Shown here piece after piece: positions 1 to 64,000 of a DNA stretch of 64,000 nt. Positions within the stretch are counted from its first letter, which is position 1, and every line of letters begins with the position of its first letter. The position numbers and the translations under genes were made by a program. Under the pieces are notes generated by a model, which ran no database searches, was not told the origin of the DNA, and saw only the letters and a program-made list of their open reading frames with translations. Source of the stretch: Nitrosopumilus sp. (GTDB lineage Archaea; Thermoproteota; Nitrososphaeria; Nitrososphaerales; Nitrosopumilaceae); NCBI GenBank assembly GCA_965224195.1, contig OZ245040.1, positions 1,216,001 through 1,280,000 of the forward strand, read 5' to 3'.

Positions 1-959
1 TCTTTTGCTGTAAAAGGAAGATATTGCATCCAAGATGATAATTCTTTTCTAGAGTTTACATCTCCATCCCAAGAAATTATATTGGTTCCTGCACCTCCAT
101 CAATGAAAATTTTTGCAACCAAACCCTCACCTGCACATTGTGAGGGGTTTTGATCAGTAGCAACAAAATCAGAAATACAATCTCCAGAAATTCCTTCAAC
201 AACATCAATTCTAGAAAATGAATTCCATTCTGTTTTAACAATATGTGAGCCTGGATTCTCTCTTAGAAATATAGGCATATCTTTTTGTGCAGTTGGATCA
301 GTGGGAATAGAAAAAACTTGAGTGACATCATTGATGTAGATTAATGATGATGCAAATACAATAAATGCAACTGATAAAAATATTTTCTTCTTATTTTTAG
401 ATGTGATGGAAAATATAGTTGCAGAAATTGCAGCTAGTAAACCGACAACAAGTGTAGTCCCTTCACCACCTATATTTTGTAAAAGAAAAACCACTAAGAT
501 GGCACCTAAAGAAGCACCTATCAAATCTGCAGCATATAATCGACCAGCAACATTTGCAAATGCACTAAATGCAGCAGAAATTATAATTCCTACAAAAAAG
601 AATGGAATTGCAAAAAGAAACATGTAAAGTGGTAGATAAACAACTTGTGAAGAAAGTGAATGCATCACATACAGTATCAGTGGAAGAATAACTACAATGC
701 CAATAGAAGATCCAATCGTGAGATCTCCTGCCCAGTTTTCTTTGATCTTTTTTAGTCTATAATGTACTAAAAGTCCTGAAGAACCTAGACCAACCAATGC
801 CACAGAAACTGCAACAAATGCAAAATGATACCAAATTGCAGCAGAAAATATTCTTGTAATTGCAATTTCTAGAACTAGACTTGATAATGATGCAAGAAAT
901 ATGCCAGAAAATAATATTCTACGATCAACTGATGATGGGACTATGCCTAGAAATGTCAA
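1..959 (-). CDS. Multi-pass membrane protein of the fused membrane/spermidine synthase-like family (partial, runs off window)
   Basis: Manual minus-strand translation from TTG at 959 is open to the window edge: LASLSSLVLEIAITRIFS..WYHFAFVAVSVALVGLG..RLYAADLIGASLG..WNSFSRIDVV. Confidence 0.75.
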   Translation of the reverse strand, partial: MTFLGIVPSSVDRRILFSGIFLASLSSLVLEIAITRIFSAAIWYHFAFVAVSVALVGLGSSGLLVHYRLKKIKENWAGDLTIGSSIGIVVILPLILYVMHSLSSQVVYLPLYMFLFAIPFFFVGIIISAAFSAFANVAGRLYAADLIGASLGAILVVFLLQNIGGEGTTLVVGLLAAISATIFSITSKNKKKIFLSVAFIVFASSLIYINDVTQVFSIPTDPTAQKDMPIFLRENPGSHIVKTEWNSFSRIDVVEGISGDCISDFVATDQNPSQCAGEGLVAKIFIDGGAGTNIISWDGDVNSRKELSSWMQYLPFTAK

Positions 960-1242
960 CTAAATTTTTGTAAATTTCTGCTTTTATTATTCTTTAAAGT
1001 TCCACATCTTCTGTGTTTCATACCTTTGGCGGCTCAAAAGTATGCTGATAATTATTATGTAAGAATGTCAAATCCCAATTCTTTGTTTTCTACTAAAACG
1101 GTTCAATTAGAAGTAGCTGCAAATTGCAGATGACCTGCTGTCTTCAACAGGAATTGAAGTTCAAATCTTCTACAATCCAGACCTTTGCTGGTTTATTATT
1201 CTGCCCTAGCAGTTAAATTCTATCAAAATCAGGCATAACTGT

Positions 1243-2067
1243 TTGAAGTTTCTCACAAGTGGTAAAGTAAAGGATCTTTACGATATTGATGAATCTAGTA
1301 TTTTATTCAAATTTTCAGATAGGGTATCTGCTTTTGATGTAAAGTTTAAACAAGATATTCCGCGAAAGGGGGAGATTCTTTGTAAATTTGCAGAGTTTTG
1401 GTTTAACGAGTTATCCGTACCAAATCATTTCATCAAACGAGAATCAGATACTGAAATTATTGTCAAAAAAATGAAAATGTTGCCAATAGAATGTGTAGTT
1501 CGAGGCTATTTTTATGGCAGTCTAGTTAGTAGATGGAAAAAAGGTGAGGCAACTGTTTCTGAAGACACTGATACTACTCTTGCTGCAAAACTTCCAGAAC
1601 CGATATTTGATCCTACAACAAAATCTGAACATGATATTTCAATAAACAAAGCAAAAGCACTAGAAATGAAACTAGTTTCTGAAGAACAATATGCGTGGTT
1701 AGAAAAAACTTCAATTGATATTTACAAAAAGATGGCAAAAATTGCAGATGATGTTGGTTTTATCCTGGCTGATTTAAAATTAGAATTTGGATTATTGGGT
1801 GGTGAAATTACATTGGGTGATTCTATTGGCCCTGATGAATATCGTTTATGGCCTAAAGACTCCTTTGAAGTTGGAAAAATACAAGAGGCATATGATAAAC
1901 AACTCTTACGAGATTGGTTGACTGTAAATGGATATCAAAAACAGTTTGATGATCAGCGTGATGCGGGAAAAGAACCTGTTGCTCCGGAAATACCTGCAGA
2001 GATTATTTCCAAAATGACTAAACGTTATGTTACTGCATATGAGAAATTAACTGGTAATTCATTGTAG
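1243..2067 (+). CDS. purC: SAICAR synthase
   Basis: SGKVKDLY, SDRVSAFD, IECVVRGY, DLKLEFG, DSIGPDEYRLW, YDKQ motifs. Confidence 0.97.
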   Translation: MKFLTSGKVKDLYDIDESSILFKFSDRVSAFDVKFKQDIPRKGEILCKFAEFWFNELSVPNHFIKRESDTEIIVKKMKMLPIECVVRGYFYGSLVSRWKKGEATVSEDTDTTLAAKLPEPIFDPTTKSEHDISINKAKALEMKLVSEEQYAWLEKTSIDIYKKMAKIADDVGFILADLKLEFGLLGGEITLGDSIGPDEYRLWPKDSFEVGKIQEAYDKQLLRDWLTVNGYQKQFDDQRDAGKEPVAPEIPAEIISKMTKRYVTAYEKLTGNSL

Positions 2068-2412
2068 AGACATTGTCAATGTAGTGTTGACTAGAATCTA
2101 ACACTCAACTCGAATATTATTTTCGACATCTTGTGACATATCGTCCTGTAAGGTAATTTGACAACATCTTTTCCAAGATCTGCTTTTTTGATATTTTTTG
2201 AAATTTTTAAAACCGTTACAATAATTATTCATCCTATACTATATTCATTGTAGTGCTATTGATAATATCGAATACATTACAATATACTTTGTACTGGTAT
2301 CAATGAACCTGATAGCAATCCAAGATTCATTAAAGTAAACAAAAATTGATGCGATTAGACAAAAAAATATGATACACGGATCTTTTAGATCGGTTTTGAA
2401 AGGTAATTCTAT

Positions 2413-2913
2413 ATGTCTACGTTACTAGAAAAGCAAATCAAAATTAATCGTACTGTTACGACAAGTATTGGACACGCACGTGCAATTGAAGACCCTGCAC
2501 GTGCAAAAATTGTTGAAATTCTATACCGTCAAGCATTATCCGCTGATCAGATTTGTACTGCTCTAAAAAAGACGGGATACAAAAAAGCACTAACTACTGT
2601 CCGCCATCATTTAGAAATCCTAAAAACATCTGGACTAATTGAAATTGCAAGAATTGAAGAATCTCGTGGAGCTATCACAAAATTCTACAGCACATCTACA
2701 AAACTGTTGGATTTTCAGACTCCTGAAGATTTTGATTCAACATATTCTAAAATCATCATTAACACCTCGACGAAAATTGAAAAAATTCTCAAAGGATTAA
2801 CACCAAAAACTAAATCAAAAGGTAAAAAATCTGAAGAATATTCTCAATACCTTGTCATGGAGATAATGAATAGGGCGATGACCAATGTTCTTGAAAAATC
2901 TAACACAAAATAA
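2413..2913 (+). CDS. ArsR-like winged-helix transcriptional regulator
   Basis: DPARAKIVEIL..TVRHHLEILKTSGLIE..KFY pattern. Confidence 0.85.
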   Translation: MSTLLEKQIKINRTVTTSIGHARAIEDPARAKIVEILYRQALSADQICTALKKTGYKKALTTVRHHLEILKTSGLIEIARIEESRGAITKFYSTSTKLLDFQTPEDFDSTYSKIIINTSTKIEKILKGLTPKTKSKGKKSEEYSQYLVMEIMNRAMTNVLEKSNTK

Positions 2914-3062
2914 CCAAATGAATTTGAAATGATTAATCATCTTAAACCGATCAACTCAAATTTTGTACTTGGACCAAAAATATGCAAAAAATACCCTCAA
3001 AATGCAATTGTAATGGGCAGTGTTAAAAAAATATCTGCAACAATAAGGAAAAGTGAAAACTG

Positions 3063-3467
3063 ATGGATGAAAAAGTTGTAAAACTATTTTCAGAAAAAAA
3101 CCTTGTCTTTATTGCAACAGTAATGAAAGATGGCTCGCCACAAGTTTCACCTGTATGGGCAAATTATGAGGGTGGATATGTTTTGGTAAACACTGCAGAG
3201 GGTCGAATAAAACACAAAAATGTTTTACGTGATCCTAGAGTTGCAGTATCTGTAGTTTCTAAAGACAACCCCCTTGACATGACAGCAATTCGTGGAACTG
3301 TTGATGAATTAATTCCAGATTATGAATACAAACATGCAGACAAACTAACTTTGCAATACATGGACCGTGATCATTATCCGTTCAAACGAGATGATGAAAA
3401 AAGAGTTATACTAAAAATAAAACCAAACAAAGTATTTGTTTTGCCCGAATTAAAGATGAGTGATTAG
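3063..3467 (+). CDS. PPOX-class (F420-dependent/pyridoxamine 5'-phosphate oxidase family) protein
   Basis: ATVMKDGSPQVSPVW, KNVLRDPRVAVSV. Confidence 0.9.
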   Translation: MDEKVVKLFSEKNLVFIATVMKDGSPQVSPVWANYEGGYVLVNTAEGRIKHKNVLRDPRVAVSVVSKDNPLDMTAIRGTVDELIPDYEYKHADKLTLQYMDRDHYPFKRDDEKRVILKIKPNKVFVLPELKMSD

Positions 3468-3483
3468 CAGTAGTAAATTTAGA

Positions 3484-3511
3484 ATGTTTCTAAATTCGAA
3501 TTTAGAAACAT
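3484..3511. repeat. Perfect 28-bp palindrome ATGTTTCTAAATTCGAATTTAGAAACAT (copy 1 of 3)
   Basis: Read directly; near-identical copies at 9697 and 10336. Confidence 0.9.
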
Positions 3512-3555
3512 AATACATTCAGTAGGGTGAATTTAAAAAAGATAGCATAGACAGC

Positions 3556-3957
3556 TTAACGTCGACGTTTAGCTGCCTTTCTCTTTGGAGCGGCTTTGCG
3601 TTTAGAAGCAGCTTTGCGTTTTGGTGCTACTTTTCTTTTTGCTGCCTTTCTCTTTGGAGCTGCTTTTTTCTTTGTTGCAGTTTTTTTCTTTGGAGTGACT
3701 TTTCTTTTTGCTGCCTTTCTCTTTGGAGCTGCTTTTCGTTTAGCTGCAGCTATACGTTTTGGAGTGACTTTTCTTTTTGCTGCCTTTCTCTTTGGAGCTG
3801 CTCTTTTACCTGCATTCTTCCTTCGAGTTGCTGCTGCCTTTCTCTTACGTGATGCTGCTGCTTTTAGTGCTTCTGCTGCTACTTTACCTGCATTCCTCTT
3901 TCGAGTTCTTGCTGCTTTTTTAGCTGCTTCAGCTCTTTTGGCTTTAGATACTGCCAT
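3556..3957 (-). CDS. Histone H1-like Lys/Arg/Ala-rich basic protein
   Basis: Repeated KRKAAPKRKAAKRKV(T/A)PK units, almost no acidic residues. Confidence 0.8.
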   Translation of the reverse strand: MAVSKAKRAEAAKKAARTRKRNAGKVAAEALKAAASRKRKAAATRRKNAGKRAAPKRKAAKRKVTPKRIAAAKRKAAPKRKAAKRKVTPKKKTATKKKAAPKRKAAKRKVAPKRKAASKRKAAPKRKAAKRRR

Positions 3958-4059
3958 AATATTTTGCGAAAATCATCGGTGTTATATGGTAAAAGTCACA
4001 CATTACTACGCAGTATATAGAAAAATTTGACACTTTTTTTGATTTTTTAAAATTAACGA

Positions 4060-4545
4060 TCAGCAATTTGTAAGACAAACAACAGCTGTATCAACAGTTG
4101 ATTGATCTTTTTGTGGTCGAATAATTATTTTGTATTGTTTTTCTTCATCAAATGGAACATCAAATTGTGTTGTTCTCTGAATTGGGTTATTTGGGTCAAG
4201 TCCTTCCAAAAACAAATCATTTACTGAAAATTCTCCAAAAAATGCTTTATGTTTTTGAGTTTTGTCATCTACAAAGTAAAACTGCCCTCCTGAAATCACA
4301 GTTTTTTCATCACTGATGTTTTTTGCAGTAATTCCAATCATAACAAACGTGTTTTCAGGTGTATTTTCTTTGTCTCCGTTATGGGTTCCTTCAAATGTAA
4401 TGATGTATTCTACTGGTCCTACTTTTACTGTATTTCCAACACTTGATTCGATGAAATTTGTCTCATATTGAATATACATGAACATTGCAAATCCCATTGA
4501 AGCTATAATTGCGCCAATTACAATTACTATTCCAATTCCGCCCAT
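4060..4545 (-). CDS. Membrane-anchored DUF4352-like protein
   Basis: N-terminal TM helix; FVMIGITAKN, FYFVDDK, FDVP Ig-like pattern. Confidence 0.7.
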   Translation of the reverse strand: MGGIGIVIVIGAIIASMGFAMFMYIQYETNFIESSVGNTVKVGPVEYIITFEGTHNGDKENTPENTFVMIGITAKNISDEKTVISGGQFYFVDDKTQKHKAFFGEFSVNDLFLEGLDPNNPIQRTTQFDVPFDEEKQYKIIIRPQKDQSTVDTAVVCLTNC

Positions 4546-4598
4546 TATCCATCTTGGATTATTTTTGGTATATAGTTGAAACGTAATCCGATTCTTCT

Positions 4599-4696
4599 CT
4601 AACGATTAATTGTAGTTAGTGCTACTGCTACCAGGAGATGAGGTTTCATGATATTATATTATGATATACTTTGATATATCTGATCTTAGATCGCAA
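4599..4696 (-). pseudogene. 5' remnant (upstream motif plus MKPHLLVAVA start) of a paralog of the 48698..50866 protease gene
   Basis: DNA and protein similarity to 50838..50911. Confidence 0.7.
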
Positions 4697-4859
4697 AAGA
4701 TTTACCATATTATTAGGTTCTGGTAAATTTTGTTGATCAGATCACTAGGATCTACCAGAATCATGAGATGACTTCAACAGCAAGTAATCCTGATAAAGTA
4801 AACTCTTGTTATAGAGTTAGCCAAGTTCTTGGATATAAAATTAGAAAATCCAAACAATA

Positions 4860-5096
4860 ATGTTACTGGGGCCTGGTGGTGATTTTCAATCTTATTTCAC
4901 TATGATAGGAAAGTTGCTAGTAATTAAAAATCAAACTACACTTGCAGAATTTGATAATTTGCGTGTCAGAGTTCCAACAAAAGAAGACGGTGTGCCTTTT
5001 GTTGTATTGGGTAGAGATTCAATATTTTTCAAATACGATATTATGTTTCAAGAATCTTTATCTCAAATAAGATTAGTTGGGAAGAAATCAAAATGA
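4860..5096 (+). pseudogene. Probable C-terminal half of a retropepsin-like aspartyl protease family protein
   Basis: VVLGRDSIFFKYDIMF resembles the family C-terminal motif; no catalytic D(T/S)G in the ORF. Confidence 0.35.
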
Positions 5097-5166
5097 CAGA
5101 ATTGGAAATAACATATCTGAACTAGAAAAGATGCAAGCTCACGACAGTTAACACGAAGAAGATTTC

Positions 5167-6510
5167 ATGACAGTTCATGATAACTTAACAGAATCGTATA
5201 TAGAGACAGTTTATAAGTTTGATAACCCTCAGGCAGTCATAATCATGCGTAAATCTGAGATAGAAAACGTATTGAATATGATAAGAGCTCTGGAGAGACT
5301 GGAGATGGGCGATTTGTCAAGACTTGTACGTATAAATAACAGGATTCTTAATATGGATATTCGTCAAGATGACATATGTTATGTGCGTAATGCGTTTAGT
5401 AATATACATGACTGGAAAAAGAAAACCGCGTCTGTACAGATAAAACAGTCGAATAGGTTGTGGTATTTACTTCCAATATTTTTATCTCTTGTTGGCGGAA
5501 TTATCTCTTATGTATGTTTGCGTAAGAAAGATCCCATATGTGCATGTAATACCTTGATGTTGGGATTCATACTGTTTGGTATATTCGTGACAATCATAGT
5601 AGCTGCATATGTTACATCTGATAGTGTTGTACAGAATATTGGCCCTGATGCAAATAGGTCTTACAATGATTACATGATAACACAGACAGAGCCTGATCCA
5701 TCTGTAAATAAAATTAGTAATGATGTGTTGGACAAGGATACCATCAGTGGCACAAACTCGCTTATTTTGGAGGCGGATATGAATGTAGACAACCCAATAG
5801 AATCTATTGACAATGTATCGAATACAGAAACAATCCCGAGACAATATAAACTGCATACTATATCATATGCTGAGATTCCTGATTATGCAGACTCGGACGC
5901 AGTACTATCTGCTAGAGAATATGCTATACATTCATGGGAATCATCTAATTCATTCCTTGATTTTGAAATAGTCGAATCAGATGCAGATTTGAATATCGAA
6001 TGGGAAAAATGGATGCTTGGAGCCCATACTGTCTTTGATACAACATCTGGCGGTGATATGTATAACCGTATTGCAATCAGATTGGGCAATGATGATTGTC
6101 ATTCAGTTTATCAACCATACAGCACTGAATCGTTAAGACATACTATTGCTCATGAATTGGGGCATTATCTGGAGCTCAGGCATATAGACAACAGAGATCA
6201 TCTTATGCATTCTGAGGATTTTTTCAACACTGACTCTGCATCCATATATGATAACAAAGGTTATGTGGTGCCGAAGATCACAAACCCTGAAATCCTGACT
6301 CAGAATGGCAAAAATATCTTGTTACAGATTGAATCAACCGAAGAGATTTTGAACAAAATAGCAGTTGAAAGAAATCAAATTAAGGGGAATGTAGATCCTG
6401 ATCAAGAAGCATTGCTCTCTAATGCCGTAAGATATAACGAGATTGTACATAAATTAAATAATCTATACAAGGATCTCAAATGCTCTGAGATTGCAGATCT
6501 CTACAAATAA
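5167..6510 (+). CDS. Membrane-anchored metzincin (matrixin-like) zinc metalloprotease
   Basis: AHELGHYLELRH zinc motif and HLMHS Met-turn; TM hairpin at about aa 97-150. Confidence 0.8.
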   Translation: MTVHDNLTESYIETVYKFDNPQAVIIMRKSEIENVLNMIRALERLEMGDLSRLVRINNRILNMDIRQDDICYVRNAFSNIHDWKKKTASVQIKQSNRLWYLLPIFLSLVGGIISYVCLRKKDPICACNTLMLGFILFGIFVTIIVAAYVTSDSVVQNIGPDANRSYNDYMITQTEPDPSVNKISNDVLDKDTISGTNSLILEADMNVDNPIESIDNVSNTETIPRQYKLHTISYAEIPDYADSDAVLSAREYAIHSWESSNSFLDFEIVESDADLNIEWEKWMLGAHTVFDTTSGGDMYNRIAIRLGNDDCHSVYQPYSTESLRHTIAHELGHYLELRHIDNRDHLMHSEDFFNTDSASIYDNKGYVVPKITNPEILTQNGKNILLQIESTEEILNKIAVERNQIKGNVDPDQEALLSNAVRYNEIVHKLNNLYKDLKCSEIADLYK

Positions 6511-6535
6511 ATAATCTCAATATGTTTTATTTAAC

Positions 6536-7489
6536 TTGGATTCAAATATTATCAAATACATTGACGAACTAATCAAACTTGGCAAGGGAGATGCAAAAAG
6601 ATTAGATCATATAAAAAGCATGGTTCAAAATAGCAGATCCTTGTACAATTCTGATGTATTGTATGTTGAGAATTTGAGAAAAACATATCTTGTCATAGAT
6701 CCAAAACCACAATCCGAGATTAGCTCTGATGATATACAAACTGACCAGAACTCAATTACAACAAAAAAAGACAAGACAACCGAATATAAAACCTCATTAA
6801 AAGACGATGAATCTGCAGAAAAACAAGAATCAACTTACTCTGATGCCTCTTCTGAGACAGACAATCAAAATATAGTCATAGTCAACTATCCACGTCAGTC
6901 AAGTGCTGCATGGTATCTTTTGCCAATCTTTTTCTCAATACTGGGAGGTGTAATTTCCTATCTATGCCTCAGAAAACAGGATCCTTTGCGTGCGCGTAAA
7001 ACACTCATACTGGGTTCAGTGCTTTTTACAATACCGGTTATACTCTTACTTGTTCTACTTGCATTCACATTAGAAGAAACTACCGTATTTACTACGAATA
7101 TGTCTGTTGATGAGATAAAACAAAGTGCTCTTACAGTACCTTATCAGAACCTTATGGAAGAAAGTGACATGTATGTTGGTGAAATAATCCAGTATGAAGG
7201 AAAAGTGGCTCAGGTAGTGAATAATTTCAACTCGTACGTAGTAAGAGTGAATGTTAGCAATGAACTCTTTGGAAATGATGCTATTTGGTCCAATTTCAAT
7301 TCTAGTATTGATGAGGATGTGGAATGGATGAAGCAACTTGAGAAAACACATGATCCTTTCACCCAAGATCCTCCCATGGTTCAAGTCTGGGGACTCTCAA
7401 AAGGACTTAAAGATTATGAAGGTATATTTGGAACAACTATTACCGTGCCAGAAGTGGATGTTTATATACTAGAAAGACAAAAACCATAA
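6536..7489 (+). CDS. Membrane protein, N-terminal and TM modules paralogous to 5167..6510, possible OB-fold-like C-terminus
   Basis: GDAKRLDHI and WYLLPIFFSILGGVISYLCLRKQDP motifs. Confidence 0.7.
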   Translation: MDSNIIKYIDELIKLGKGDAKRLDHIKSMVQNSRSLYNSDVLYVENLRKTYLVIDPKPQSEISSDDIQTDQNSITTKKDKTTEYKTSLKDDESAEKQESTYSDASSETDNQNIVIVNYPRQSSAAWYLLPIFFSILGGVISYLCLRKQDPLRARKTLILGSVLFTIPVILLLVLLAFTLEETTVFTTNMSVDEIKQSALTVPYQNLMEESDMYVGEIIQYEGKVAQVVNNFNSYVVRVNVSNELFGNDAIWSNFNSSIDEDVEWMKQLEKTHDPFTQDPPMVQVWGLSKGLKDYEGIFGTTITVPEVDVYILERQKP

Positions 7490-8001
7490 ACCGTTAGATT
7501 TTTTTATATTTTTGCTTAAAATTAAAGGGGTTTAGCATTTACGCACAACATCAAAAGATCATACATGTTTAGCTGGGAGAGCTTGGTGGAATTAGGGTTG
7601 CATATTGTATTTGGGCACAAGTGTTGCACCCCCCCTCCAAATACCTGATTTTGAAAAAATGAGTTTGTGCCTTGATGACTGTCACTGGGAGGGGGGTTTA
7701 GCTTTTAGGAATGAAATGCATTTAGTTTTATTTTTGTACCATTTTACGTCTAAAAAATCAAAAAAAGTTTCCTTTTTAAAATACCTGACATGTTCCTTTG
7801 ATTGACACTTTGTATCTTTTGGGTATCAAACGCACTTGTAACATTAATTTGTAGTAATGCCCTTTTGTGCCTAACTTGTTTTCATCTTTGGCCTGATCTT
7901 GTCTAAAAGGGTATAAGATGTCTGTTCGGGTTCATGTCTTTCTACACCAGTTCCATGATTCCATTGTAGTAGTCTTGTTGTAAACTTGCATCTCCATTCA
8001 A

Positions 8002-8991
8002 CTAATCCATCCTTCTGCTTTCCACTGCCTTGTTTGCACTCCTGCTATCAATCTTGTTTGATGAATTCAAGGCATGCCTTGCACATTCTAGTATAACGTC
8101 AAAGTTCTCTGGAACAATTTGTATCCTTTTTTCATGTTTGAAGAACCATCTTTTCACGTCTTTAACCCTTTCATCATCGATGTTAAACTGGTCAGGATCA
8201 CATCTGAATGCAAATCTTGCCGTCTTTTTGCTCAATATGACAAACGCAATCTTAGTCTGGTCATATCCTGCACCTGTCGTGAATTTGTACCATCTGTTTT
8301 GTGCCGAACCCACAACCTTCATCTCTTTTTCTATCCTTTCAATAAGATCTATCACGGCCTTTCTGTTTGCATCTTCTATGATGGCAAGTTTGCCTTCCCA
8401 CATGTTTGCTGCGTCGTCTCCGTCATCTGTGTATTCGTCTACATTTCCAACAACAATATCTGTACCTATCAACTGCTTGCCGTCTTTTTCATAAAACTTT
8501 ATCTCTGTACAAATTATTCTAAGCCCTCTCATGTTAAGATATCTACACATCTCTGCCGTTTTATCATCTATTCTTTCTGCAATTATGTACAAAATTTGTT
8601 CCTGGTTGAAATCTGGGACCATGCCAAATCTATCCTCAAATTTTTTATAAAGATCAACTGTGTTGCTATTTTGGTGTTTCTTTGTAATACTGTTTAGTTC
8701 GTTATAGTTTATCGACTCTACCCAACATGCGTATTCAATAATCTGTGATACAATGCTACGCGGTGTGATGTTTCTCTTTATCTCTATTATGACTATGCTT
8801 CCATTCTTGTCTATTCCCATTATGTCTATTATTCCGTTATTTCCTGTCGGAACTTGGCGTCCTATTATCATGATGTCGATTCCCAGCACTTTTGGATGTT
8901 TTTCTAAAAAATCCTCAATTGTCTTTTCCTTGTTTGTCATATTTTGTGTATATTCTACGACACTTTGATCTTGAACTGCATAGATTCCCAT
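8002..8991 (-). CDS. NucS/DUF91-like PD-(D/E)xK endonuclease domain protein
   Basis: IGRQVPT..IDIMGIDKNGSIVIIEIKR..VSQIIEYA. Confidence 0.8.
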   Translation of the reverse strand: MGIYAVQDQSVVEYTQNMTNKEKTIEDFLEKHPKVLGIDIMIIGRQVPTGNNGIIDIMGIDKNGSIVIIEIKRNITPRSIVSQIIEYACWVESINYNELNSITKKHQNSNTVDLYKKFEDRFGMVPDFNQEQILYIIAERIDDKTAEMCRYLNMRGLRIICTEIKFYEKDGKQLIGTDIVVGNVDEYTDDGDDAANMWEGKLAIIEDANRKAVIDLIERIEKEMKVVGSAQNRWYKFTTGAGYDQTKIAFVILSKKTARFAFRCDPDQFNIDDERVKDVKRWFFKHEKRIQIVPENFDVILECARHALNSSNKIDSRSANKAVESRRMD

Positions 8992-9182
8992 ACCCGCTAA
9001 ACCCTGATGTCCTATTTTATAAATTTACATCTTGGAACAACTTGTTGTGTTTTTTGTAAATAGCATCTTGCTCCAATATGTGTTTCTGTCAGCTCTTGCT
9101 TTTGACGTATTTTTTTTCATATTTTAGAATAGTGTATTTTTGATATGGGGTCTAGGCATAAAACTGATAAATCGCCTATCTT

Positions 9183-9632
9183 CTAGAATGTTTTCAATAA
9201 AAATCTAGAAACTTTATCATATTTTTCAGAAACACTGTCTACTGCTTCAAGCATTGTCTGCTGATTGATGTTTTCCTTATCATCCATTACCACATAAACT
9301 CCAACTTTTTGTTTCCCGTCTTCTGTAATGATTTTGTTAATTACTTGTACAGAATAGCAAAAATCTGCCACTTTCTTCTCAAATCTTCCTTTCTCTTCTG
9401 CATTAAATCCAAGATATCTTGCAATTTGGCTATTTTTCATTATTACTTTGGTGCCAATTACTAGAATTCCTGGTTGTCCTTTTGGTTCAAACACATCAAC
9501 AGGAATTCCAGATTGTCCTGCATGTTTTAGAAGCATTTGAAAATTATTTTCAGGATTTTTTACTTCATCAAAAGAAAGCCCTTCATGAATAATCCATCTC
9601 TCCACATTGTCCCTCATTCTAGATGCACTCAT
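9183..9632 (-). CDS. Conserved archaeal protein (DUF2299-like)
   Basis: 149-aa ORF; resemblance to family from memory. Confidence 0.6.
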   Translation of the reverse strand: MSASRMRDNVERWIIHEGLSFDEVKNPENNFQMLLKHAGQSGIPVDVFEPKGQPGILVIGTKVIMKNSQIARYLGFNAEEKGRFEKKVADFCYSVQVINKIITEDGKQKVGVYVVMDDKENINQQTMLEAVDSVSEKYDKVSRFLLKTF

Positions 9633-9696
9633 AGAATATCTTTGAAATTAGTTCTATATGATTCTAAATCTAAATGATTGACATGCTAAATTTAAT

Positions 9697-9724
9697 ATGT
9701 TTCTAAATTCGAGTTTAGAAATAA
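9697..9724. repeat. 28-bp palindrome copy 2
   Basis: atgtttctaaattcgagtttagaaataa. Confidence 0.85.
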
Positions 9725-9759
9725 TGATTTTCTTTACCTAGAAAGCAAGAAATTATTTA

Positions 9760-9987
9760 CTAGACATTAACATTAAAGCCTGAATTAAAGCCTGGAACTA
9801 TTCCTGCTATCAAAATATTTAGAATTATTCCAATTATCATAAATATAATTCCAATGTACAAACAGTTTTTTGCTTTGCATGGATCATCTTGCCGTAAAAT
9901 AAAAAATGCAATTATTCCACCAATCAATCCAAAAAATGTTGGCAACAAAAACCATGCATTACTTCTAGTTTTTTCTGGATGTGACAT
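9760..9987 (-). CDS. Small membrane protein (stand-alone WxLLP..GG..LRxxDP module)
   Basis: SNAWFLLPTFFGLIGGIIAFFILRQDDP. Confidence 0.75.
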   Translation of the reverse strand: MSHPEKTRSNAWFLLPTFFGLIGGIIAFFILRQDDPCKAKNCLYIGIIFMIIGIILNILIAGIVPGFNSGFNVNV

Positions 9988-9998
9988 ATCGTTTACTC

Positions 9999-10247
9999 TT
10001 ATCTTGCAATTATGGCTTTTTTCTGTAACTGTGTAATTTCAATTTCTACTGTTTCTAAAGGTTCATTAACCTGATTACGTTTAATTGAGAACATTTTTGG
10101 TTTTTCAAAGTCTTCAGTACAATCTGGACATGCGTATACTAGTACTCTATGTTCATTGGGTGCTTTTGGATTTGACAATCTTGGATAATATACCAGTCTT
10201 GCTCCACAATCAACACAATATCTGTTGGCCCTTCTAGTTCTGACCAA
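9999..10247 (-). CDS. Small zinc-ribbon protein
   Basis: CVDC and CPDC pairs. Confidence 0.7.
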   Translation of the reverse strand: MVRTRRANRYCVDCGARLVYYPRLSNPKAPNEHRVLVYACPDCTEDFEKPKMFSIKRNQVNEPLETVEIEITQLQKKAIIAR

Positions 10248-10335
10248 TGTAAACCTCCTGCATCATTCTAAATATGCGATTATCTATTAGATCTATGTTG
10301 TCTAATTGTGTAAACCAATTGCTAACAACCGATCA

Positions 10336-10363
10336 ATGTTTCTAAATTCGAATTTAGCAATAC
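10336..10363. repeat. 28-bp palindrome copy 3
   Basis: atgtttctaaattcgaatttagcaatac. Confidence 0.85.
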
Positions 10364-10385
10364 CTATTTCTTTGAGCGTGAGGTA

Positions 10386-10848
10386 TCATGCATACTCGTC
10401 AAAATAGTCAGAGTCAACATCCTTGATCCTTATCCTGCCTTTTGTATAGGCACCAACATCAAACTCTACCAAGAGTGCTGCCAGCCTGTTTACGTTTATC
10501 AGGACAATTCTGGTATCAGTCAGATTTTCTGCCCATTTTTTTCCGTTAGGAGTAAAGTCTGATGTCGTGACAAAGACTCCTTTTTTGGTTTTTGTTGACT
10601 GCAGCGAGCCTGCAAAGCCACGTATCTCTTTTGATGACACGCTGTCCCTCCATCTTTTTACCTGAATGTAAATTTTTTCCAGCCCCAGCCTGTCTGCCTA
10701 TATGATTCCATTTATACTGTGATCACTGGATTTTCTTGTATGTTCTATTTGATCTCCATATCCCATCTTTTTGTAGATATCCAACACGAGAAGCTCAAAT
10801 TCTTTATGTGATATGCTGCTAATAGCTTTATGCAAATCATAATGCAGT
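10386..10848 (-). pseudogene. mrr: Mrr restriction endonuclease pseudogene
   Basis: EFELLVLDIYKKMGYG..GII*ADRLGLEKIYIQVKR*GDSVSSKEIRGFAGSL..KGVFVTTSDFT: two in-frame stops, 5' end cut at an IS boundary. Confidence 0.85.
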
Positions 10849-11739
10849 CAACTCATCTCAAAACTCTGCAACACATCAGAAGTGATGCGATATTAATTAA
10901 TCCGAGATAGTTTTCTGCATTTCTCTCATAACTTATTCTAGTTCTATGAAATCCATTTTTTAGTCAAGCAAAGAATCTCTTCACTACAAATCTTGTCTTG
11001 TTGTAATTGTTGCAACCGTTATTTTGTATGTTGCCTTGTAAAATAATCCTTGAATTCCTTTTGTATGGAATGCAATAATCAATGCTATTGTCTCTCAGGT
11101 AATTTCTGATGGATTTTGCATCATAACTTTTGTCTGCAAAACAAGATACAATTTGTTTGATGGAATTATAATCTACAAAATCTGAAACAGATTCTATCAC
11201 GTCAATGAATTTTGTACTGTCATGAATATTTGCAGGACTGCACACAATTGATATTGGCAAGCCGTTTTGCTCTGCTGCAACATGTATTTTTGTGCCTGTT
11301 ATTTTCTTGAATCCGTCAAATCCTATGACATCTCCCTTTTTTGACAGGAATTGATGATGAGTCAACTGATATCTTTTGTAGGTTTAGCCTGCCCTGATTT
11401 GTTTGCAGATGTAATTATACATTTGAGAATCTTTTTCCAAACTCCTTTTTGCTGCCAGTCTTGCAGTCTTTTCTTTGCAGTTGATTTGGAGCCATATCTT
11501 TTTGGCATCTCAGCCCATCTGCATCCCGAAATCAAAACATAAATGATTCCGTTAATTGTTGTTCTATCATTACATCTTTGGATGTCCTGTTCTTGCAGGT
11601 TTTAGAAGATGAGGTTCCATCATGCTCCACTGCCTATTTGTTATTTCCTGGAATTGCATAACTTAGTTTGGAATGTTATTATTCATGGATCCAGATGATC
11701 TTCAAATGTTGTCTAAATGATTAGTTTTGGGATCAGTTG
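10849..11739 (-). mobile_element. IS5-family element (IS1031/IS427-like), decayed transposase
   Basis: 17-bp imperfect TIRs caactcatctcaaaact / agttttgggatcagttg; GCRWAEMPKRYG, GTKIHV, PANIHD, ADKSYD motifs with stops and frameshifts. Confidence 0.85.
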
Positions 11740-11740
11740 G

Positions 11741-11956
11741 TCATATTCTCTTTACGGCCTGAATCATTTGCAACTGTCTTCTGTTTCTGGTGTTGCGTGG
11801 TTTTATTCTTAACACAAGGTTGCAGCAGGGGCAGTATTTTTAATCATACTATATGAAGATATTACATACTGAGCACATCTTTTGTCACTGCATGTACCGG
11901 TTGATGCCGTGAACACGTTTTGCCCTGTACTTTGTGCAGGTTCCTTTGCATACCAT
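11741..11956 (-). pseudogene. Thaumarchaeal small Cys-rich protein (CKGxC..KRC..CPCC..KPRN family), disrupted
   Basis: MVCKGTCTKYRAK..RY..*QKRC, then frameshifted YCPCCNLVLRIKPRN. Confidence 0.6.
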
Positions 11957-11968
11957 GATATAATTATA

Positions 11969-13063
11969 TCAAAAATATGTTTTATGGATCATAAAAAACC
12001 GTCTCATCTCCTGATTATATGACATCATTTCCCTAACTGGTAATCTTGGGCAATTGCTGGGAAACTCTGATCTTGTGTTTGTTGCTGGCAATCTTGCAAT
12101 TTGTATGTCTGTTTTTCTGCACTGTTTTGAATTGTTCTAGCTGTTCTCTTTTAGGTACGGCACTACCTGTGAGCCCTCTGGATATCCATTCTCCTTTTTG
12201 CGAAAATTATCCCTGATTGTATAGATATCATCCATGGTAATCTTTGGCTTTGGAGATACAACTATGGCAATTTCTGTATTTTGTCTTGGGATTACTGGAT
12301 TTACATTTGTGCACTGCGGTATGCAGTTTGGCGTTTTTGCCCTGTTATCAAGTGTGATGCTGCACCAAGATTTTGTTCTTCCAAAATAATGTATGTTTCC
12401 TAGTATTTTTTGTAGGGTGCCTCTTTCTTTGTAATTCATGCTGAGATTCGGCCAAATAATCTGCACCTGCTCTTTTCTGTCTATCACGGCATATGTGTCT
12501 GCCCTCTGATTTTTGCTATTATGCGTTGAGTTGTCGTCTTGTTCATGCCCAAATGTTACTGGCGGCAGGTAAAACTCTGGCATGCTTGACGCCATCTTTT
12601 TAACTAATCCTGCTATCTTTTTTTCGCTGATGTGTGGTAGATTATATTTCCATGATGCAACCATTGCCCGAAGCAGTCTGTACGGTGATGGCGGCCATTC
12701 TGTAGTGTTTTCCGCATTTTTTATCCAGGATGTGGCATAGTATTTGCCTGTTGTAAACTTTATCTTGATTGTGATCAATATCTTTCAATCTACATGGCTA
12801 CAAAAGACTGGAAAAAAAGTTGTAAACTTTATCTTGATTGTGATCAATGCATTTGATTGTGTTTTTTGTTTATATGTTGTTATGCCTAATGATGCTTGCA
12901 AAAGTTGCGCATGAACAGTATGGCCTATTGCCTGCTGCAACCAGCGTATTCTGAAAATATGTCTCTCTGGATTGTTTTTTGATGTGTCTTGTATAACACA
13001 AAATATTTGTTCTAGGGCTGGAACTTTTTTGGATATGTGTGTTATATTTTTGGCATCCCTCAT
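11969..13063 (-). pseudogene. csb2: Second, diverged csb2-like gene (Cas5-like half) with N-terminal extension; broken by insert at 12780-12818 and TAG at 12137
   Basis: FTTGKYYATSW..EWPPSPYRLLRAMVASW..IHYFGRTKSWC; similarity to 13060..14484 continues past the stop (RKTDIQIARL vs KKTDVNIVRY); no Cas6 G-loop. Confidence 0.75.
12750..12848. repeat. 30-bp direct repeat x2 flanking a 39-bp unique insert
   Basis: gttgtaaactttatcttgattgtgatcaat at 12750-12779 and 12819-12848. Confidence 0.95.
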
Positions 13064-14484
13064 GTGGGAACAAACAAACCTAGGCCAAAATGTGAACCAT
13101 GTCCAAAAGATAACGGTCCTGACATCTCCTCCTCAAACTCTATTTTAACGCTATATGCCCCAAATCCTGGAAGTCGCTCTTTTCTCCATCGTTTGAATTG
13201 TATTGGCATAATGCCTGTTCTCATCCTGACTTTGGCGTCATCTATTCTTAGGCTCTTGATTTTTATTTCATCTCCAAATCTGTTTCTTATCTCGTCTCTT
13301 AGTTGATCCTCTGGACCGTCTACGACAATGTCTTTATTGCTGCCTTTTAATTTCATGTGTTTGTTGAGTACAAATGGCGTGACGGTTTCCCATTTTTTTG
13401 AATATTTTAAGATGGGGATTTTGTCAAAATCTACTGTTCTTCCACGTGCCTCATATGCCAGATCAAATGAATTTTCCGAATACCGTATCTTATTCATTAT
13501 GTTTAGTGCATCAAGCTCATTTTCATTAAATGGCTCTTTTGCAATTATTGTAATATGATCTAATATTTTGTCTTCATCTTCATCTGTGGGAAGGTAGTAT
13601 GTGTGTTTATGGCCCTTTAGTATTTGTCTGTTTGAATCTTTTCCTGAGAATGTTTCTGACAGCCCTCCATTATTTTTTTTACCGTAGATTGACATTACTG
13701 CTCTTTTGATGATATCCCCCACTTTGATTGTCTCGGTAATTTTTGGTCTCACATTTCCAGTAATCATGTATCTTACTATGTTCACATCTGTCTTTTTTGA
13801 ATTATGAATACTGGGTATCTGTGTCAGGCAGTCTGACTCACGGACATATTGAACAAATTGACTTTTATCTGGATGTGATTTTTTATTTTTGTACATATCG
13901 GGCACTTTCATGCATAGATTATCAAGAGTAGCATCTGGGGCTGGTATTATCACATCTATGATGTCTTTGTTTTCAAAGTTATTCCCTTCTAACAAAACAC
14001 AGTTTGGGCTGATGTCTTGCTCTGTGATTCTAACCCTGCACCACGACTCTGCTCTGCCAAGATATTTTATCTTGTTGACTATTTTTCCTAGTATCTCTTT
14101 TTGCTCTTCTTCAAGTTTTAGATCATCCCAATGTGCATAAAGGAGTCCACCTTTATTCATCATTACGAATGAATCGAGTACTTTTTCAGTTTTTTTTGTG
14201 ATTGGCATATAGTGTCTTGTATGCGTCTGGATGGCACTTGGAATCTCAAATGATACCTTATACTTGCACATTTGCTTTATTATTGGTTCTACTTTCGAAT
14301 CTTCAATCTCATTGGCATATATCTTCCATGCTGAAATTATAGCTCGTAATATGCGCCACGGTGACGGTGGCCAGTCTATTAATCCCTCATTTACATTGCG
14401 TCCCCAAGATGTGGCGTGGTATTGTCCTGCTAGAAATTCAAACTCTAACGTAAGTCCTGTATCTTTTTTGGAGTCTTTACTCAT
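13060..14484 (-). CDS. csb2: Type I-G CRISPR Cas5/Cas6 fusion Csb2
   Basis: GQYHATSWGRNVNEGLIDWPPSPWRILRA; YLGRAESW; C-terminal GPLSFGHGSHFGLGLF G-loop. Confidence 0.95.
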   Translation of the reverse strand: MSKDSKKDTGLTLEFEFLAGQYHATSWGRNVNEGLIDWPPSPWRILRAIISAWKIYANEIEDSKVEPIIKQMCKYKVSFEIPSAIQTHTRHYMPITKKTEKVLDSFVMMNKGGLLYAHWDDLKLEEEQKEILGKIVNKIKYLGRAESWCRVRITEQDISPNCVLLEGNNFENKDIIDVIIPAPDATLDNLCMKVPDMYKNKKSHPDKSQFVQYVRESDCLTQIPSIHNSKKTDVNIVRYMITGNVRPKITETIKVGDIIKRAVMSIYGKKNNGGLSETFSGKDSNRQILKGHKHTYYLPTDEDEDKILDHITIIAKEPFNENELDALNIMNKIRYSENSFDLAYEARGRTVDFDKIPILKYSKKWETVTPFVLNKHMKLKGSNKDIVVDGPEDQLRDEIRNRFGDEIKIKSLRIDDAKVRMRTGIMPIQFKRWRKERLPGFGAYSVKIEFEEEMSGPLSFGHGSHFGLGLFVPT

Positions 14485-14550
14485 TTCTCAAAATACTCCT
14501 ATGATGAGATTGGAGTGTTGACCTGAGGGCATCCTTTATCTTTACCTAGT

Positions 14551-15510
14551 CTATTTCTTATATGCAACTATTACTGGTTCAGGTAAATCTTTTCTGCATT
14601 TTTGAATCAGTTCTTTTATTTTTGAATCAAGAGTTGTTTTGTCTGGAAGTGTATAGTCTTTGGGTTCTGTTACCTGTATGTCTCCTTTTATTTTGAGGTC
14701 GCATGCAGTACGCAGTCTTAGTCCTGTCTCTAGAAATGCTCTTATCTTCCATAATGCAAGATTCGTTAATAATTCTGTTTGATCCTCATTTAGGCCATAA
14801 TTTTTTATCTGCTCCAGATCCAAGTTAAAGTATGCATGTATGGAATCTGACGTATACTCTATACGTGAAAATGGTATATGTCCCTGACCTTTTATTGAGC
14901 CACCATCTTCATCTTTTTTTGAGCCATCTTCTTTATCTTTGGATGATGGGTTTACATTATCAAACTTTACTCCTCCGCTTATTGCGTCATTTACATTATC
15001 TGCTTCGATAAATGCAGATAATGCACGTGGAATCTTTATTCTTCCAGATTTAATTTGTGATGCCCAAATGCCATGCAATAAAGAGTTTATATCTAATCGA
15101 AATAGTAATTTAGCAGTCTCTTTAATATCTACACCGTTACTGAATTTTTCTTCTAATGCTTCTAATTCTTTTGTAATCTCTGTATCTTTGTCAATTATAT
15201 AATATGAACATATTCGATGTGACTCTGAAACAGAATTTGTAATTTGTTTTCCATCTTTGTTTTCTACTTTAATCATTGTTAGTCCGTTTAATGGATCCAC
15301 AAAACCATCTCTATCTTTATTAAGGCAGACCAATTCCAAGCGATTTGCCATACTTTGAGCAGATTCTACCAGCAATGATCTAGTGCCCTCACTTAGTTGC
15401 ATCTCGGCTGCTCCTAAATCTGGAAATCCTGTGGGCTGAAATCGCTTACCTTGAACTGGCTCTAATTCTACTTTTAAAAGCAATCTGTTATTATTATTTA
15501 GATCATTCAT
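14551..15510 (-). CDS. cas7: Type I-G CRISPR backbone Cas7 (Csb1/Cas7g)
   Basis: PVQGKRFQPTGFPDLGAA, LLVESAQSMANRLE, NSLLHG, GLRLRTACDL. Confidence 0.95.
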   Translation of the reverse strand: MNDLNNNNRLLLKVELEPVQGKRFQPTGFPDLGAAEMQLSEGTRSLLVESAQSMANRLELVCLNKDRDGFVDPLNGLTMIKVENKDGKQITNSVSESHRICSYYIIDKDTEITKELEALEEKFSNGVDIKETAKLLFRLDINSLLHGIWASQIKSGRIKIPRALSAFIEADNVNDAISGGVKFDNVNPSSKDKEDGSKKDEDGGSIKGQGHIPFSRIEYTSDSIHAYFNLDLEQIKNYGLNEDQTELLTNLALWKIRAFLETGLRLRTACDLKIKGDIQVTEPKDYTLPDKTTLDSKIKELIQKCRKDLPEPVIVAYKK

Positions 15511-15679
15511 AACTAATCAACCAAATCTATATTTATTAAGTTATTGCTAGCCTGCTAGATGTGTACTTAAGATCCATTAGGCATTAAGAGATGTTTCTTT
15601 CATTTTCATATCAACTCATATTGAAAGATATGTTCTTTTGAGTTAAAATAGATACAATCCTTTGTGTCTTGGTCAGATG

Positions 15680-17890
15680 TTATTGGATGACAGTCTGTTT
15701 CTCTACTGCTGAAACATTATATATTTTTGATAATATCTCTTTTCTGTCTCTCTCATCTAATGGAAACAACAACGATGCTGTGATACGATCCATCATTTGT
15801 TTAGGTTTAGTTGACCCATGATTTGTTCCATTGGAATATGTAGATATGTTGTATCCTGTTACACAAAGACGTCGTCTACCCATATGCACTGCCTTGTCTA
15901 TTTTTCCTGCCTTGAGCAATCCCAACATCGATGGTTCAAATAATGCTTCTTTTGAAGTATTTCTACTTTTAAATGTCACTGGTGGAAAATTAGACTTTAA
16001 GACAATATATGATTCTGGTACAAAATTTGGAACTTTCCACCATTCTCGTTGGTTACAATAATCTGGCAGATGATCTCTTTTGTAATTTATTATGGATAAT
16101 GGAAGTAATAGATCAGATATTTTGTCATAGTTGACTTTGTCCTCTATGAAATCCATTACGTCTTTAACTGGCGCATTTATTGTTGAATTTAGCGATATCT
16201 TGGAGTTGGACATTTGTCCTTCTATACATCTTCGTTCTAGAATTCTGATCATATTGCTTGTTAAATTTGAATTTTGCCACACTGTGCTGCGACTTTCATG
16301 CTTCCATTCTGCTCTGTATTTGCTGCTTTCAACAGGTTCCAGATTTATTCTTATTCTCCCTTGATCTGCTGATGATATTGCTGCAAGTGAGACAGCAAGT
16401 CTAAACTCTGGCGTGTCATCATTACATGCTTGTATCCACTCGTGTGATAGATTTTGTATTGGAGAAATTTGTTTATTATAATTTGATGATTGTGATACTG
16501 CTCTTTCTAGTTTACCAATAATTATCAAAACATCTTGTAAATATTTTTTCGTACCATATGTGCAGAACTTTATAATTGCGTTATCTATGTTGCGTAATAA
16601 TGAGTCTATGCTCTTGGATAATTTCTTTGTTCCATTATGCCTCTTACGTATATCATTGATCCATTTGTCAATGTCTGAAAATAAACTCACATCTGGATTA
16701 TCTCCTGCCTTTATCCGTCCTATACTGTTTGCAAAATATGCCTGTCCCTTTCTCTCAAAAAACCCAAATCTCTGGAATTCTGATAATCCACGTTCTGTTC
16801 CCAAATTTGCCACGGCTCTGGCAAAATCAACGCCTGAATTAGAATTCTTTGAGGGCTTTTGGACTCTTCCTTCATTAAAGACGTATTTCATTTCATTATA
16901 TGTGGAAGGATTCTCCCATAATGGGATCCATATCTCTCCTCTGATCTTTTCATCACATGCAGTTCCATATCCTGCTGTAGATGAATCCGTAGAAAATGGA
17001 AATGCTGCACGTCTTGAATTAGAACGACGTGATACACTGCCTGCAAAAACTAATGTGCCTTCTATAGTAAGTATATAGTCCCAAGGATTTACAAAGCTGG
17101 TTTCGTTTCCATTTACAGATCTCCCTGTATACCTACCAGGTTGAAAATATACAAAACTGCCCCCTTTTAATTCCACTTGGGTATTGAAAAATGAATTGTT
17201 AATCCATTCTTTTGATTTCTTACTTTTATCTGCCGATCCAATGTTGGTAATTAATTCATTTATCCACATCATAAATTTATTTGAAATTTCCAAGTTACCA
17301 TCATTTGCACCAGATCCTAATATTGGCCCGTATGTTGGTTTATCCGAGGCTGCTACAACATATGCTGCATCCATCCATGGAATTACCTCATTGTCTAGTC
17401 TATTACGGCATTGTATTAGCAACGATTTCTTTCTTTTGGATATTATTTCTTTAATTTCCTCTGAATCTTTTTTTAGTGATTCATCTTTTAATGATCCGTC
17501 ATTTATGCACTGGGCTCTTTTTTTGATAAATTCTTTATATTCTGGAAACATGTATTTTAGAATATAATCGGTTTGATTTAACACTCTTTGGTATTTATCC
17601 AATCTCTTTTCCTTGGAATTTTTTATTTTATCAATATCGTTTTCATTTTTATCATAGAATCCGCTGCCTTTATTCCATGGAGATACTATTGGTGTGGGTG
17701 TATATTCTTCTAAAAAGAATCTGATCAACTCTTCTTGCGTCATTTTTGTCTGTAACACGAACGCGTCTCTCTCCCAATATGCTGTTGCATCAGGATCTGC
17801 TTGTTCTGAAACAATACGGAATATCCCTAATGCCTTTAGATTAGACGTTAGTGGATCAGGTGAACAGCCATCAAATTGTATCTTGTTCAA
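15680..17890 (-). CDS. csx17: Type I-G large subunit Cas8g (Csx17)
   Basis: GCSPDPLTSNLKALGIFRIVSEQADP, YTPTPIVSPWNKGSGFY, GANDGNL, NPWDYIL, EIWIPLW. Confidence 0.93.
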   Translation of the reverse strand: MNKIQFDGCSPDPLTSNLKALGIFRIVSEQADPDATAYWERDAFVLQTKMTQEELIRFFLEEYTPTPIVSPWNKGSGFYDKNENDIDKIKNSKEKRLDKYQRVLNQTDYILKYMFPEYKEFIKKRAQCINDGSLKDESLKKDSEEIKEIISKRKKSLLIQCRNRLDNEVIPWMDAAYVVAASDKPTYGPILGSGANDGNLEISNKFMMWINELITNIGSADKSKKSKEWINNSFFNTQVELKGGSFVYFQPGRYTGRSVNGNETSFVNPWDYILTIEGTLVFAGSVSRRSNSRRAAFPFSTDSSTAGYGTACDEKIRGEIWIPLWENPSTYNEMKYVFNEGRVQKPSKNSNSGVDFARAVANLGTERGLSEFQRFGFFERKGQAYFANSIGRIKAGDNPDVSLFSDIDKWINDIRKRHNGTKKLSKSIDSLLRNIDNAIIKFCTYGTKKYLQDVLIIIGKLERAVSQSSNYNKQISPIQNLSHEWIQACNDDTPEFRLAVSLAAISSADQGRIRINLEPVESSKYRAEWKHESRSTVWQNSNLTSNMIRILERRCIEGQMSNSKISLNSTINAPVKDVMDFIEDKVNYDKISDLLLPLSIINYKRDHLPDYCNQREWWKVPNFVPESYIVLKSNFPPVTFKSRNTSKEALFEPSMLGLLKAGKIDKAVHMGRRRLCVTGYNISTYSNGTNHGSTKPKQMMDRITASLLFPLDERDRKEILSKIYNVSAVEKQTVIQ

Positions 17891-20307
17891 TCTTTCTCTT
17901 TCCCCTCCTTTTCACTTGCCCTTGTATCGGCCGCGCGAATTACTGCCTCAAGCAATGCCAGCTTGAATGGTCCGTATTCTTTTAGCAAATTTAATGTCAT
18001 TTTTAACCACGATGGTTTACCGTCATTTGTGTTTCCTATTCTTGCAATATCTACAGTTATGTGTATTTTCTCTGACACGTTTTGTGTGAGGATCTTTTCT
18101 TTGTTATTTTTTGTTTTTTCATTTTTGTCTGATAAAAATATTGGAACATCTTCTCCTTTTTCCATGTCTATTCCTAAAAGGTACCTTTTATCATGTTTTT
18201 CCATGTTTCTCTTTGTTGGCATAGTTCTCATTGACAACCTGACCTTTCCATGATGTGATGCAATCAGATATGCCACGAGTTTTAACTCTGGCAGTTCTGG
18301 TTTTATGTTCAATACTGCCAAAGCGCTTATTGCCTCATGACGATAGTTATCAATCTCATGCGATGGTGAACCACTACCTCTTTTTGCCCAAAATGTATCA
18401 TTTGTAATATTACTATCTTTGACATTTTTCAACATTGTGTTCTGAAATACGTGATGTGCCTTGCCAATATCATGATATTCTGTAACACATTTCATAATGT
18501 CTTTTAATTCCTTTAGGTAATTTGTCTTGTCGATTATATCTTCTACTTCTTGGATCACATGCACCGTATGATCATTTAGGGTCACCCATTTCTTATTGTA
18601 CGAATCTGGATCATTATTCATTCCATCTCTTTGTGATGTGTCTGCACTATCTTGTTCTTCCACACTTTCGTTGTTTTTTAGATCCCATCCGATTTCATTA
18701 GAGTATCCGCCATCATTACTATTAATCAAGATTATTTGTCCAGGATATATTGTACTGATCCGCTCCCAGTTACCATCTTGTGCATTAAATGTCCAAAGTC
18801 TGATTTTTTCTTTCTTTCTAAAATCATTTATTTCACCTATTGGTACACTGCATATCTCATCATTAGATATTGTATTTTTTGGAGGTGACTCTTCCTTATT
18901 CCACTTTCTCCAAATGACTGATACGTCTGAGGACATCTCTAGCGCTCTGACATACATGGAGATATCCGTGTGATTCCCAGACATGTCTGGAATTGTGTCA
19001 AACAGCCCTATGATGTCTGGTTCTCTTATCACAGATTCATGTGTGATTTCTTTGCTTTGTGATCCAATTGTGCTTGGTGATACAGAACTATTGTATTTTT
19101 GGGCAAGTTTTTCCTGTACCTCTTCCATGTCTTTGTCTTCATATGGGTTGTATCTCTTTTTATCCAATTTTATTATGCTGATTGTAGAGTCATCATAATC
19201 GCCTTTTCGGTTACACCTTCCAAATCTTTGTACCAAGCTTGGCCAAGGTGCAGTTTCTGTAATCATTGTTTTGGCAGAGATGTCTACACCTGCTTCCACT
19301 ACTTGTGTGGATACAATTATCATATTTTTTTGATCAGACTTTGCTAGTTCTTCTAATTGTTTGTTCAGTTTCTGCCTCTCTTTCTTTCTAAATCTTGAAT
19401 GTATTAGCATGCAGTCATCACCCATGCTTTTTTTAATTTCTTTAAATATGCTCTGTGCTCTTTTTACCGTGTTAACTATAATCATGGTAAGTGTTCCCTC
19501 AACATGCTTTTCTCTGATTAACGCCACTTCATTTTTCGTATAATCATCCTTACTTATGGTTAAATCCATCTCTACAAGTTTCTTTTTAGCATTGTTTCTC
19601 TTTTTAAGATCTGTGTTGCTTGAATCTTCATCACTTAATTCAAAATGCGTACATTTTTTACTGTCAAAATCTATCGTGTCAAGCCACTGTGGATTTACAG
19701 TTGCAGACATCCATACTGTCTTGTGTGGACCATACGTGCCAATTTTATTTCTGAATGCTTCTAACTGTACAGATGTTGCAAGGCCATTACGCATTAGTTG
19801 AATCTCATCCATTATCCACAGACAGTCATTGTTTAGCAGTCCAAAATCCCTTGGCCATTGATATGGGCTTGCGGCATAGCCCCTGTTAAGTGCTCTTGAG
19901 AGAAGCATGTCCTGAGTGCCTACAATTATCATGCTTTCTTCTGGATTCATTATGTAATGCCGATCTACGTCACCACCCATCATTATAACCACTTTAATTT
20001 TATCTTCTAGTCCAAGTTTCTTTATCCACTCCTCGATTTTTCCCACGGTTTGCTCTACTAGTACGCGCATCGGTAGGCAGTATACTAGTCTTCGTGGAGT
20101 GTCTTGACGTATTTTTTCATCTGAATTTAAAATCCTCCACAAGTATATTCCTAAAACCGCTGCAGCTGTTTTTCCGGCACCTGTCGGTATGTTAAGAATG
20201 TCTGGAATGTCCTCCGAATCTGACAGTTTTTGTTGATAGGGATAAGGAGTAAAACTTGTGGCTTTTTTAAAAAATTCTTCAAATGTACTCGTAATGTAAT
20301 CACTCAT
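17887..20307 (-). CDS. cas3: Type I-G Cas3: SF2 helicase with C-terminal HD nuclease
   Basis: PTGAGKT, DEIQ, SAT, TQVVEAGVD, QRFGRCNR; then DHT, YHDIGK, RHE, SHHG, AAD; ATG at 20307 preferred over upstream GTG. Confidence 0.96.
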   Translation of the reverse strand: MSDYITSTFEEFFKKATSFTPYPYQQKLSDSEDIPDILNIPTGAGKTAAAVLGIYLWRILNSDEKIRQDTPRRLVYCLPMRVLVEQTVGKIEEWIKKLGLEDKIKVVIMMGGDVDRHYIMNPEESMIIVGTQDMLLSRALNRGYAASPYQWPRDFGLLNNDCLWIMDEIQLMRNGLATSVQLEAFRNKIGTYGPHKTVWMSATVNPQWLDTIDFDSKKCTHFELSDEDSSNTDLKKRNNAKKKLVEMDLTISKDDYTKNEVALIREKHVEGTLTMIIVNTVKRAQSIFKEIKKSMGDDCMLIHSRFRKKERQKLNKQLEELAKSDQKNMIIVSTQVVEAGVDISAKTMITETAPWPSLVQRFGRCNRKGDYDDSTISIIKLDKKRYNPYEDKDMEEVQEKLAQKYNSSVSPSTIGSQSKEITHESVIREPDIIGLFDTIPDMSGNHTDISMYVRALEMSSDVSVIWRKWNKEESPPKNTISNDEICSVPIGEINDFRKKEKIRLWTFNAQDGNWERISTIYPGQIILINSNDGGYSNEIGWDLKNNESVEEQDSADTSQRDGMNNDPDSYNKKWVTLNDHTVHVIQEVEDIIDKTNYLKELKDIMKCVTEYHDIGKAHHVFQNTMLKNVKDSNITNDTFWAKRGSGSPSHEIDNYRHEAISALAVLNIKPELPELKLVAYLIASHHGKVRLSMRTMPTKRNMEKHDKRYLLGIDMEKGEDVPIFLSDKNEKTKNNKEKILTQNVSEKIHITVDIARIGNTNDGKPSWLKMTLNLLKEYGPFKLALLEAVIRAADTRASEKEGKEKD

Positions 20308-20418
20308 AGTAATTAAATTATGATTACAAACATAAGCTTTTTGATGTAAAATCAGTGAAAAATTCACTAGGTATATAACGTATATCGTAAAGTATCTTTT
20401 TGGAATTAATATGTGTGA

Positions 20419-22302
20419 TTATTTGTTTTGTTGCCCGTATGCGCCAACTCCAAATATGTATCCGTCATAGGTTACCACCCATGATGACTTTGACTCTGTA
20501 TTGTTTGTGACAGGATTTGTCCACATGTACTGCACCCATGCTCCGTTTTCTGTGGACGCATCAAGTATTGCCTCGCCTACGTTTGTGCCAGTGTCGTCTT
20601 TAAGAGTTGTAATGTCAACACCGATCATTGAATCATCTGCACCATGAAATACGATCATTTTATCCTTGATTACAAACAGGTATGTCTCGGCCTTTGAAAA
20701 TTCTTTAATATTAAGATCTTTTATTTTGACTTTATTTTTATGCTGTTCTATTGCATCTGCAACCATCTTTTGAGCACGTAGCTGGCTCTCGTGGTATCTG
20801 TCAAATAAAATCCATTCTTGATCTTTTATCTTGTAAATGTCAAATGTGTCCTGCATTCTGTCTCCAGACTCGTCTAGTTTGAACTCCCCTGTGGCCCCAC
20901 TATACTGTGCCACAACACCTGGTATCATATCTGCAATCTTTGCAGTGTCGCCGTCTGCCATCTTGGCTGCAATTCCTATTATCTGTATTGCGTCATATGC
21001 AGGATACGCGTATGAGATTGCCTCTACCTTGACCATCTCTTTTATGTGATCTTTGACCCTGTCGTATGTGGGATTTTCAATATAATACGTGTGTGGGGAT
21101 GTAAACTTTACACCGTTGACAATCTCTGACATGTCATCCGTTACCATTGTATCGCTTTGTGAGTTGACATCTGTTCCATACCATCTTGTAGACTCCCAGT
21201 TGGGCATTTCTCCAAACTCTTTGAGTATCTCTGATGTCTCATCAAAACCTATCATCATTACCCCGATGTCTTTTTCTGACTCTATCTTTTCTACTGCATC
21301 TGATATCAGATTTGCAATAACTTTGGCGTCATGGTCATCAGGTTTGTATGATATGGTATCTGCTATCTCTATACCGTCAAAATTGGTTGCAGTCTCTTTG
21401 TTAAAGTCATTACCCCATGTGTCGTCTCTATGAACATTAATCACAGCATCTATGCCGTCGGCTCGCATCAGTTCTGCAATGACTTCTACTTGCTGCCCGT
21501 CAGTGGATCTCATTCTGAATACAGAGTCATCTTTTACAAGTGATGGCGCAGTGGAACAACACGATACTATGGTCATGTCGTTTTCTTTTGCATACTCTAT
21601 TATAGCTGCCAGTTCCATACTGCTTGACGGACCTGATACGGCCTTTATGTCATTTTTATTAAACTCTTTTACTGCTTCAAGTGCCTTGGTGGCATTAGTC
21701 GCCGTGTCTATTGCCATCAACTCTATTGAAAATACTCCCTTGTTCTTTGCATTAAATTCATTTATGCTCAAATTACTGGCTGCCATCAACTGGTCTCCCT
21801 GGGATCTCAAATCACCTTCCTTTGTATACATGAGACCTATCTTGAATTTCTTAATCTCCTCCGTTTCATTTGTTTTTAATTCTTTTATTGTCTCTTTTTC
21901 CAGCACTTCTGTGTATGTCGTTTTGTCATGCATACACTGTCTTGGCATGGATTCCATTGGTGAATTACCTGCAGCCAGACACTGGACAAAATTCTCTACT
22001 CTAAACTCTGCCCATCCTCGCTTGTTTATCAACTCACTCACTGATGTGGATTTTATGCAGACTGGCGTGCCATCTGCCACCTTAAATGCCCTGACTAGTT
22101 GTTTGGGGCATGCGGTATCTGATTTGACATCTTCTTTGTTTGCTGTGTATGATACTTTGTCCTTGTTGTACTCGTCAGTTTTTTGAGATTCCTTCATGAC
22201 TGGGTGCTCTTTTACTGCCATAGGATCCACCATAGCCCATGCTGTACCAACTAGAGACATTAAAACAATTACTGATACTGATATCGTAAATAAATTCATC
22301 AA
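20419..22302 (-). CDS. Secreted branched-chain amino acid-type (LivJ/K-like) substrate-binding protein with C-terminal single Cache domain
   Basis: Signal peptide; GPSSS, VSCCSTAPSL, FRMRSTD, YAYPAYDA, GATG..LDESGDR; Cache-like YLFV..FHG..GAWVQYMWTNP..KSSWV..GVGAY. Confidence 0.85.
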   Translation of the reverse strand: MMNLFTISVSVIVLMSLVGTAWAMVDPMAVKEHPVMKESQKTDEYNKDKVSYTANKEDVKSDTACPKQLVRAFKVADGTPVCIKSTSVSELINKRGWAEFRVENFVQCLAAGNSPMESMPRQCMHDKTTYTEVLEKETIKELKTNETEEIKKFKIGLMYTKEGDLRSQGDQLMAASNLSINEFNAKNKGVFSIELMAIDTATNATKALEAVKEFNKNDIKAVSGPSSSMELAAIIEYAKENDMTIVSCCSTAPSLVKDDSVFRMRSTDGQQVEVIAELMRADGIDAVINVHRDDTWGNDFNKETATNFDGIEIADTISYKPDDHDAKVIANLISDAVEKIESEKDIGVMMIGFDETSEILKEFGEMPNWESTRWYGTDVNSQSDTMVTDDMSEIVNGVKFTSPHTYYIENPTYDRVKDHIKEMVKVEAISYAYPAYDAIQIIGIAAKMADGDTAKIADMIPGVVAQYSGATGEFKLDESGDRMQDTFDIYKIKDQEWILFDRYHESQLRAQKMVADAIEQHKNKVKIKDLNIKEFSKAETYLFVIKDKMIVFHGADDSMIGVDITTLKDDTGTNVGEAILDASTENGAWVQYMWTNPVTNNTESKSSWVVTYDGYIFGVGAYGQQNK

Positions 22303-22801
22303 GTGTTCTACAATATTTACCCGTTTATTACTTTTACTTTTCTAAGAAACTGGTAAGTTTACGGTAGATAATTCTTCTTGGAAAGTGTCGGTAGATGGTT
22401 TTATGAAGTTATAGTAAAACTGGCACTGTTAACTTTTAGGGATCTCTCCATATTGCTGTTAACTCGGGACATGTAAATTTTCTCCAAAATCTTACTAGGT
22501 GTTAACTTTGTGATTTGATATCCTGTTCAGAATAAACTATCATTGTTTGGAGTGTTAACTTTGTGATCTGGTAATTTGGACATGAACTAATAATGGTGTT
22601 TGGATAAGTATTCTAAGATCAGTTTCAGATCGAAATATTCCTAGTCGGAAAGGTTATTCAACACACTAGTCTAACAATAGCTAGTCAAAAGTATCTGCCG
22701 TGGGGATCTGCCATTAATGATGAGCTGCACATGTTTCTTATCTTCTAACAGATCCTTGGTTATCAATGCAATTGCATGACGCAGTCTGATTGGCGTACGA
22801 T

Positions 22802-23477
22802 TCATTGGAAAACTGTCAGAACTGATTGTCCTTTTCTAGCCATAGTATCAATTGGCATTATTGAATGCAATGCTAGGTTTTCTGTATCATCTTTGACTAT
22901 CTTGCCATGCCTACAAGTTCTGCATCTAGGTTGTGTTCTGAGTCCCGTCTACCATTCTCCTAAATCCATTCTGATTTTGTGTCTCTTGCAAGGACACTGC
23001 CATCGCGTTACATCTTGGCAGGAACATCCCGTCCATTCACTACGTCATATTGTGTCTCTTGCAAGGACACTGCCATCGCGTTACATCTCTTGCATATCTC
23101 AAATGATCTTTCGGGTAATTTCATAGTACCTGATTTTCTACTTTGTGCAAATGTATGAAGTAAAGGTGTTCTACGTCTCCATCCACGTTTGTATTTGGAT
23201 ATAGTAAAACCAGTCCTCCAAAATTCGATTTATAATTTTGGTTATTTTGTGATCTACGGATGCCTTTGGTGAGATTATGATTTCCTTGCAATGATCAGGT
23301 GTTTTGATGTTTACAAATTTTATGTAGTCTTTAAGATGGAACAAAAATGCTTTCTCGTATAAAAACGCATCATTCAAAATATCTTCAAAGTTTTTAAATT
23401 GTTTTACATGTCCTGCAGTCACGGCAGGAGTAGTCTTAAAATTGGAATGTATTCTAATATAATTATAATGCATGATG
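22802..23477 (-). pseudogene. 3' part of IS6/IS1-like DDE transposase with Zn-finger extension, frameshifted
   Basis: HYNYIRIHSNFKTTPAVTAG; later CKRC..GFRRM..QPRCRTCR. Confidence 0.65.
22977..23088. repeat. 39-bp direct repeat x2 flanking a 34-bp unique insert
   Basis: ttgtgtctcttgcaaggacactgccatcgcgttacatct at 22977-23015 and 23050-23088. Confidence 0.95.
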
Positions 23478-24471
23478 GTACTCTGTCGAACAAATCATTT
23501 CTAACTAGTTTTTGATTTCATTCCCTCAAGCACCTGCAAACAGATTGTACAGCTCGACTTTTAATTTTAATTCCTTTGCCATGTATTTTCTTTTGTGAGC
23601 CATGACATACTCACCAAACATCCTTTTGAATGTTGAAAACACACACTCTACAATCCACCTGTCCCCATAGCTGACGCTGCGCTTCCACAAATCCAAATTA
23701 TACATTTGAGCCAAGACTGATTTCTTTCTCGGATAACATTTTGTTTTGAGAGATGATGTCTTTCTAACTTTGATTGCAGGCAGTGCATCTGTGTTGTGAT
23801 ATAGATATGAGAAGTTGTTTTCTGAATCATATGCGCCATCAGCTAGAACCTTGATTACATTTCCTTTCTGTGATGCCTGCTGTACCAGTTCTGGCAGATG
23901 TGCAGCATCATGGGATGAATCATCTGTTATTTTCAGTGAAACTATTTTCTTTGATTTGACATCGGCACCAACATGGATTTTTAGAAATCCTCTCCTCATG
24001 TGCCATTTCTGTCTCATCCATTCGCCCCTGTTTGCAACCTTGATTCCTGTGCTGTCAATTGCCAAAATGATTTCATTATTATCTCCAATGGAATCATCAG
24101 TTTTGATGTCAAGCTTGTTTATTCTCTTGTGGATTGATGTGAAATCAGGAACTGCTGGAACTCTATTACAATATGCACGTATCATTCCTTCTGTTTGTCT
24201 GAATGGTAATCCAAAATAGATTCTAGCATAACCCAATAATTTCATGAATGAATCAGGATAGTCAAACTTTCTACCTCTTTTGTTGTGATTCATGACCTCT
24301 AATTCTTTATGCCAGTTATCAATAGCATCAAATGACATTATGATCTCGCCTCTTCTGACTAGTTTTTCATTGTATTGATTCCAGTTAACCATGAGAATGG
24401 TCAGAATGTGAGATCCAAAGCTATTGTTATGAAATAAAGTTGATCAGATTGTTATTTGTTCGACAAAGTAC
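23478..24471 (-). mobile_element. Intact IS5-family (IS903-group-like) element; transposase 23526..24392
   Basis: 18-bp TIRs GTACT(C/T)TGTCGAACAAAT, flanking ATGATG duplication; NWNQYNEKLVRRG, IDSTG, ADGAYD, RWIVE. Confidence 0.95.
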
Positions 24472-24668
24472 ATGATGGTATAATATATCAAATTCCTTAT
24501 TCCTTCACCCCACTTCCACTCTGAAGAATTTCTAAGTGCATTCCTCTTTAGTGTTTTCCATGATCTTTCAATGTGGTTGTTATGGTTTGATCCAACAACA
24601 TATGCTGTGTCTTTTGTCTTTGATCTTATGCGTCTGTGCTCAACACTTTCATATTCAAAATTTTGCAT
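24472..24668 (-). pseudogene. Middle part of the same IS6/IS1-like transposase (5' end missing)
   Basis: NNHIERSWKTLK..YYTIM joins HYNYIR in frame once the IS is removed. Confidence 0.65.
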
Positions 24669-24673
24669 TATTG

Positions 24674-24970
24674 CTAATTGATTTGATAAAATTCCACGGG
24701 ATGGGTAAATTGCCTATAATGATCCACCTCTTTCCAAAATCTCTCTTCATCTATGTTTTTACCTTCATCAATCCAAACATTTAGAATTTTTTGCATAAAC
24801 ATTTGTGTACTATCGTCAATTTGAGGTCTAATTCCAGTTTCTTTTTCAATTCTATCTCGCTCTTCTTTGAATTTTTTTAGTAATTCTTTGAGTTGCTTTC
24901 CATTTATCTGAGATGCTTTTTCTCTTTTGGCTGACTGAATATCTTTTTTAAAATTTGATAAAAATCCCAT
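24674..24970 (-). CDS. Conserved hypothetical protein
   Basis: 98-aa ORF with ATG start. Confidence 0.65.
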   Translation of the reverse strand: MGFLSNFKKDIQSAKREKASQINGKQLKELLKKFKEERDRIEKETGIRPQIDDSTQMFMQKILNVWIDEGKNIDEERFWKEVDHYRQFTHPVEFYQIN

Positions 24971-25104
24971 GTAAAATTTTGCTAATTCTATGATTAAAGG
25001 GTTACAAACACTATGATGAATGCAACTGCCACTATTACTATTGATATTTTCATAAATGACGACATAATCTTAATTCAATTATAATATAATCCTGGTTTTA
25101 AATA

Positions 25105-25230
25105 TTATATTTTTGGAAGATTACCTGTTTTATCTAAATTTGATTTACACACTTTACAGTAAAGTCTTATTTCTTTTGATGGGAATTCAGTATTGCAGTT
25201 TTTACAAATAAAGAATTTCTCTTCATCCAT
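25105..25230 (-). CDS. 41-aa zinc-ribbon microprotein
   Basis: MDEEKFFICKNCNTEFPSKEIRLYCKVCKSNLDK; below ORF-track cutoff. Confidence 0.5.
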   Translation of the reverse strand: MDEEKFFICKNCNTEFPSKEIRLYCKVCKSNLDKTGNLPKI

Positions 25231-25276
25231 ATTTTTATTCATGATGTGGTGAACTTAAGAGTATTGATGAGAGATC

Positions 25277-25585
25277 TTATCTAGCAGGTCTTTTAAAACC
25301 TGGTTTGATTATACAATTGTCTGCTGAAGATTTCTGAGGTTTTTTATCAGACATATTGTTTTTAGATTTTACTTCATTTAGATTTTCTTCAATCTTGTAA
25401 ACTTTATCAAGTTTTTTTGGTGTTTCAATATTTTTTGCAGGAATAATGTTTGTTGGTGAAATTTTCTTCTTATTCCTATTTCTTGGTTTTTCTGTGTTTG
25501 TGGGTTTTTTATGTGTCCACGTAATATTTTTAACATTTGCAGATGATGATTTTTCTTTATTATAATCTCCTAATGATTTAACCAT
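25277..25585 (-). CDS. Lys-rich hypothetical protein
   Basis: ORF only. Confidence 0.5.
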   Translation of the reverse strand: MVKSLGDYNKEKSSSANVKNITWTHKKPTNTEKPRNRNKKKISPTNIIPAKNIETPKKLDKVYKIEENLNEVKSKNNMSDKKPQKSSADNCIIKPGFKRPAR

Positions 25586-25622
25586 AATTTACAATCTATA
25601 TTCAAGACATAAAAATTTTGAT

Positions 25623-25811
25623 TTATTTTCTACTTTCATTTACTTGGTTGATTACTGATTGCATGCAGTCATGACAAATTACTGAATCTCCATTCATTTT
25701 ACGAATATTTTCATGGTTTTGCAATTCAGAATCATATGTTGCTGCAATAATTATCTTATTACTCCACACTTCAAAATCTTCTTTCTTTTTTCTACAGACT
25801 ATGCATTCCAT
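25623..25811 (-). CDS. Small Cys-containing hypothetical protein
   Basis: MECIVCRKK..ICHDC; ATG at 25811 preferred. Confidence 0.6.
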   Translation of the reverse strand: MECIVCRKKKEDFEVWSNKIIIAATYDSELQNHENIRKMNGDSVICHDCMQSVINQVNESRK

Positions 25812-25934
25812 GAATTTTAGAAATTTTATGTCAACATAAGCATGTTTATCTCTAACAGAATGGCTAAAATTCAAATTTATTTTTGAACTTAATCTTATTG
25901 GAATCTAAATAAATGGGTCTAACGCATCTAATTT

Positions 25935-26987
25935 ATGAAAAAGGTCTTTGTGAATGGATATGGTTCCATTGGAAGTAGAATTGCTTCCTTCCTAAAAGAT
26001 GATCCAGAAATTTTAGTTATAGGAATTGGAAAATATTCTCCAGATAATAAAGTGGACGAAGCAATATCTAAAGGACTTGATGTTTATGTTCCTGAATCAA
26101 AATTAGACTATTTTTCAAATTATAAAATTTCAGGCTCTATTGAATCTGCATTGGATCAATCAGATTTAGTTATTGATGCCGCACCAGGTGGACATGGTTA
26201 TAAAAATAAAAAAAATCTTTATGAACCAAAAAATATCCCTGCCATTTACCAGGGGGGTGAATCTACAATCGGCACTGAGGCAGTATCTGAATTATTATTT
26301 AATTCTAGAGTAAATTATGATCAAGCATTAGGAAAACATCATGTTATGCAAGGAAGCTGTAATGTTACTGGTATGGGAAAGATTTTAGAGCCATTACGAA
26401 ACAAATTTGGTGATCAATTAGTTCGATTTGATGTTACTCTAGTAAGACGATGGGCAGATATTGAACAAACTGAAAAAAAATTATCTGATACAATAGAAAT
26501 GACTGAAAAACCACACCATGGTGATGATGTTAAACTTTATTTTGGAAAAGATGCACCATTATACGTTCGCGCAATCAAAGTTCCTACTAGACAAATGCAC
26601 TTACACATCATGGACATTAGATTCAAAGATACTGCACCAAAACCTTCTGAAATTCATGATGTATTTACAAATGAATTTGGTGTTGCAACACTTTGGACTG
26701 CAAAAGGGACTAAGGATGTTAGAGATTATGCTCAAAATATGGGCTTTAACTTTACTGATACCAACATGATCCACATTCATGCAAATATGACCACATCCAT
26801 TGGAGATACTGTACAGATGATGTATTCTGATGATCAAACTGGGATTGTAATTCCAGAAAATCACATGTTAATGCAATCTATGCTTTTTGAAAAATCTTAC
26901 AAAGAAGCATTTACCCACACTGAATCCATATTCCACATGATGGAGAAAAAACAAAAACTACAGGAACAGTTTGCTAAAAATAACTAA
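25935..26987 (+). CDS. gap: Archaeal type II glyceraldehyde-3-phosphate dehydrogenase
   Basis: VNGYGSIGSR, YQGGE, GSCNVTG, RRWAD, VIPEN. Confidence 0.93.
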   Translation: MKKVFVNGYGSIGSRIASFLKDDPEILVIGIGKYSPDNKVDEAISKGLDVYVPESKLDYFSNYKISGSIESALDQSDLVIDAAPGGHGYKNKKNLYEPKNIPAIYQGGESTIGTEAVSELLFNSRVNYDQALGKHHVMQGSCNVTGMGKILEPLRNKFGDQLVRFDVTLVRRWADIEQTEKKLSDTIEMTEKPHHGDDVKLYFGKDAPLYVRAIKVPTRQMHLHIMDIRFKDTAPKPSEIHDVFTNEFGVATLWTAKGTKDVRDYAQNMGFNFTDTNMIHIHANMTTSIGDTVQMMYSDDQTGIVIPENHMLMQSMLFEKSYKEAFTHTESIFHMMEKKQKLQEQFAKNN

Positions 26988-28237
26988 GTTTTAATTTTCT
27001 CAATTCTGATTTTTTTAGGTATATTTTTTGAAACTTTTTCTACAATAATTCTTAGTTCATCTATCTCTACTTTATCCCCTTCTTGTGGGATGTCTTGCAA
27101 TCTTTCATGTAATAGTCCATTAAGTGATGCATAGTCGTCACCTTCTGGAACTTTGGTTTTAAAGATTTCATTAATTTTATCAATTTCAATATCCCCATTT
27201 GTAACAATTGTATCTTGATCAATTCTTTCAAAACCTGCTTGTCTGGTCAAGTCTGTTTCATCTTCAATTTCTCCAACTATTTCTTCTAGAAGATCTTCTA
27301 ACGTGACTAACCCTTCTACACCGCCGTGTTCATCAACTACAATAGCCATGTGTGTCTTTCGACCTTTCATTTCTTTTAACAATTCACTTACCATTTTTTC
27401 TTGAGATGCAAATACTGGTTCTCTTGCAATTTTTTCAAGACTAGTCATTTTATTATCTTTTTCTAGTTCTTTGAGGACATCCCTTACATGAATAAATCCA
27501 ACAATATCGTCACTGGTATCTCCATAAATTGGAATTCTTGAATGTCCCATTTGATTAATCTGAGGTAGTGCTTCAAAAAGCAACGTTTTAGAATTTAATG
27601 TAAACATCTTTGTTCGAGGTGTCATTACTGAACGAATTACTGTGTCATCAAATTTTAAAGCACCATGAACTAATTCCATTTCATCTTTTTCTAATGCTTT
27701 TTCTTCCAATCCTTGATCAATCACTCCTTTGATTTCTTCTTCTGTGATTGGTGGTGGTGTGGAGCTACTCCCAGTCATTTTTACCACTCCTCTCGTAATT
27801 ATTTCAAAAAATTTCACTATTGGATAGAATACATAACTAAATGCAAGTAGTACTGGTGCATACCTTAATGCAATTTTTGTTGAATTTGCATTACAATATG
27901 TTTTTGGAGTTATCTCTCCGAATACTAGAATTAAAAAGGTCATTATTCCAACAGCAATTCCTAATCCATCATCTCCAAATAATCTAATTGCTAGACTTGT
28001 TGCAAGAGCTGATGCTCCTACGTTTACAAGATTATTTCCAAGATTTACACTAGACATCATCCAGCTAGGATTCATTTTTAATTTGTGAAGAGCTTTTGAA
28101 CCTTTTTTACCTTCATTAAATAATTGAACAACTTTGGATTTTCTTACACCTACAAGTGCTACTTCCAACCCACTGAAAAATCCAGATAATCCAATGAGAA
28201 CAGATAGAGTTACGATTTCTACCCATAAATCTACCAT
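26984..28237 (-). CDS. CNNM/hemolysin-family (DUF21-CBS-CorC) transporter
   Basis: FFSGLEVAL, FGEITPKT, VMTPR, HSRIPIY, VDEHGG..TLEDLLEEIVGEIEDE. Confidence 0.93.
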   Translation of the reverse strand: MVDLWVEIVTLSVLIGLSGFFSGLEVALVGVRKSKVVQLFNEGKKGSKALHKLKMNPSWMMSSVNLGNNLVNVGASALATSLAIRLFGDDGLGIAVGIMTFLILVFGEITPKTYCNANSTKIALRYAPVLLAFSYVFYPIVKFFEIITRGVVKMTGSSSTPPPITEEEIKGVIDQGLEEKALEKDEMELVHGALKFDDTVIRSVMTPRTKMFTLNSKTLLFEALPQINQMGHSRIPIYGDTSDDIVGFIHVRDVLKELEKDNKMTSLEKIAREPVFASQEKMVSELLKEMKGRKTHMAIVVDEHGGVEGLVTLEDLLEEIVGEIEDETDLTRQAGFERIDQDTIVTNGDIEIDKINEIFKTKVPEGDDYASLNGLLHERLQDIPQEGDKVEIDELRIIVEKVSKNIPKKIRIEKIKT

Positions 28238-28372
28238 GATATTCTCCTTGGAAATTTCTTAGAACAATTATAATAATTACACATTTAGTTTTTTTGCACC
28301 ATCTTTGGCTGTAGTTTATTTGTAAAACATGGATTTAACTCTTAAGATAAAAATTCCTGAGCCTAATTAAGG

Positions 28373-29710
28373 CTAATTTTTAGGAGGAATTGCAAATTTG
28401 TTCTCAGAATTTCTATGATAGTCTACCGGGATCATGGCATCTTTTTGTCTACCTGTAAGTATGCCAACAACAACATCGTCTTTTTTGATTGTTCCTTCAT
28501 TGATTAGTTTCTTAATTCCGACTACTGTTGCACCTGAAGCCATTTCACAATCAAACCCATTTAGACCAACTACAGACATTCCATCTAACATTTCAGAATC
28601 CGAAACAGTTGTTGCAACACCATTTGTAAATTCTAATGCCCGTAAGCCTTTCAAAATATTTGCAGGTCTACCAATTTGTATTGCAGTAGCTTTTGTTTTA
28701 GGTCTTAGTCCTTCTTTATCTAAATGATCATAATATCTTGAAATTAATTCTGTATTTGGATTACCATCATTCCATCTTAATTCTTTATTTTCAAATTTAC
28801 CGTTGTACAAATCAGATAATGTACTTGCACCTTCAGAATTTATCACTGCAATTCTTGGAATTTTTTTAATCCATCCCCATTCATGTAATTCCATTAATGC
28901 TTTACCGCAACTTGAAATGTTTCCAAGGGCTCCTCCTGGATATACTAACCAATCAGGTGTTTCCCAGTTCAAATATTCTAAAGCTCTGATTGGAATTGTT
29001 TTTTGACCTTCAATTCTAAATGGATTAACTGAATTAACTGTATACCCGTCATGATTTTGCGCATCATCTAATGATTGTTTTAATGCATCATCAAAATTAC
29101 CATCCACTTCTACAATCTGTGCCCCAAATTGGTATGCTTGACTAAGTTTTCCCGGAGCTATTTGACCTGCAGGGATATACACATCACAGTTTATTCCTTC
29201 ATTTGCTGCAAACATTCCAGCTGATGCAGATGTGTTTCCAGTTGACGCACAAACAATTTTTTTGGCACCTATCATTTTTGCATGTGTTACCGCAGCTGCC
29301 ATCCCGTTATCTTTGAATGAACCACTAGGATTGTATCCTTCAGGTTGTAGCCATAGATTTTCATTTGGAATTCCTATAAAATCGGCAGCTTTTGACATGT
29401 GATATGGTTTGGATTGTCTCCCTTCTGCTCCATCTAATGATACTAGGTATTTTGAACACTCCTCAACATTTTCAGTATCAATTTGACAAAAATTTAATAA
29501 TTCTCTAAATCTCCAAACCCCACTCTCGTTGAAAATACTTCCTTCAGAATTCCTTCTTTTGTAAAAAACTTCTTTTAGTTCTGGTGGTGGTTTGTTTTTG
29601 TATTTTACATCTAATAGGTGGCCTTTCTCACATTGAACAGATGTATGTTCAATTGGATATTCAATCCCACATTGTGGATTAATACATTTGAGATAGGCAT
29701 CTCCTTGCAT
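28373..29710 (-). CDS. thrC: Threonine synthase
   Basis: NPSGSFKD, CASTGNT, NSVNPFRIEGQKT. Confidence 0.93.
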   Translation of the reverse strand: MQGDAYLKCINPQCGIEYPIEHTSVQCEKGHLLDVKYKNKPPPELKEVFYKRRNSEGSIFNESGVWRFRELLNFCQIDTENVEECSKYLVSLDGAEGRQSKPYHMSKAADFIGIPNENLWLQPEGYNPSGSFKDNGMAAAVTHAKMIGAKKIVCASTGNTSASAGMFAANEGINCDVYIPAGQIAPGKLSQAYQFGAQIVEVDGNFDDALKQSLDDAQNHDGYTVNSVNPFRIEGQKTIPIRALEYLNWETPDWLVYPGGALGNISSCGKALMELHEWGWIKKIPRIAVINSEGASTLSDLYNGKFENKELRWNDGNPNTELISRYYDHLDKEGLRPKTKATAIQIGRPANILKGLRALEFTNGVATTVSDSEMLDGMSVVGLNGFDCEMASGATVVGIKKLINEGTIKKDDVVVGILTGRQKDAMIPVDYHRNSENKFAIPPKN

Positions 29711-29815
29711 AATAATTTTAGATAATTAATGATAATTTAAAGGAAATCTTGTAAAAATTGTTTGAGCTTAGCCATATTTGCTAAACTTTAGATTGGATGT
29801 ATATCCATTACAAAT

Positions 29816-30190
29816 GTGGTTACATATAATGAACATCTTAAGAAGATTCTTTCTCAAACTCTTGAATCATACAATACTCTTAGAGAAATTCAAGATAAGC
29901 CTGGTGATCTTGATAATATTAAGAAAGAAATGTTAAAAATTAACGGGTTTCTCAAGGTGGCAACTAACAATATCGATGAGTACAAAATTAGCCATTCTGA
30001 TTTTAAAACATTAAAATCTAAATTTAGTCATTATTTGGAAAATTATTTTTTTGAAAAAGAAATTGAAACCATGGCCCCATTATATTCAAATGATATACAT
30101 CGAGTAAAAAATATGAGATTAAAAATTATTGAAGCATTAGAAGATAAAAAAATGATTGATAGTATGGACGATTTGATAGAAAAGCTATGA
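29816..30190 (+). CDS. Conserved hypothetical protein
   Basis: 124-aa ORF. Confidence 0.65.
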   Translation: MVTYNEHLKKILSQTLESYNTLREIQDKPGDLDNIKKEMLKINGFLKVATNNIDEYKISHSDFKTLKSKFSHYLENYFFEKEIETMAPLYSNDIHRVKNMRLKIIEALEDKKMIDSMDDLIEKL

Positions 30191-30294
30191 CTAGTGAAAA
30201 GAAATGTATTCTATGTGGTTGTCGTGATCATAAACTTTTTGGATGTAATAGACACATGTCAAAAAAATGCAGTTGTTTTAAAAAGAATAATTAA
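30187..30294 (+). CDS. 35-aa Cys/His-rich microprotein
   Basis: MTSEKKCILCGCRDHKLFGCNRHMSKKCSCFKKNN; ATGA overlap with upstream stop. Confidence 0.5.
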   Translation: MTSEKKCILCGCRDHKLFGCNRHMSKKCSCFKKNN

Positions 30295-30296
30295 TT

Positions 30297-30413
30297 TTAT
30301 TTTCGTTTTGGTCCAGATCTTTCATGAAAATTCAAACAGCATTTACATTCTTTTTCACGACATTCTGCTTCACTATGATGACCGCAGATTCCACATTCAC
30401 AGCTATTTGACAT
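30297..30413 (-). CDS. 38-aa Cys/His-rich metallothionein-like microprotein
   Basis: MSNSCECGICGHHSEAECREKECKCCLNFHERSGPKRK. Confidence 0.55.
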   Translation of the reverse strand: MSNSCECGICGHHSEAECREKECKCCLNFHERSGPKRK

Positions 30414-30482
30414 GATATTGATTGTATGATTTAGAATATAATTTATCTACCAATTTTTTATGAGTTTAAGGTCAAAATGGGA

Positions 30483-30794
30483 CTATTTTTTTGATTTTGA
30501 TTTTTTTACAGGTTTATCTTCTAATTCTTTTTTAATTTCATCAGCTTTATGGTCTACGGCTTTAATGATTTCTTGAATAATTCCATCCAAATCACTATCT
30601 TCAGCTTCTGGCTCCATAGTACTTGCAATTTCTGTAATGGTATTAGAAATCTCAGAACTTACATCTTCAAAACTTTCAGGATCTTCATATGCTGCATTAT
30701 AGAGATCTTTTAGATTATTTACATGGCCGATTACTTGATCAGTTAATACAATTTTGTAATCAGTACCATTCACTTGGAATTCTTTAGAACTCAT
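30483..30794 (-). CDS. Conserved hypothetical protein
   Basis: 103-aa acidic ORF. Confidence 0.65.
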   Translation of the reverse strand: MSSKEFQVNGTDYKIVLTDQVIGHVNNLKDLYNAAYEDPESFEDVSSEISNTITEIASTMEPEAEDSDLDGIIQEIIKAVDHKADEIKKELEDKPVKKSKSKK

Positions 30795-30860
30795 ATTGCT
30801 TTTTCAATATCTTTTGTTTATAATGTTTTCAGCTAAATTATTCACATTGTGGATAGACAA

Positions 30861-31325
30861 TCAAAATAATATGTAATCTAACGCTGAAGCATCGCTAATT
30901 AATCTAGTATGTTTTGATCCTACAACATACCCGTTTTTGATATCACTTGCAGGTATCCATCTGTTTGTAGAGGAGTAATGTCTTTTTTCAGATATTTCCC
31001 TTTCAATTGCTTCAATATCAAATTCTGCCTCTTCAACCTGTTGAGTTGTTAGATGTTTGATAGTCACCATAATTTTTGTAACTTTTACTCGATCACCAAA
31101 CTTCCATTTTAGTACGGGGTTTTCATCAGAAACTTCCAATACTTTGATCTTCATCTGTTTTTTACCAAATGCATCATGACTGATTAGTGCTCTCTCATCG
31201 GTAAATTCTTCAAAACTTATTCTTGAATTAACTTCAGCATCAGAGACGGTTTCAAGTAAAGACTCTATTTTATTTTCAGATGATTCTTTATTGATATTAT
31301 CCTCAGACATACATCTGCTTGGCAT
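30861..31325 (-). CDS. Conserved hypothetical protein
   Basis: ORF; true start may be the MSED ATG. Confidence 0.65.
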   Translation of the reverse strand: MPSRCMSEDNINKESSENKIESLLETVSDAEVNSRISFEEFTDERALISHDAFGKKQMKIKVLEVSDENPVLKWKFGDRVKVTKIMVTIKHLTTQQVEEAEFDIEAIEREISEKRHYSSTNRWIPASDIKNGYVVGSKHTRLISDASALDYILF

Positions 31326-31360
31326 CTTTTACTTAAAAACGATTTGAAGATAAATTGACG

Positions 31361-31927
31361 TTAGGCACTAGTTCTTTGTTTTGTTTTAAAGGGCATTTTA
31401 CATTCCTCTAGAAAAAGTTCTTTTCTAGTACCATCTATTTTTGCAAAAAATTTCCCTTCATACATACATACACAGTCAGTAATTTCTAATGATTCATCCC
31501 ATATTTTGAAATATTCTCTTAATTCTCTACTTTCATATTTTCCAATATCAATTCTTTTTTTAGAAAGAAATTTGAATGCCAGTAATACTTTTCTTTTTTT
31601 GTAAATATCAAAAGTCTTGGTCCAATCTAAACAACGTTCAATTTGATCAAAAGGCACAGGTAATGATGTACTAGTTCCTGATTTTGCTTCTATTGCAAAA
31701 ATTGTACTTTCATTCGTATTTACGGCCAACACATCAGGTAATGCAATACTTGGTGAACCTAATCTGAATGCCCTCCATTGATCAGATCCATTGAATCGCT
31801 TTACAATAGTATCTTCCCAGTGATATCCTCGTTGTCTTCGTATTCGTGCAGATTTTTTGGTATCTTTGTTAATTTGAGGTGTTTTTTCTTCTTGAATTGT
31901 AATTGAACCTGACTTTCTTTTCAACAT
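31361..31927 (-). CDS. Holliday junction resolvase Hjc-like nuclease
   Basis: GYHWED..RLGSPS..PDVLAV..IEAKS. Confidence 0.75.
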   Translation of the reverse strand: MLKRKSGSITIQEEKTPQINKDTKKSARIRRQRGYHWEDTIVKRFNGSDQWRAFRLGSPSIALPDVLAVNTNESTIFAIEAKSGTSTSLPVPFDQIERCLDWTKTFDIYKKRKVLLAFKFLSKKRIDIGKYESRELREYFKIWDESLEITDCVCMYEGKFFAKIDGTRKELFLEECKMPFKTKQRTSA

Positions 31928-32075
31928 ATTATTTTATCTTCTTCTGTATAGTAAAGAAGGTAATTAGACAATAACCTGTTAAAAAATATGGTTAACAGAT
32001 CATTTTATTTGATTAATTTACGTTTAAAAAATTGTGAAATTTGTATTTAAGTAAGAATTTCTTAATAAAATTAAA

Positions 32076-32273
32076 TTGTCTAAATTAATTATTGAAAAAC
32101 TCTTGGAACAACGTGATGCATATCTGAATACACTAAAAAATTTGGATTTTGAATTAGCCATTGGAGAGGACTCAGATATTAAAAAAATAGATAAATTCAA
32201 AACCGATACTATTGAACAAATTAAAAAAGTAGAGCAAGAAATTGCATTTATTTATTTAAAAAATCCAAAATAG
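32076..32273 (+). CDS. Small coiled-coil hypothetical protein
   Basis: ORF only. Confidence 0.55.
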   Translation: MSKLIIEKLLEQRDAYLNTLKNLDFELAIGEDSDIKKIDKFKTDTIEQIKKVEQEIAFIYLKNPK

Positions 32274-32310
32274 GCACTGAGTTTATCAAACCCACAACAT
32301 TACTTGATTT

Positions 32311-33138
32311 ATGATTGATGTATTGATAGAAAATTTGATTCAAATCAAGCAAGAATTTACAAAAAAATACACAGGTAACGCTCACATACAGGAAGTATTA
32401 CCAAAAAATCAATCTACTAAATTTCCCATCGATGAAAAACATTTGAAACAGTTACATGATTTTATGGAAACAAACCCAATTTACTTTAATTCTTATGAAC
32501 AACGAATTTTAGATGTAGATTGTATTATCTATGAAGGAGACATTAACGAATATTGGTTAAACAGTATTAAACACGGCTCAAGTTGTCAGCCCTTTTACCC
32601 AACATGGATGATGTCAGCATATGTGATGACAAGCATTGCAAAAAAATTAAGGTATTCTGAATTGATAGATATTGGTTCAGGGGATGGGAGAATTGCATTT
32701 TGTGGTAATGTAATCGGAATGGATTCACATAGTATTGAAATTGATGATACTCTAGTTGAATTACAAAAAACAATTAGTACATATACTAATCAAAATTTTA
32801 ATCCGGTATGTCATGATGCATTAGAGTTTGATTATTCAAAATTAAATCTAAAAAAACCAATATTTTTCATTGGAGGTCTTGCTCAAATGGGGGGGGATGT
32901 TTTAGCTACAAGTATTATTGATAGGATTAATTCTATTGAACATTTGAGAAAAGAAACTGGAATTGTATTTGCAGGAACAAATACCAAACGACAACTATCT
33001 GGAAATTTAGAAAATGGAGGATGGAGTAATTTAATTGAAAAACATGATCTAAAAGTTATCGATACTGTTTCATTACCTACAATTTGGACTTTTGATCAAG
33101 ATGTTGAAACACCATACATCTTTACAGAATTCAAATAA
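32311..33138 (+). CDS. SAM-dependent methyltransferase-like protein
   Basis: IDIGSGDGR motif I, SIEID. Confidence 0.65.
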   Translation: MIDVLIENLIQIKQEFTKKYTGNAHIQEVLPKNQSTKFPIDEKHLKQLHDFMETNPIYFNSYEQRILDVDCIIYEGDINEYWLNSIKHGSSCQPFYPTWMMSAYVMTSIAKKLRYSELIDIGSGDGRIAFCGNVIGMDSHSIEIDDTLVELQKTISTYTNQNFNPVCHDALEFDYSKLNLKKPIFFIGGLAQMGGDVLATSIIDRINSIEHLRKETGIVFAGTNTKRQLSGNLENGGWSNLIEKHDLKVIDTVSLPTIWTFDQDVETPYIFTEFK

Positions 33139-33439
33139 CTTGAAAAAAATAATTTCCATTATTAATCCCACATTTTGAAATTTTTACATATTTTCCTATT
33201 TCCGGAGTAACCGAAATCTTGGCTATTATCCTAATAGTATTTTCAAACTCTACCATGCAGAAAAACTGATCATTTTGCCTTGAAAATTCAATAATTTCAC
33301 CTTCAAAATCTCCTTCTTTTAGATGAACATTTCCAAAACAATGATTACAAATCTCCGATGGTGGCCATACAATTTTTTTACATTCATCACATTCTGGAAT
33401 ACAGAATTTACCTTCAACTAATTTACCTTCAAAACTCAT
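33131..33439 (-). CDS. DUF35 Zn-ribbon/OB-fold partner of thiolase
   Basis: CDEC..WPP..CNHC; adjacent to thiolase. Confidence 0.85.
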   Translation of the reverse strand: MSFEGKLVEGKFCIPECDECKKIVWPPSEICNHCFGNVHLKEGDFEGEIIEFSRQNDQFFCMVEFENTIRIIAKISVTPEIGKYVKISKCGINNGNYFFQVI

Positions 33440-34554
33440 TTCTCTAATACCAATACAGTTGAAGATGTTGCAGCAGCTGACATATTATGAACTAATCCTA
33501 CTTGTGGATTTTCTGTTTGCCTATTCCCTGCATTTAATTGAAGTTGTTGTATAATTTCAATAGTTTGTGCAATTCCAGTAGCACCTAAAGGATGTCCTGT
33601 ACCAATTAAACCTCCTCTTGGATTAATTTTAAAATTATTTGTCTCGTGTAACTCTTTAACCATATCTGTACCTTTTCCATTATTTACAAATCCTAGAGAT
33701 TCTAGTGCCATAGGTTCACAAACAGAAAATGCATCGTGAATTTCTGCAACATCTATGTTTTTAATATTTTTATCAGCCATTTTTAATGCTGCTTGACCTG
33801 CAAGTTTTGTAGATTCCATTGAACTAAATGAAATATTTTTTGTAAATCCTGCTGAAATTGTTTTTTGGCCAATCCCTGTTAACCATACTGGGTTTTCTGA
33901 TAGTTGACTAATTTTTTCTTCTGAACCAAGAATTATGGATGCGCTACCGGTACATGGTCTGGAACAATCAAGTAATCTTAGATCCTCTGTTAGTTTTTTA
34001 GAATTTAAGACGTCATCTATTGAATATGTTTTGTTTGACAACGCATTTGGATTATTTTTTGCTTGTTTGTGATTTTTAACAGATACAACTGCTAATTGTT
34101 CATCAGAAATTCTATATTCTCGTTTGTATGATTTTGCAAATATCGATGCCCAAAATATTGGATGTTTGTATTCCCCTCGGGAATTATCCCATTCTAAAAT
34201 TTGGCCTGGACTATCATATCTTTCAGCACCCGACACTAACACCATATCTGCCAAACCTGACGCTATGTAAGAATATGCTGAAACTATAGAATTTGTGCCT
34301 GAATTACATAGGCTTTCTATGGTATGAGATGTATTAGGTTGAATTCCTGCCATTTCTGACAATATGGGGGAGAGATATTTTGAATTGTTATTTGTAGACA
34401 CTAAAACTGCATCTACATCATTTCTATTAATTTCAGGATTGTTTTTGAAAAGTTCTTTTGTTGAATTTAGTAAGACTGTTTCAATTTTTTGATCATCTTT
34501 TGAAAATGGAGTTATCCCATACCCAACTATTCCAACTTTATTCATTTCATTCAT
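33436..34554 (-). CDS. Thiolase-family protein (acetyl-CoA C-acyltransferase-like)
   Basis: ESLCNSG, EIHDAF, INPRGGLIGTGHPLGATG. Confidence 0.92.
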   Translation of the reverse strand: MNEMNKVGIVGYGITPFSKDDQKIETVLLNSTKELFKNNPEINRNDVDAVLVSTNNNSKYLSPILSEMAGIQPNTSHTIESLCNSGTNSIVSAYSYIASGLADMVLVSGAERYDSPGQILEWDNSRGEYKHPIFWASIFAKSYKREYRISDEQLAVVSVKNHKQAKNNPNALSNKTYSIDDVLNSKKLTEDLRLLDCSRPCTGSASIILGSEEKISQLSENPVWLTGIGQKTISAGFTKNISFSSMESTKLAGQAALKMADKNIKNIDVAEIHDAFSVCEPMALESLGFVNNGKGTDMVKELHETNNFKINPRGGLIGTGHPLGATGIAQTIEIIQQLQLNAGNRQTENPQVGLVHNMSAAATSSTVLVLEK

Positions 34555-35512
34555 CCAAAAATGTTTTCTTAAATAATTGGAAAGAATCTAATGTTTTTCC
34601 AATGGGGTTAAATTGTAAAATAGGCTGGTCAATCCCTACACTAACAAAATCATTTAATTGTTTCTTACATTGTTCAGATGTACCGCATATTGTAAGTGAT
34701 TTTAACATGGAATCTGAAACTAATTCATGATTTGATTTGAATCCTGATTTTTTAAATTCTTCAAAAATATTTTTTGTTTCAGATAAATATCCATTTTTTG
34801 CTAAAAATTCTCGATATATTTCTCCAACGGAAATATAGAAGGCAATTGTTTTTTTAGCTCTTTGAATCGCTTTTTTAGAATCTTCTGAAACACAAGTAAT
34901 CAATTGACATGTAACATCAATCTGTTTCTTTGATTGCATTTTTGATATTGTTTCTTTCATTTCATTTAATGGTCGAAGGTAGAAAATTACCCCATCACCA
35001 ACATTCCAAGCTAAATCTACCATTTTTTTGTTAATTGCTGCAACATAAATTGGAATTTTATTTCTTTGTGGTTTTATTAATAATGTAAAATTATTTAATT
35101 TAAAAATATCTCCATCATAATTGATTTGTTTGCCTGATAATGCGAGACGAATAATTTCTACATATTCTTTCATTCTTTGTAGAGGGTTTTCAAATTTGTT
35201 CCCATGAAAAGATTCTACAATAGGAACACTACTAGTCCCCAACCCTAAAACCAATCTTCCATCAGATAGTGAATCTATTGTTGCAGCACCCATGGCGATA
35301 GTTGATGGACTTCTAGAATAGATGTTAATTATTGATGAGCCTATTTTTTGAATACTAGTTTTTGATGAGACTGCCCCTAATATGGAAAAGTTCTCCATTC
35401 CCCAGGTCTCAGGAACCCAAATAGTGTCTGTTTTTGTCTGTGAAATAATTTCTGAGCATTGTAATACCTCATCTATTGAGAGTAATGATCCCAGACTACA
35501 TGCCACACGCAT
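34547..35512 (-). CDS. LLM-class (luciferase-like, flavin/F420-dependent) oxidoreductase
   Basis: WVPE, YSRSPSTIAM, LSDGRLVLGLG. Confidence 0.9.
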   Translation of the reverse strand: MRVACSLGSLLSIDEVLQCSEIISQTKTDTIWVPETWGMENFSILGAVSSKTSIQKIGSSIINIYSRSPSTIAMGAATIDSLSDGRLVLGLGTSSVPIVESFHGNKFENPLQRMKEYVEIIRLALSGKQINYDGDIFKLNNFTLLIKPQRNKIPIYVAAINKKMVDLAWNVGDGVIFYLRPLNEMKETISKMQSKKQIDVTCQLITCVSEDSKKAIQRAKKTIAFYISVGEIYREFLAKNGYLSETKNIFEEFKKSGFKSNHELVSDSMLKSLTICGTSEQCKKQLNDFVSVGIDQPILQFNPIGKTLDSFQLFKKTFLDE

Positions 35513-35770
35513 GAATTTAGTATGACTTTTGAATATTCTAGTGTATCTGTTTTAGTAATAGGTTAATTTTGATTGAGGCCGAGGATTATCAGATCAAAAC
35601 ATAATGAAAATTATGAGTCTACAACTATTCTCAGAAAAACATGCAGAAAAAGCATCCTTTTGGGATGATGCCACAAAATATGCCTCAATTAGCAAAGATG
35701 AATCATTTGTTGAAGAAATAGCATATTGTATGGTCACACTACATAGAACAGGTGCATAAATTTCAAAAAT

Positions 35771-36439
35771 CTATTTTATTATTTTCTCTACTTCTGAAGA
35801 ACATTCTTCCATATCTTTGAATGAATCAACTGAATACCATTTTACGTTTTTAAATTTTACAAGATGAAGTTTTCCATTTTTGGCATAATCTGGAAAAATG
35901 GTTTTTTCAATATCTCCTTTAGTAGGCAAGTCTTTTAGAATATTTTTTTGAAGATGATATATCCCGGCATTCATCCATAAATCAGAAATTTCTTTCTTTT
36001 CTTTAAATTGGGTAATTTTATCATTCTTTGTTTCTAAAATTCCAAATTTTGTTCTCAACTCTACAGCAGCTATAGAGTTATCAATTTTTGATAATTTTTT
36101 TAAATCAATATTTGTAATAGTGTCGCCATTGATTACAAAAAATGATTTGTCTTTAATCATTTTTGCAGCTTTTTTAATTGCTCCACCAGTTCCTAGGGGG
36201 GATTTTTCTATAGAGTATTTTATTTTAATTCCAATTTTTTTTGAGTCTAAATAATTTTCAATCATCTCTTGTTTGTATCCTGTACATATGATAACTTCAT
36301 CAATTTCAAATTTTTTTAAATATTTTAATTGCCATTCTATGATTGGAATATTTTTAATCGGCACTAGGGGTTTTGGAACATAATCTGTAATGGGTCTTAA
36401 TCTTTTACCTCTACCTCCAGCTAAAATTATGGCTTTCAT
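35771..36439 (-). CDS. Sugar-phosphate nucleotidyltransferase
   Basis: ILAGGRGKRLRPIT..PKPL, GTGGAI, NGD. Confidence 0.92.
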   Translation of the reverse strand: MKAIILAGGRGKRLRPITDYVPKPLVPIKNIPIIEWQLKYLKKFEIDEVIICTGYKQEMIENYLDSKKIGIKIKYSIEKSPLGTGGAIKKAAKMIKDKSFFVINGDTITNIDLKKLSKIDNSIAAVELRTKFGILETKNDKITQFKEKKEISDLWMNAGIYHLQKNILKDLPTKGDIEKTIFPDYAKNGKLHLVKFKNVKWYSVDSFKDMEECSSEVEKIIK

Positions 36440-36688
36440 CTATTTTTTGGGGGGTTTTTCAGGTTTTATGTTTTCAGAATTTACAAGATCTTCCATTTTT
36501 TTTGCAAACTCATTGTATATTTTTTCAAGATCTTTTAATGGCATCTCAATACCCAATAATTTCATCGTTTTATTCCAAGATTCAATATATTTCTCATCAT
36601 CTAGTCCTTTCCCGAGAGTTTCTGCAATAGAATGAACTCCTTCAGTTTTTCCTAGAGCGTAAATTGCAATATCTTTGTCAGTTAGCAA
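36440..36688 (-). CDS. Conserved hypothetical protein
   Basis: ORF in operon. Confidence 0.6.
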   Translation of the reverse strand: MLTDKDIAIYALGKTEGVHSIAETLGKGLDDEKYIESWNKTMKLLGIEMPLKDLEKIYNEFAKKMEDLVNSENIKPEKPPKK

Positions 36689-36816
36689 GATTTTTTACTT
36701 TCTGTAAGGTAATAGTGTAATTCAGTATAGCATTCCACACAATAGTCTTCAAATTTAGTATGGTCACAATCATACACCTTGTTTACATCATTTTCACATT
36801 TTGCACAAGTAGTCAT
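36682..36816 (-). CDS. 44-aa Cys-rich microprotein
   Basis: MTTCAKCENDVNKVYDCDHTKFEDYCVECYTELHYYLTE. Confidence 0.6.
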   Translation of the reverse strand: MTTCAKCENDVNKVYDCDHTKFEDYCVECYTELHYYLTESKKSC

Positions 36817-36825
36817 GCTAATTGT

Positions 36826-37218
36826 TTAAGATTTTTTGATTTTAAGTATGCCTAAACCGATTTGAATTGAACCTACAACAATTAATGGGGCTGCTTCGGC
36901 CATTACATCTCTTCCAGACTCTTCAGCTGCTACAGGATCTGCATTGTCAATAACAACGGCTCCGCCCACTATGATCAAAATACCTGCAATTATGATCAAT
37001 CCGCCTAATCCTTTAGATGGTTCTTTTCTAGAAATAAAATATGCGATAAACGGCAAAATTAATGTCGGACTACCAATGGCCATACCTCTAATTTTATGAT
37101 CAAAAGGAATGAAACCTTCGCCACTATCAGAACTTAATCCAACGGCAACATCTGCTCCATAAACTACCAATAATGCAATTGCAATTCCAGTAAGGATTAA
37201 TGCAGGGGTTAAAGCCAT
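36826..37218 (-). CDS. Four-TM membrane protein
   Basis: Hydrophobic segments. Confidence 0.7.
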   Translation of the reverse strand: MALTPALILTGIAIALLVVYGADVAVGLSSDSGEGFIPFDHKIRGMAIGSPTLILPFIAYFISRKEPSKGLGGLIIIAGILIIVGGAVVIDNADPVAAEESGRDVMAEAAPLIVVGSIQIGLGILKIKKS

Positions 37219-37248
37219 ACACAAATTCCCTTTCATCAATTAATAAAT

Positions 37249-38394
37249 CTAATTAGAAGATTTGATAACTATTTTTGGTAATAGCAATTGTAGGGCGTTC
37301 AAAAGATCATGAATTGACTCATCTTGCATTCCGACAATATTGATATGGCCTAGTTTTCGTAAAGGTTTTGAAATTTTCTTACCATACATTTTTAAAAACA
37401 CTCCCGATTCAGATATCTCTAGAGGCAGGTATTCTCCAGTAAAACTATCATCCCCCAAAATATTGTACATTATAGAATTATGCTTTAATTTGGTACTTCC
37501 TAGTTCCATGCCCAAAATTGCCCTTAGATGTTGTTCAAATTGAGATGTTTCACTAGATTGTAATGTATGATGTCCAGAATTATGAACTCTAGGAGCGATT
37601 TCATTAATCATCACATCGTCATTGTTAGTTACAAACATCTCTATGCCAAATATCCCTGCCCCTTTTAATACGGACATTGTTTTCTCAGCTATTTTTTCTG
37701 CTTTCTCTGAAATATTTTTAGAAACTCTAGCAGGAGCTATAGTTTCTCTCAAAATATTTTCTTTATGAATATTTTCAACTAGAGGATATGTTTTGATTTG
37801 CCCTTTTGTATTTCTTGATGCAATTACAGAAACTTCCATTCTAAATGGTACAAATTTTTCTAAAAGTAAGGGCTGACCTTTAAAATAATCAAATGCAGTT
37901 TGGATCTCTTCTTCAGAATTAATTTTAAAATTTCCGCGTCCATCATATGCATCTCTACGTGCTTTTAGCATGGCAGGAATTCCGAATTTTTTTAAACCTG
38001 TTTTAACATCATCGATATTTTTTATTTCAATAAATTCAGGAACTGAAATATCATTTTCTCTAAGGAATGATTTTTGTAAAAATTTGTCTTGAATTATTTT
38101 TAATGTGTCTGGGGAAGGGTTAATTTCAGATTTATATTCTACAGATTTTAAAACGTCACTGTCTCCGGATTCAATCTCATAGGTAATGATGTCACACTTT
38201 GTTGCCAAATCAATTATTGCCTTGTGGTCTTTAAAATCAGCAATAATTTGCGTAGCTCCAACTTGTACTGCAGGACAATTTTCAGTAGGATCTAGTACGA
38301 TAATTTCAGATATTTCATCAGGCATTTTTTTGGCAGCTTCTGTAATCATCATTCCTAATTGACCCCCACCAATAAGTCCCAGGATTTTTCCCAT
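37249..38394 (-). CDS. purK: N5-CAIR synthase
   Basis: GGGQLGMM, AYDGRGN, NEIAPRVHNSGH, SQFEQHLRA, RKLGH. Confidence 0.96.
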   Translation of the reverse strand: MGKILGLIGGGQLGMMITEAAKKMPDEISEIIVLDPTENCPAVQVGATQIIADFKDHKAIIDLATKCDIITYEIESGDSDVLKSVEYKSEINPSPDTLKIIQDKFLQKSFLRENDISVPEFIEIKNIDDVKTGLKKFGIPAMLKARRDAYDGRGNFKINSEEEIQTAFDYFKGQPLLLEKFVPFRMEVSVIASRNTKGQIKTYPLVENIHKENILRETIAPARVSKNISEKAEKIAEKTMSVLKGAGIFGIEMFVTNNDDVMINEIAPRVHNSGHHTLQSSETSQFEQHLRAILGMELGSTKLKHNSIMYNILGDDSFTGEYLPLEISESGVFLKMYGKKISKPLRKLGHINIVGMQDESIHDLLNALQLLLPKIVIKSSN

Positions 38395-38499
38395 ATCACA
38401 ATGATATTTTTCGATTAAAAAAATCTAATGTCGATATACGAAATATATCTGAATTTTTGTAATAGAATTGTTAATTACTCTCTAGTTTTTCATATTATC

Positions 38500-39075
38500 A
38501 TGGCATATTCTAAAAAACCCCTTGTTGGAATTATTATGGGATCAAGTTCTGATAGTAGAATTATGCAAGAGGCAGCAGAAATTTTAGATGAGTATAAAAT
38601 TAAACATGAAGATCAAATCGTATCGGCACATAGAACTCCTGCGAGATTGGCAGAATATGCTAAACATGCAGAAAAAATGGGATTTAAAATCATTATTGCT
38701 GGTGCAGGAGGAGCTGCGCATTTACCTGGAATGATTGCATCTCACACAACAATACCTGTAATTGGAGTACCAATTCTTGTTTACAATGACAAGCATCACA
38801 AAAAAACAAATACTGAAAAATTTTCTGCATTTGGTGGTTTGGATTCATTATTATCCATAACTGAAATGCCGTCTGGTTCTTCAGTAGTTGTAGTTGGAGT
38901 AAACAAAGCAGGTAATGCTGGGATATATGCAATGAAAATTCTTGCAAATGAATTTTCAAGTTTGAAAAAGGAATTAAAACAACACAAATCAAATCAACAT
39001 GATTCTGTTATGAAAGAATCAGATCAATTAAAGAAACAAGGTCTTTCAAAATTTGCAAAGAAAAAGTTCAAGTGA
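38500..39075 (+). CDS. purE: N5-CAIR mutase
   Basis: IMGSSSD, SAHRTP, IAGAGGAAHLPGM; ATG at 38500 preferred. Confidence 0.96.
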   Translation: MAYSKKPLVGIIMGSSSDSRIMQEAAEILDEYKIKHEDQIVSAHRTPARLAEYAKHAEKMGFKIIIAGAGGAAHLPGMIASHTTIPVIGVPILVYNDKHHKKTNTEKFSAFGGLDSLLSITEMPSGSSVVVVGVNKAGNAGIYAMKILANEFSSLKKELKQHKSNQHDSVMKESDQLKKQGLSKFAKKKFK

Positions 39076-39076
39076 T

Positions 39077-40285
39077 CTAAGTCAATAAAGTGAATTGGAT
39101 GTTCTTCTTCTTTAATGAATTAATTAGCAATTGAGCTTGTTCTTTTCCTTGTATTTCTAGACTTAATGTAACTCCTGCAGAACCTGCATCAATATCCGAA
39201 CTTAGTCTGTCATGCACAACTTCGATAATGTTGGCATTGGCTAGAGATATTTCATATATAACGTCTTTGAAAGCACCAGGTCTATCAGGCAACAATACAG
39301 AGATTTTAAGCAATCTTCCCATTGCGGCCAACCCTTTGTCTACAATTTGTCCTAAAAGATACATGTCTACATTTCCACCAGCCAAAACAGCTACAACTTT
39401 CTTTCCTACTGCTGGTTTTTTTGATATCAAATACGCTAAACTTGAAGCACCTGCAGGTTCCACTACAAACTTCATTCTCTCCATTAGTAGAAACATTGCC
39501 TTTATGATTTCAACATCATCTACTAGAACTATTTCATCTATCAGTTCTTTTATTATTGTAAATGTCAATTGTCCTGGAACTTTAACAGAAATACCATCAG
39601 CTATAGTTCTATCCCCTCCACTAGAAATGATAGACCCTTGTTTTACTGAATCATACATTGATGGGAATGATTTTGATTGTACTCCTATAACTTTGATTTT
39701 TGGGTTTTTTTCTTTAATTGCAATTAAAGTACCTGCTGCCAATCCGCCACCACCTATAGGTACATAAATCTCATCTACATCTGGTAAATCCTCTAGTATT
39801 TCTAATCCAATTACTCCTTGTGCAGCAATTATTTGTGGATCATCAAATGCATGAATCATAATGGCACCTGTTTCTTTTGCTATTTCTTTTGCTCTAGATG
39901 ATGATTCATCATAGTTTACACCCTCCAAAATTACATTTGCACCATAACCTCTAGTTGCAGCTACTTTTGCAGGAGATGCATTTTTTGGCATTACAATAGT
40001 ACATGGAATTTTTTCTAATGATGCTGCAAATGCAACACCTTGTCCATGATTCCCTGCTGAAGCTGCAACTACACCGTGTTTTTTTTCTTCATCTGATAAT
40101 GATTTAATTTTAAAATAGGCTCCACGAATTTTAAACGAACCAGTTTTTTGTCTAAATTCTGCTTTTAGATATACATCGGATCCTGTTAACTCACTAAATG
40201 TAGGAGTATGTATCAGAGGCGTTTTCTTTATTTCATTTCCTCTTAATGCATTTGCCGTTAGTATATCATCAAATGTAGGGTTCAT
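39077..40285 (-). CDS. ilvA: Threonine ammonia-lyase with ACT domain
   Basis: TGSFKIRGA, ASAGNHGQG, GGGGL, LPDRPG. Confidence 0.93.
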   Translation of the reverse strand: MNPTFDDILTANALRGNEIKKTPLIHTPTFSELTGSDVYLKAEFRQKTGSFKIRGAYFKIKSLSDEEKKHGVVAASAGNHGQGVAFAASLEKIPCTIVMPKNASPAKVAATRGYGANVILEGVNYDESSSRAKEIAKETGAIMIHAFDDPQIIAAQGVIGLEILEDLPDVDEIYVPIGGGGLAAGTLIAIKEKNPKIKVIGVQSKSFPSMYDSVKQGSIISSGGDRTIADGISVKVPGQLTFTIIKELIDEIVLVDDVEIIKAMFLLMERMKFVVEPAGASSLAYLISKKPAVGKKVVAVLAGGNVDMYLLGQIVDKGLAAMGRLLKISVLLPDRPGAFKDVIYEISLANANIIEVVHDRLSSDIDAGSAGVTLSLEIQGKEQAQLLINSLKKKNIQFTLLT

Positions 40286-40467
40286 TGGAAATGATGCTAT
40301 TGATTTGGCGTATTTGTCTTCTTCTATCTAAAAATTGTATTTTTAGTCAAATTTTACGCATAAAATTGAGGAATGCCTAAATAGTTAAAAAATCTCGTTG
40401 AAAGTATATCCAGTGGCCGAATCTCCCCTTTGAGATAATATCTCATTTTTCGGTCACTTGGGTTTTA

Positions 40468-41307
40468 TTATGATGAAATGATTGTTCCAAGTTCAGTTAA
40501 TCTTTTTAGAATATTCTCTTTTACAGCATCTGAAATTTTTCTAGGATCAAATACCCCTTCACGGTTACCGTTTTTAACAAATTCTAAATCTAATGAAAGT
40601 AAACATCCTTCTTCACCTGAAACCAATCTAGGATCATCAATTAACACAGGAGATGTTTGATAAATTTCAAGTAAAAGTGAATCTAGTTCTGAAAATAATT
40701 TAATCTTTTTTTCAGACAATTCTTGAAAATCAACTCCTGCATCTTTTTGAATTTCCGCAAATACTTTTTCTCTAAATTCATTATTTTCATAAAATACCTC
40801 AAATAGTTTTTGATGATCAAAATCTTTGTATCCCATCTCTTTTAATTTATTTAATACTAATTGATCACTGCTATCTGAAAGTTGCTCCTGTTCATTTTTA
40901 GTTAAATCTACAATTTCTGCTAGTTCTTTCTGACAATCAATTACTCTTTGATCTGGCTTATAATACAACAATACATGAAATTGTAAAGATATGTGTCCTG
41001 ATATCAAGTAGTTTCCTTCGTTAATCTCAAATTTTGTAAAAATTCTCCTAACATCCTGATTGTTTGTAATGGATACATCTTGAACAGACCATTCTTTGAG
41101 AGAATCATTAATTTTTTGAAAATAATCTGTAACTTGTTTTGGATCAAATGTTTTTTGATCTGTAATGGTTGAATCACCCAGCATTACTTTGACATCAATC
41201 ATTTTTGTAAAATCTACCATTTTTGGAAGATATAATTTTTGAATTGATTCATTCTTTTCATTTAAGATTTGAATAAATTCATTAGTTGATCGGGAACCTA
41301 ATCTCAC
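40468..41307 (-). CDS. Conserved hypothetical protein
   Basis: 279-aa ORF. Confidence 0.7.
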   Translation of the reverse strand: MRLGSRSTNEFIQILNEKNESIQKLYLPKMVDFTKMIDVKVMLGDSTITDQKTFDPKQVTDYFQKINDSLKEWSVQDVSITNNQDVRRIFTKFEINEGNYLISGHISLQFHVLLYYKPDQRVIDCQKELAEIVDLTKNEQEQLSDSSDQLVLNKLKEMGYKDFDHQKLFEVFYENNEFREKVFAEIQKDAGVDFQELSEKKIKLFSELDSLLLEIYQTSPVLIDDPRLVSGEEGCLLSLDLEFVKNGNREGVFDPRKISDAVKENILKRLTELGTIISS

Positions 41308-41380
41308 AGGGAATATCTAAAAAATGCTCTCCTTAAACCTTCATCCGTAAATCTAAATAGATTAAAACGGTATCATAGGT

Positions 41381-41503
41381 ATGGAAAATTCAAAAATTAT
41401 TTGCGATAATTGTAGTGCAGATATTACAGAATATTATCATGAGGGATACAAGGGTAACAGAGGTAAGTGCTTACAATGTGGAGTGGATTTTCCTCTAGAA
41501 TAA
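41381..41503 (+). CDS. 40-aa zinc-ribbon microprotein
   Basis: MENSKIICDNC..GKCLQCGVDFPLE. Confidence 0.6.
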   Translation: MENSKIICDNCSADITEYYHEGYKGNRGKCLQCGVDFPLE

Positions 41504-41513
41504 GGTGATTTGA

Positions 41514-42311
41514 ATGACTAAAGAAGAAATTAACACAAACCAAGATTTAGACAATACTGACCAACCTAATAATGTTGTAGATATGTTACTTAGTAAAAAT
41601 CAGATTCAAACTTTAGATTCTGAAACGATGATTTTAGAAACTCAAAAACGTGTTTGGGCTGCTCTGAAAAAAGGCTATGAGTATTCTGGATTAATTGATG
41701 AATCAGATGCATTTCTAAGAAAAAATGTTTTTTCAAAATTAGATATGGTTGTACTCTATGTGGATTTAGTAGGTTCTACCACGATGACATTGGAAATGCC
41801 TCCAGAAAAAATTGCAATCATTATAAGTTCATTTTCTCAAGAAATGGCAGCAGTAATTAGACAACATCACGGGTATGTTTTAAAATTTGTAGGAGATGCA
41901 GTTATTGGTTATTTTGTGGGTGAAGGGATGCATATAGGGGACAATGCTGTGAATTGTGCAAAGTCAATGATCTCAATTATTCAAAAAGGGATAAATCCAA
42001 TTCTAAACCAATATGATTATCCTGATTTGATGGTAAAGGTTGGAGTTGATTTTGGTCAAAACATCGTTGTAAGATATGGTGCAGATGTTGAACATTCTCA
42101 TGTGGATTTAATGGGTCCTGCAATGAATATTGCAGCTAAAATTCAAAACATGGCAAAACCAAATCAAATTTTGATAGGTAAGGATGTATTCGAAAGATTA
42201 CATCCTAGTTTTCAAAAAGATTTCAAACAAATAGTTTGGTCAAAAGGCGAATGGAAGTATCGTTCAAGAATTACAGGAGAAACCTACAATGTGTACGAAT
42301 TTAAAGGATGA
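41514..42311 (+). CDS. Class III adenylate/guanylate cyclase
   Basis: YVDLVGST, KFVGDAV, GPAMNIAAKIQ. Confidence 0.9.
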   Translation: MTKEEINTNQDLDNTDQPNNVVDMLLSKNQIQTLDSETMILETQKRVWAALKKGYEYSGLIDESDAFLRKNVFSKLDMVVLYVDLVGSTTMTLEMPPEKIAIIISSFSQEMAAVIRQHHGYVLKFVGDAVIGYFVGEGMHIGDNAVNCAKSMISIIQKGINPILNQYDYPDLMVKVGVDFGQNIVVRYGADVEHSHVDLMGPAMNIAAKIQNMAKPNQILIGKDVFERLHPSFQKDFKQIVWSKGEWKYRSRITGETYNVYEFKG

Positions 42312-42314
42312 ATC

Positions 42315-42461
42315 TTAGACTGTAAAATTATCTGGACATTCCACATGTTCATAGTGATGCTCTGTAAATTTTTCTTGAACTACATAAATCACAATTTTAT
42401 GAAGATCTTTTTCTCCGATGTTTTTTTTACATTTTAGACATGCCTTTTTTGATTGTTCCAT
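42315..42461 (-). CDS. 48-aa Cys/His microprotein
   Basis: MEQSKKACLKC..HHYEHVECPDNFTV. Confidence 0.55.
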   Translation of the reverse strand: MEQSKKACLKCKKNIGEKDLHKIVIYVVQEKFTEHHYEHVECPDNFTV

Positions 42462-42586
42462 GTGTATTTGCGATCCAAACTGCGAATCTATAAGGATCTG
42501 CGATCAGCTCAAGTTGAGCTAAAACTCCTGAGAATTGAGTTAATGGTATATCAAATGCGTAAAGCAAGCCACAAATATAGCAAATA

Positions 42587-42970
42587 TTGATGATAATCAT
42601 GGATAATATGGTGACAAACCACCTTCGTGACCTTTATGGATTAAATCCAAACATCCCACATGTAGCATTCCAATTTCCAAGACTACCTCCTGGATTATCA
42701 AATCCAATATTCAAAAATCATGAAAACCCAATGAAAGAGCAATTTTTGCGAAATGCTGATAACATGGCTCAAAAACTTCAAGGATTTCAACACATGTATC
42801 AGCAATATGCTAAAGGATTGTTAACCATGACTTCCACTGTGATTCCACCAGGACATCCTGCATACACTAGACAAAATTCTATAGAAACACTTCAGACAGA
42901 AAATGATAAACTAATCAAAGAGAACTTGGAATTAAAGAAAGAAAAATATAAAGAAAAAAATTCAAAATAA
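42587..42970 (+). CDS. Hypothetical protein
   Basis: ORF only. Confidence 0.6.
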   Translation: MMIIMDNMVTNHLRDLYGLNPNIPHVAFQFPRLPPGLSNPIFKNHENPMKEQFLRNADNMAQKLQGFQHMYQQYAKGLLTMTSTVIPPGHPAYTRQNSIETLQTENDKLIKENLELKKEKYKEKNSK

Positions 42971-43027
42971 CTACTAGTTTTAAAAATTGCAATTAGCCAA
43001 CATCCTTATTAATTTAAAAATAACAGT

Positions 43028-43429
43028 TTGATTATGGTAAAAACTCCTGCAGATAAATGGAAAGATACAGTAATCAAATATAGAAAACAATGTCAAAAAA
43101 TTTTAGAGATATCTGATAATATACGATATACTGGAATTGTAAATGCATATGGTAGAACATTAACTGGAATGATCAAACCGAATCTCAAACCTCTTTTACA
43201 ATCAGAAGATTTCAAAAATGAATTATTTGTAATATCTACATTAATTTCATTGAGGAGGGATTCAGTTGGGGCAATTGGAAAGTTGGAACATATTATTTTA
43301 GAACATCAAAAAATAACAATCGTTATTTTACAAAAAAATAATGTTACATACTATGTTTCAGTAAATAGAAAAGAAAAAGGCTTAGAGAGGATTATTGCTT
43401 TAATTAAAAAACAATCTAAGCTGGTGTAA
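43028..43429 (+). CDS. Thaumarchaeal roadblock-like (DUF6659-like) protein
   Basis: CQKILEISDNIRYTGIVNAYGR pattern. Confidence 0.65.
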   Translation: MIMVKTPADKWKDTVIKYRKQCQKILEISDNIRYTGIVNAYGRTLTGMIKPNLKPLLQSEDFKNELFVISTLISLRRDSVGAIGKLEHIILEHQKITIVILQKNNVTYYVSVNRKEKGLERIIALIKKQSKLV

Positions 43430-43829
43430 ATCCATGATATCCGCCTGATTGTTGATCTTTGTCATCAAAAATAGGTTCGAATAAGGAAATAAGATAGTCA
43501 TCAGGATCTAAAATTACCGCATTTAGTCCTGCATCTTTTTTAACAACATCACGATGAATTGTGATGCCTTTTGACCTCAATTCTTCAACAGCTGATTTTA
43601 CATCGCCAACAAGAAAACCTATAGTAATTCCATTCTCTATAGAACTGCCAATATGTTGTGCAGTTAGCGATGCAGGATGTAAACTCAATAATGCACCAGT
43701 AGTACCCAAATCAACCCAGGATCTTCTTTGACTTTTGATAGGAAGTCCTATGATTTCATGGTAAAATTGTAGAGATTTGTCAATATCAGTTACAGCCAAT
43801 ATTACATTACCTACTTTTTTGATGTTCAC
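43416..43829 (-). CDS. VOC/glyoxalase family protein
   Basis: AVTDIDKSLQFY, ILDPD. Confidence 0.88.
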   Translation of the reverse strand: MNIKKVGNVILAVTDIDKSLQFYHEIIGLPIKSQRRSWVDLGTTGALLSLHPASLTAQHIGSSIENGITIGFLVGDVKSAVEELRSKGITIHRDVVKKDAGLNAVILDPDDYLISLFEPIFDDKDQQSGGYHGFTPA

Positions 43830-43865
43830 ATAGATAATACGATAAAGTTCTTTAAATCAATTGCG

Positions 43866-44084
43866 TCATTGCACTTCAACCATAGTTTCAGTTCTATCTA
43901 CCCCGCTTATTTTCTGAATTTGATTTGCAACATCCTTTATCTGAACTAGTTCTTGGACATCAATTATGGCAACTGCGTCAAATTGTCCACTAGTTGGAAA
44001 TGAATCTGCAACAAAAGCAATTTTCTTTAATCTTGCGGCAATTAATTTTTTAGGAGATTTAACCAAAATAATAGCCCTTACCAT
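43866..44084 (-). CDS. Lrp/AsnC ligand-binding domain protein
   Basis: SGQFDAVAII..IQKISGVDRTET. Confidence 0.85.
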   Translation of the reverse strand: MVRAIILVKSPKKLIAARLKKIAFVADSFPTSGQFDAVAIIDVQELVQIKDVANQIQKISGVDRTETMVEVQ

Positions 44085-44317
44085 CCCATGTTAACCTCCA
44101 CTTCAATCAAGGTTTCAGTTGTAACAATATCTTTGATCTTTTTAAAATCAATTACCATATTATTAATTTCATCAATATTGCCTTGCAATAGAACACTGAT
44201 ATCTGCCCTACCGGCAACCACCATAATCTGTTTTACAATTTTACGTTTTTTCTTTAATATTTCTACTACAGAATCTATTTTCCCAGGTTTGACATTAATC
44301 AAACAAAGAGCACGCAT
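44078..44317 (-). CDS. Lrp/AsnC ligand-binding domain protein
   Basis: LINVKPGK..GRADI..IVTTETL. Confidence 0.85.
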   Translation of the reverse strand: MRALCLINVKPGKIDSVVEILKKKRKIVKQIMVVAGRADISVLLQGNIDEINNMVIDFKKIKDIVTTETLIEVEVNMGW

Positions 44318-44351
44318 GAATAGTATACGTCACCGGATCTGATAAAGATTC

Positions 44352-44585
44352 CTAGTCAAATGCATCTTGTGAACGAGCCTCTTCTAGATAGGCACGTCTT
44401 TCTTCATTAACTTTTTCTTGATCAATTACAATATCATCATCTACTATGACAATACCCCCATCACCGGAAGGTTCATCATTGTATTTTTTAGATTTTGTTT
44501 TAGATTTAGTATCTTTTGCTTTACTTGTTGTTTTCTTTACAGGTGTTTTTTTTACAGTTTTCTTTACAATTTTTTTTCCAGCCAT
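44352..44585 (-). CDS. Small basic/acidic hypothetical protein
   Basis: ORF only. Confidence 0.6.
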   Translation of the reverse strand: MAGKKIVKKTVKKTPVKKTTSKAKDTKSKTKSKKYNDEPSGDGGIVIVDDDIVIDQEKVNEERRAYLEEARSQDAFD

Positions 44586-44778
44586 GAATCTCGAAAATCA
44601 AGAGGTGGGGTGGTTTTTAAAGATTATGCAAAATGCATTTTGAATCAAGTTGGTAATTTTTTATCGATCAAACAGGCCATCTGAGTCAACAAATTACGCA
44701 TAATCCACTTTATCATCAATTCATCCAAATGGTTCCTATTGGAGGTGAAGAAAAATAGCAACATTAGCAGATTACCAA

Positions 44779-45123
44779 ATGACAGGAAATAGTGCATCAT
44801 TGGCTAAGATTGGAGAAAAATTATTTACAATTACATTTGTAGAAGATTCCAATTATACTCAAGGAGAAGTCATTACCCAAGGGGTAAAGATCACAACTAA
44901 AGAAATGTTTGATGTAGATGGAAATCAAATGAATAAATTCCACACTACACATGCAGCCATAGTTAATAGATTCAAAAGGATGTTTGGTGAGTATGCCATG
45001 GCTCACAAAAGAAAATACATGATAAAAGAATTGGAATTAAAAGTTGAACTGTATAATCTATTTGCAAGTGTTTGAGGGAATAAGATCAAAAGTTAGCTAG
45101 AAATGATTTGTTCGACAGAGTAC
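44779..45123 (+). pseudogene. Chimera: truncated host gene fused to the 3' end and TIR of the IS903-like element
   Basis: FKRMFGEYAMAHKRKYMIKELELKVELYNLFA and atttgttcgacagagtac match 23478..23630. Confidence 0.85.
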
Positions 45124-45254
45124 AATTTGAGATAAAACCTGGCGTATTTACCAGTTACAAATATGCTTGGGATGAACCAAATCCTGAGACTTTCTCATAT
45201 TGGTCTCCAGCATATTGGTGGAATAGTTATACTGTCTGGTGGCATTTGAAATAG
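45124..45254 (+). pseudogene. Orphan C-terminus of EPNP..WW..WH-family secreted protein
   Basis: WDEPNPETFSYWSPAYWWNSYTVWWHLK*, similar to 61350..61439. Confidence 0.6.
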
Positions 45255-45539
45255 ATGTTTAATACTATAACATCTAAAATCCTTCTTATTTTTTTAATAT
45301 CTGTAATACTTTTACCGCTCGGAGTCTGGTTGTATGTTTTTTCAATATTTCCATTAATCTCAGAATCTATATTATCAACAAATGCAGAGATAATATCATT
45401 CAAAGAAGAGCATGGTACATCTAATTTCGGGCATCATAAATCTGAGTTTATGTCATATGGAGATGATAAATGTACAATAACTGGTACTTTATCTCCTTGG
45501 AACTGGAATGTTGAGAATGTTATAGTGAAATGTGGTTAA
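45255..45539 (+). CDS. Small membrane-anchored protein
   Basis: N-terminal TM; abuts upstream stop. Confidence 0.55.
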   Translation: MFNTITSKILLIFLISVILLPLGVWLYVFSIFPLISESILSTNAEIISFKEEHGTSNFGHHKSEFMSYGDDKCTITGTLSPWNWNVENVIVKCG

Positions 45540-45623
45540 TTAAAGTCGACAGCAATCTTCCAAATTAGGTTTCAATCTTTATTGTAATAGATGTGTCATT
45601 GAGACTTGGTTATGGTTAAGTAT

Positions 45624-45953
45624 TCATGTGTTGTAATAATGGTAAAAATATGCTATAATGATAGATGAAGCAGTAGAGAATAAGAGTAAAAGCTGTATCT
45701 TACTGAGCATTGTCTTTTTGTACATTTTTTTTGAAATAGTACAAAATGCAGCAAAATGTATTGCAAAAAATCCCAACAACAAAAAAGCACCGTAATATTG
45801 TTCTTCAAAAACCATATGAAACATATTGTAAGAATTTGTCAGCACATTAATGACTAAATAACCAGAATAAAATATTGTGCCCATACTGGTTATTAGAATT
45901 CCTAAAAATCCTAAAAATCGCCAATAAAAAAAAGAAGGGGTATGGTTTACCAT
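45624..45953 (-). CDS. Small three-TM membrane protein
   Basis: Hydrophobic; ATG at 45953 just after upstream stop. Confidence 0.6.
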   Translation of the reverse strand: MVNHTPSFFYWRFLGFLGILITSMGTIFYSGYLVINVLTNSYNMFHMVFEEQYYGAFLLLGFFAIHFAAFCTISKKMYKKTMLSKIQLLLLFSTASSIIIAYFYHYYNT

Positions 45954-45958
45954 GACCC

Positions 45959-46696
45959 CTAGAAAAACTTTGCAGTTACAGAGTACCAAGAATTTCCACC
46001 ATCAAAATTGGTAAAAGCATACGAACCATGTCTATCAGAATGATTAGAATCTGATGTTAGATTATGTTTGGTAGTTCCATATTGTATGTAGCCATCTTCC
46101 CATTCATGAGGTACAAAACACCAGTGGAGATAAAATGGACTAGCTTCCCAATTAACATCAACCACATTTGGTTTTACAGTTGCATCAAAAACAGCTTGAT
46201 TGAGATTAGAACATTCAGAGTATCCATCATGCAATTTTAATGTGTTAGGAGTACCATAATCTTTATCGTATAAAGATATTGCAGCTCCTCGGATATCAGA
46301 GTTCCCTGAACCACGTTTTACACGCTGCTCTTCACGATCAGTGAATGTTTCATCAATATCGAGTTTTTTATTTTTTAGAGCATATGTACCATCGTCATTT
46401 AGAGTAATTCTAAATGTTTCTGATGCTTCTAATGTATCATCAATTACAGTTGTTGTTTTGATTTTATACTGCGTATCAGATAGTTGTTTTGTCTTTGTTG
46501 TGACAGCTATTATTTTACCATCGATTATTTTTTGTTCTGTGTTTTTACCTGTAGTAGAGATTAGTTTTTCAATGTAATCTACTACTGCTGGATCATATGT
46601 TGCTTGTGTTTGTGCTGATGCATAATCCATTACAGAGAATGGAAGAATCATTACAGATATCAAACCAGCAAATAAGATTATTTTTGTATTTTTCAT
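45959..46696 (-). CDS. Secreted hypothetical protein (KxILFAxLI..MILPFS signal family)
   Basis: MKNTKIILFAGLISVMILPFSVMDYASAQ. Confidence 0.7.
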   Translation of the reverse strand: MKNTKIILFAGLISVMILPFSVMDYASAQTQATYDPAVVDYIEKLISTTGKNTEQKIIDGKIIAVTTKTKQLSDTQYKIKTTTVIDDTLEASETFRITLNDDGTYALKNKKLDIDETFTDREEQRVKRGSGNSDIRGAAISLYDKDYGTPNTLKLHDGYSECSNLNQAVFDATVKPNVVDVNWEASPFYLHWCFVPHEWEDGYIQYGTTKHNLTSDSNHSDRHGSYAFTNFDGGNSWYSVTAKFF

Positions 46697-46721
46697 AATT
46701 ATTGAAAAAATTTATTATATA

Positions 46722-47787
46722 GATGAGTTGTGCAATCAGTCCAATTTGAGCATAATCTCAACATTTTCTAATCATAAGATCCAAAGCTAAGGCTGAATTA
46801 TTTTCAATTCATGTTTAATTGCACAAACTGGCAAAAAAACCAAAGCAATTCCTGCCAATAGCAGGATTAACTGTTCCACAATTTGATTCCCTATACAAAG
46901 AAACAAAGAAAAATTACAAAACTGCAGAACAAAAGGGATTATCCAAAAACAGAGAAAGAGACATTGGTGCAGGACACAAGTTTGACTTGTCCTTCAAAGG
47001 CAGAATTCTAATGTTTTGCATGTACTACAGAATGTACACAGCATATGACATGCCAGGGATGACATTTGATTTGGACAAACCAAACGTAATGAGAAACATC
47101 AGATGTTTGGAGCCTGCAGTGAAGCAGTCCATTACAATTGCTGCCAAAAAATATGCAGACTCAAAAAAGATTAACGGCATGCAGAAATTGCAAGAATTCT
47201 TTCCGGAATTAATTGCAATCACTGATGGCACAGAACAGCCCATCCCAAGACCAAAAAACAAAAAGAAAAGAAGGACACACCATTCAGGCAAAAAGAAAAA
47301 GCATGCAGTACAAAATCAAATCGCCATAAATCCTGATGGGATAACAATCCACAAATCTGCACATTCGCCTGGCAGCCATCATGATTACAGAATTTACAAA
47401 TCAAAGCATCCAACATTATCTGAAGGGTTGCTGCAGTCTTATGATCTTGGATATTTGGGGATGGAAAAAGACTTTCCAGAACAGGCAAGTGTTTTGCCAT
47501 ACAAGAAAAAGAAAGGAAAAAAATTGACTGTTGCTCAAAAGGAGTGGAACAAGATGCAGTCAAAAATTAGAATAAAAGTTGGACGTGTCATTGCACAAGT
47601 CAGGCAATTTCGGATAAATCGCGATGTGTTTAGAAACAAATTATGCAGATATGATGTGACAAGTGAAATTGTTTGTGGGACTGTCAGTTTCAAGATTAAA
47701 TGGAAAGAAGAATTCATTGCAATTCCATAAAATTAAAAATTAAATGATAGAAAAGTCAGATTTTTGTTTGTAATTACGCAACTCATC
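46722..47787 (+). mobile_element. IS5-family (ISL2-group-like, DDE_Tnp_4) element, copy 1
   Basis: TIRs GATGAGTTGTGCAAT / ATTACGCAACTCATC flanked by TA; DGTE, HSGKKKKH, HHD, DLGYLG. Confidence 0.9.
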
Positions 47788-48091
47788 TACTGTATATTTT
47801 TTCAACACTTACTATAGTTGTCTTTGATTCAAAACCAGGCTGTATCTCGTCATACTTTAATGTAAAATCAACAAAGCCCCAACCCCTATCTATCAATGTG
47901 TCAGCTGATGACTCTTTTACACAGGCATATGATACTGCATTTGATTTAAAGAGTAACACATAGCTGTCTTTGCATACGTTGCTATCTTCTATCGTAAAAT
48001 CATATGCAAAATCCTCTGCAAATGCAGGAACAGAGGCTGCTGCCGAAACTGCAATCAATGCAAAAACCATCCAAACTGTTTTTTTATGCAT
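47783..48091 (-). pseudogene. Secreted protein with thaumarchaeal C..K..CVK..RGW motif, truncated by IS
   Basis: Stop codon lies in the IS end; same motif as N-terminus of 20419..22302. Confidence 0.6.
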
Positions 48092-48123
48092 AATTTAACT
48101 CAGATCAAACGATTCTAAAATAC

Positions 48124-48708
48124 CTATTTACTAGGAGTTGACAGGAATTTCACGTCTCCATCATACCAAGCTTTTCGATCTATTGTGTAATAATCACCAG
48201 TATCAAGGGATTTACACAAGTCTGTTGCGCAATACACTTGCGTGTGTACAGGACTACCTCTGTTTATAACACCATGTATTGTACCAAAATGCCCACCAAA
48301 ATCCCTAACATCATAACACATTCTATCATTAGCCATAACACAACCAGACAAATCATAAAGTGTATTGTTATAAAGTCCAAGTTTTACAGGTTCAATATCA
48401 GCAAACTGTCCTGTAGATATAAATTTGAAGATTGTAATTCCATTAATAATTTCCTCAGTATAATTATAACGAGTACCATTCTTTAGAGATATGGAATATT
48501 CACCAGTTTTATTATCATGATATAAGTTACCAGGAGAAAAAGCCATAGAATAATAAGCCTCACCTGGCGGAAATTCAAATATTGAATAATCCACAGTTAA
48601 ATTATTGTGAGTTTGTTTACTTGATTGATCAAAAGAAGTTACAATGTATATTATAATTACAAATAAAACAAACAAACAAGTAATAACAAAATATTTTTTA
48701 TCCATCAA
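48124..48708 (-). CDS. Membrane-anchored hypothetical protein
   Basis: N-terminal TM; overlaps end of protease gene. Confidence 0.6.
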   Translation of the reverse strand: MMDKKYFVITCLFVLFVIIIYIVTSFDQSSKQTHNNLTVDYSIFEFPPGEAYYSMAFSPGNLYHDNKTGEYSISLKNGTRYNYTEEIINGITIFKFISTGQFADIEPVKLGLYNNTLYDLSGCVMANDRMCYDVRDFGGHFGTIHGVINRGSPVHTQVYCATDLCKSLDTGDYYTIDRKAWYDGDVKFLSTPSK

Positions 48709-50866
48709 TTCCTGTCTTATTTACTATATTTTCCCAAGTGCTAAAAAATTTGAAATATGCCCCATGATCCTCTATACATTGTTCAAATACAGGGAATGTA
48801 TTAAAATCAGTTTGGTTTTCTAACTTGAATATACAAGCTTTACCCACATGTATACCAAGTATACGAGCATTGTAATCATCTAACATCTCAATAACAGGTG
48901 CTCCACTATCCCCCTTATAACTAGGATACACTGATAGAATCTGTTCATGATAAACATAATCACTATTTGTTTGGCTGAGTTGAAGAGTTACATTAGTATG
49001 AGCGATAAAACCCTTAGCCTGATTATATGCACCAATCATGAATATTTCATCATTTACACGTTCAACATCTTTAACACCACCAAACTGTGTAACATGAATG
49101 GTGTCAGTGCCGTTAAGTATTGTATGTTTTGTAGTAGGAATATTTGGATTTGATGGTATAAAAGCAGAATCAGCTTTGATTCCGATCAAATCAGAATCAC
49201 TAACAGGTCCAATATTTTCAGCAATTTTAATTGGGCCTAACTTTATACTAACACGTAAATCACCACTATTATCTACAACAAATCCTTTTGTAACATTTGT
49301 TGGTATCAAACCATGTGCAGACATGATAAACCCTGATATACCGTTCTTAGTAACAGGTAATGTTATTGTGGAAGGAACATCAGGATTTTTTGAGTTATCA
49401 AGTTGACCTTCATATCCTGGAAAATATAATAATAACTGACCACCATAAATACTATTATCTATGGATACAGGTTGCGTATATGTTGTGGATATTTTATCAT
49501 CATTTACATATGGTCCTATACAACCACCTGATTCACGTAATTGGATAGGACAAAACCCAGTAGTTTGATCTGTAGAGAATATACTAGTCTTATTTACTGA
49601 TGATGTAACTATAGGAGGTTTTGGTTTATCTACACATGTATTATTTTGTATAATCTGGCCAGATGGACATGATACCACAGTACACACACCGTTGCGCCAC
49701 TCTTCGTTACTAGCTGGACATCTATCAACACATGCATTACCTTGAAGTATCTGCGAGCCTGTACATGTTGGCATAGTTACCGGCACATTAACAACATCAG
49801 AGTAGAAATACTTGATGCTAGTACTGCCACGGTCATTGGTATAGTACAGCTTTATCTTTAGCTTGTAGTTTTTACCTTCATGTACATTTGATATGGTATA
49901 GGATGTGTCAGTAGATGATAGTTTACCTTTGTATACTGCATATCCACCGTCAATTGATACGTACATTTTGTAGTATCGTACGGTATAGTCAGTTGGCCTA
50001 TCCCATGATACTGTTATATCATCACCGGATTTTACGGTTTTAATATTTTGTAGTTCGTATGTTGGCACAATAACTGGCTTTGGTGGTGGTACTGATATAG
50101 TTCCGCTGTCAGTTGGCAGATCATATCCTGCATTTTTTATGATACTACTATATGTACCACATCGCTTGTACGTATTTCCACCTGTACATCTGTCCTGATA
50201 TAGTTTGTAATAGTAGCAAGTGTTACTTTTTGGTTCATCAGTACATGGGGATGTGCTAGTTTGTGTAGGAGGTGTAACTACAGGTGGGGTAAGTGTAGTT
50301 ACAGAGGCAGGTATTGGCACATGAAGTTGTATCATAGTTTTTTTGTATATCTCACATACCTTTTGGTATCCAGCCTTTACTGGCATACAGGAATTTTTGT
50401 ACCTGTCCTGCCATTGCTTTATCCTGTCTTGGGATGAATGTGACTCTGGTTGGAACTCTACATATTTTATCTCAACTGGTGCATCAATACCAAGTATCTC
50501 TTGTATCAGACCAGGCTCTATTGGAATATCAAAGTATGCAGCCATCGTATCAAGACCAACAACTAGTGTATCATCATCTATGTACACCATTGTAAGTGGG
50601 ATGTCAGGGCCTGTATACTGTTCTAGTGGGGTATCGTTTTGAGTTATCATTAGATTTGTTATTTCAGAGTGAGCTTGTTTTAACTCTGTCTCATTTGTCT
50701 CCCAGTTGCCATCCTTTGAGTAATCTGGATGGTCATCTTCAAACTCATTGTTTCCAGTAAATGTATCAGTATTGTCATCTCCTGGCTGCTGGTTTGCAAA
50801 TGCTCCGCCAGGGACAAGTAATATTAATGAAAAGACTACTGTTGCTGCCAGAAGATGAGGTTTCAT
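48698..50866 (-). CDS. Secreted trypsin-like (S1) serine protease with Cys-rich repeats and fibronectin type III domain
   Basis: Triad motifs MSAHG, ADSAF, GDSGAP; FN3-like ITVSWDRP..YKMYV..YTISNV..YKLKI. Confidence 0.82.
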   Translation of the reverse strand: MKPHLLAATVVFSLILLVPGGAFANQQPGDDNTDTFTGNNEFEDDHPDYSKDGNWETNETELKQAHSEITNLMITQNDTPLEQYTGPDIPLTMVYIDDDTLVVGLDTMAAYFDIPIEPGLIQEILGIDAPVEIKYVEFQPESHSSQDRIKQWQDRYKNSCMPVKAGYQKVCEIYKKTMIQLHVPIPASVTTLTPPVVTPPTQTSTSPCTDEPKSNTCYYYKLYQDRCTGGNTYKRCGTYSSIIKNAGYDLPTDSGTISVPPPKPVIVPTYELQNIKTVKSGDDITVSWDRPTDYTVRYYKMYVSIDGGYAVYKGKLSSTDTSYTISNVHEGKNYKLKIKLYYTNDRGSTSIKYFYSDVVNVPVTMPTCTGSQILQGNACVDRCPASNEEWRNGVCTVVSCPSGQIIQNNTCVDKPKPPIVTSSVNKTSIFSTDQTTGFCPIQLRESGGCIGPYVNDDKISTTYTQPVSIDNSIYGGQLLLYFPGYEGQLDNSKNPDVPSTITLPVTKNGISGFIMSAHGLIPTNVTKGFVVDNSGDLRVSIKLGPIKIAENIGPVSDSDLIGIKADSAFIPSNPNIPTTKHTILNGTDTIHVTQFGGVKDVERVNDEIFMIGAYNQAKGFIAHTNVTLQLSQTNSDYVYHEQILSVYPSYKGDSGAPVIEMLDDYNARILGIHVGKACIFKLENQTDFNTFPVFEQCIEDHGAYFKFFSTWENIVNKTGIDG

Positions 50867-51134
50867 ACTATTATAATATCAAACTTGAATATATCTGATC
50901 TCAGATCGCAAGTATCATACCACATTGATACAGTATCAGAAGAGATGGAATGATGATACAACAACAGAGATGAGGATACTTTCTCATTATTGCTTGATCA
51001 TATGTTGGGGGTAAATAATTGATAATCACCTAGATCTATTATCACTCAGGCAAAGAATTGTTTTGAAGGATTTTTTCAATCCTCTTTTTATTTTCCCGGA
51101 TTTTTTTTCATTCACATTATTAAATCTAGTCATT

Positions 51135-51932
51135 TTATTTTACAATCTCTAGCAGAATATTTTCATCATGCCATGTAATGTGTTCCAAATCAGAAAAATT
51201 CTTTCGTATATTTTTCTGAAACATCTCAAGGGATTCATCAAATGTCTTTTCGTCATACAGAGCAAAAGTAGAATAATGATTGGCTTTAGCTTGTTGAATC
51301 AATCTTTCAAAACTAGATGTCCTTCCATGTCCAAACACTCTAGTAGATTTGATCTTCATGTCTGCATTTTTGGCATATTCTTCTAACTCATTTAACTCAT
51401 ACAATCGATTTTCCATATCTCCAAATAATGGGAAATGTTCTCCCCATATGCTCCTGTAATTTTGATTTCTCAATCTAGTGTAAATAATCAATTTACCATC
51501 ATCTTTTAAAATTTCATGGGATTCTAAAAAGAATTTGTCAAGATCAAAATGGTGTATTGCATTAAATGTCATAATACTATCCATAGAATTATTCTCCAAA
51601 GATAATTTGCTAGCATTTCCTGTCCTAGCACAAAAATTTGTAAATTTCTTTTCAGTCAAGTAATTTTTCAAGTGTTGAATCATGTTTTCATTAAAATCAA
51701 TACAGTGAAGATAACAATTTTCAAATGACTTTAAAATCTCCAAAGAGTAACGTCCATCACCACAACCAACATCAGCAATATTGATTTTTGATTTTTTATC
51801 TAGAATTTTTGTGATGTATTCTATATGATCAACATCTGTTGTTCGTAATTCCTTATAATTTGGAGCGATTTTAGAAAAATGATCATTTGCGTTATTTTCA
51901 GAAACTAAAAGATCTTGTGCAATATTCATCAA
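51135..51932 (-). CDS. Class I SAM-dependent methyltransferase
   Basis: ADVGCGDGRY, NAIHHF, LKDDGKL. Confidence 0.9.
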   Translation of the reverse strand: MMNIAQDLLVSENNANDHFSKIAPNYKELRTTDVDHIEYITKILDKKSKINIADVGCGDGRYSLEILKSFENCYLHCIDFNENMIQHLKNYLTEKKFTNFCARTGNASKLSLENNSMDSIMTFNAIHHFDLDKFFLESHEILKDDGKLIIYTRLRNQNYRSIWGEHFPLFGDMENRLYELNELEEYAKNADMKIKSTRVFGHGRTSSFERLIQQAKANHYSTFALYDEKTFDESLEMFQKNIRKNFSDLEHITWHDENILLEIVK

Positions 51933-52067
51933 GATAGCAAGCCTAGAGGGATTTGAGTCTGTAATACTCTAAATTGGACGGAATTCCAAAAAATCATTCT
52001 GTCTTATTATAAATCCCCTGTCTATAAACGGTGTATTGTACCATGAATCAAGGAAAAAGACATTATC

Positions 52068-52211
52068 ATGACCAAAGAAAAAAACATGAAGCATTTCATA
52101 AAATGCACATTTTGTGGCAAGTCGGATCGTGTAGAATATCTAGGAGGGCTAGATTGGTTTTGCAACAAGAGATGTTATTATAATTTTAGACATAGAGAAG
52201 ACAATACTTAG
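52068..52211 (+). CDS. 47-aa zinc-finger (TRASH-like) microprotein
   Basis: KCTFCGK..WFCNKRC. Confidence 0.5.
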   Translation: MTKEKNMKHFIKCTFCGKSDRVEYLGGLDWFCNKRCYYNFRHREDNT

Positions 52212-52266
52212 ATTCCCAATTAAACACTATCAAAGATTTGAAATGTAAAAACTTGAACAAATTAGA

Positions 52267-53053
52267 GCTTCCTAGAAATCATAATCCAAACTAAAGAAAT
52301 GATACACATCTGCGTATCTGAAATCAAATTGTCTCCTCTAACGGGTAATCATGGAAATAATATTCTTATCTCGAATTCTCATGTGAACTGGTTCTGCATC
52401 ATACCCCTTGTCTAACACCATAACATTCATTGAAATGATATCAAGCATTTTAGAAAACAGCTTTGGGAAATGCTTTGATGTCATGAGAAATTGGATGATG
52501 TTGAATCACAACTGCACAAATTAATTGTGTTTTCATGTCAGAACCTGCTGAGCATTCTGTAAATGCATGCATGATATTACATCTGTAGGAATAGTATAGC
52601 GTGGCATGTTTGTTTTCAAATCCTGTCGCATCAATTCCTGCAAATATAGAACCAGGTGATATAATTTGGATGAACCGCCCTATTACAGCATGTAATGTTC
52701 CCTCACTGATTCGAGCTGCTGCCTTTTGTAATGTGGTAAAATGTGAGATGGTTTTAAGTTGTAATTGAATTACAATCTCTGCTGCAACATCCAGCCATTT
52801 AACAAATGACTCGCAGCTTTCTGACTCGTACTGTCCAAGGACTGGTAAAATGATGTGCTGGTGTATTGAAAATGTATGCTTTGATTTTGGATATACAAAC
52901 AACGGAGCATTCATTTTCTTTGGAATCTGGCGCATGATATTCATCATGCGGTGGTGTTTGTTTTTCATGGAATGAGAAATGTGTAATTATTGATGGATCT
53001 TGATAATTAGTTTGATCTACAATTAGGTAAAATCTTGATGATTTCTAGGCAGC
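52267..53053 (-). mobile_element. IS5-family element, frameshifted and internally deleted
   Basis: 16-bp TIRs gcttcctagaaatcat / atgatttctaggcagc; HFTTLQK, IDATGF, DKGYDAE in shifted frame. Confidence 0.82.
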
Positions 53054-53116
53054 CGCTGTATACACATGAACAATCAAACCAAAAAGATTAAAATGATTTG
53101 ACCTCAAAATTAAGAT

Positions 53117-53326
53117 ATGAAATTGCAAACAATATTTTGGAAAGAAGATAACATGTATGTGATAAAAGAAGCATCTACAGGTGTAACTACACAGGGCCAT
53201 ACCCTAGAAGAGGCACTGGTAAATATCAAAGAAGCAGTTAGTCTTTATCTAGAAGAATTACCAGATCTAAAATATACTATAGAAAATATGGATGTGGTTG
53301 GTGCATTAAGTGTTGAAATTCCCTAA
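53117..53326 (+). CDS. hicB: HicB antitoxin
   Basis: TTQGHTLEEALVNIKEAVSLYLE. Confidence 0.9.
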   Translation: MKLQTIFWKEDNMYVIKEASTGVTTQGHTLEEALVNIKEAVSLYLEELPDLKYTIENMDVVGALSVEIP

Positions 53327-53540
53327 ACTTGCAGGAAGCAAGATAATAAAAATTCTTGTTGACGAATTTGATTTTCAAGTTTCACGTCAGAGGGGGAGTC
53401 ATGTTGTTTTACATAAATTTGTAAAAGATAGAAAAATAGTCACCGTTGTCCCATTACATAAAGAGGTAAAGATTGGAACTATTTTCAGTGTTTTGTCACT
53501 TGCAGAAATCAAAAAAGATGATTTTCTTAAAAATCTTTGA
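53310..53540 (+). CDS. hicA: HicA toxin
   Basis: RQRGSHVVL..TVVPLH..GT. Confidence 0.9.
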   Translation: MLKFPKLAGSKIIKILVDEFDFQVSRQRGSHVVLHKFVKDRKIVTVVPLHKEVKIGTIFSVLSLAEIKKDDFLKNL

Positions 53541-53785
53541 TATGATGAACGCCAAATAATTAGTTTTGATAAGAAATTGTTTTCAGATCACCAAAATTTA
53601 ACAGCAGGGCTACAATAGAGAATTTTATTCTAAATTACCAAGTACAAATTATCAATAATATTCAAAATCAATTTGGAGAAGATCTTTATTTCATGATTAA
53701 TGATGTAGATCACTGGAATTTACCAGAACCGTTTGTTGAGTTGTTGATTTTTGTAGATTCTTGTTGATCCTGTTTTAATTCTAAT

Positions 53786-54512
53786 GTACTGTGCTGCACA
53801 ACTGAGTAATTTTTCTTACAGTTTACACTGAATCATTTGATTAACCATACACCTGCAAACAGATTATACAACGCAGTTTTGATTTCCAATTCCTTTGCCA
53901 TGTTGGAATATTTGTGTTCCATAACATGCCTCACCAAAGAACCGTTTGAATGATGAGAATGCCGACTCTACAACCCACCTGTCTCCATAGTCTACGCCAA
54001 GCTTCCACAGGATCCAAATTGTACAGTTGTGCCAAAACAGATTTTCGTCTTGGATGACAGTCAGCATAGATAGATGATGTCTTTCTCACTTTAATTGCAG
54101 GTAGTATTTCCTTGTCATAATAGCAGTATGAGAAATTATTTTTAGAATCATATGGACACCATCTGCCAGAACCTTTACTATCTTGTTATCATTCTTTTCT
54201 GCTTGTTCTACTAGGGAAGGTACAAGTTGAGCATCATGGGATGAATCATCAGTTATTTTTAGTGAAGGAATATTTTTTGTTTTGGCATCAGCTGCCACAT
54301 GAATTTTGAGGAACCCTCTTCTCATATTCCATTTCTGCCACATCCATTCACCCCTGTCTGCAGGCCTTAATCCCTGTTATCAGTTGCAATTACCACATCA
54401 TCACCAACTTTTTGGTTTGTCTTGACATGCAACTTGCTTACTCTTCTTTGTATGGTGGAATAATCTGGTACGTCAGGAATATGTTTTGCGTGAGATTTTA
54501 CCATTCCTTGAG
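53786..54512 (-). mobile_element. Decayed IS903-group-like element (5' part lost)
   Basis: RRGFLKIHV, DDSSHD, YGDRWVVES fragments; end gtactgtgctgcacaact resembles the 23478 TIR. Confidence 0.8.
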
Positions 54513-54514
54513 TA

Positions 54515-54947
54515 GACCTCTTGCATAATTAACCAAATCTGATAGAACAGTCCAAATTCATTCACAGCAAGATCCAAAGCTAAGTACAAACCATTTCATT
54601 TCATGCCAAATTATACAAAACTGGCAGGAAAACCAAAACAGTTCCTGAGATTTACAGGAATAACTGCAACACAATTTGATTTTTTGACAAAAGAGATACA
54701 GAAACAATACAAGATTACAGAGAGAAAAAGACTCTCAAAAAAAGACAGAAAAAGAAACATTGGAGCTGGAAGACCATTCAAACTTTCAGCAAGGGATAGG
54801 ATTCTGATGCTGCTAATTTACTATCGTTGCTATACAAGCTATGATTTACTGGAATATCTGTTTAGAGTTGATTCATCAACAGTGTGTAGAGACATTGCAA
54901 AAATAGAGTCTGCAGTGAAATGTGTAATTCCAATTCCTGTCAAACTG
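54515..54947 (+). mobile_element. 5' half of a second ISL2-like element, truncated by the next IS
   Basis: TA then gacctcttgc end; ORF 54603..54950 is an HTH_Tnp_4-like N-terminus whose stop is at the junction. Confidence 0.8.
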
Positions 54948-54949
54948 TA

Positions 54950-56015
54950 GATGAGTTGTGCAATCAGTCCAATTTGAGCATAATCTCAACATTTTCTAAT
55001 CATAAGATCCAAAGCTAAGGCTGAATTATTTTCAATTCATGTTTAATTGCACAAACTGGCAAAAAAACCAAAGCAATTCCTGCCAATAGCAGGATTAACT
55101 GTTCCACAATTTGATTCCCTATACAAAGAAACAAAGAAAAATTACAAAACTGCAGAACAAAAGGGATTGTCCAAAAATAGAGAAAGGGACATTGGTGCAG
55201 GACACAAGTTTGACTTGTCCTTCAAAGGCAGAATTCTAATGTTTTTCATGTACTACAGAATGTACACAACATATGATATGCCAGGGATGACATTTGATTT
55301 GGACAAACCAAACGTAATGAGAAACATCAGATGTTTGGAGCCTGCAGTGAAGCAGTCCATTATAATTGCTGCCAAAAAATATGCAGACTCAAAAAAGATT
55401 AACAGCATGCAGGAATTGCAAGAATTCTTTCCGGAATTAATTGCAATCACTGATGGCACATAACAGCCCATCCCAAGACCAAAAAACAAAAAGAAAAGAA
55501 GGACACACCATTCAGGCAAAAAGAAAAAGCATGCAGTACAAAATCAAATCGCCATAAATCTTGATGGGATAACAATCCACAAATCTGCACATTCGCCTGG
55601 CAGTCATCATGATTACAGAATTTACAAATCAAAGCATCCAACATTGTCTGAAGGGTTGTCGCAGTCTTATGATCTTGGATATTTGGGGATGGAAAAAGAC
55701 TTTCCAGAACAGGCAAGTGTTTTGCCATACAAGAAAAAGAAAGGAAAAAAATTGACTGTTACTCAAAAGGAGTGGAACAAGATGCAGTCAAAAATTAGAA
55801 TAAAAGTTGAACATGTTATTGCACAAATCAGGCAATTTCGGATAAATCGCGATGTGTTTAGAAACAAATTATGCAGATATGATGTGACAAGTGAAATTGT
55901 TTGTGGGCCTGTCAATTTCAAGATTAAATGGAAAGAAGAATTCATTGCAATTCCATAAAATTAAAAATTAAATGACAGAAAAGTTAGATTTTTGTTTGTA
56001 ATTGCGCAACTCATC
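54950..56015 (+). mobile_element. ISL2-like element copy 2 (nonsense at 55461)
   Basis: Same 1066-bp length, TIRs and TA flanks as 46722..47787. Confidence 0.92.
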
Positions 56016-56512
56016 TAATGCATAAAGGCATACATTGCAGCCTGCAAATACCACACATCCCGTCGTTTGCCGTAACGAGGCTTTCGCGTCGTCTTGAAAT
56101 CAATGACGGATGAGACGCCATCATATGCTGCAATGACATCTGCAGTTCCGGCCACTTTGAGGGAATCTGATTTTAGCACAGTCTCAAGGGATTGTATGTT
56201 TGTGATTCTATCAAAGTGCTGTTCTATTTGTGAAACATGTGCAGACGAGATTAGACCTGTTTTGTCAACATCAAGTCCAGCTAATTTTTGGTATAAAGCT
56301 GCATGTGTTGCAGTTCCAATTTTTGCTGCATTGTTTCGTCGATCTTCTAAAGCTTCTGGGGATAAATTCACATACTGCATCCACGATTTGTCCTGCATTG
56401 AGTCAAGCAGTGTTGTTGCAGACGCATAGATTGAGTTGTCATGAGAGTAATATCGAAAATCATTCTCATCGTGGCAAACTATTTGTTCTTGTTGAATTTG
56501 TATTTGTTCCAT
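56015..56512 (-). pseudogene. Phage-type PD-(D/E)xK exonuclease (MGME1/Cas4-like fold), truncated by IS
   Basis: YASATTLL, GTATH, AGTADVI..VIDFKT, LQAAMY; stop created at IS junction. Confidence 0.8.
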
Positions 56513-56586
56513 GGCATAGTATACATTGAACGTATACTTATAGTTTTACATTGAATGGATATATACTTCTAATGTTAGAGATTAAT

Positions 56587-56730
56587 ATGAGTAAAAAAGT
56601 TGATGGTAATTATTGGCGACATGAATGCAATAGATGTGGGTATATTTGGTATAGTTTGAACAAGGAACCAAAAACATGTCCGAATTCAAATTGCAGATCT
56701 CCATACTGGAATAAAAAGAGAGTAAGATAA
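56587..56730 (+). CDS. 47-aa zinc-ribbon protein
   Basis: CNRCGYIW..PKTCPNSNCRSPYWNK. Confidence 0.7.
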   Translation: MSKKVDGNYWRHECNRCGYIWYSLNKEPKTCPNSNCRSPYWNKKRVR

Positions 56731-56804
56731 AACAGAAGGCGATGACTGATCTTATGCCCACGAGCCCTCATAAACTTAAATGACTCAATAATTCCAAAAT
56801 TACA

Positions 56805-57668
56805 ATGATAAGATTAAGTTCGTTATTGCTAGCTATATCTTTAGTAGCAGTTGCAGTAACCATGACTACAATCCAACCAGTATCAGCAAATACCACCGAT
56901 AATCTATTTGCAGACTTTAGATCAGATATACATGATCTAATATTCTCAGGTAATTACACTTGGGAGCAAGCAAAAGATATTCAACACATACATGATGCTG
57001 AACTTGAACAAATCATCGATCAAATCGAGATAGGTAAAAACGAGAGAATGGATCCACAAAGTAGAGAAGGTCTCAAGGAATACATGTTGTTAGAAGAAAT
57101 AAAACACCAACAGCTTCTTCATGACAAGTCCAGAGTTATTGATTCTACTCAAGGATCTGAAATAGAAACAAATGATCCGGAATTATTTGGATACTTTTTT
57201 CCTGCAGCTTTTGCAGACTGTGATAAACAATCTGAGCTCGTTTATTTCAGACAGTCTTAAATTGATATCCGGGGCGGTACCTTAGATGGTTTCACTTTTG
57301 AAGGAAGTAATGATTTAACTTCCGTCACTAGAGAAATTCTTGATGATTGTTCTGTCTTGTATGTTTTGACCTTTGAGGATGAAGATCATCCTAAATGGGA
57401 TTCTTGGTATGATGATGCACGTATTGTGATTTACCAACGTGTACAAGATATTGAAAAGTTCACCATATTTGATGATACCATAACATATGTTAACATCTGG
57501 TCTGATGACAAATCATATAGTTATCTTAAATATGGTGCATTTAGTCAACATGCCGACCATGTTGGTGATTTTGAAAGAATCATGTATGTTGCAAATACGT
57601 GGAATCATTCAATGGATACTGAAAATACAAACCCCGACTTGAAACAAAAGTTTCAAAGATTCAGGTAA
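56805..57668 (+). pseudogene. Secreted protein split by one in-frame TAA (57258-57260)
   Basis: ORFs 56805..57260 and 57357..57668 share a frame with open sequence between. Confidence 0.75.
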
Positions 57669-57691
57669 CTCCTATTTTTTTGTAACTTCTT

Positions 57692-57895
57692 TTAATTTAA
57701 AATATCACTCCAAAAATTATTACATTTTAGTTGACTGTGTTCTAAGCATAGTATATCATCAAGTGTACGAGGAACACAATCTACCACACCTCCACGCTGA
57801 TATACACATGTCTCAATAAAACCCAAACTAATAATCGTAACAGCTACAACTGCAACACCAATCAAAAACAACTTGTTACCAAAACTTAACTTCAC
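57692..57895 (-). CDS. Small membrane-anchored Cys-containing protein
   Basis: TM followed by four Cys. Confidence 0.5.
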   Translation of the reverse strand: MKLSFGNKLFLIGVAVVAVTIISLGFIETCVYQRGGVVDCVPRTLDDILCLEHSQLKCNNFWSDILN

Positions 57896-57966
57896 ACTGC
57901 ACTATAAGGAATTAGAGTTAAAAGTTTTATCAAGTTAACGGGTGTTAGGTAAAAATTTTATTCGTG

Positions 57967-58248
57967 TCAAGTGTCGGGTGTTTTTGAGGTATTGACTATA
58001 AACTCAAAAACTTTTTCTTTATTTATGATAATTCTAAGTTCATCATCATTTTTGAATTGATATTTTGTATATAATTGAGTAAGCATAATGCAATTTTTGT
58101 TATTCACTTTTATTTTATAGGTTCTTCCTTGAAATTTTACTTTAAAAATCTTATCTTTTGCTGGAAATTTTGATCTGGTTTCTTTTGGCAATCCCACATA
58201 CTTGTATTTAGATTCACTTGCAGATAAATTTTTGACAAAATCTATCAT
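57967..58248 (-). CDS. Small protein, possible B3/EcoRII-N-like DNA-binding fold
   Basis: FVKNLSASESKYKYVGLPK resembles FxKxLTxSD..LxIPK; ATG at 58248. Confidence 0.4.
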   Translation of the reverse strand: MIDFVKNLSASESKYKYVGLPKETRSKFPAKDKIFKVKFQGRTYKIKVNNKNCIMLTQLYTKYQFKNDDELRIIINKEKVFEFIVNTSKTPDT

Positions 58249-58291
58249 CCAACCAATCACCTTTTCACGTTTTGAAAAACACAAATCAAGA

Positions 58292-58675
58292 TTATCTGGA
58301 AATACCTAAATCCAGTTCCATGATCGTGCCCATATCTCCGTAATTACAATGATCAATCTCTATTTTAGAATCATTGACAATTATCAGAAAATCATCATCA
58401 TTTCCATAAAGCGTATTTCTTGAAACTGCATTTATGGTTGTATGTAATTTCTTTTTACCATTGCTAGATTCACGCCCAAATTTTTCAAGTAATGAAATGT
58501 TTATTTTTTCTGGTAGAGGTGCTTTTGTAAACAGTGTAAGCATACTAGATGAGCCTTTTCTAGCTGATTTTAGTTCTGTTTGATGTTAATTGGAACCTGA
58601 AATATTATTTTCTTCAATGCCCAATAAATTCTCCAATGTTTTAGCAATACCTGTATTTCCAGAGACAAGAAGCAT
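58292..58675 (-). pseudogene. MvaI/BcnI-family restriction endonuclease remnant
   Basis: GNTGIAKTLENLLGIEENN..*..ELKSARKGSSSMLTLFTKAP; in-frame TAA, truncated. Confidence 0.75.
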
Positions 58676-58689
58676 AATGTTATCTCTAC

Positions 58690-59250
58690 TGAATTTGGCT
58701 GGAACTATTCTTGTGAGGATCAGAATTTTAGAAAGACTTGTTGCAAACATTCCATGCAGTAGAGATTAGCTTGGCTATTAGAAAAGAAGTAAAGCCAAAA
58801 GTTGTTTTAAGTTCCGTAAATATTGATTCCTGTATGTATTGCAAATCTGACAAGATAAGAAAAGATGGAATCAGAAAGAACAAGACACACTCAATCCAGA
58901 GACTAAAGTGTATAGACTGCAAGAAGTATTCTCTATCAATCTGGGATTTGAAAAGATGCATGCCTCACTTGAAACTATCACCAGTGCAATGCAACTTTAT
59001 TTCACAGGTGAATCTCTAAGAGGTGTTAAACAATTCTTAAAACTTCAAGGTATCAATATGTCCCATCAATCTGTTTTCAACTGGACCAAGAAATACACCA
59101 AACTCATGGACAATTATCTCAATACAATTACTCCGCATGTAGGTGAGAAATGGCACGCAGATGAAGTGTGGCTCAAAGTAAGGGGTGATAGAAAGTATTT
59201 GTTTGCCATAATGGACAACGAGACTAGATTTTGGATTTCCCAAGTAGCAG
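58690..59250 (+). pseudogene. IS6/IS240-like transposase fragment with SWIM-like and Zn-finger N-terminal parts
   Basis: SCED..CKH, CMYC..CIDC, GESLR, WHADEVW..KYLFAIMD; frameshifts. Confidence 0.8.
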
Positions 59251-59699
59251 ATTCAAATTTCCCCCTTTTTCTTTTTTTAAATGCCACAAAAATGCCTAGG
59301 ACTATGCAAGAAATTTCAGTCAATGTCCCCCTAACTGCATCTGGAATTTATCATGATCAAGAGAGCAGCAGCAGAAAAAATATAATTAGGCCAAAAGCGG
59401 GAGCGAAGAGAAGGACGAAATCAAAAATGCACGCGGTTCATCATCTCCTTTTAAAAATAATTTTTGGCAATAACATTATTGCATATCAGGTTCTGCTAAC
59501 TTATCAAGGGATATGAATTTTCTCTAAATTGAAAAATTTGAATTATGAAAGATATTATTTGTATAAGCATATAGTCAAAAATCACAGAATTAAAAAAATT
59601 GTTTGTGGTGTGCTAAAAATATCAATTAGTTCATCAATGGATTCCATACAAAAAAAGATGGAATCAGGAATCGTACATTGCAGTCTTACTTTTAAAGTC

Positions 59700-60079
59700 A
59701 TCATCATCTGGTTCGTATGTGGTATGACTAGTCTGGCAGTCCAAGTAGTTCGATGAAAGTCACTCTCCTCTGGATTTTTCTCAATATCTTTGTCAAGTGA
59801 TTCTAATTGCGCATCAGACAGTCGACAAGGCCTGCCTGGACTCTTGCGATCGTATCTCCAATCCATGCTGGTTTTGAGCTTACTCAACTATTCGTGTATG
59901 GTACTTGTACTCTTTCCAATTGCCTTGTGTATTTCAGATAGAGTCTTTCCTCCCTTTCTGAATATGGCAGCCCAGATCTTGGTTTTGACCTTGTAGTCTG
60001 GTTCATTTGCATGCATCAATTTGAGATCTTCTATAATGGAGTTTTCCGATTCATTAGTGGGATTACTATGGGCGATCAC
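59700..60079 (-). pseudogene. IS630-family transposase N-terminal fragment
   Basis: STIHE*L..DRKSPGRPCRLS..WTARLV. Confidence 0.7.
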
Positions 60080-60612
60080 AACTGTAGTAGGAACACTTTC
60101 TGCCCTTTGAATTTTACTGTGTGGCCAACATCGGAAGCATCCGTGACAGGTTTGTTTTTAAGAAATTTTTATTTTATTTTTCACCTGCCGCATGATTCAA
60201 AAAATAATATCAAATCAAATTCAGGATTAAATGAAATGGGTATGTTTGATAGCAACAATGAGATGCATATTATTGTATTTAGGTTAAAAAAAGGCATTGC
60301 ACCGGTTATAGTTAAGATTCCAAAGACCAATGTGGATGGTAGTAAAATGAGATATAGTGGTTTCATTTTAAAAAAAAGAAAAGATGGTTGTCATTTAAGT
60401 CAACTCAATTAATCTTGCATACCCGTTATTGTATGATGATTCGCCAAAGTATCCTGTATTGCCTTGGTTGTAAAGTCCAGTTGAACCTACACCAGTGTTA
60501 CCTGATAAATCATTCCTTAGAAGAAGATCTATATTTCATGTTATCCCTCGAAGATTACACAGAACCCAGAAAAACTAGCTTTGTTAATAAAGCTAGTTTA
60601 ACAATTTCAATA

Positions 60613-61439
60613 TTGTATAAAAACGCAAAAACCATAGTATTTGCTTCGGTAATTGTGGCAATGATTCTGCCATTTTCTGGTATGAATTATGCATAAGCAA
60701 AAACAGATGAAACAAAATATAGCAAATCAGATGTTGACAAATCATTTAGGAATTCAGAAGGTTATGTCAGTTTTGAGAAAAAGGACAACCAAATGAAAGT
60801 AGACATTAGAAAAATGATCAACGATGGTCTAGATGCCAAAGATATCAAGATTATTGGAGCATGGGCAAAATTATACAACAATGTATGAAATCTTACATGA
60901 ATGGTGATAGAGAAGGAACTGGTGCTGCTTTAGCAAAAGCTGCTACGGGTCCTTTCAGTCATCTTACAAATGCTCAGACAACCGCAATAGGATCTAATGA
61001 TGGTAGTGTAAGTAATGCTTCTTACATCACTCCTGTTAATTATTGGTCTTTGTCTGCTTGTGGAATCACTTATGGTTCTAATGATCATCCAGAACCTCCA
61101 ATTGAAATTGGATTGCATGATTATTACAGTCTATCTTCTGCACAATCAGAATTAGCAAGTTCAGGATATTATCAAGTTCAATGGCCTTGGATTGATGTTG
61201 GCGATGATGGTAAAGTCTATGCCAAAATAAATACAACAGGTTATGGTGATTGTGATAATGGTGAATTTAGAGATGAAAATCATATCTACGATACGTATCA
61301 TGTCAAAGTAGATAATGTGTGGTATGAACCTGTTCTAAGTTTAATACAGGTAAATGAGCCAAACCCTGATCTGAATGCTTATTCTGCTCCAACCTTCTGG
61401 TGAGATGTTTACGTTGCTGCTTGGCATTATAGCAACTAA
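60613..61439 (+). pseudogene. Secreted EPNP..WW..WH-family protein, disrupted
   Basis: KTIVFASVIVAMILPFSGMNYA* signal, frameshift near 60880, EPNPDLNAYSAPTFW*DVYVAAWH. Confidence 0.7.
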
Positions 61440-61496
61440 CCTCTTTTTTTTTATTTTGAAAAAATAATATTAATTCCAATTGGAATTTTAATTTTC

Positions 61497-61779
61497 ATGG
61501 TGATTATGTTTAGTCTTGTATTGATTGCAAATTATGTACCCTACAAAACTTGGGGAAGTAATGAACACTATTATTTACCACAAGATGGTTTTGAAGTGAC
61601 TTGTGATTATATGCCGTTACAAAAACCAACTAATTGTAGATTCGTAACATCTCAGGCTGTCCATCACATATGCTGGAATTTCTGTGTTACAAAAACCAAC
61701 TAATTGTAGACCCGTAACATCCGATAATAATTTTCCGGATGTTGAAGCAGACACTATCACCATATCCCCAAAACTATAA
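61497..61779 (+). pseudogene. Small membrane protein frameshifted by the 61616-61721 duplication-insertion
   Basis: Removing one 70-bp unit gives ..CDYMPLQKPTNCRPVTSDNNFPDVEADTITISPKL*. Confidence 0.6.
61616..61721. repeat. 36-bp direct repeat x2 (2 mismatches) flanking a 34-bp unique insert
   Basis: gttacaaaaaccaactaattgtaga(tt/cc)cgtaacatc at 61616-61651 and 61686-61721. Confidence 0.95.
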
Positions 61780-61874
61780 AAATCATAAAAACTAAAGAAT
61801 ATTGAAAGGCTCGGTTAATGATTCAAATCATTTTCATGGTGAATCAATAGTGCACGCGGCTCATTATCGCCTTT

Positions 61875-62286
61875 CATCCTACTCTTTGTTTATTCCAGGT
61901 AATCATATCAACAGTATGAAGACATGTTGAGCTAAACCAATCCTTGAAATTGGTACATAGATGAAACTTGTCCAACCATAAGAACAGGTGGCCAGACGAA
62001 ATCAACACTCGGGCCAGTTCATGGATAAATTCAGATATTATAATGTCTCATTCATTTGTGGAATTTCAACTCGTTTATGATTTCTTGAAGTATCTTCATT
62101 GCCATATTTCATCTGTTCATATACTCCTCTGTATTGAGGATCAAAAAATGAAACAGGTATGCTATTATCACTAATCTTTGAGAGGAATTTTAAACCGTCC
62201 ATTTTAAGTTTTTTGTTAGTTTTCAACATGCGTGGTAGTACTAGTTCTGGTGCAATCACTGTACGTGTAGCAGAAAAAACACTCAC
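61875..62286 (-). pseudogene. N6A/N4C DNA methyltransferase (beta-class-like) remnant
   Basis: MDGLKFLSKISDNSIPVSFFDPQY, then shifted FIHELARVLISSGHLFLW..ITWNKQRVG; truncated. Confidence 0.75.
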
Positions 62287-62462
62287 TCCGAATCACCCAA
62301 GGCCACAAGTACTTTGCCATTTTTTTTAATCTCAAATTCAAGACTATTGCTTGCTTCCAAGTGAATCATTATTGGTTTTGGGATTCTACATATATTTCCA
62401 CCATTACCGTCATCATTCACTCTTACTCGGAATTTTGTTGCATCCTTTTTCCATTTTGGCAT
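62283..62462 (-). CDS. 59-aa AbrB/SpoVT-like protein
   Basis: MPKWKKDATKFRVRV..CRIPKPI..LEFEI; GTGA overlap with MTase start. Confidence 0.6.
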   Translation of the reverse strand: MPKWKKDATKFRVRVNDDGNGGNICRIPKPIMIHLEASNSLEFEIKKNGKVLVALGDSE

Positions 62463-62695
62463 GCTAGATGTTTAAAGTGCTTGTATTTATTGTTGTTATT
62501 AGATCTAATAATAATTAGTACTAATAAATATAGAATTATATATTAGTACTAATATAGAATAGATATGATTCAGATAAAAATGAGAGAGATGATGAAACTA
62601 ATAACTGAATCATCATGTAGAATTACAGCCTGTTATTCTGATCTCTCATTTTCTCTTTTCGTTTGTTCCTTATTAATTTTCAAGAGGTCTTATAC

Positions 62696-63448
62696 ATGAA
62701 CGCAAGAACTCAAAGAGCAAAACAAATCATGGAAACACAAGGCTATTGTTCCCAATTAGGCTCCAACACTTTTTCTGTAAGATCACAGACAAATCCAGAA
62801 TTTGAAGTAAAATCAAAAATCACGTCCTCTGCAAATAATATCGTTCAAATAATTGATGATGCCGTAATTCCTGTTGGTTCATCATATGCTATATTTCCAA
62901 TAAAAACAACTGGTTCTGTTGGTAATTCTTTGATCTCTGTAAGTGCAAAAGGTGTGAATGAAACTTCTACTTTGATTACAACTGCATCCTCTCAAACTCA
63001 ATTACAAGTATTTACTGGTGGATTAGCTGATGAAATTAAAGCCAATGAACCTTTTGAATTTAAATTATTTGTAGATGATGAAGATGCTGGTTCTGTCTCT
63101 GGTGCTTTTTTGAAAATTGTAACTGCAGATGATGCAATAATAACTCCTGAAGTTGTAAGGACTGGTTCTGATGGTAGTGCAATAGTTAGTTTAACTGCAT
63201 TTGAAGGTCCTAACATTTCATTTGACATAATTGCTACAGCAGAGGGGTATGCAGAAGGTCAAGATTCCTTCACCGTAAATGTTGATGCTCCAGAAAAAAT
63301 ATTTGATTCTGTTGATTTGGAATTACCTGAATGGATAATTTACATTGTAATTGGTGGAATTTTAATGGTTGGTGTGATAGTTTTTATGTTCTTGAGAAAA
63401 TCCAAGACTAATTTAGAAGAAGAATGGAAAGAAGAGGAAGAACTTTAA
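62696..63448 (+). pseudogene. Chimera: about 35 aa resembling the N-terminus of an IS6-like transposase fused to the C-terminus of an Ig-like membrane-anchored surface protein
   Basis: MNARTQRAKQI..TFSVRSQTNPE followed by beta-rich sequence and a C-terminal TM helix. Confidence 0.55.
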
Positions 63449-63654
63449 TTTTTTCCTACTCTATTTTTATCTCTACAAATTCCACAGAGATAATTTTTTA
63501 AAAATTCCTTAAATTCAATTTCAAATTCATGCGATTGATAATATTTTTCTCCTGTTTTTAATCCCCCTGGGACTTGTTTTCCGCAACTTGTACAATGTAT
63601 TTCTCTATCAAATCTTATCATTTTTTCATTTTTTGAAATTTCCCCAATAATCAT
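63445..63654 (-). CDS. Small zinc-binding protein
   Basis: CTSC and CGIC. Confidence 0.65.
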   Translation of the reverse strand: MIIGEISKNEKMIRFDREIHCTSCGKQVPGGLKTGEKYYQSHEFEIEFKEFLKNYLCGICRDKNRVGKN

Positions 63655-63740
63655 GAGTGTTTTTCCTTTAATTTTGATATAAGTTGTAACCTCTACTTGA
63701 AACTCATGAATATTATATTGAAAAACTAACCATATCTGTA

Positions 63741-64000
63741 ATGCTTTCAGTATGGTTTAGAGTAATTAGAGTAAGATTTCTTTTGGCATCTGTAATTGCA
63801 GTGTCCGTAGGTTTGGCATTAAATTGGTGGCAAAATTCATCAATTGATATTTTTGATGCAGGCTTAGCTTTTGCTGGTGTAATGGCACTACATGCTAGTG
63901 TTGATTTACTAAATGATTTTTGGGATTTTAAACGTGGAATTGATACTGAAACAACTAGAACTAAAATGAGTGGTGGAACTGGCGTGTTGCCAGAAGGATT
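63741..64000 (+). CDS. UbiA/MenA-family prenyltransferase (partial)
   Basis: IRVRFLLASV..HASVDLLNDFWDFKRGID..SGG. Confidence 0.85.
   Translation, partial: MLSVWFRVIRVRFLLASVIAVSVGLALNWWQNSSIDIFDAGLAFAGVMALHASVDLLNDFWDFKRGIDTETTRTKMSGGTGVLPEG

Follow-up and report, generated by a model that had tools for sequence, protein, structure and literature searches.

Spacer-sized inserts within repeat-length target duplications in a Nitrosopumilus genome: very probable scars of off-target CRISPR spacer integration

Off-target integration by Cas1-Cas2 is a process already known from experiments in Escherichia coli, where the type I-E complex performs non-canonical integration leading to 'neo-CRISPR' loci (Nivala, Shipman and Church 2018, Nat Microbiol). 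These events are reportedly rare and were detected by deep sequencing after overproduction of Cas1-Cas2, and a preprint citing that work regards the natural evidence as 'circumstantial' only, in two other species. Ectopic spacer acquisition inside arrays has been described in Streptococcus thermophilus and S. mutans (PMC7999890, PMC8265633), canonical type I-G adaptation relies on a Cas4/Cas1 fusion plus Cas2 (PMC10504553), and casposon integration is carried out by a casposase (PMC4046053, PMC8464041).

The repeat-insert-repeat units described here share with the E. coli events a spacer-sized insert between repeat-length copies of ordinary chromosomal DNA and the idea of array seeding, and may share targets resembling leader-repeat and repeat ends. 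They differ in that about 39 events have become fixed in a single wild-type archaeal genome, in the subtypes present (I-G Cas4g/Cas1g, a module with 37-nt repeats, and I-B, instead of type I-E), and in showing two ruler classes, self-derived inserts and recurrence in sister species. As in canonical type I-G adaptation, Cas4g/Cas1g and Cas2 adjoin an array of 36-nt repeats and the spacer length is equal; however, the canonical reaction takes place at the leader-repeat junction with PAM-selected spacers (PMC10504553), whereas the units occur inside genes and IS copies and no common PAM marks their donors. Integration away from the leader-proximal repeat is shared with the streptococcal events, but these take place at a true CRISPR repeat of the array (PMC7999890, PMC8265633) while the units duplicate non-CRISPR host DNA. 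The casposase, likewise, is a Cas1-family integrase producing a target-site duplication (PMC4046053, PMC8464041). We found no printed report of fixed natural events in such number.

The window, i.e. the whole 64-kb stretch of DNA that was analysed, contains three units (Table 1), all of them recognized in the first-pass annotation, which had also noticed correctly that the three duplicated sequences are mutually unrelated and that no insert has a second copy in the window. Unit 1 has a period of 69 nt, unit 2 a period of 73 nt with exact copies, its duplication extending to 42 nt from 22974 with one mismatch, and unit 3 a period of 70 nt with copies that differ at two adjacent nucleotides. Taking a per-base match probability of about 0.277 from the base composition of the window, an exact 30-mer would by arithmetic estimate recur within 64 kb, at any of about 20 nearby distances, only about 3e-11 times; chance therefore cannot be the source of these units.

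Table 1. Positions, in the window, of the three units and of the features related to them
Feature	Position	Strand	Remarks
Unit 1 target copy 1	12750-12779		30 nt
Unit 1 insert	12780-12818		39 nt
Unit 1 target copy 2	12819-12848		30 nt, identical to copy 1
Unit 2 target copy 1	22977-23015		39 nt
Unit 2 insert	23016-23049		34 nt; G+C 17/34
Unit 2 target copy 2	23050-23088		39 nt
Unit 3 target copy 1	61616-61651		36 nt; starts with GTTACAAA, akin to a repeat terminus
Unit 3 insert	61652-61685		34 nt
Unit 3 target copy 2	61686-61721		36 nt
Host gene of unit 1, short Csb2-like gene	12137-13063	-	N-terminal Csb2 homology; NCBIfam TIGR02165, E 4.3e-17
Type I-G effector operon	13060-20367	-	NCBIfam matches, each above cut-off
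Csb2	13060-14484	-	part of type I-G effector operon
Csb1/Cas7g	14551-15510	-	part of type I-G effector operon
Cas8g1/Csx17	15680-17890	-	part of type I-G effector operon
Cas3g	17887-20367	-	part of type I-G effector operon
Donor locus (protospacer)	37098-37132	+	35/35 nt match to insert of unit C1:886994
Empty-site copy in IS5-family fragment	11273-11309	-	one copy of 37-nt target

Unit 1 splits its Csb2-like host gene into ORFs 12785-13063 and 12137-12778. Copy 1, read on the minus strand, encodes LITIKIKFTT, the start of the gene, and a stop codon enters with the insert on that strand. An intact ortholog of 237 aa exists in the relative G014, and after deletion of the unit one frame of 308 codons replaces two (215 and 115, stop to stop) and matches the N-terminus of the ortholog. 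Hence the earlier statements that each duplication is coding sequence and that deleting one unit restores the frame stand for unit 1; coding was shown for that unit only, and deletion joins only two short frames at unit 3 (87 to 89 codons) and does not restore the frame at unit 2. For the ORFs surrounding units 2 and 3, neither a Pfam match nor, in 30 relatives, an ortholog was found. The type I-G effector operon has neither an array nor cas1 adjoining it. The window also holds the donor sequence of another unit, kept at the corresponding locus type in relatives, and one lone copy of a 37-nt target which, in duplicate, flanks an insert at C1:1639458.

When isolated direct repeats with periods of 30-300 nt were counted over the whole 2.07-Mb genome, 31 of the 68 pairs had a period of 70-74 nt and 5 more of 75-79 nt, a sharp size peak that agrees with the genome's own repeat plus spacer lengths. 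Curation gave 38 units. The duplication measures 36-38 nt in 24 of them and 30-32 nt in 4, apparent boundaries being liable to gain 1-2 nt by chance, and the insert measures 34-38 nt in 33, with a full range of 32-45 nt. A main size class (duplication 35-39 nt, period 70-76) and a minor one (duplication 30-32 nt, period 66-69), to which unit 1 belongs, can be distinguished. Three units with duplications of 42-46 nt, and a few pairs of 49-57 nt, are longer than a strict ruler would allow.

The absence of a nearby array, reported earlier, is true of the window; the genome has three large arrays, none of them closer than about 180 kb. Array A1 comprises 90 copies of a 36-nt repeat with spacers mostly of 36-37 nt, A2 69 copies of a 30-nt repeat with spacers of 36-37 nt, and A3 132 copies of a 37-nt repeat with spacers of 35-36 nt, so that the duplication lengths of the units match the repeats (36, 37 and 30 nt) and their insert lengths the spacer modes (35-37 nt). 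Three intact Cas1 genes were found, all open frames adjoining Cas2, Cas4 and an array: the type I-G Cas4g/Cas1g fusion (714.7 bits, cut-off 560), which accompanies the 36-nt repeat; Cas1b (436.5 bits, cut-off 304), which accompanies the 30-nt repeat; and a generic Cas1, in the module with the 37-nt repeat. The three Cas2 matches are likewise open frames without internal stops, all adjacent to arrays.

Inserts have a G+C content of 40%, equal to that of the array spacers (40-42%) and above the 33.6% of the genome, which extends to the whole set what had been noticed for two inserts of the window. BLAST found a near-full-length donor locus elsewhere in the same genome for 8 of 34 inserts, the ends of the match coinciding with those of the insert, and none in the genome for the other 26. 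The insert of unit 3 matches C1:49540-49567 at 27 of 28 nt, that of unit 1 has no match of greater length at any other place in the genome, and that of unit 2 has none in the genome nor, at up to 3 mismatches, in 150 genomes of the same genus. Five inserts, those of units 1, 2 and 3 among them, gave no exact match in viral_contigs; because of these results, foreign origin is demonstrated for no insert. Among 288 array spacers, none matches the genome outside the arrays. A shared PAM, which had been proposed as a check, did not appear: no common 3-nt motif lies beside the 8 donor loci, on either side or in either orientation, in a small sample in which maybe three modules are involved. Such a result is unexpected for uptake assisted by Cas4.

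Unit ends weakly resemble repeat termini. The repeat-terminal 8-mer GYTTCAAT, chosen a priori, occurs with at least 6 of 8 matches at the ends of 5 of 34 units (2.7% in the random-segment control) and with at least 7 of 8 at those of 3 of 34 (0.33% in the control), a weak though significant enrichment. The orientation-free logo of 74 unit ends has G/C at position 1, T at 2-3, G at 4, A at 5-7 and C at -2 (chi-square p 1e-4 to 1e-6), and the information recovered by orienting the ends with EM came to only about 8 bits across 48 positions, near noise. The internal inverted repeats attributed earlier to the duplications exist as 5-nt stems, at chance level: the longest averages 4.30 nt in 37 units and 4.31 nt in 3000 segments taken at random from the genome.

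Empty sites, present in related species and in paralogous copies, could be shown for 8 of the 38 units. Six targets belong to multicopy sequences, the remaining copies of which have one target and no insert. Two more come from orthologs: the site of unit 1 is empty in G009 and G014, with a single target copy, and for the unit at C1:886994 empty sites exist in G015, G017 and G014, with a matching split-hit pattern in 12 relatives. For four further units (2, 3, C1:739057 and C1:1490408) no usable ortholog for this comparison was found.

Taking into account: (i) the size peak; (ii) the Cas1 genes; (iii) the empty alleles, and (iv) the independent contigs described below, which together support the first-pass proposal of a Cas1-type integrase, we consider it very probable that the genome's own Cas1-Cas2 complexes left the units as scars when they integrated spacers off target. 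The donor loci of 8 inserts, the spacer-like G+C content, the sequence bias at the unit ends and the units in same-genus species that carry the same arrays also speak for this reading. The link between units and Cas1 is correlative, and we infer that Cas1-Cas2 would be the catalyst. Following the known chemistry, a complex loaded with a 34-38-nt prespacer would attack ordinary chromosomal DNA weakly resembling repeat termini in two staggered strand transfers one repeat length apart, and gap repair would duplicate the stretch between both attacks. The main size class would fit the 36-nt type I-G Cas4g/Cas1g module and/or the 37-nt module, the former being favoured because G009, which has arrays of 36-nt and 30-nt repeats only, contains units with periods of 72-73 nt. 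The minor class would fit the 30-nt Cas1b module.

It is improbable, in our judgement, that the CRISPR dimensions are coincidental and that the units result from Cas1-independent staggered breaks about 36 nt apart, made by another integrase or nuclease and filled with captured DNA, or from break repair with templated fill-in. Such a process would agree with the donor loci lacking a PAM and with the relatives G002 and G010, in which neither Cas1 nor Cas2 was found and which have one typical-looking unit each per 400 kb sampled (20 x 20 kb per relative); these could be relics of lost systems. However, unit density is highest in the Cas1-bearing genomes among those sampled: G009 has 3 units and G014 has 4, G000 gave 3-9 under identical sampling at five offsets, and G007, where no Cas1 was found, has no typical unit in its 400 kb. 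G018, where no Cas1 was found either, has 2 units, together with Cas2 and a 6-repeat I-G-like array. Moreover, the two size classes mirror the 36/37-nt and 30-nt repeats, and do so also in G014 (arrays of 36-nt, 30-nt and 37-nt repeats; one unit of 31+35 = 66), the inserts equal array spacers in length and G+C, and the unit ends resemble repeat termini. Template switching in particular is opposed by junctions between donor and target flanks whose microhomology is no longer than 1-2 nt. That the units are functional mini-CRISPR arrays or regulatory repeat pairs under selection is highly improbable. A nested unit, X-Y-s-Y-X at C1:1090832-1091014, implies that a unit can be reused as a target, and it is in this one unit that the earlier suggestion of array seeding finds support; an orphan array made of two true I-G-like repeats, separate from the units, lies at C1:1626225. 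Against selection speak the duplicated sequences, 38 unrelated host sequences in two copies each, the hairpin potential, no higher than in random DNA, the empty orthologous sites, and the broken reading frames: 26 of the 38 periods are not divisible by 3, as expected without selection, and split frames rejoin on unit removal at 8 sites. As candidate canonical CRISPR arrays the units were rejected, having two copies of differing host sequence in place of at least three dedicated repeats with a leader; apart from the orphan pair, the repeats of A1, A2 and A3 match no unit.

An origin of the units in assembly or sequencing errors has scarcely any probability. At unit 2, one contig of depth 2 from X4 is shorter by exactly 73 nt; it reflects an empty allele that is rare, or else an artefact of the de Bruijn graph. 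Against this, unit 1 is spanned with 0 differences by Logan contigs of X1 and X2, from one study, and X3, from another, and the Logan unitig 22986-23079, covering the insert of unit 2, has the depth of its flanks in both X1 and X2 (110 against 112 and 116; equal at 110x and at 500x). Errors would, in addition, leave the CRISPR-sized peak, the donor loci and the like units in assemblies of other species unaccounted for. Equally close to nil is the probability that the units are footprints or insertions of a small mobile element (MITE, IS or casposon) whose target-site duplication is unusually long, in spite of the plentiful IS copies in the genome. The inserts do not match each other, belong to no shared family and have no terminal inverted repeats, and BLAST of 34 of them found donor loci only. 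Casposons are kilobase-sized elements with far shorter duplications, whereas the inserts measure only tens of nucleotides; no casposase or other stand-alone Cas1 was found in the genome, its three Cas1-family matches all lying beside Cas2 and an array.

Off-target integration by Cas1-Cas2 would leave units that are probably inert. No crRNA is expected from them because their 'repeats' are host sequence, and this inertness would explain the survival of self-derived inserts. If the units are stray spacer insertions, they show a natural cost of CRISPR adaptation to its owner.

All three repeat-insert-repeat units that the first-pass annotation had noticed are present in the window and are built as it described, a spacer-sized insert lying between two copies of a target sequence (see table). 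From the composition of the window, our own arithmetic gives a chance expectation of about 3e-11 per 64 kb for an exact 30-nt repeat at such spacing. The genome (G000; 2.07 Mb, 33.6% G+C, two contigs), in which the window occupies positions 1216001-1280000 of contig C1 (OZ245040.1), was scanned for ungapped direct-repeat pairs with at least 22 of 24 positions identical at a distance of 30-300 nt, a pair being called isolated when no other repeat diagonal lay inside 150 nt. The scan revealed a genome-wide size peak, as the integration idea had predicted: among 68 isolated pairs, 31 repeat at a distance of 70-74 nt and 5 at 75-79 nt, and each of the remaining 5-nt bins holds at most 3. From the 39 isolated pairs at period 60-85, five were dropped, namely three whose duplications measure 51, 20 and 49 nt (778956, 51+27; 1053011, 20+52; 1129510, 49+29), one pair of true I-G-like repeats (C1:1626225) and one of period 62 (C1:196381) that is also found in the relative G014. 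Four units located near another repeat (912527, 912671, 1090869 and 1326525) were added from the non-isolated list, giving a set of 38 units; these four were left out of the BLAST analysis of inserts, which covers 34 core inserts. The period-62 repeat (G000:C1:196376-196470) has a similar sequence at L060:6039 of G014, so it is a conserved feature and no integration scar.

Units of the window, CRISPR arrays of the genome and the nested unit
Feature	Coordinates	Dimensions	Remarks
Unit 1	window 12750-12848	30 + 39 + 30 nt	
Unit 2	window 22977-23088	39 + 34 + 39 nt	repeat reaches 42 nt with one mismatch
Unit 3	window 61616-61721	36 + 34 + 36 nt	copies differ at two adjacent positions
A1	C1:707205-713740	36-nt repeat, 90 copies	spacers mostly 36-37 nt
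A2	C1:941990-946529	30-nt repeat, 69 copies	spacers 36-37 nt
A3	C1:1457181-1466783	37-nt repeat, 132 copies	spacers 35-36 nt
Nested unit	C1:1090832-1091014	X(37)-Y(36)-s(35)-Y(36)-X(37)	exact 73-nt register

The dimensions of the 38 units are narrowly distributed. Duplications measure 36 nt (10 units), 37 nt (8), 38 nt (6), 39 nt (4), 34-35 nt (3), 30-32 nt (4) or 42-46 nt (3); the insert is 34-38 nt long in 33 units and the period is 70-76 nt in 35. Among the 37 units counted, 24 have two identical target copies, 12 show one difference between the copies and 1 shows two, a near-identity indicating that the integration events are young. Eight of the 38 units lie inside 41 kb (C1:882675-923186), four of them with self-derived inserts; the genes of this region are apparently ordinary chromosomal ones, TFB-, TBP- and helicase-like, as judged by their first residues only. 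Proximity to the arrays was discarded as a property of the units: 13 of the 38 have an array less than 60 kb away, where about 7 would be expected by our own count, an excess driven by one cluster, and the duplication lengths in that cluster do not match the nearest array.

Three CRISPR arrays, all distant from the window, are each adjoined by open cas1, cas2 and cas4 genes. The integrase next to A1 is a type I-G Cas4g/Cas1g fusion (NCBIfam NF049935, 714.7 bits, cut-off 560), that of A2 is a Cas1b, and that of A3 matches the generic Cas1 model only. The main class of units, of about 36-38 + 35-37 nt, shares its dimensions with A1 and A3, and a minor class, including unit 1 (30 + 39) and C1:912671 (32 + 34), has those of A2. 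The type I-G effector operon that the first-pass annotation had placed in the window without an array (Cas3g, Cas8g1/Csx17, Csb1/Cas7g and Csb2) was confirmed. Pieces of csb2 are also present, with a short N-terminal Csb2-like gene at window 12137-12778 and a 238-aa C-terminal Csb2 fragment (L002:3027-3743) adjoining cas4g/cas1g. A 230-nt copy (C1:703580-703810), 90% identical to window 12125-12355, stops 3 nt before the C1:703813 unit. Two true I-G-like repeats with a period of 74 nt form an orphan pair at C1:1626225-1626320, and the repeat variant of this pair is nearer to the repeats of the relatives G009 and G014 than to that of A1.

The origin of the inserts could be traced in part. Near-full-length BLAST matches elsewhere in the genome were found for 8 of the 34 core inserts, and these matches begin and end at the insert boundaries; one of the donor loci is in the window (37098-37132), in a gene conserved in relatives. 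Of 288 array spacers, by comparison, not one has a match in the genome beyond the arrays (E below 1e-4). These numbers suggest that raw spacer uptake includes much self DNA, and that self-targeting spacers would be purged from real arrays and tolerated where the flanking 'repeats' yield no crRNA. The inserts, two of which had first been noticed as GC-richer than the DNA around them, have 40% G+C, which is above the 33.6% of the genome and equal to the 40-42% of array spacers. A shared PAM, proposed as a check, did not emerge, there being no consensus flanking the eight donor loci. None of five inserts scanned had an exact match in viral_contigs, a result of little weight since array spacers were not scanned as a control, and the unit 2 insert matched nothing in 150 same-genus genomes (up to 3 mismatches).

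The ends of the units carry a sequence bias that is real and weak. Read from the outside in, the three array repeats have similar termini, GCTTCAAT, GTTTCAAT and ATTTCAAT. The 8-mer GYTTCAAT, chosen a priori, occurs at a unit end with at least 6 of 8 positions in 5 of 34 units against 2.7% of 20,000 random segments, and with at least 7 of 8 in 3 of 34 units against 0.33%. The 74 pooled ends, taken free of orientation, favour G/C at the first position (47 of 74), T at the second and third, G at the fourth (28), A at the fifth to seventh (39 at the seventh) and C at position -2 (27). Orienting the targets by expectation maximization (EM) gave a logo near noise with several sites visibly mis-oriented; hence we relied on the a priori 8-mer and the orientation-free ends. 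The internal inverted repeats ascribed to the targets turned out to be at chance level (longest 4.30 versus 4.31 nt), and internal hairpins were rejected as a targeting feature, the RNA folding energy being -3.6 versus -3.1 kcal/mol (p = 0.07).

Empty sites, with a single target copy and no insert, were demonstrated for 8 of the 38 units. Multicopy sequence hosts 9 of 34 targets, and for six units other copies of that sequence align perfectly through both flanks with one target and no insert; one such empty paralogous copy is inside the window (11273-11309). Unit 1 is hosted by the N-terminus of the short Csb2-like gene, whose orthologs in G009 and G014 (67-78% identical DNA) have a single target copy, and deletion of the unit yields an N-terminus that can be aligned with the 237-aa protein of G014 at every residue. 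The C1:886994 unit is absent, in clean alignments, from three relatives (G015, G017 and G014) and gives in 12 relatives the split BLAST pattern that a single target copy predicts. No orthologous empty site for unit 2 or unit 3 was found in relatives, nor a Pfam family for the ORFs around them; around C1:1490408 no orthologous sequence exists among the relatives, and at C1:739057 the alignment across the site is not clean.

Read evidence was taken from Logan contigs of four sequencing runs, of which X1 and X2, from one study, may be the assembly's own data. Unit 1 is spanned without a difference by a 10.7-kb contig in X1, by one in X2 and by a 2.4-kb contig in X3, from another study. At unit 2 the unitigs are broken because its 39-nt repeat exceeds k = 31, and the insert unitig is as deep as its flanks, with 110 against 112 and 116 in X1 and 500 against 416 and 463 in X2. 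In X4 one depth-2 contig bridges unit 2 (window 22976-23050) omitting exactly 73 nt, which would be either a rare empty allele in that sample or a low-coverage graph artefact. An IS5-family element at window 23479-24392 and many other sites has a contig depth of 1000-2600 against 112 for unique DNA (X1), which together with many variant positions indicates that it is multicopy. Repeats of other kinds are also present. A 133-aa minus-strand ORF contains, at window 3556-3957, a tandem repeat of 69 nt (and 18 nt) with 3.4 copies and 83% identity, with apparently Lys-, Ala- and Pro-rich coding and similar arrays elsewhere, for example at C1:1074723. Window positions 46895/55123 and 47729/55957 are repeats about 8.2 kb apart. 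Repeats of 147-156 nt period (C1:499656, 1795055 and 1984080) recur in every genome sampled and encode, in our own reading of the DNA, a conserved motif of the approximate form ...WIKNNAGWWADGxIDD..F..GIQ.LI....

Six genomes of the genus were each sampled at 400 kb (20 x 20 kb) and run through the same detector. Under identical sampling the genome studied gives 3-9 units. G009 and G014 gave 3 and 4, one of the latter being 31 + 35 = 66; both have the Cas4-Cas1 fusion and arrays with repeats of the same two families (36 nt and 30 nt), the 37-nt family being also in G014. G018, in which Cas2 is present and Cas1 was not found, gave 2 units and has an array of six I-G-like repeats with a 72-74 nt period. 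Neither Cas1 nor Cas2 was found in G002, G010 and G007; the samples of the first two held 1 unit each, and that of G007 no typical unit and one 51 + 21 pair. This gradient fits a dependence on Cas1 with relics where the system was lost, the pattern not being clean across seven genomes sampled to 18-29% each. A further relative, G017, has as its sole Cas1 a 332-aa protein resembling the I-B one. G002 and G018 (L065-L104), which carry the same genus label, have a G+C content of 53% in the sampled 400 kb, and G000, G007, G009, G010 and G014 one of 31-37%.

Insertion has consequences for the host genes. The period is not divisible by three in 26 of 38 units, near the two-thirds expected without selection on frame. 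At 8 sites two open frames merge into a distinctly longer one once the unit is taken out (327 + 120 codons become 414, for instance, and 197 + 117 become 284), and 7 in-frame units stay within open frames. The nested unit indicates that a unit can become a target again. In its simplest history X would have been duplicated around Y, and a second integration would then have duplicated Y, the spacer of the first event, around s. It is the sole hint of the array seeding that the first-pass annotation had suggested.

Taking into account: (i) the architecture of the units; (ii) their two size classes; (iii) the empty sites; (iv) the donor loci; (v) the intact integrases, and (vi) the occurrence of units in sister species that carry the same arrays, we propose that the units are, very probably, products of off-target Cas1-Cas2 integration. 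The microhomology between donor and target flanks, of at most 1-2 nt, counts against repair by template switching. A casposase would be another integrase of the Cas1 family, and the genome has no stand-alone Cas1, which excludes it. As to which module produced the off-target Cas1-Cas2 events, type I-G appears favoured, since units with a period of 72-73 nt occur in G009, where the 37-nt array is missing. We are evenly divided on a broader proposal, in which the CRISPR integrase of this archaeal lineage, most likely the type I-G Cas4g/Cas1g-Cas2, would be a chronic mutagen in nature that works across the genome, the fixed off-target units record without selection what the adaptation machinery captures (about a quarter self DNA and no PAM filter, against no self DNA in the arrays), and units are hit again as in the nested case.

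Integration outside arrays is a known kind of event, described, in the portions of the reports available, in E. coli overproducing Cas1-Cas2. The accessible text of a citing preprint speaks of no more than 'circumstantial evidence' for natural off-array integration in two other species, a wording by which its natural relevance is open so far; papers on 'ectopic' acquisition deal, in the parts available, with sites within arrays. The literature covered contains no report of many fixed natural off-array events and none in archaea. In contrast to the overproducing E. coli, a wild-type genome here carries about 39 fixed events, some splitting genes, with more in sister species, so that what is new is the scale and what becomes measurable. 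The in vivo fidelity of different adaptation modules, the mutational cost of an adaptation that stays active, the capture of self DNA before selection (8/34 unit inserts versus 0/288 array spacers) and the sequence features that the integrase reads without a leader are now testable, and the repeat-insert-repeat scan is applicable to any genome. Whether units can found new arrays is testable as well; if the broader proposal is true, the nested re-hit would display the first steps of natural array birth.
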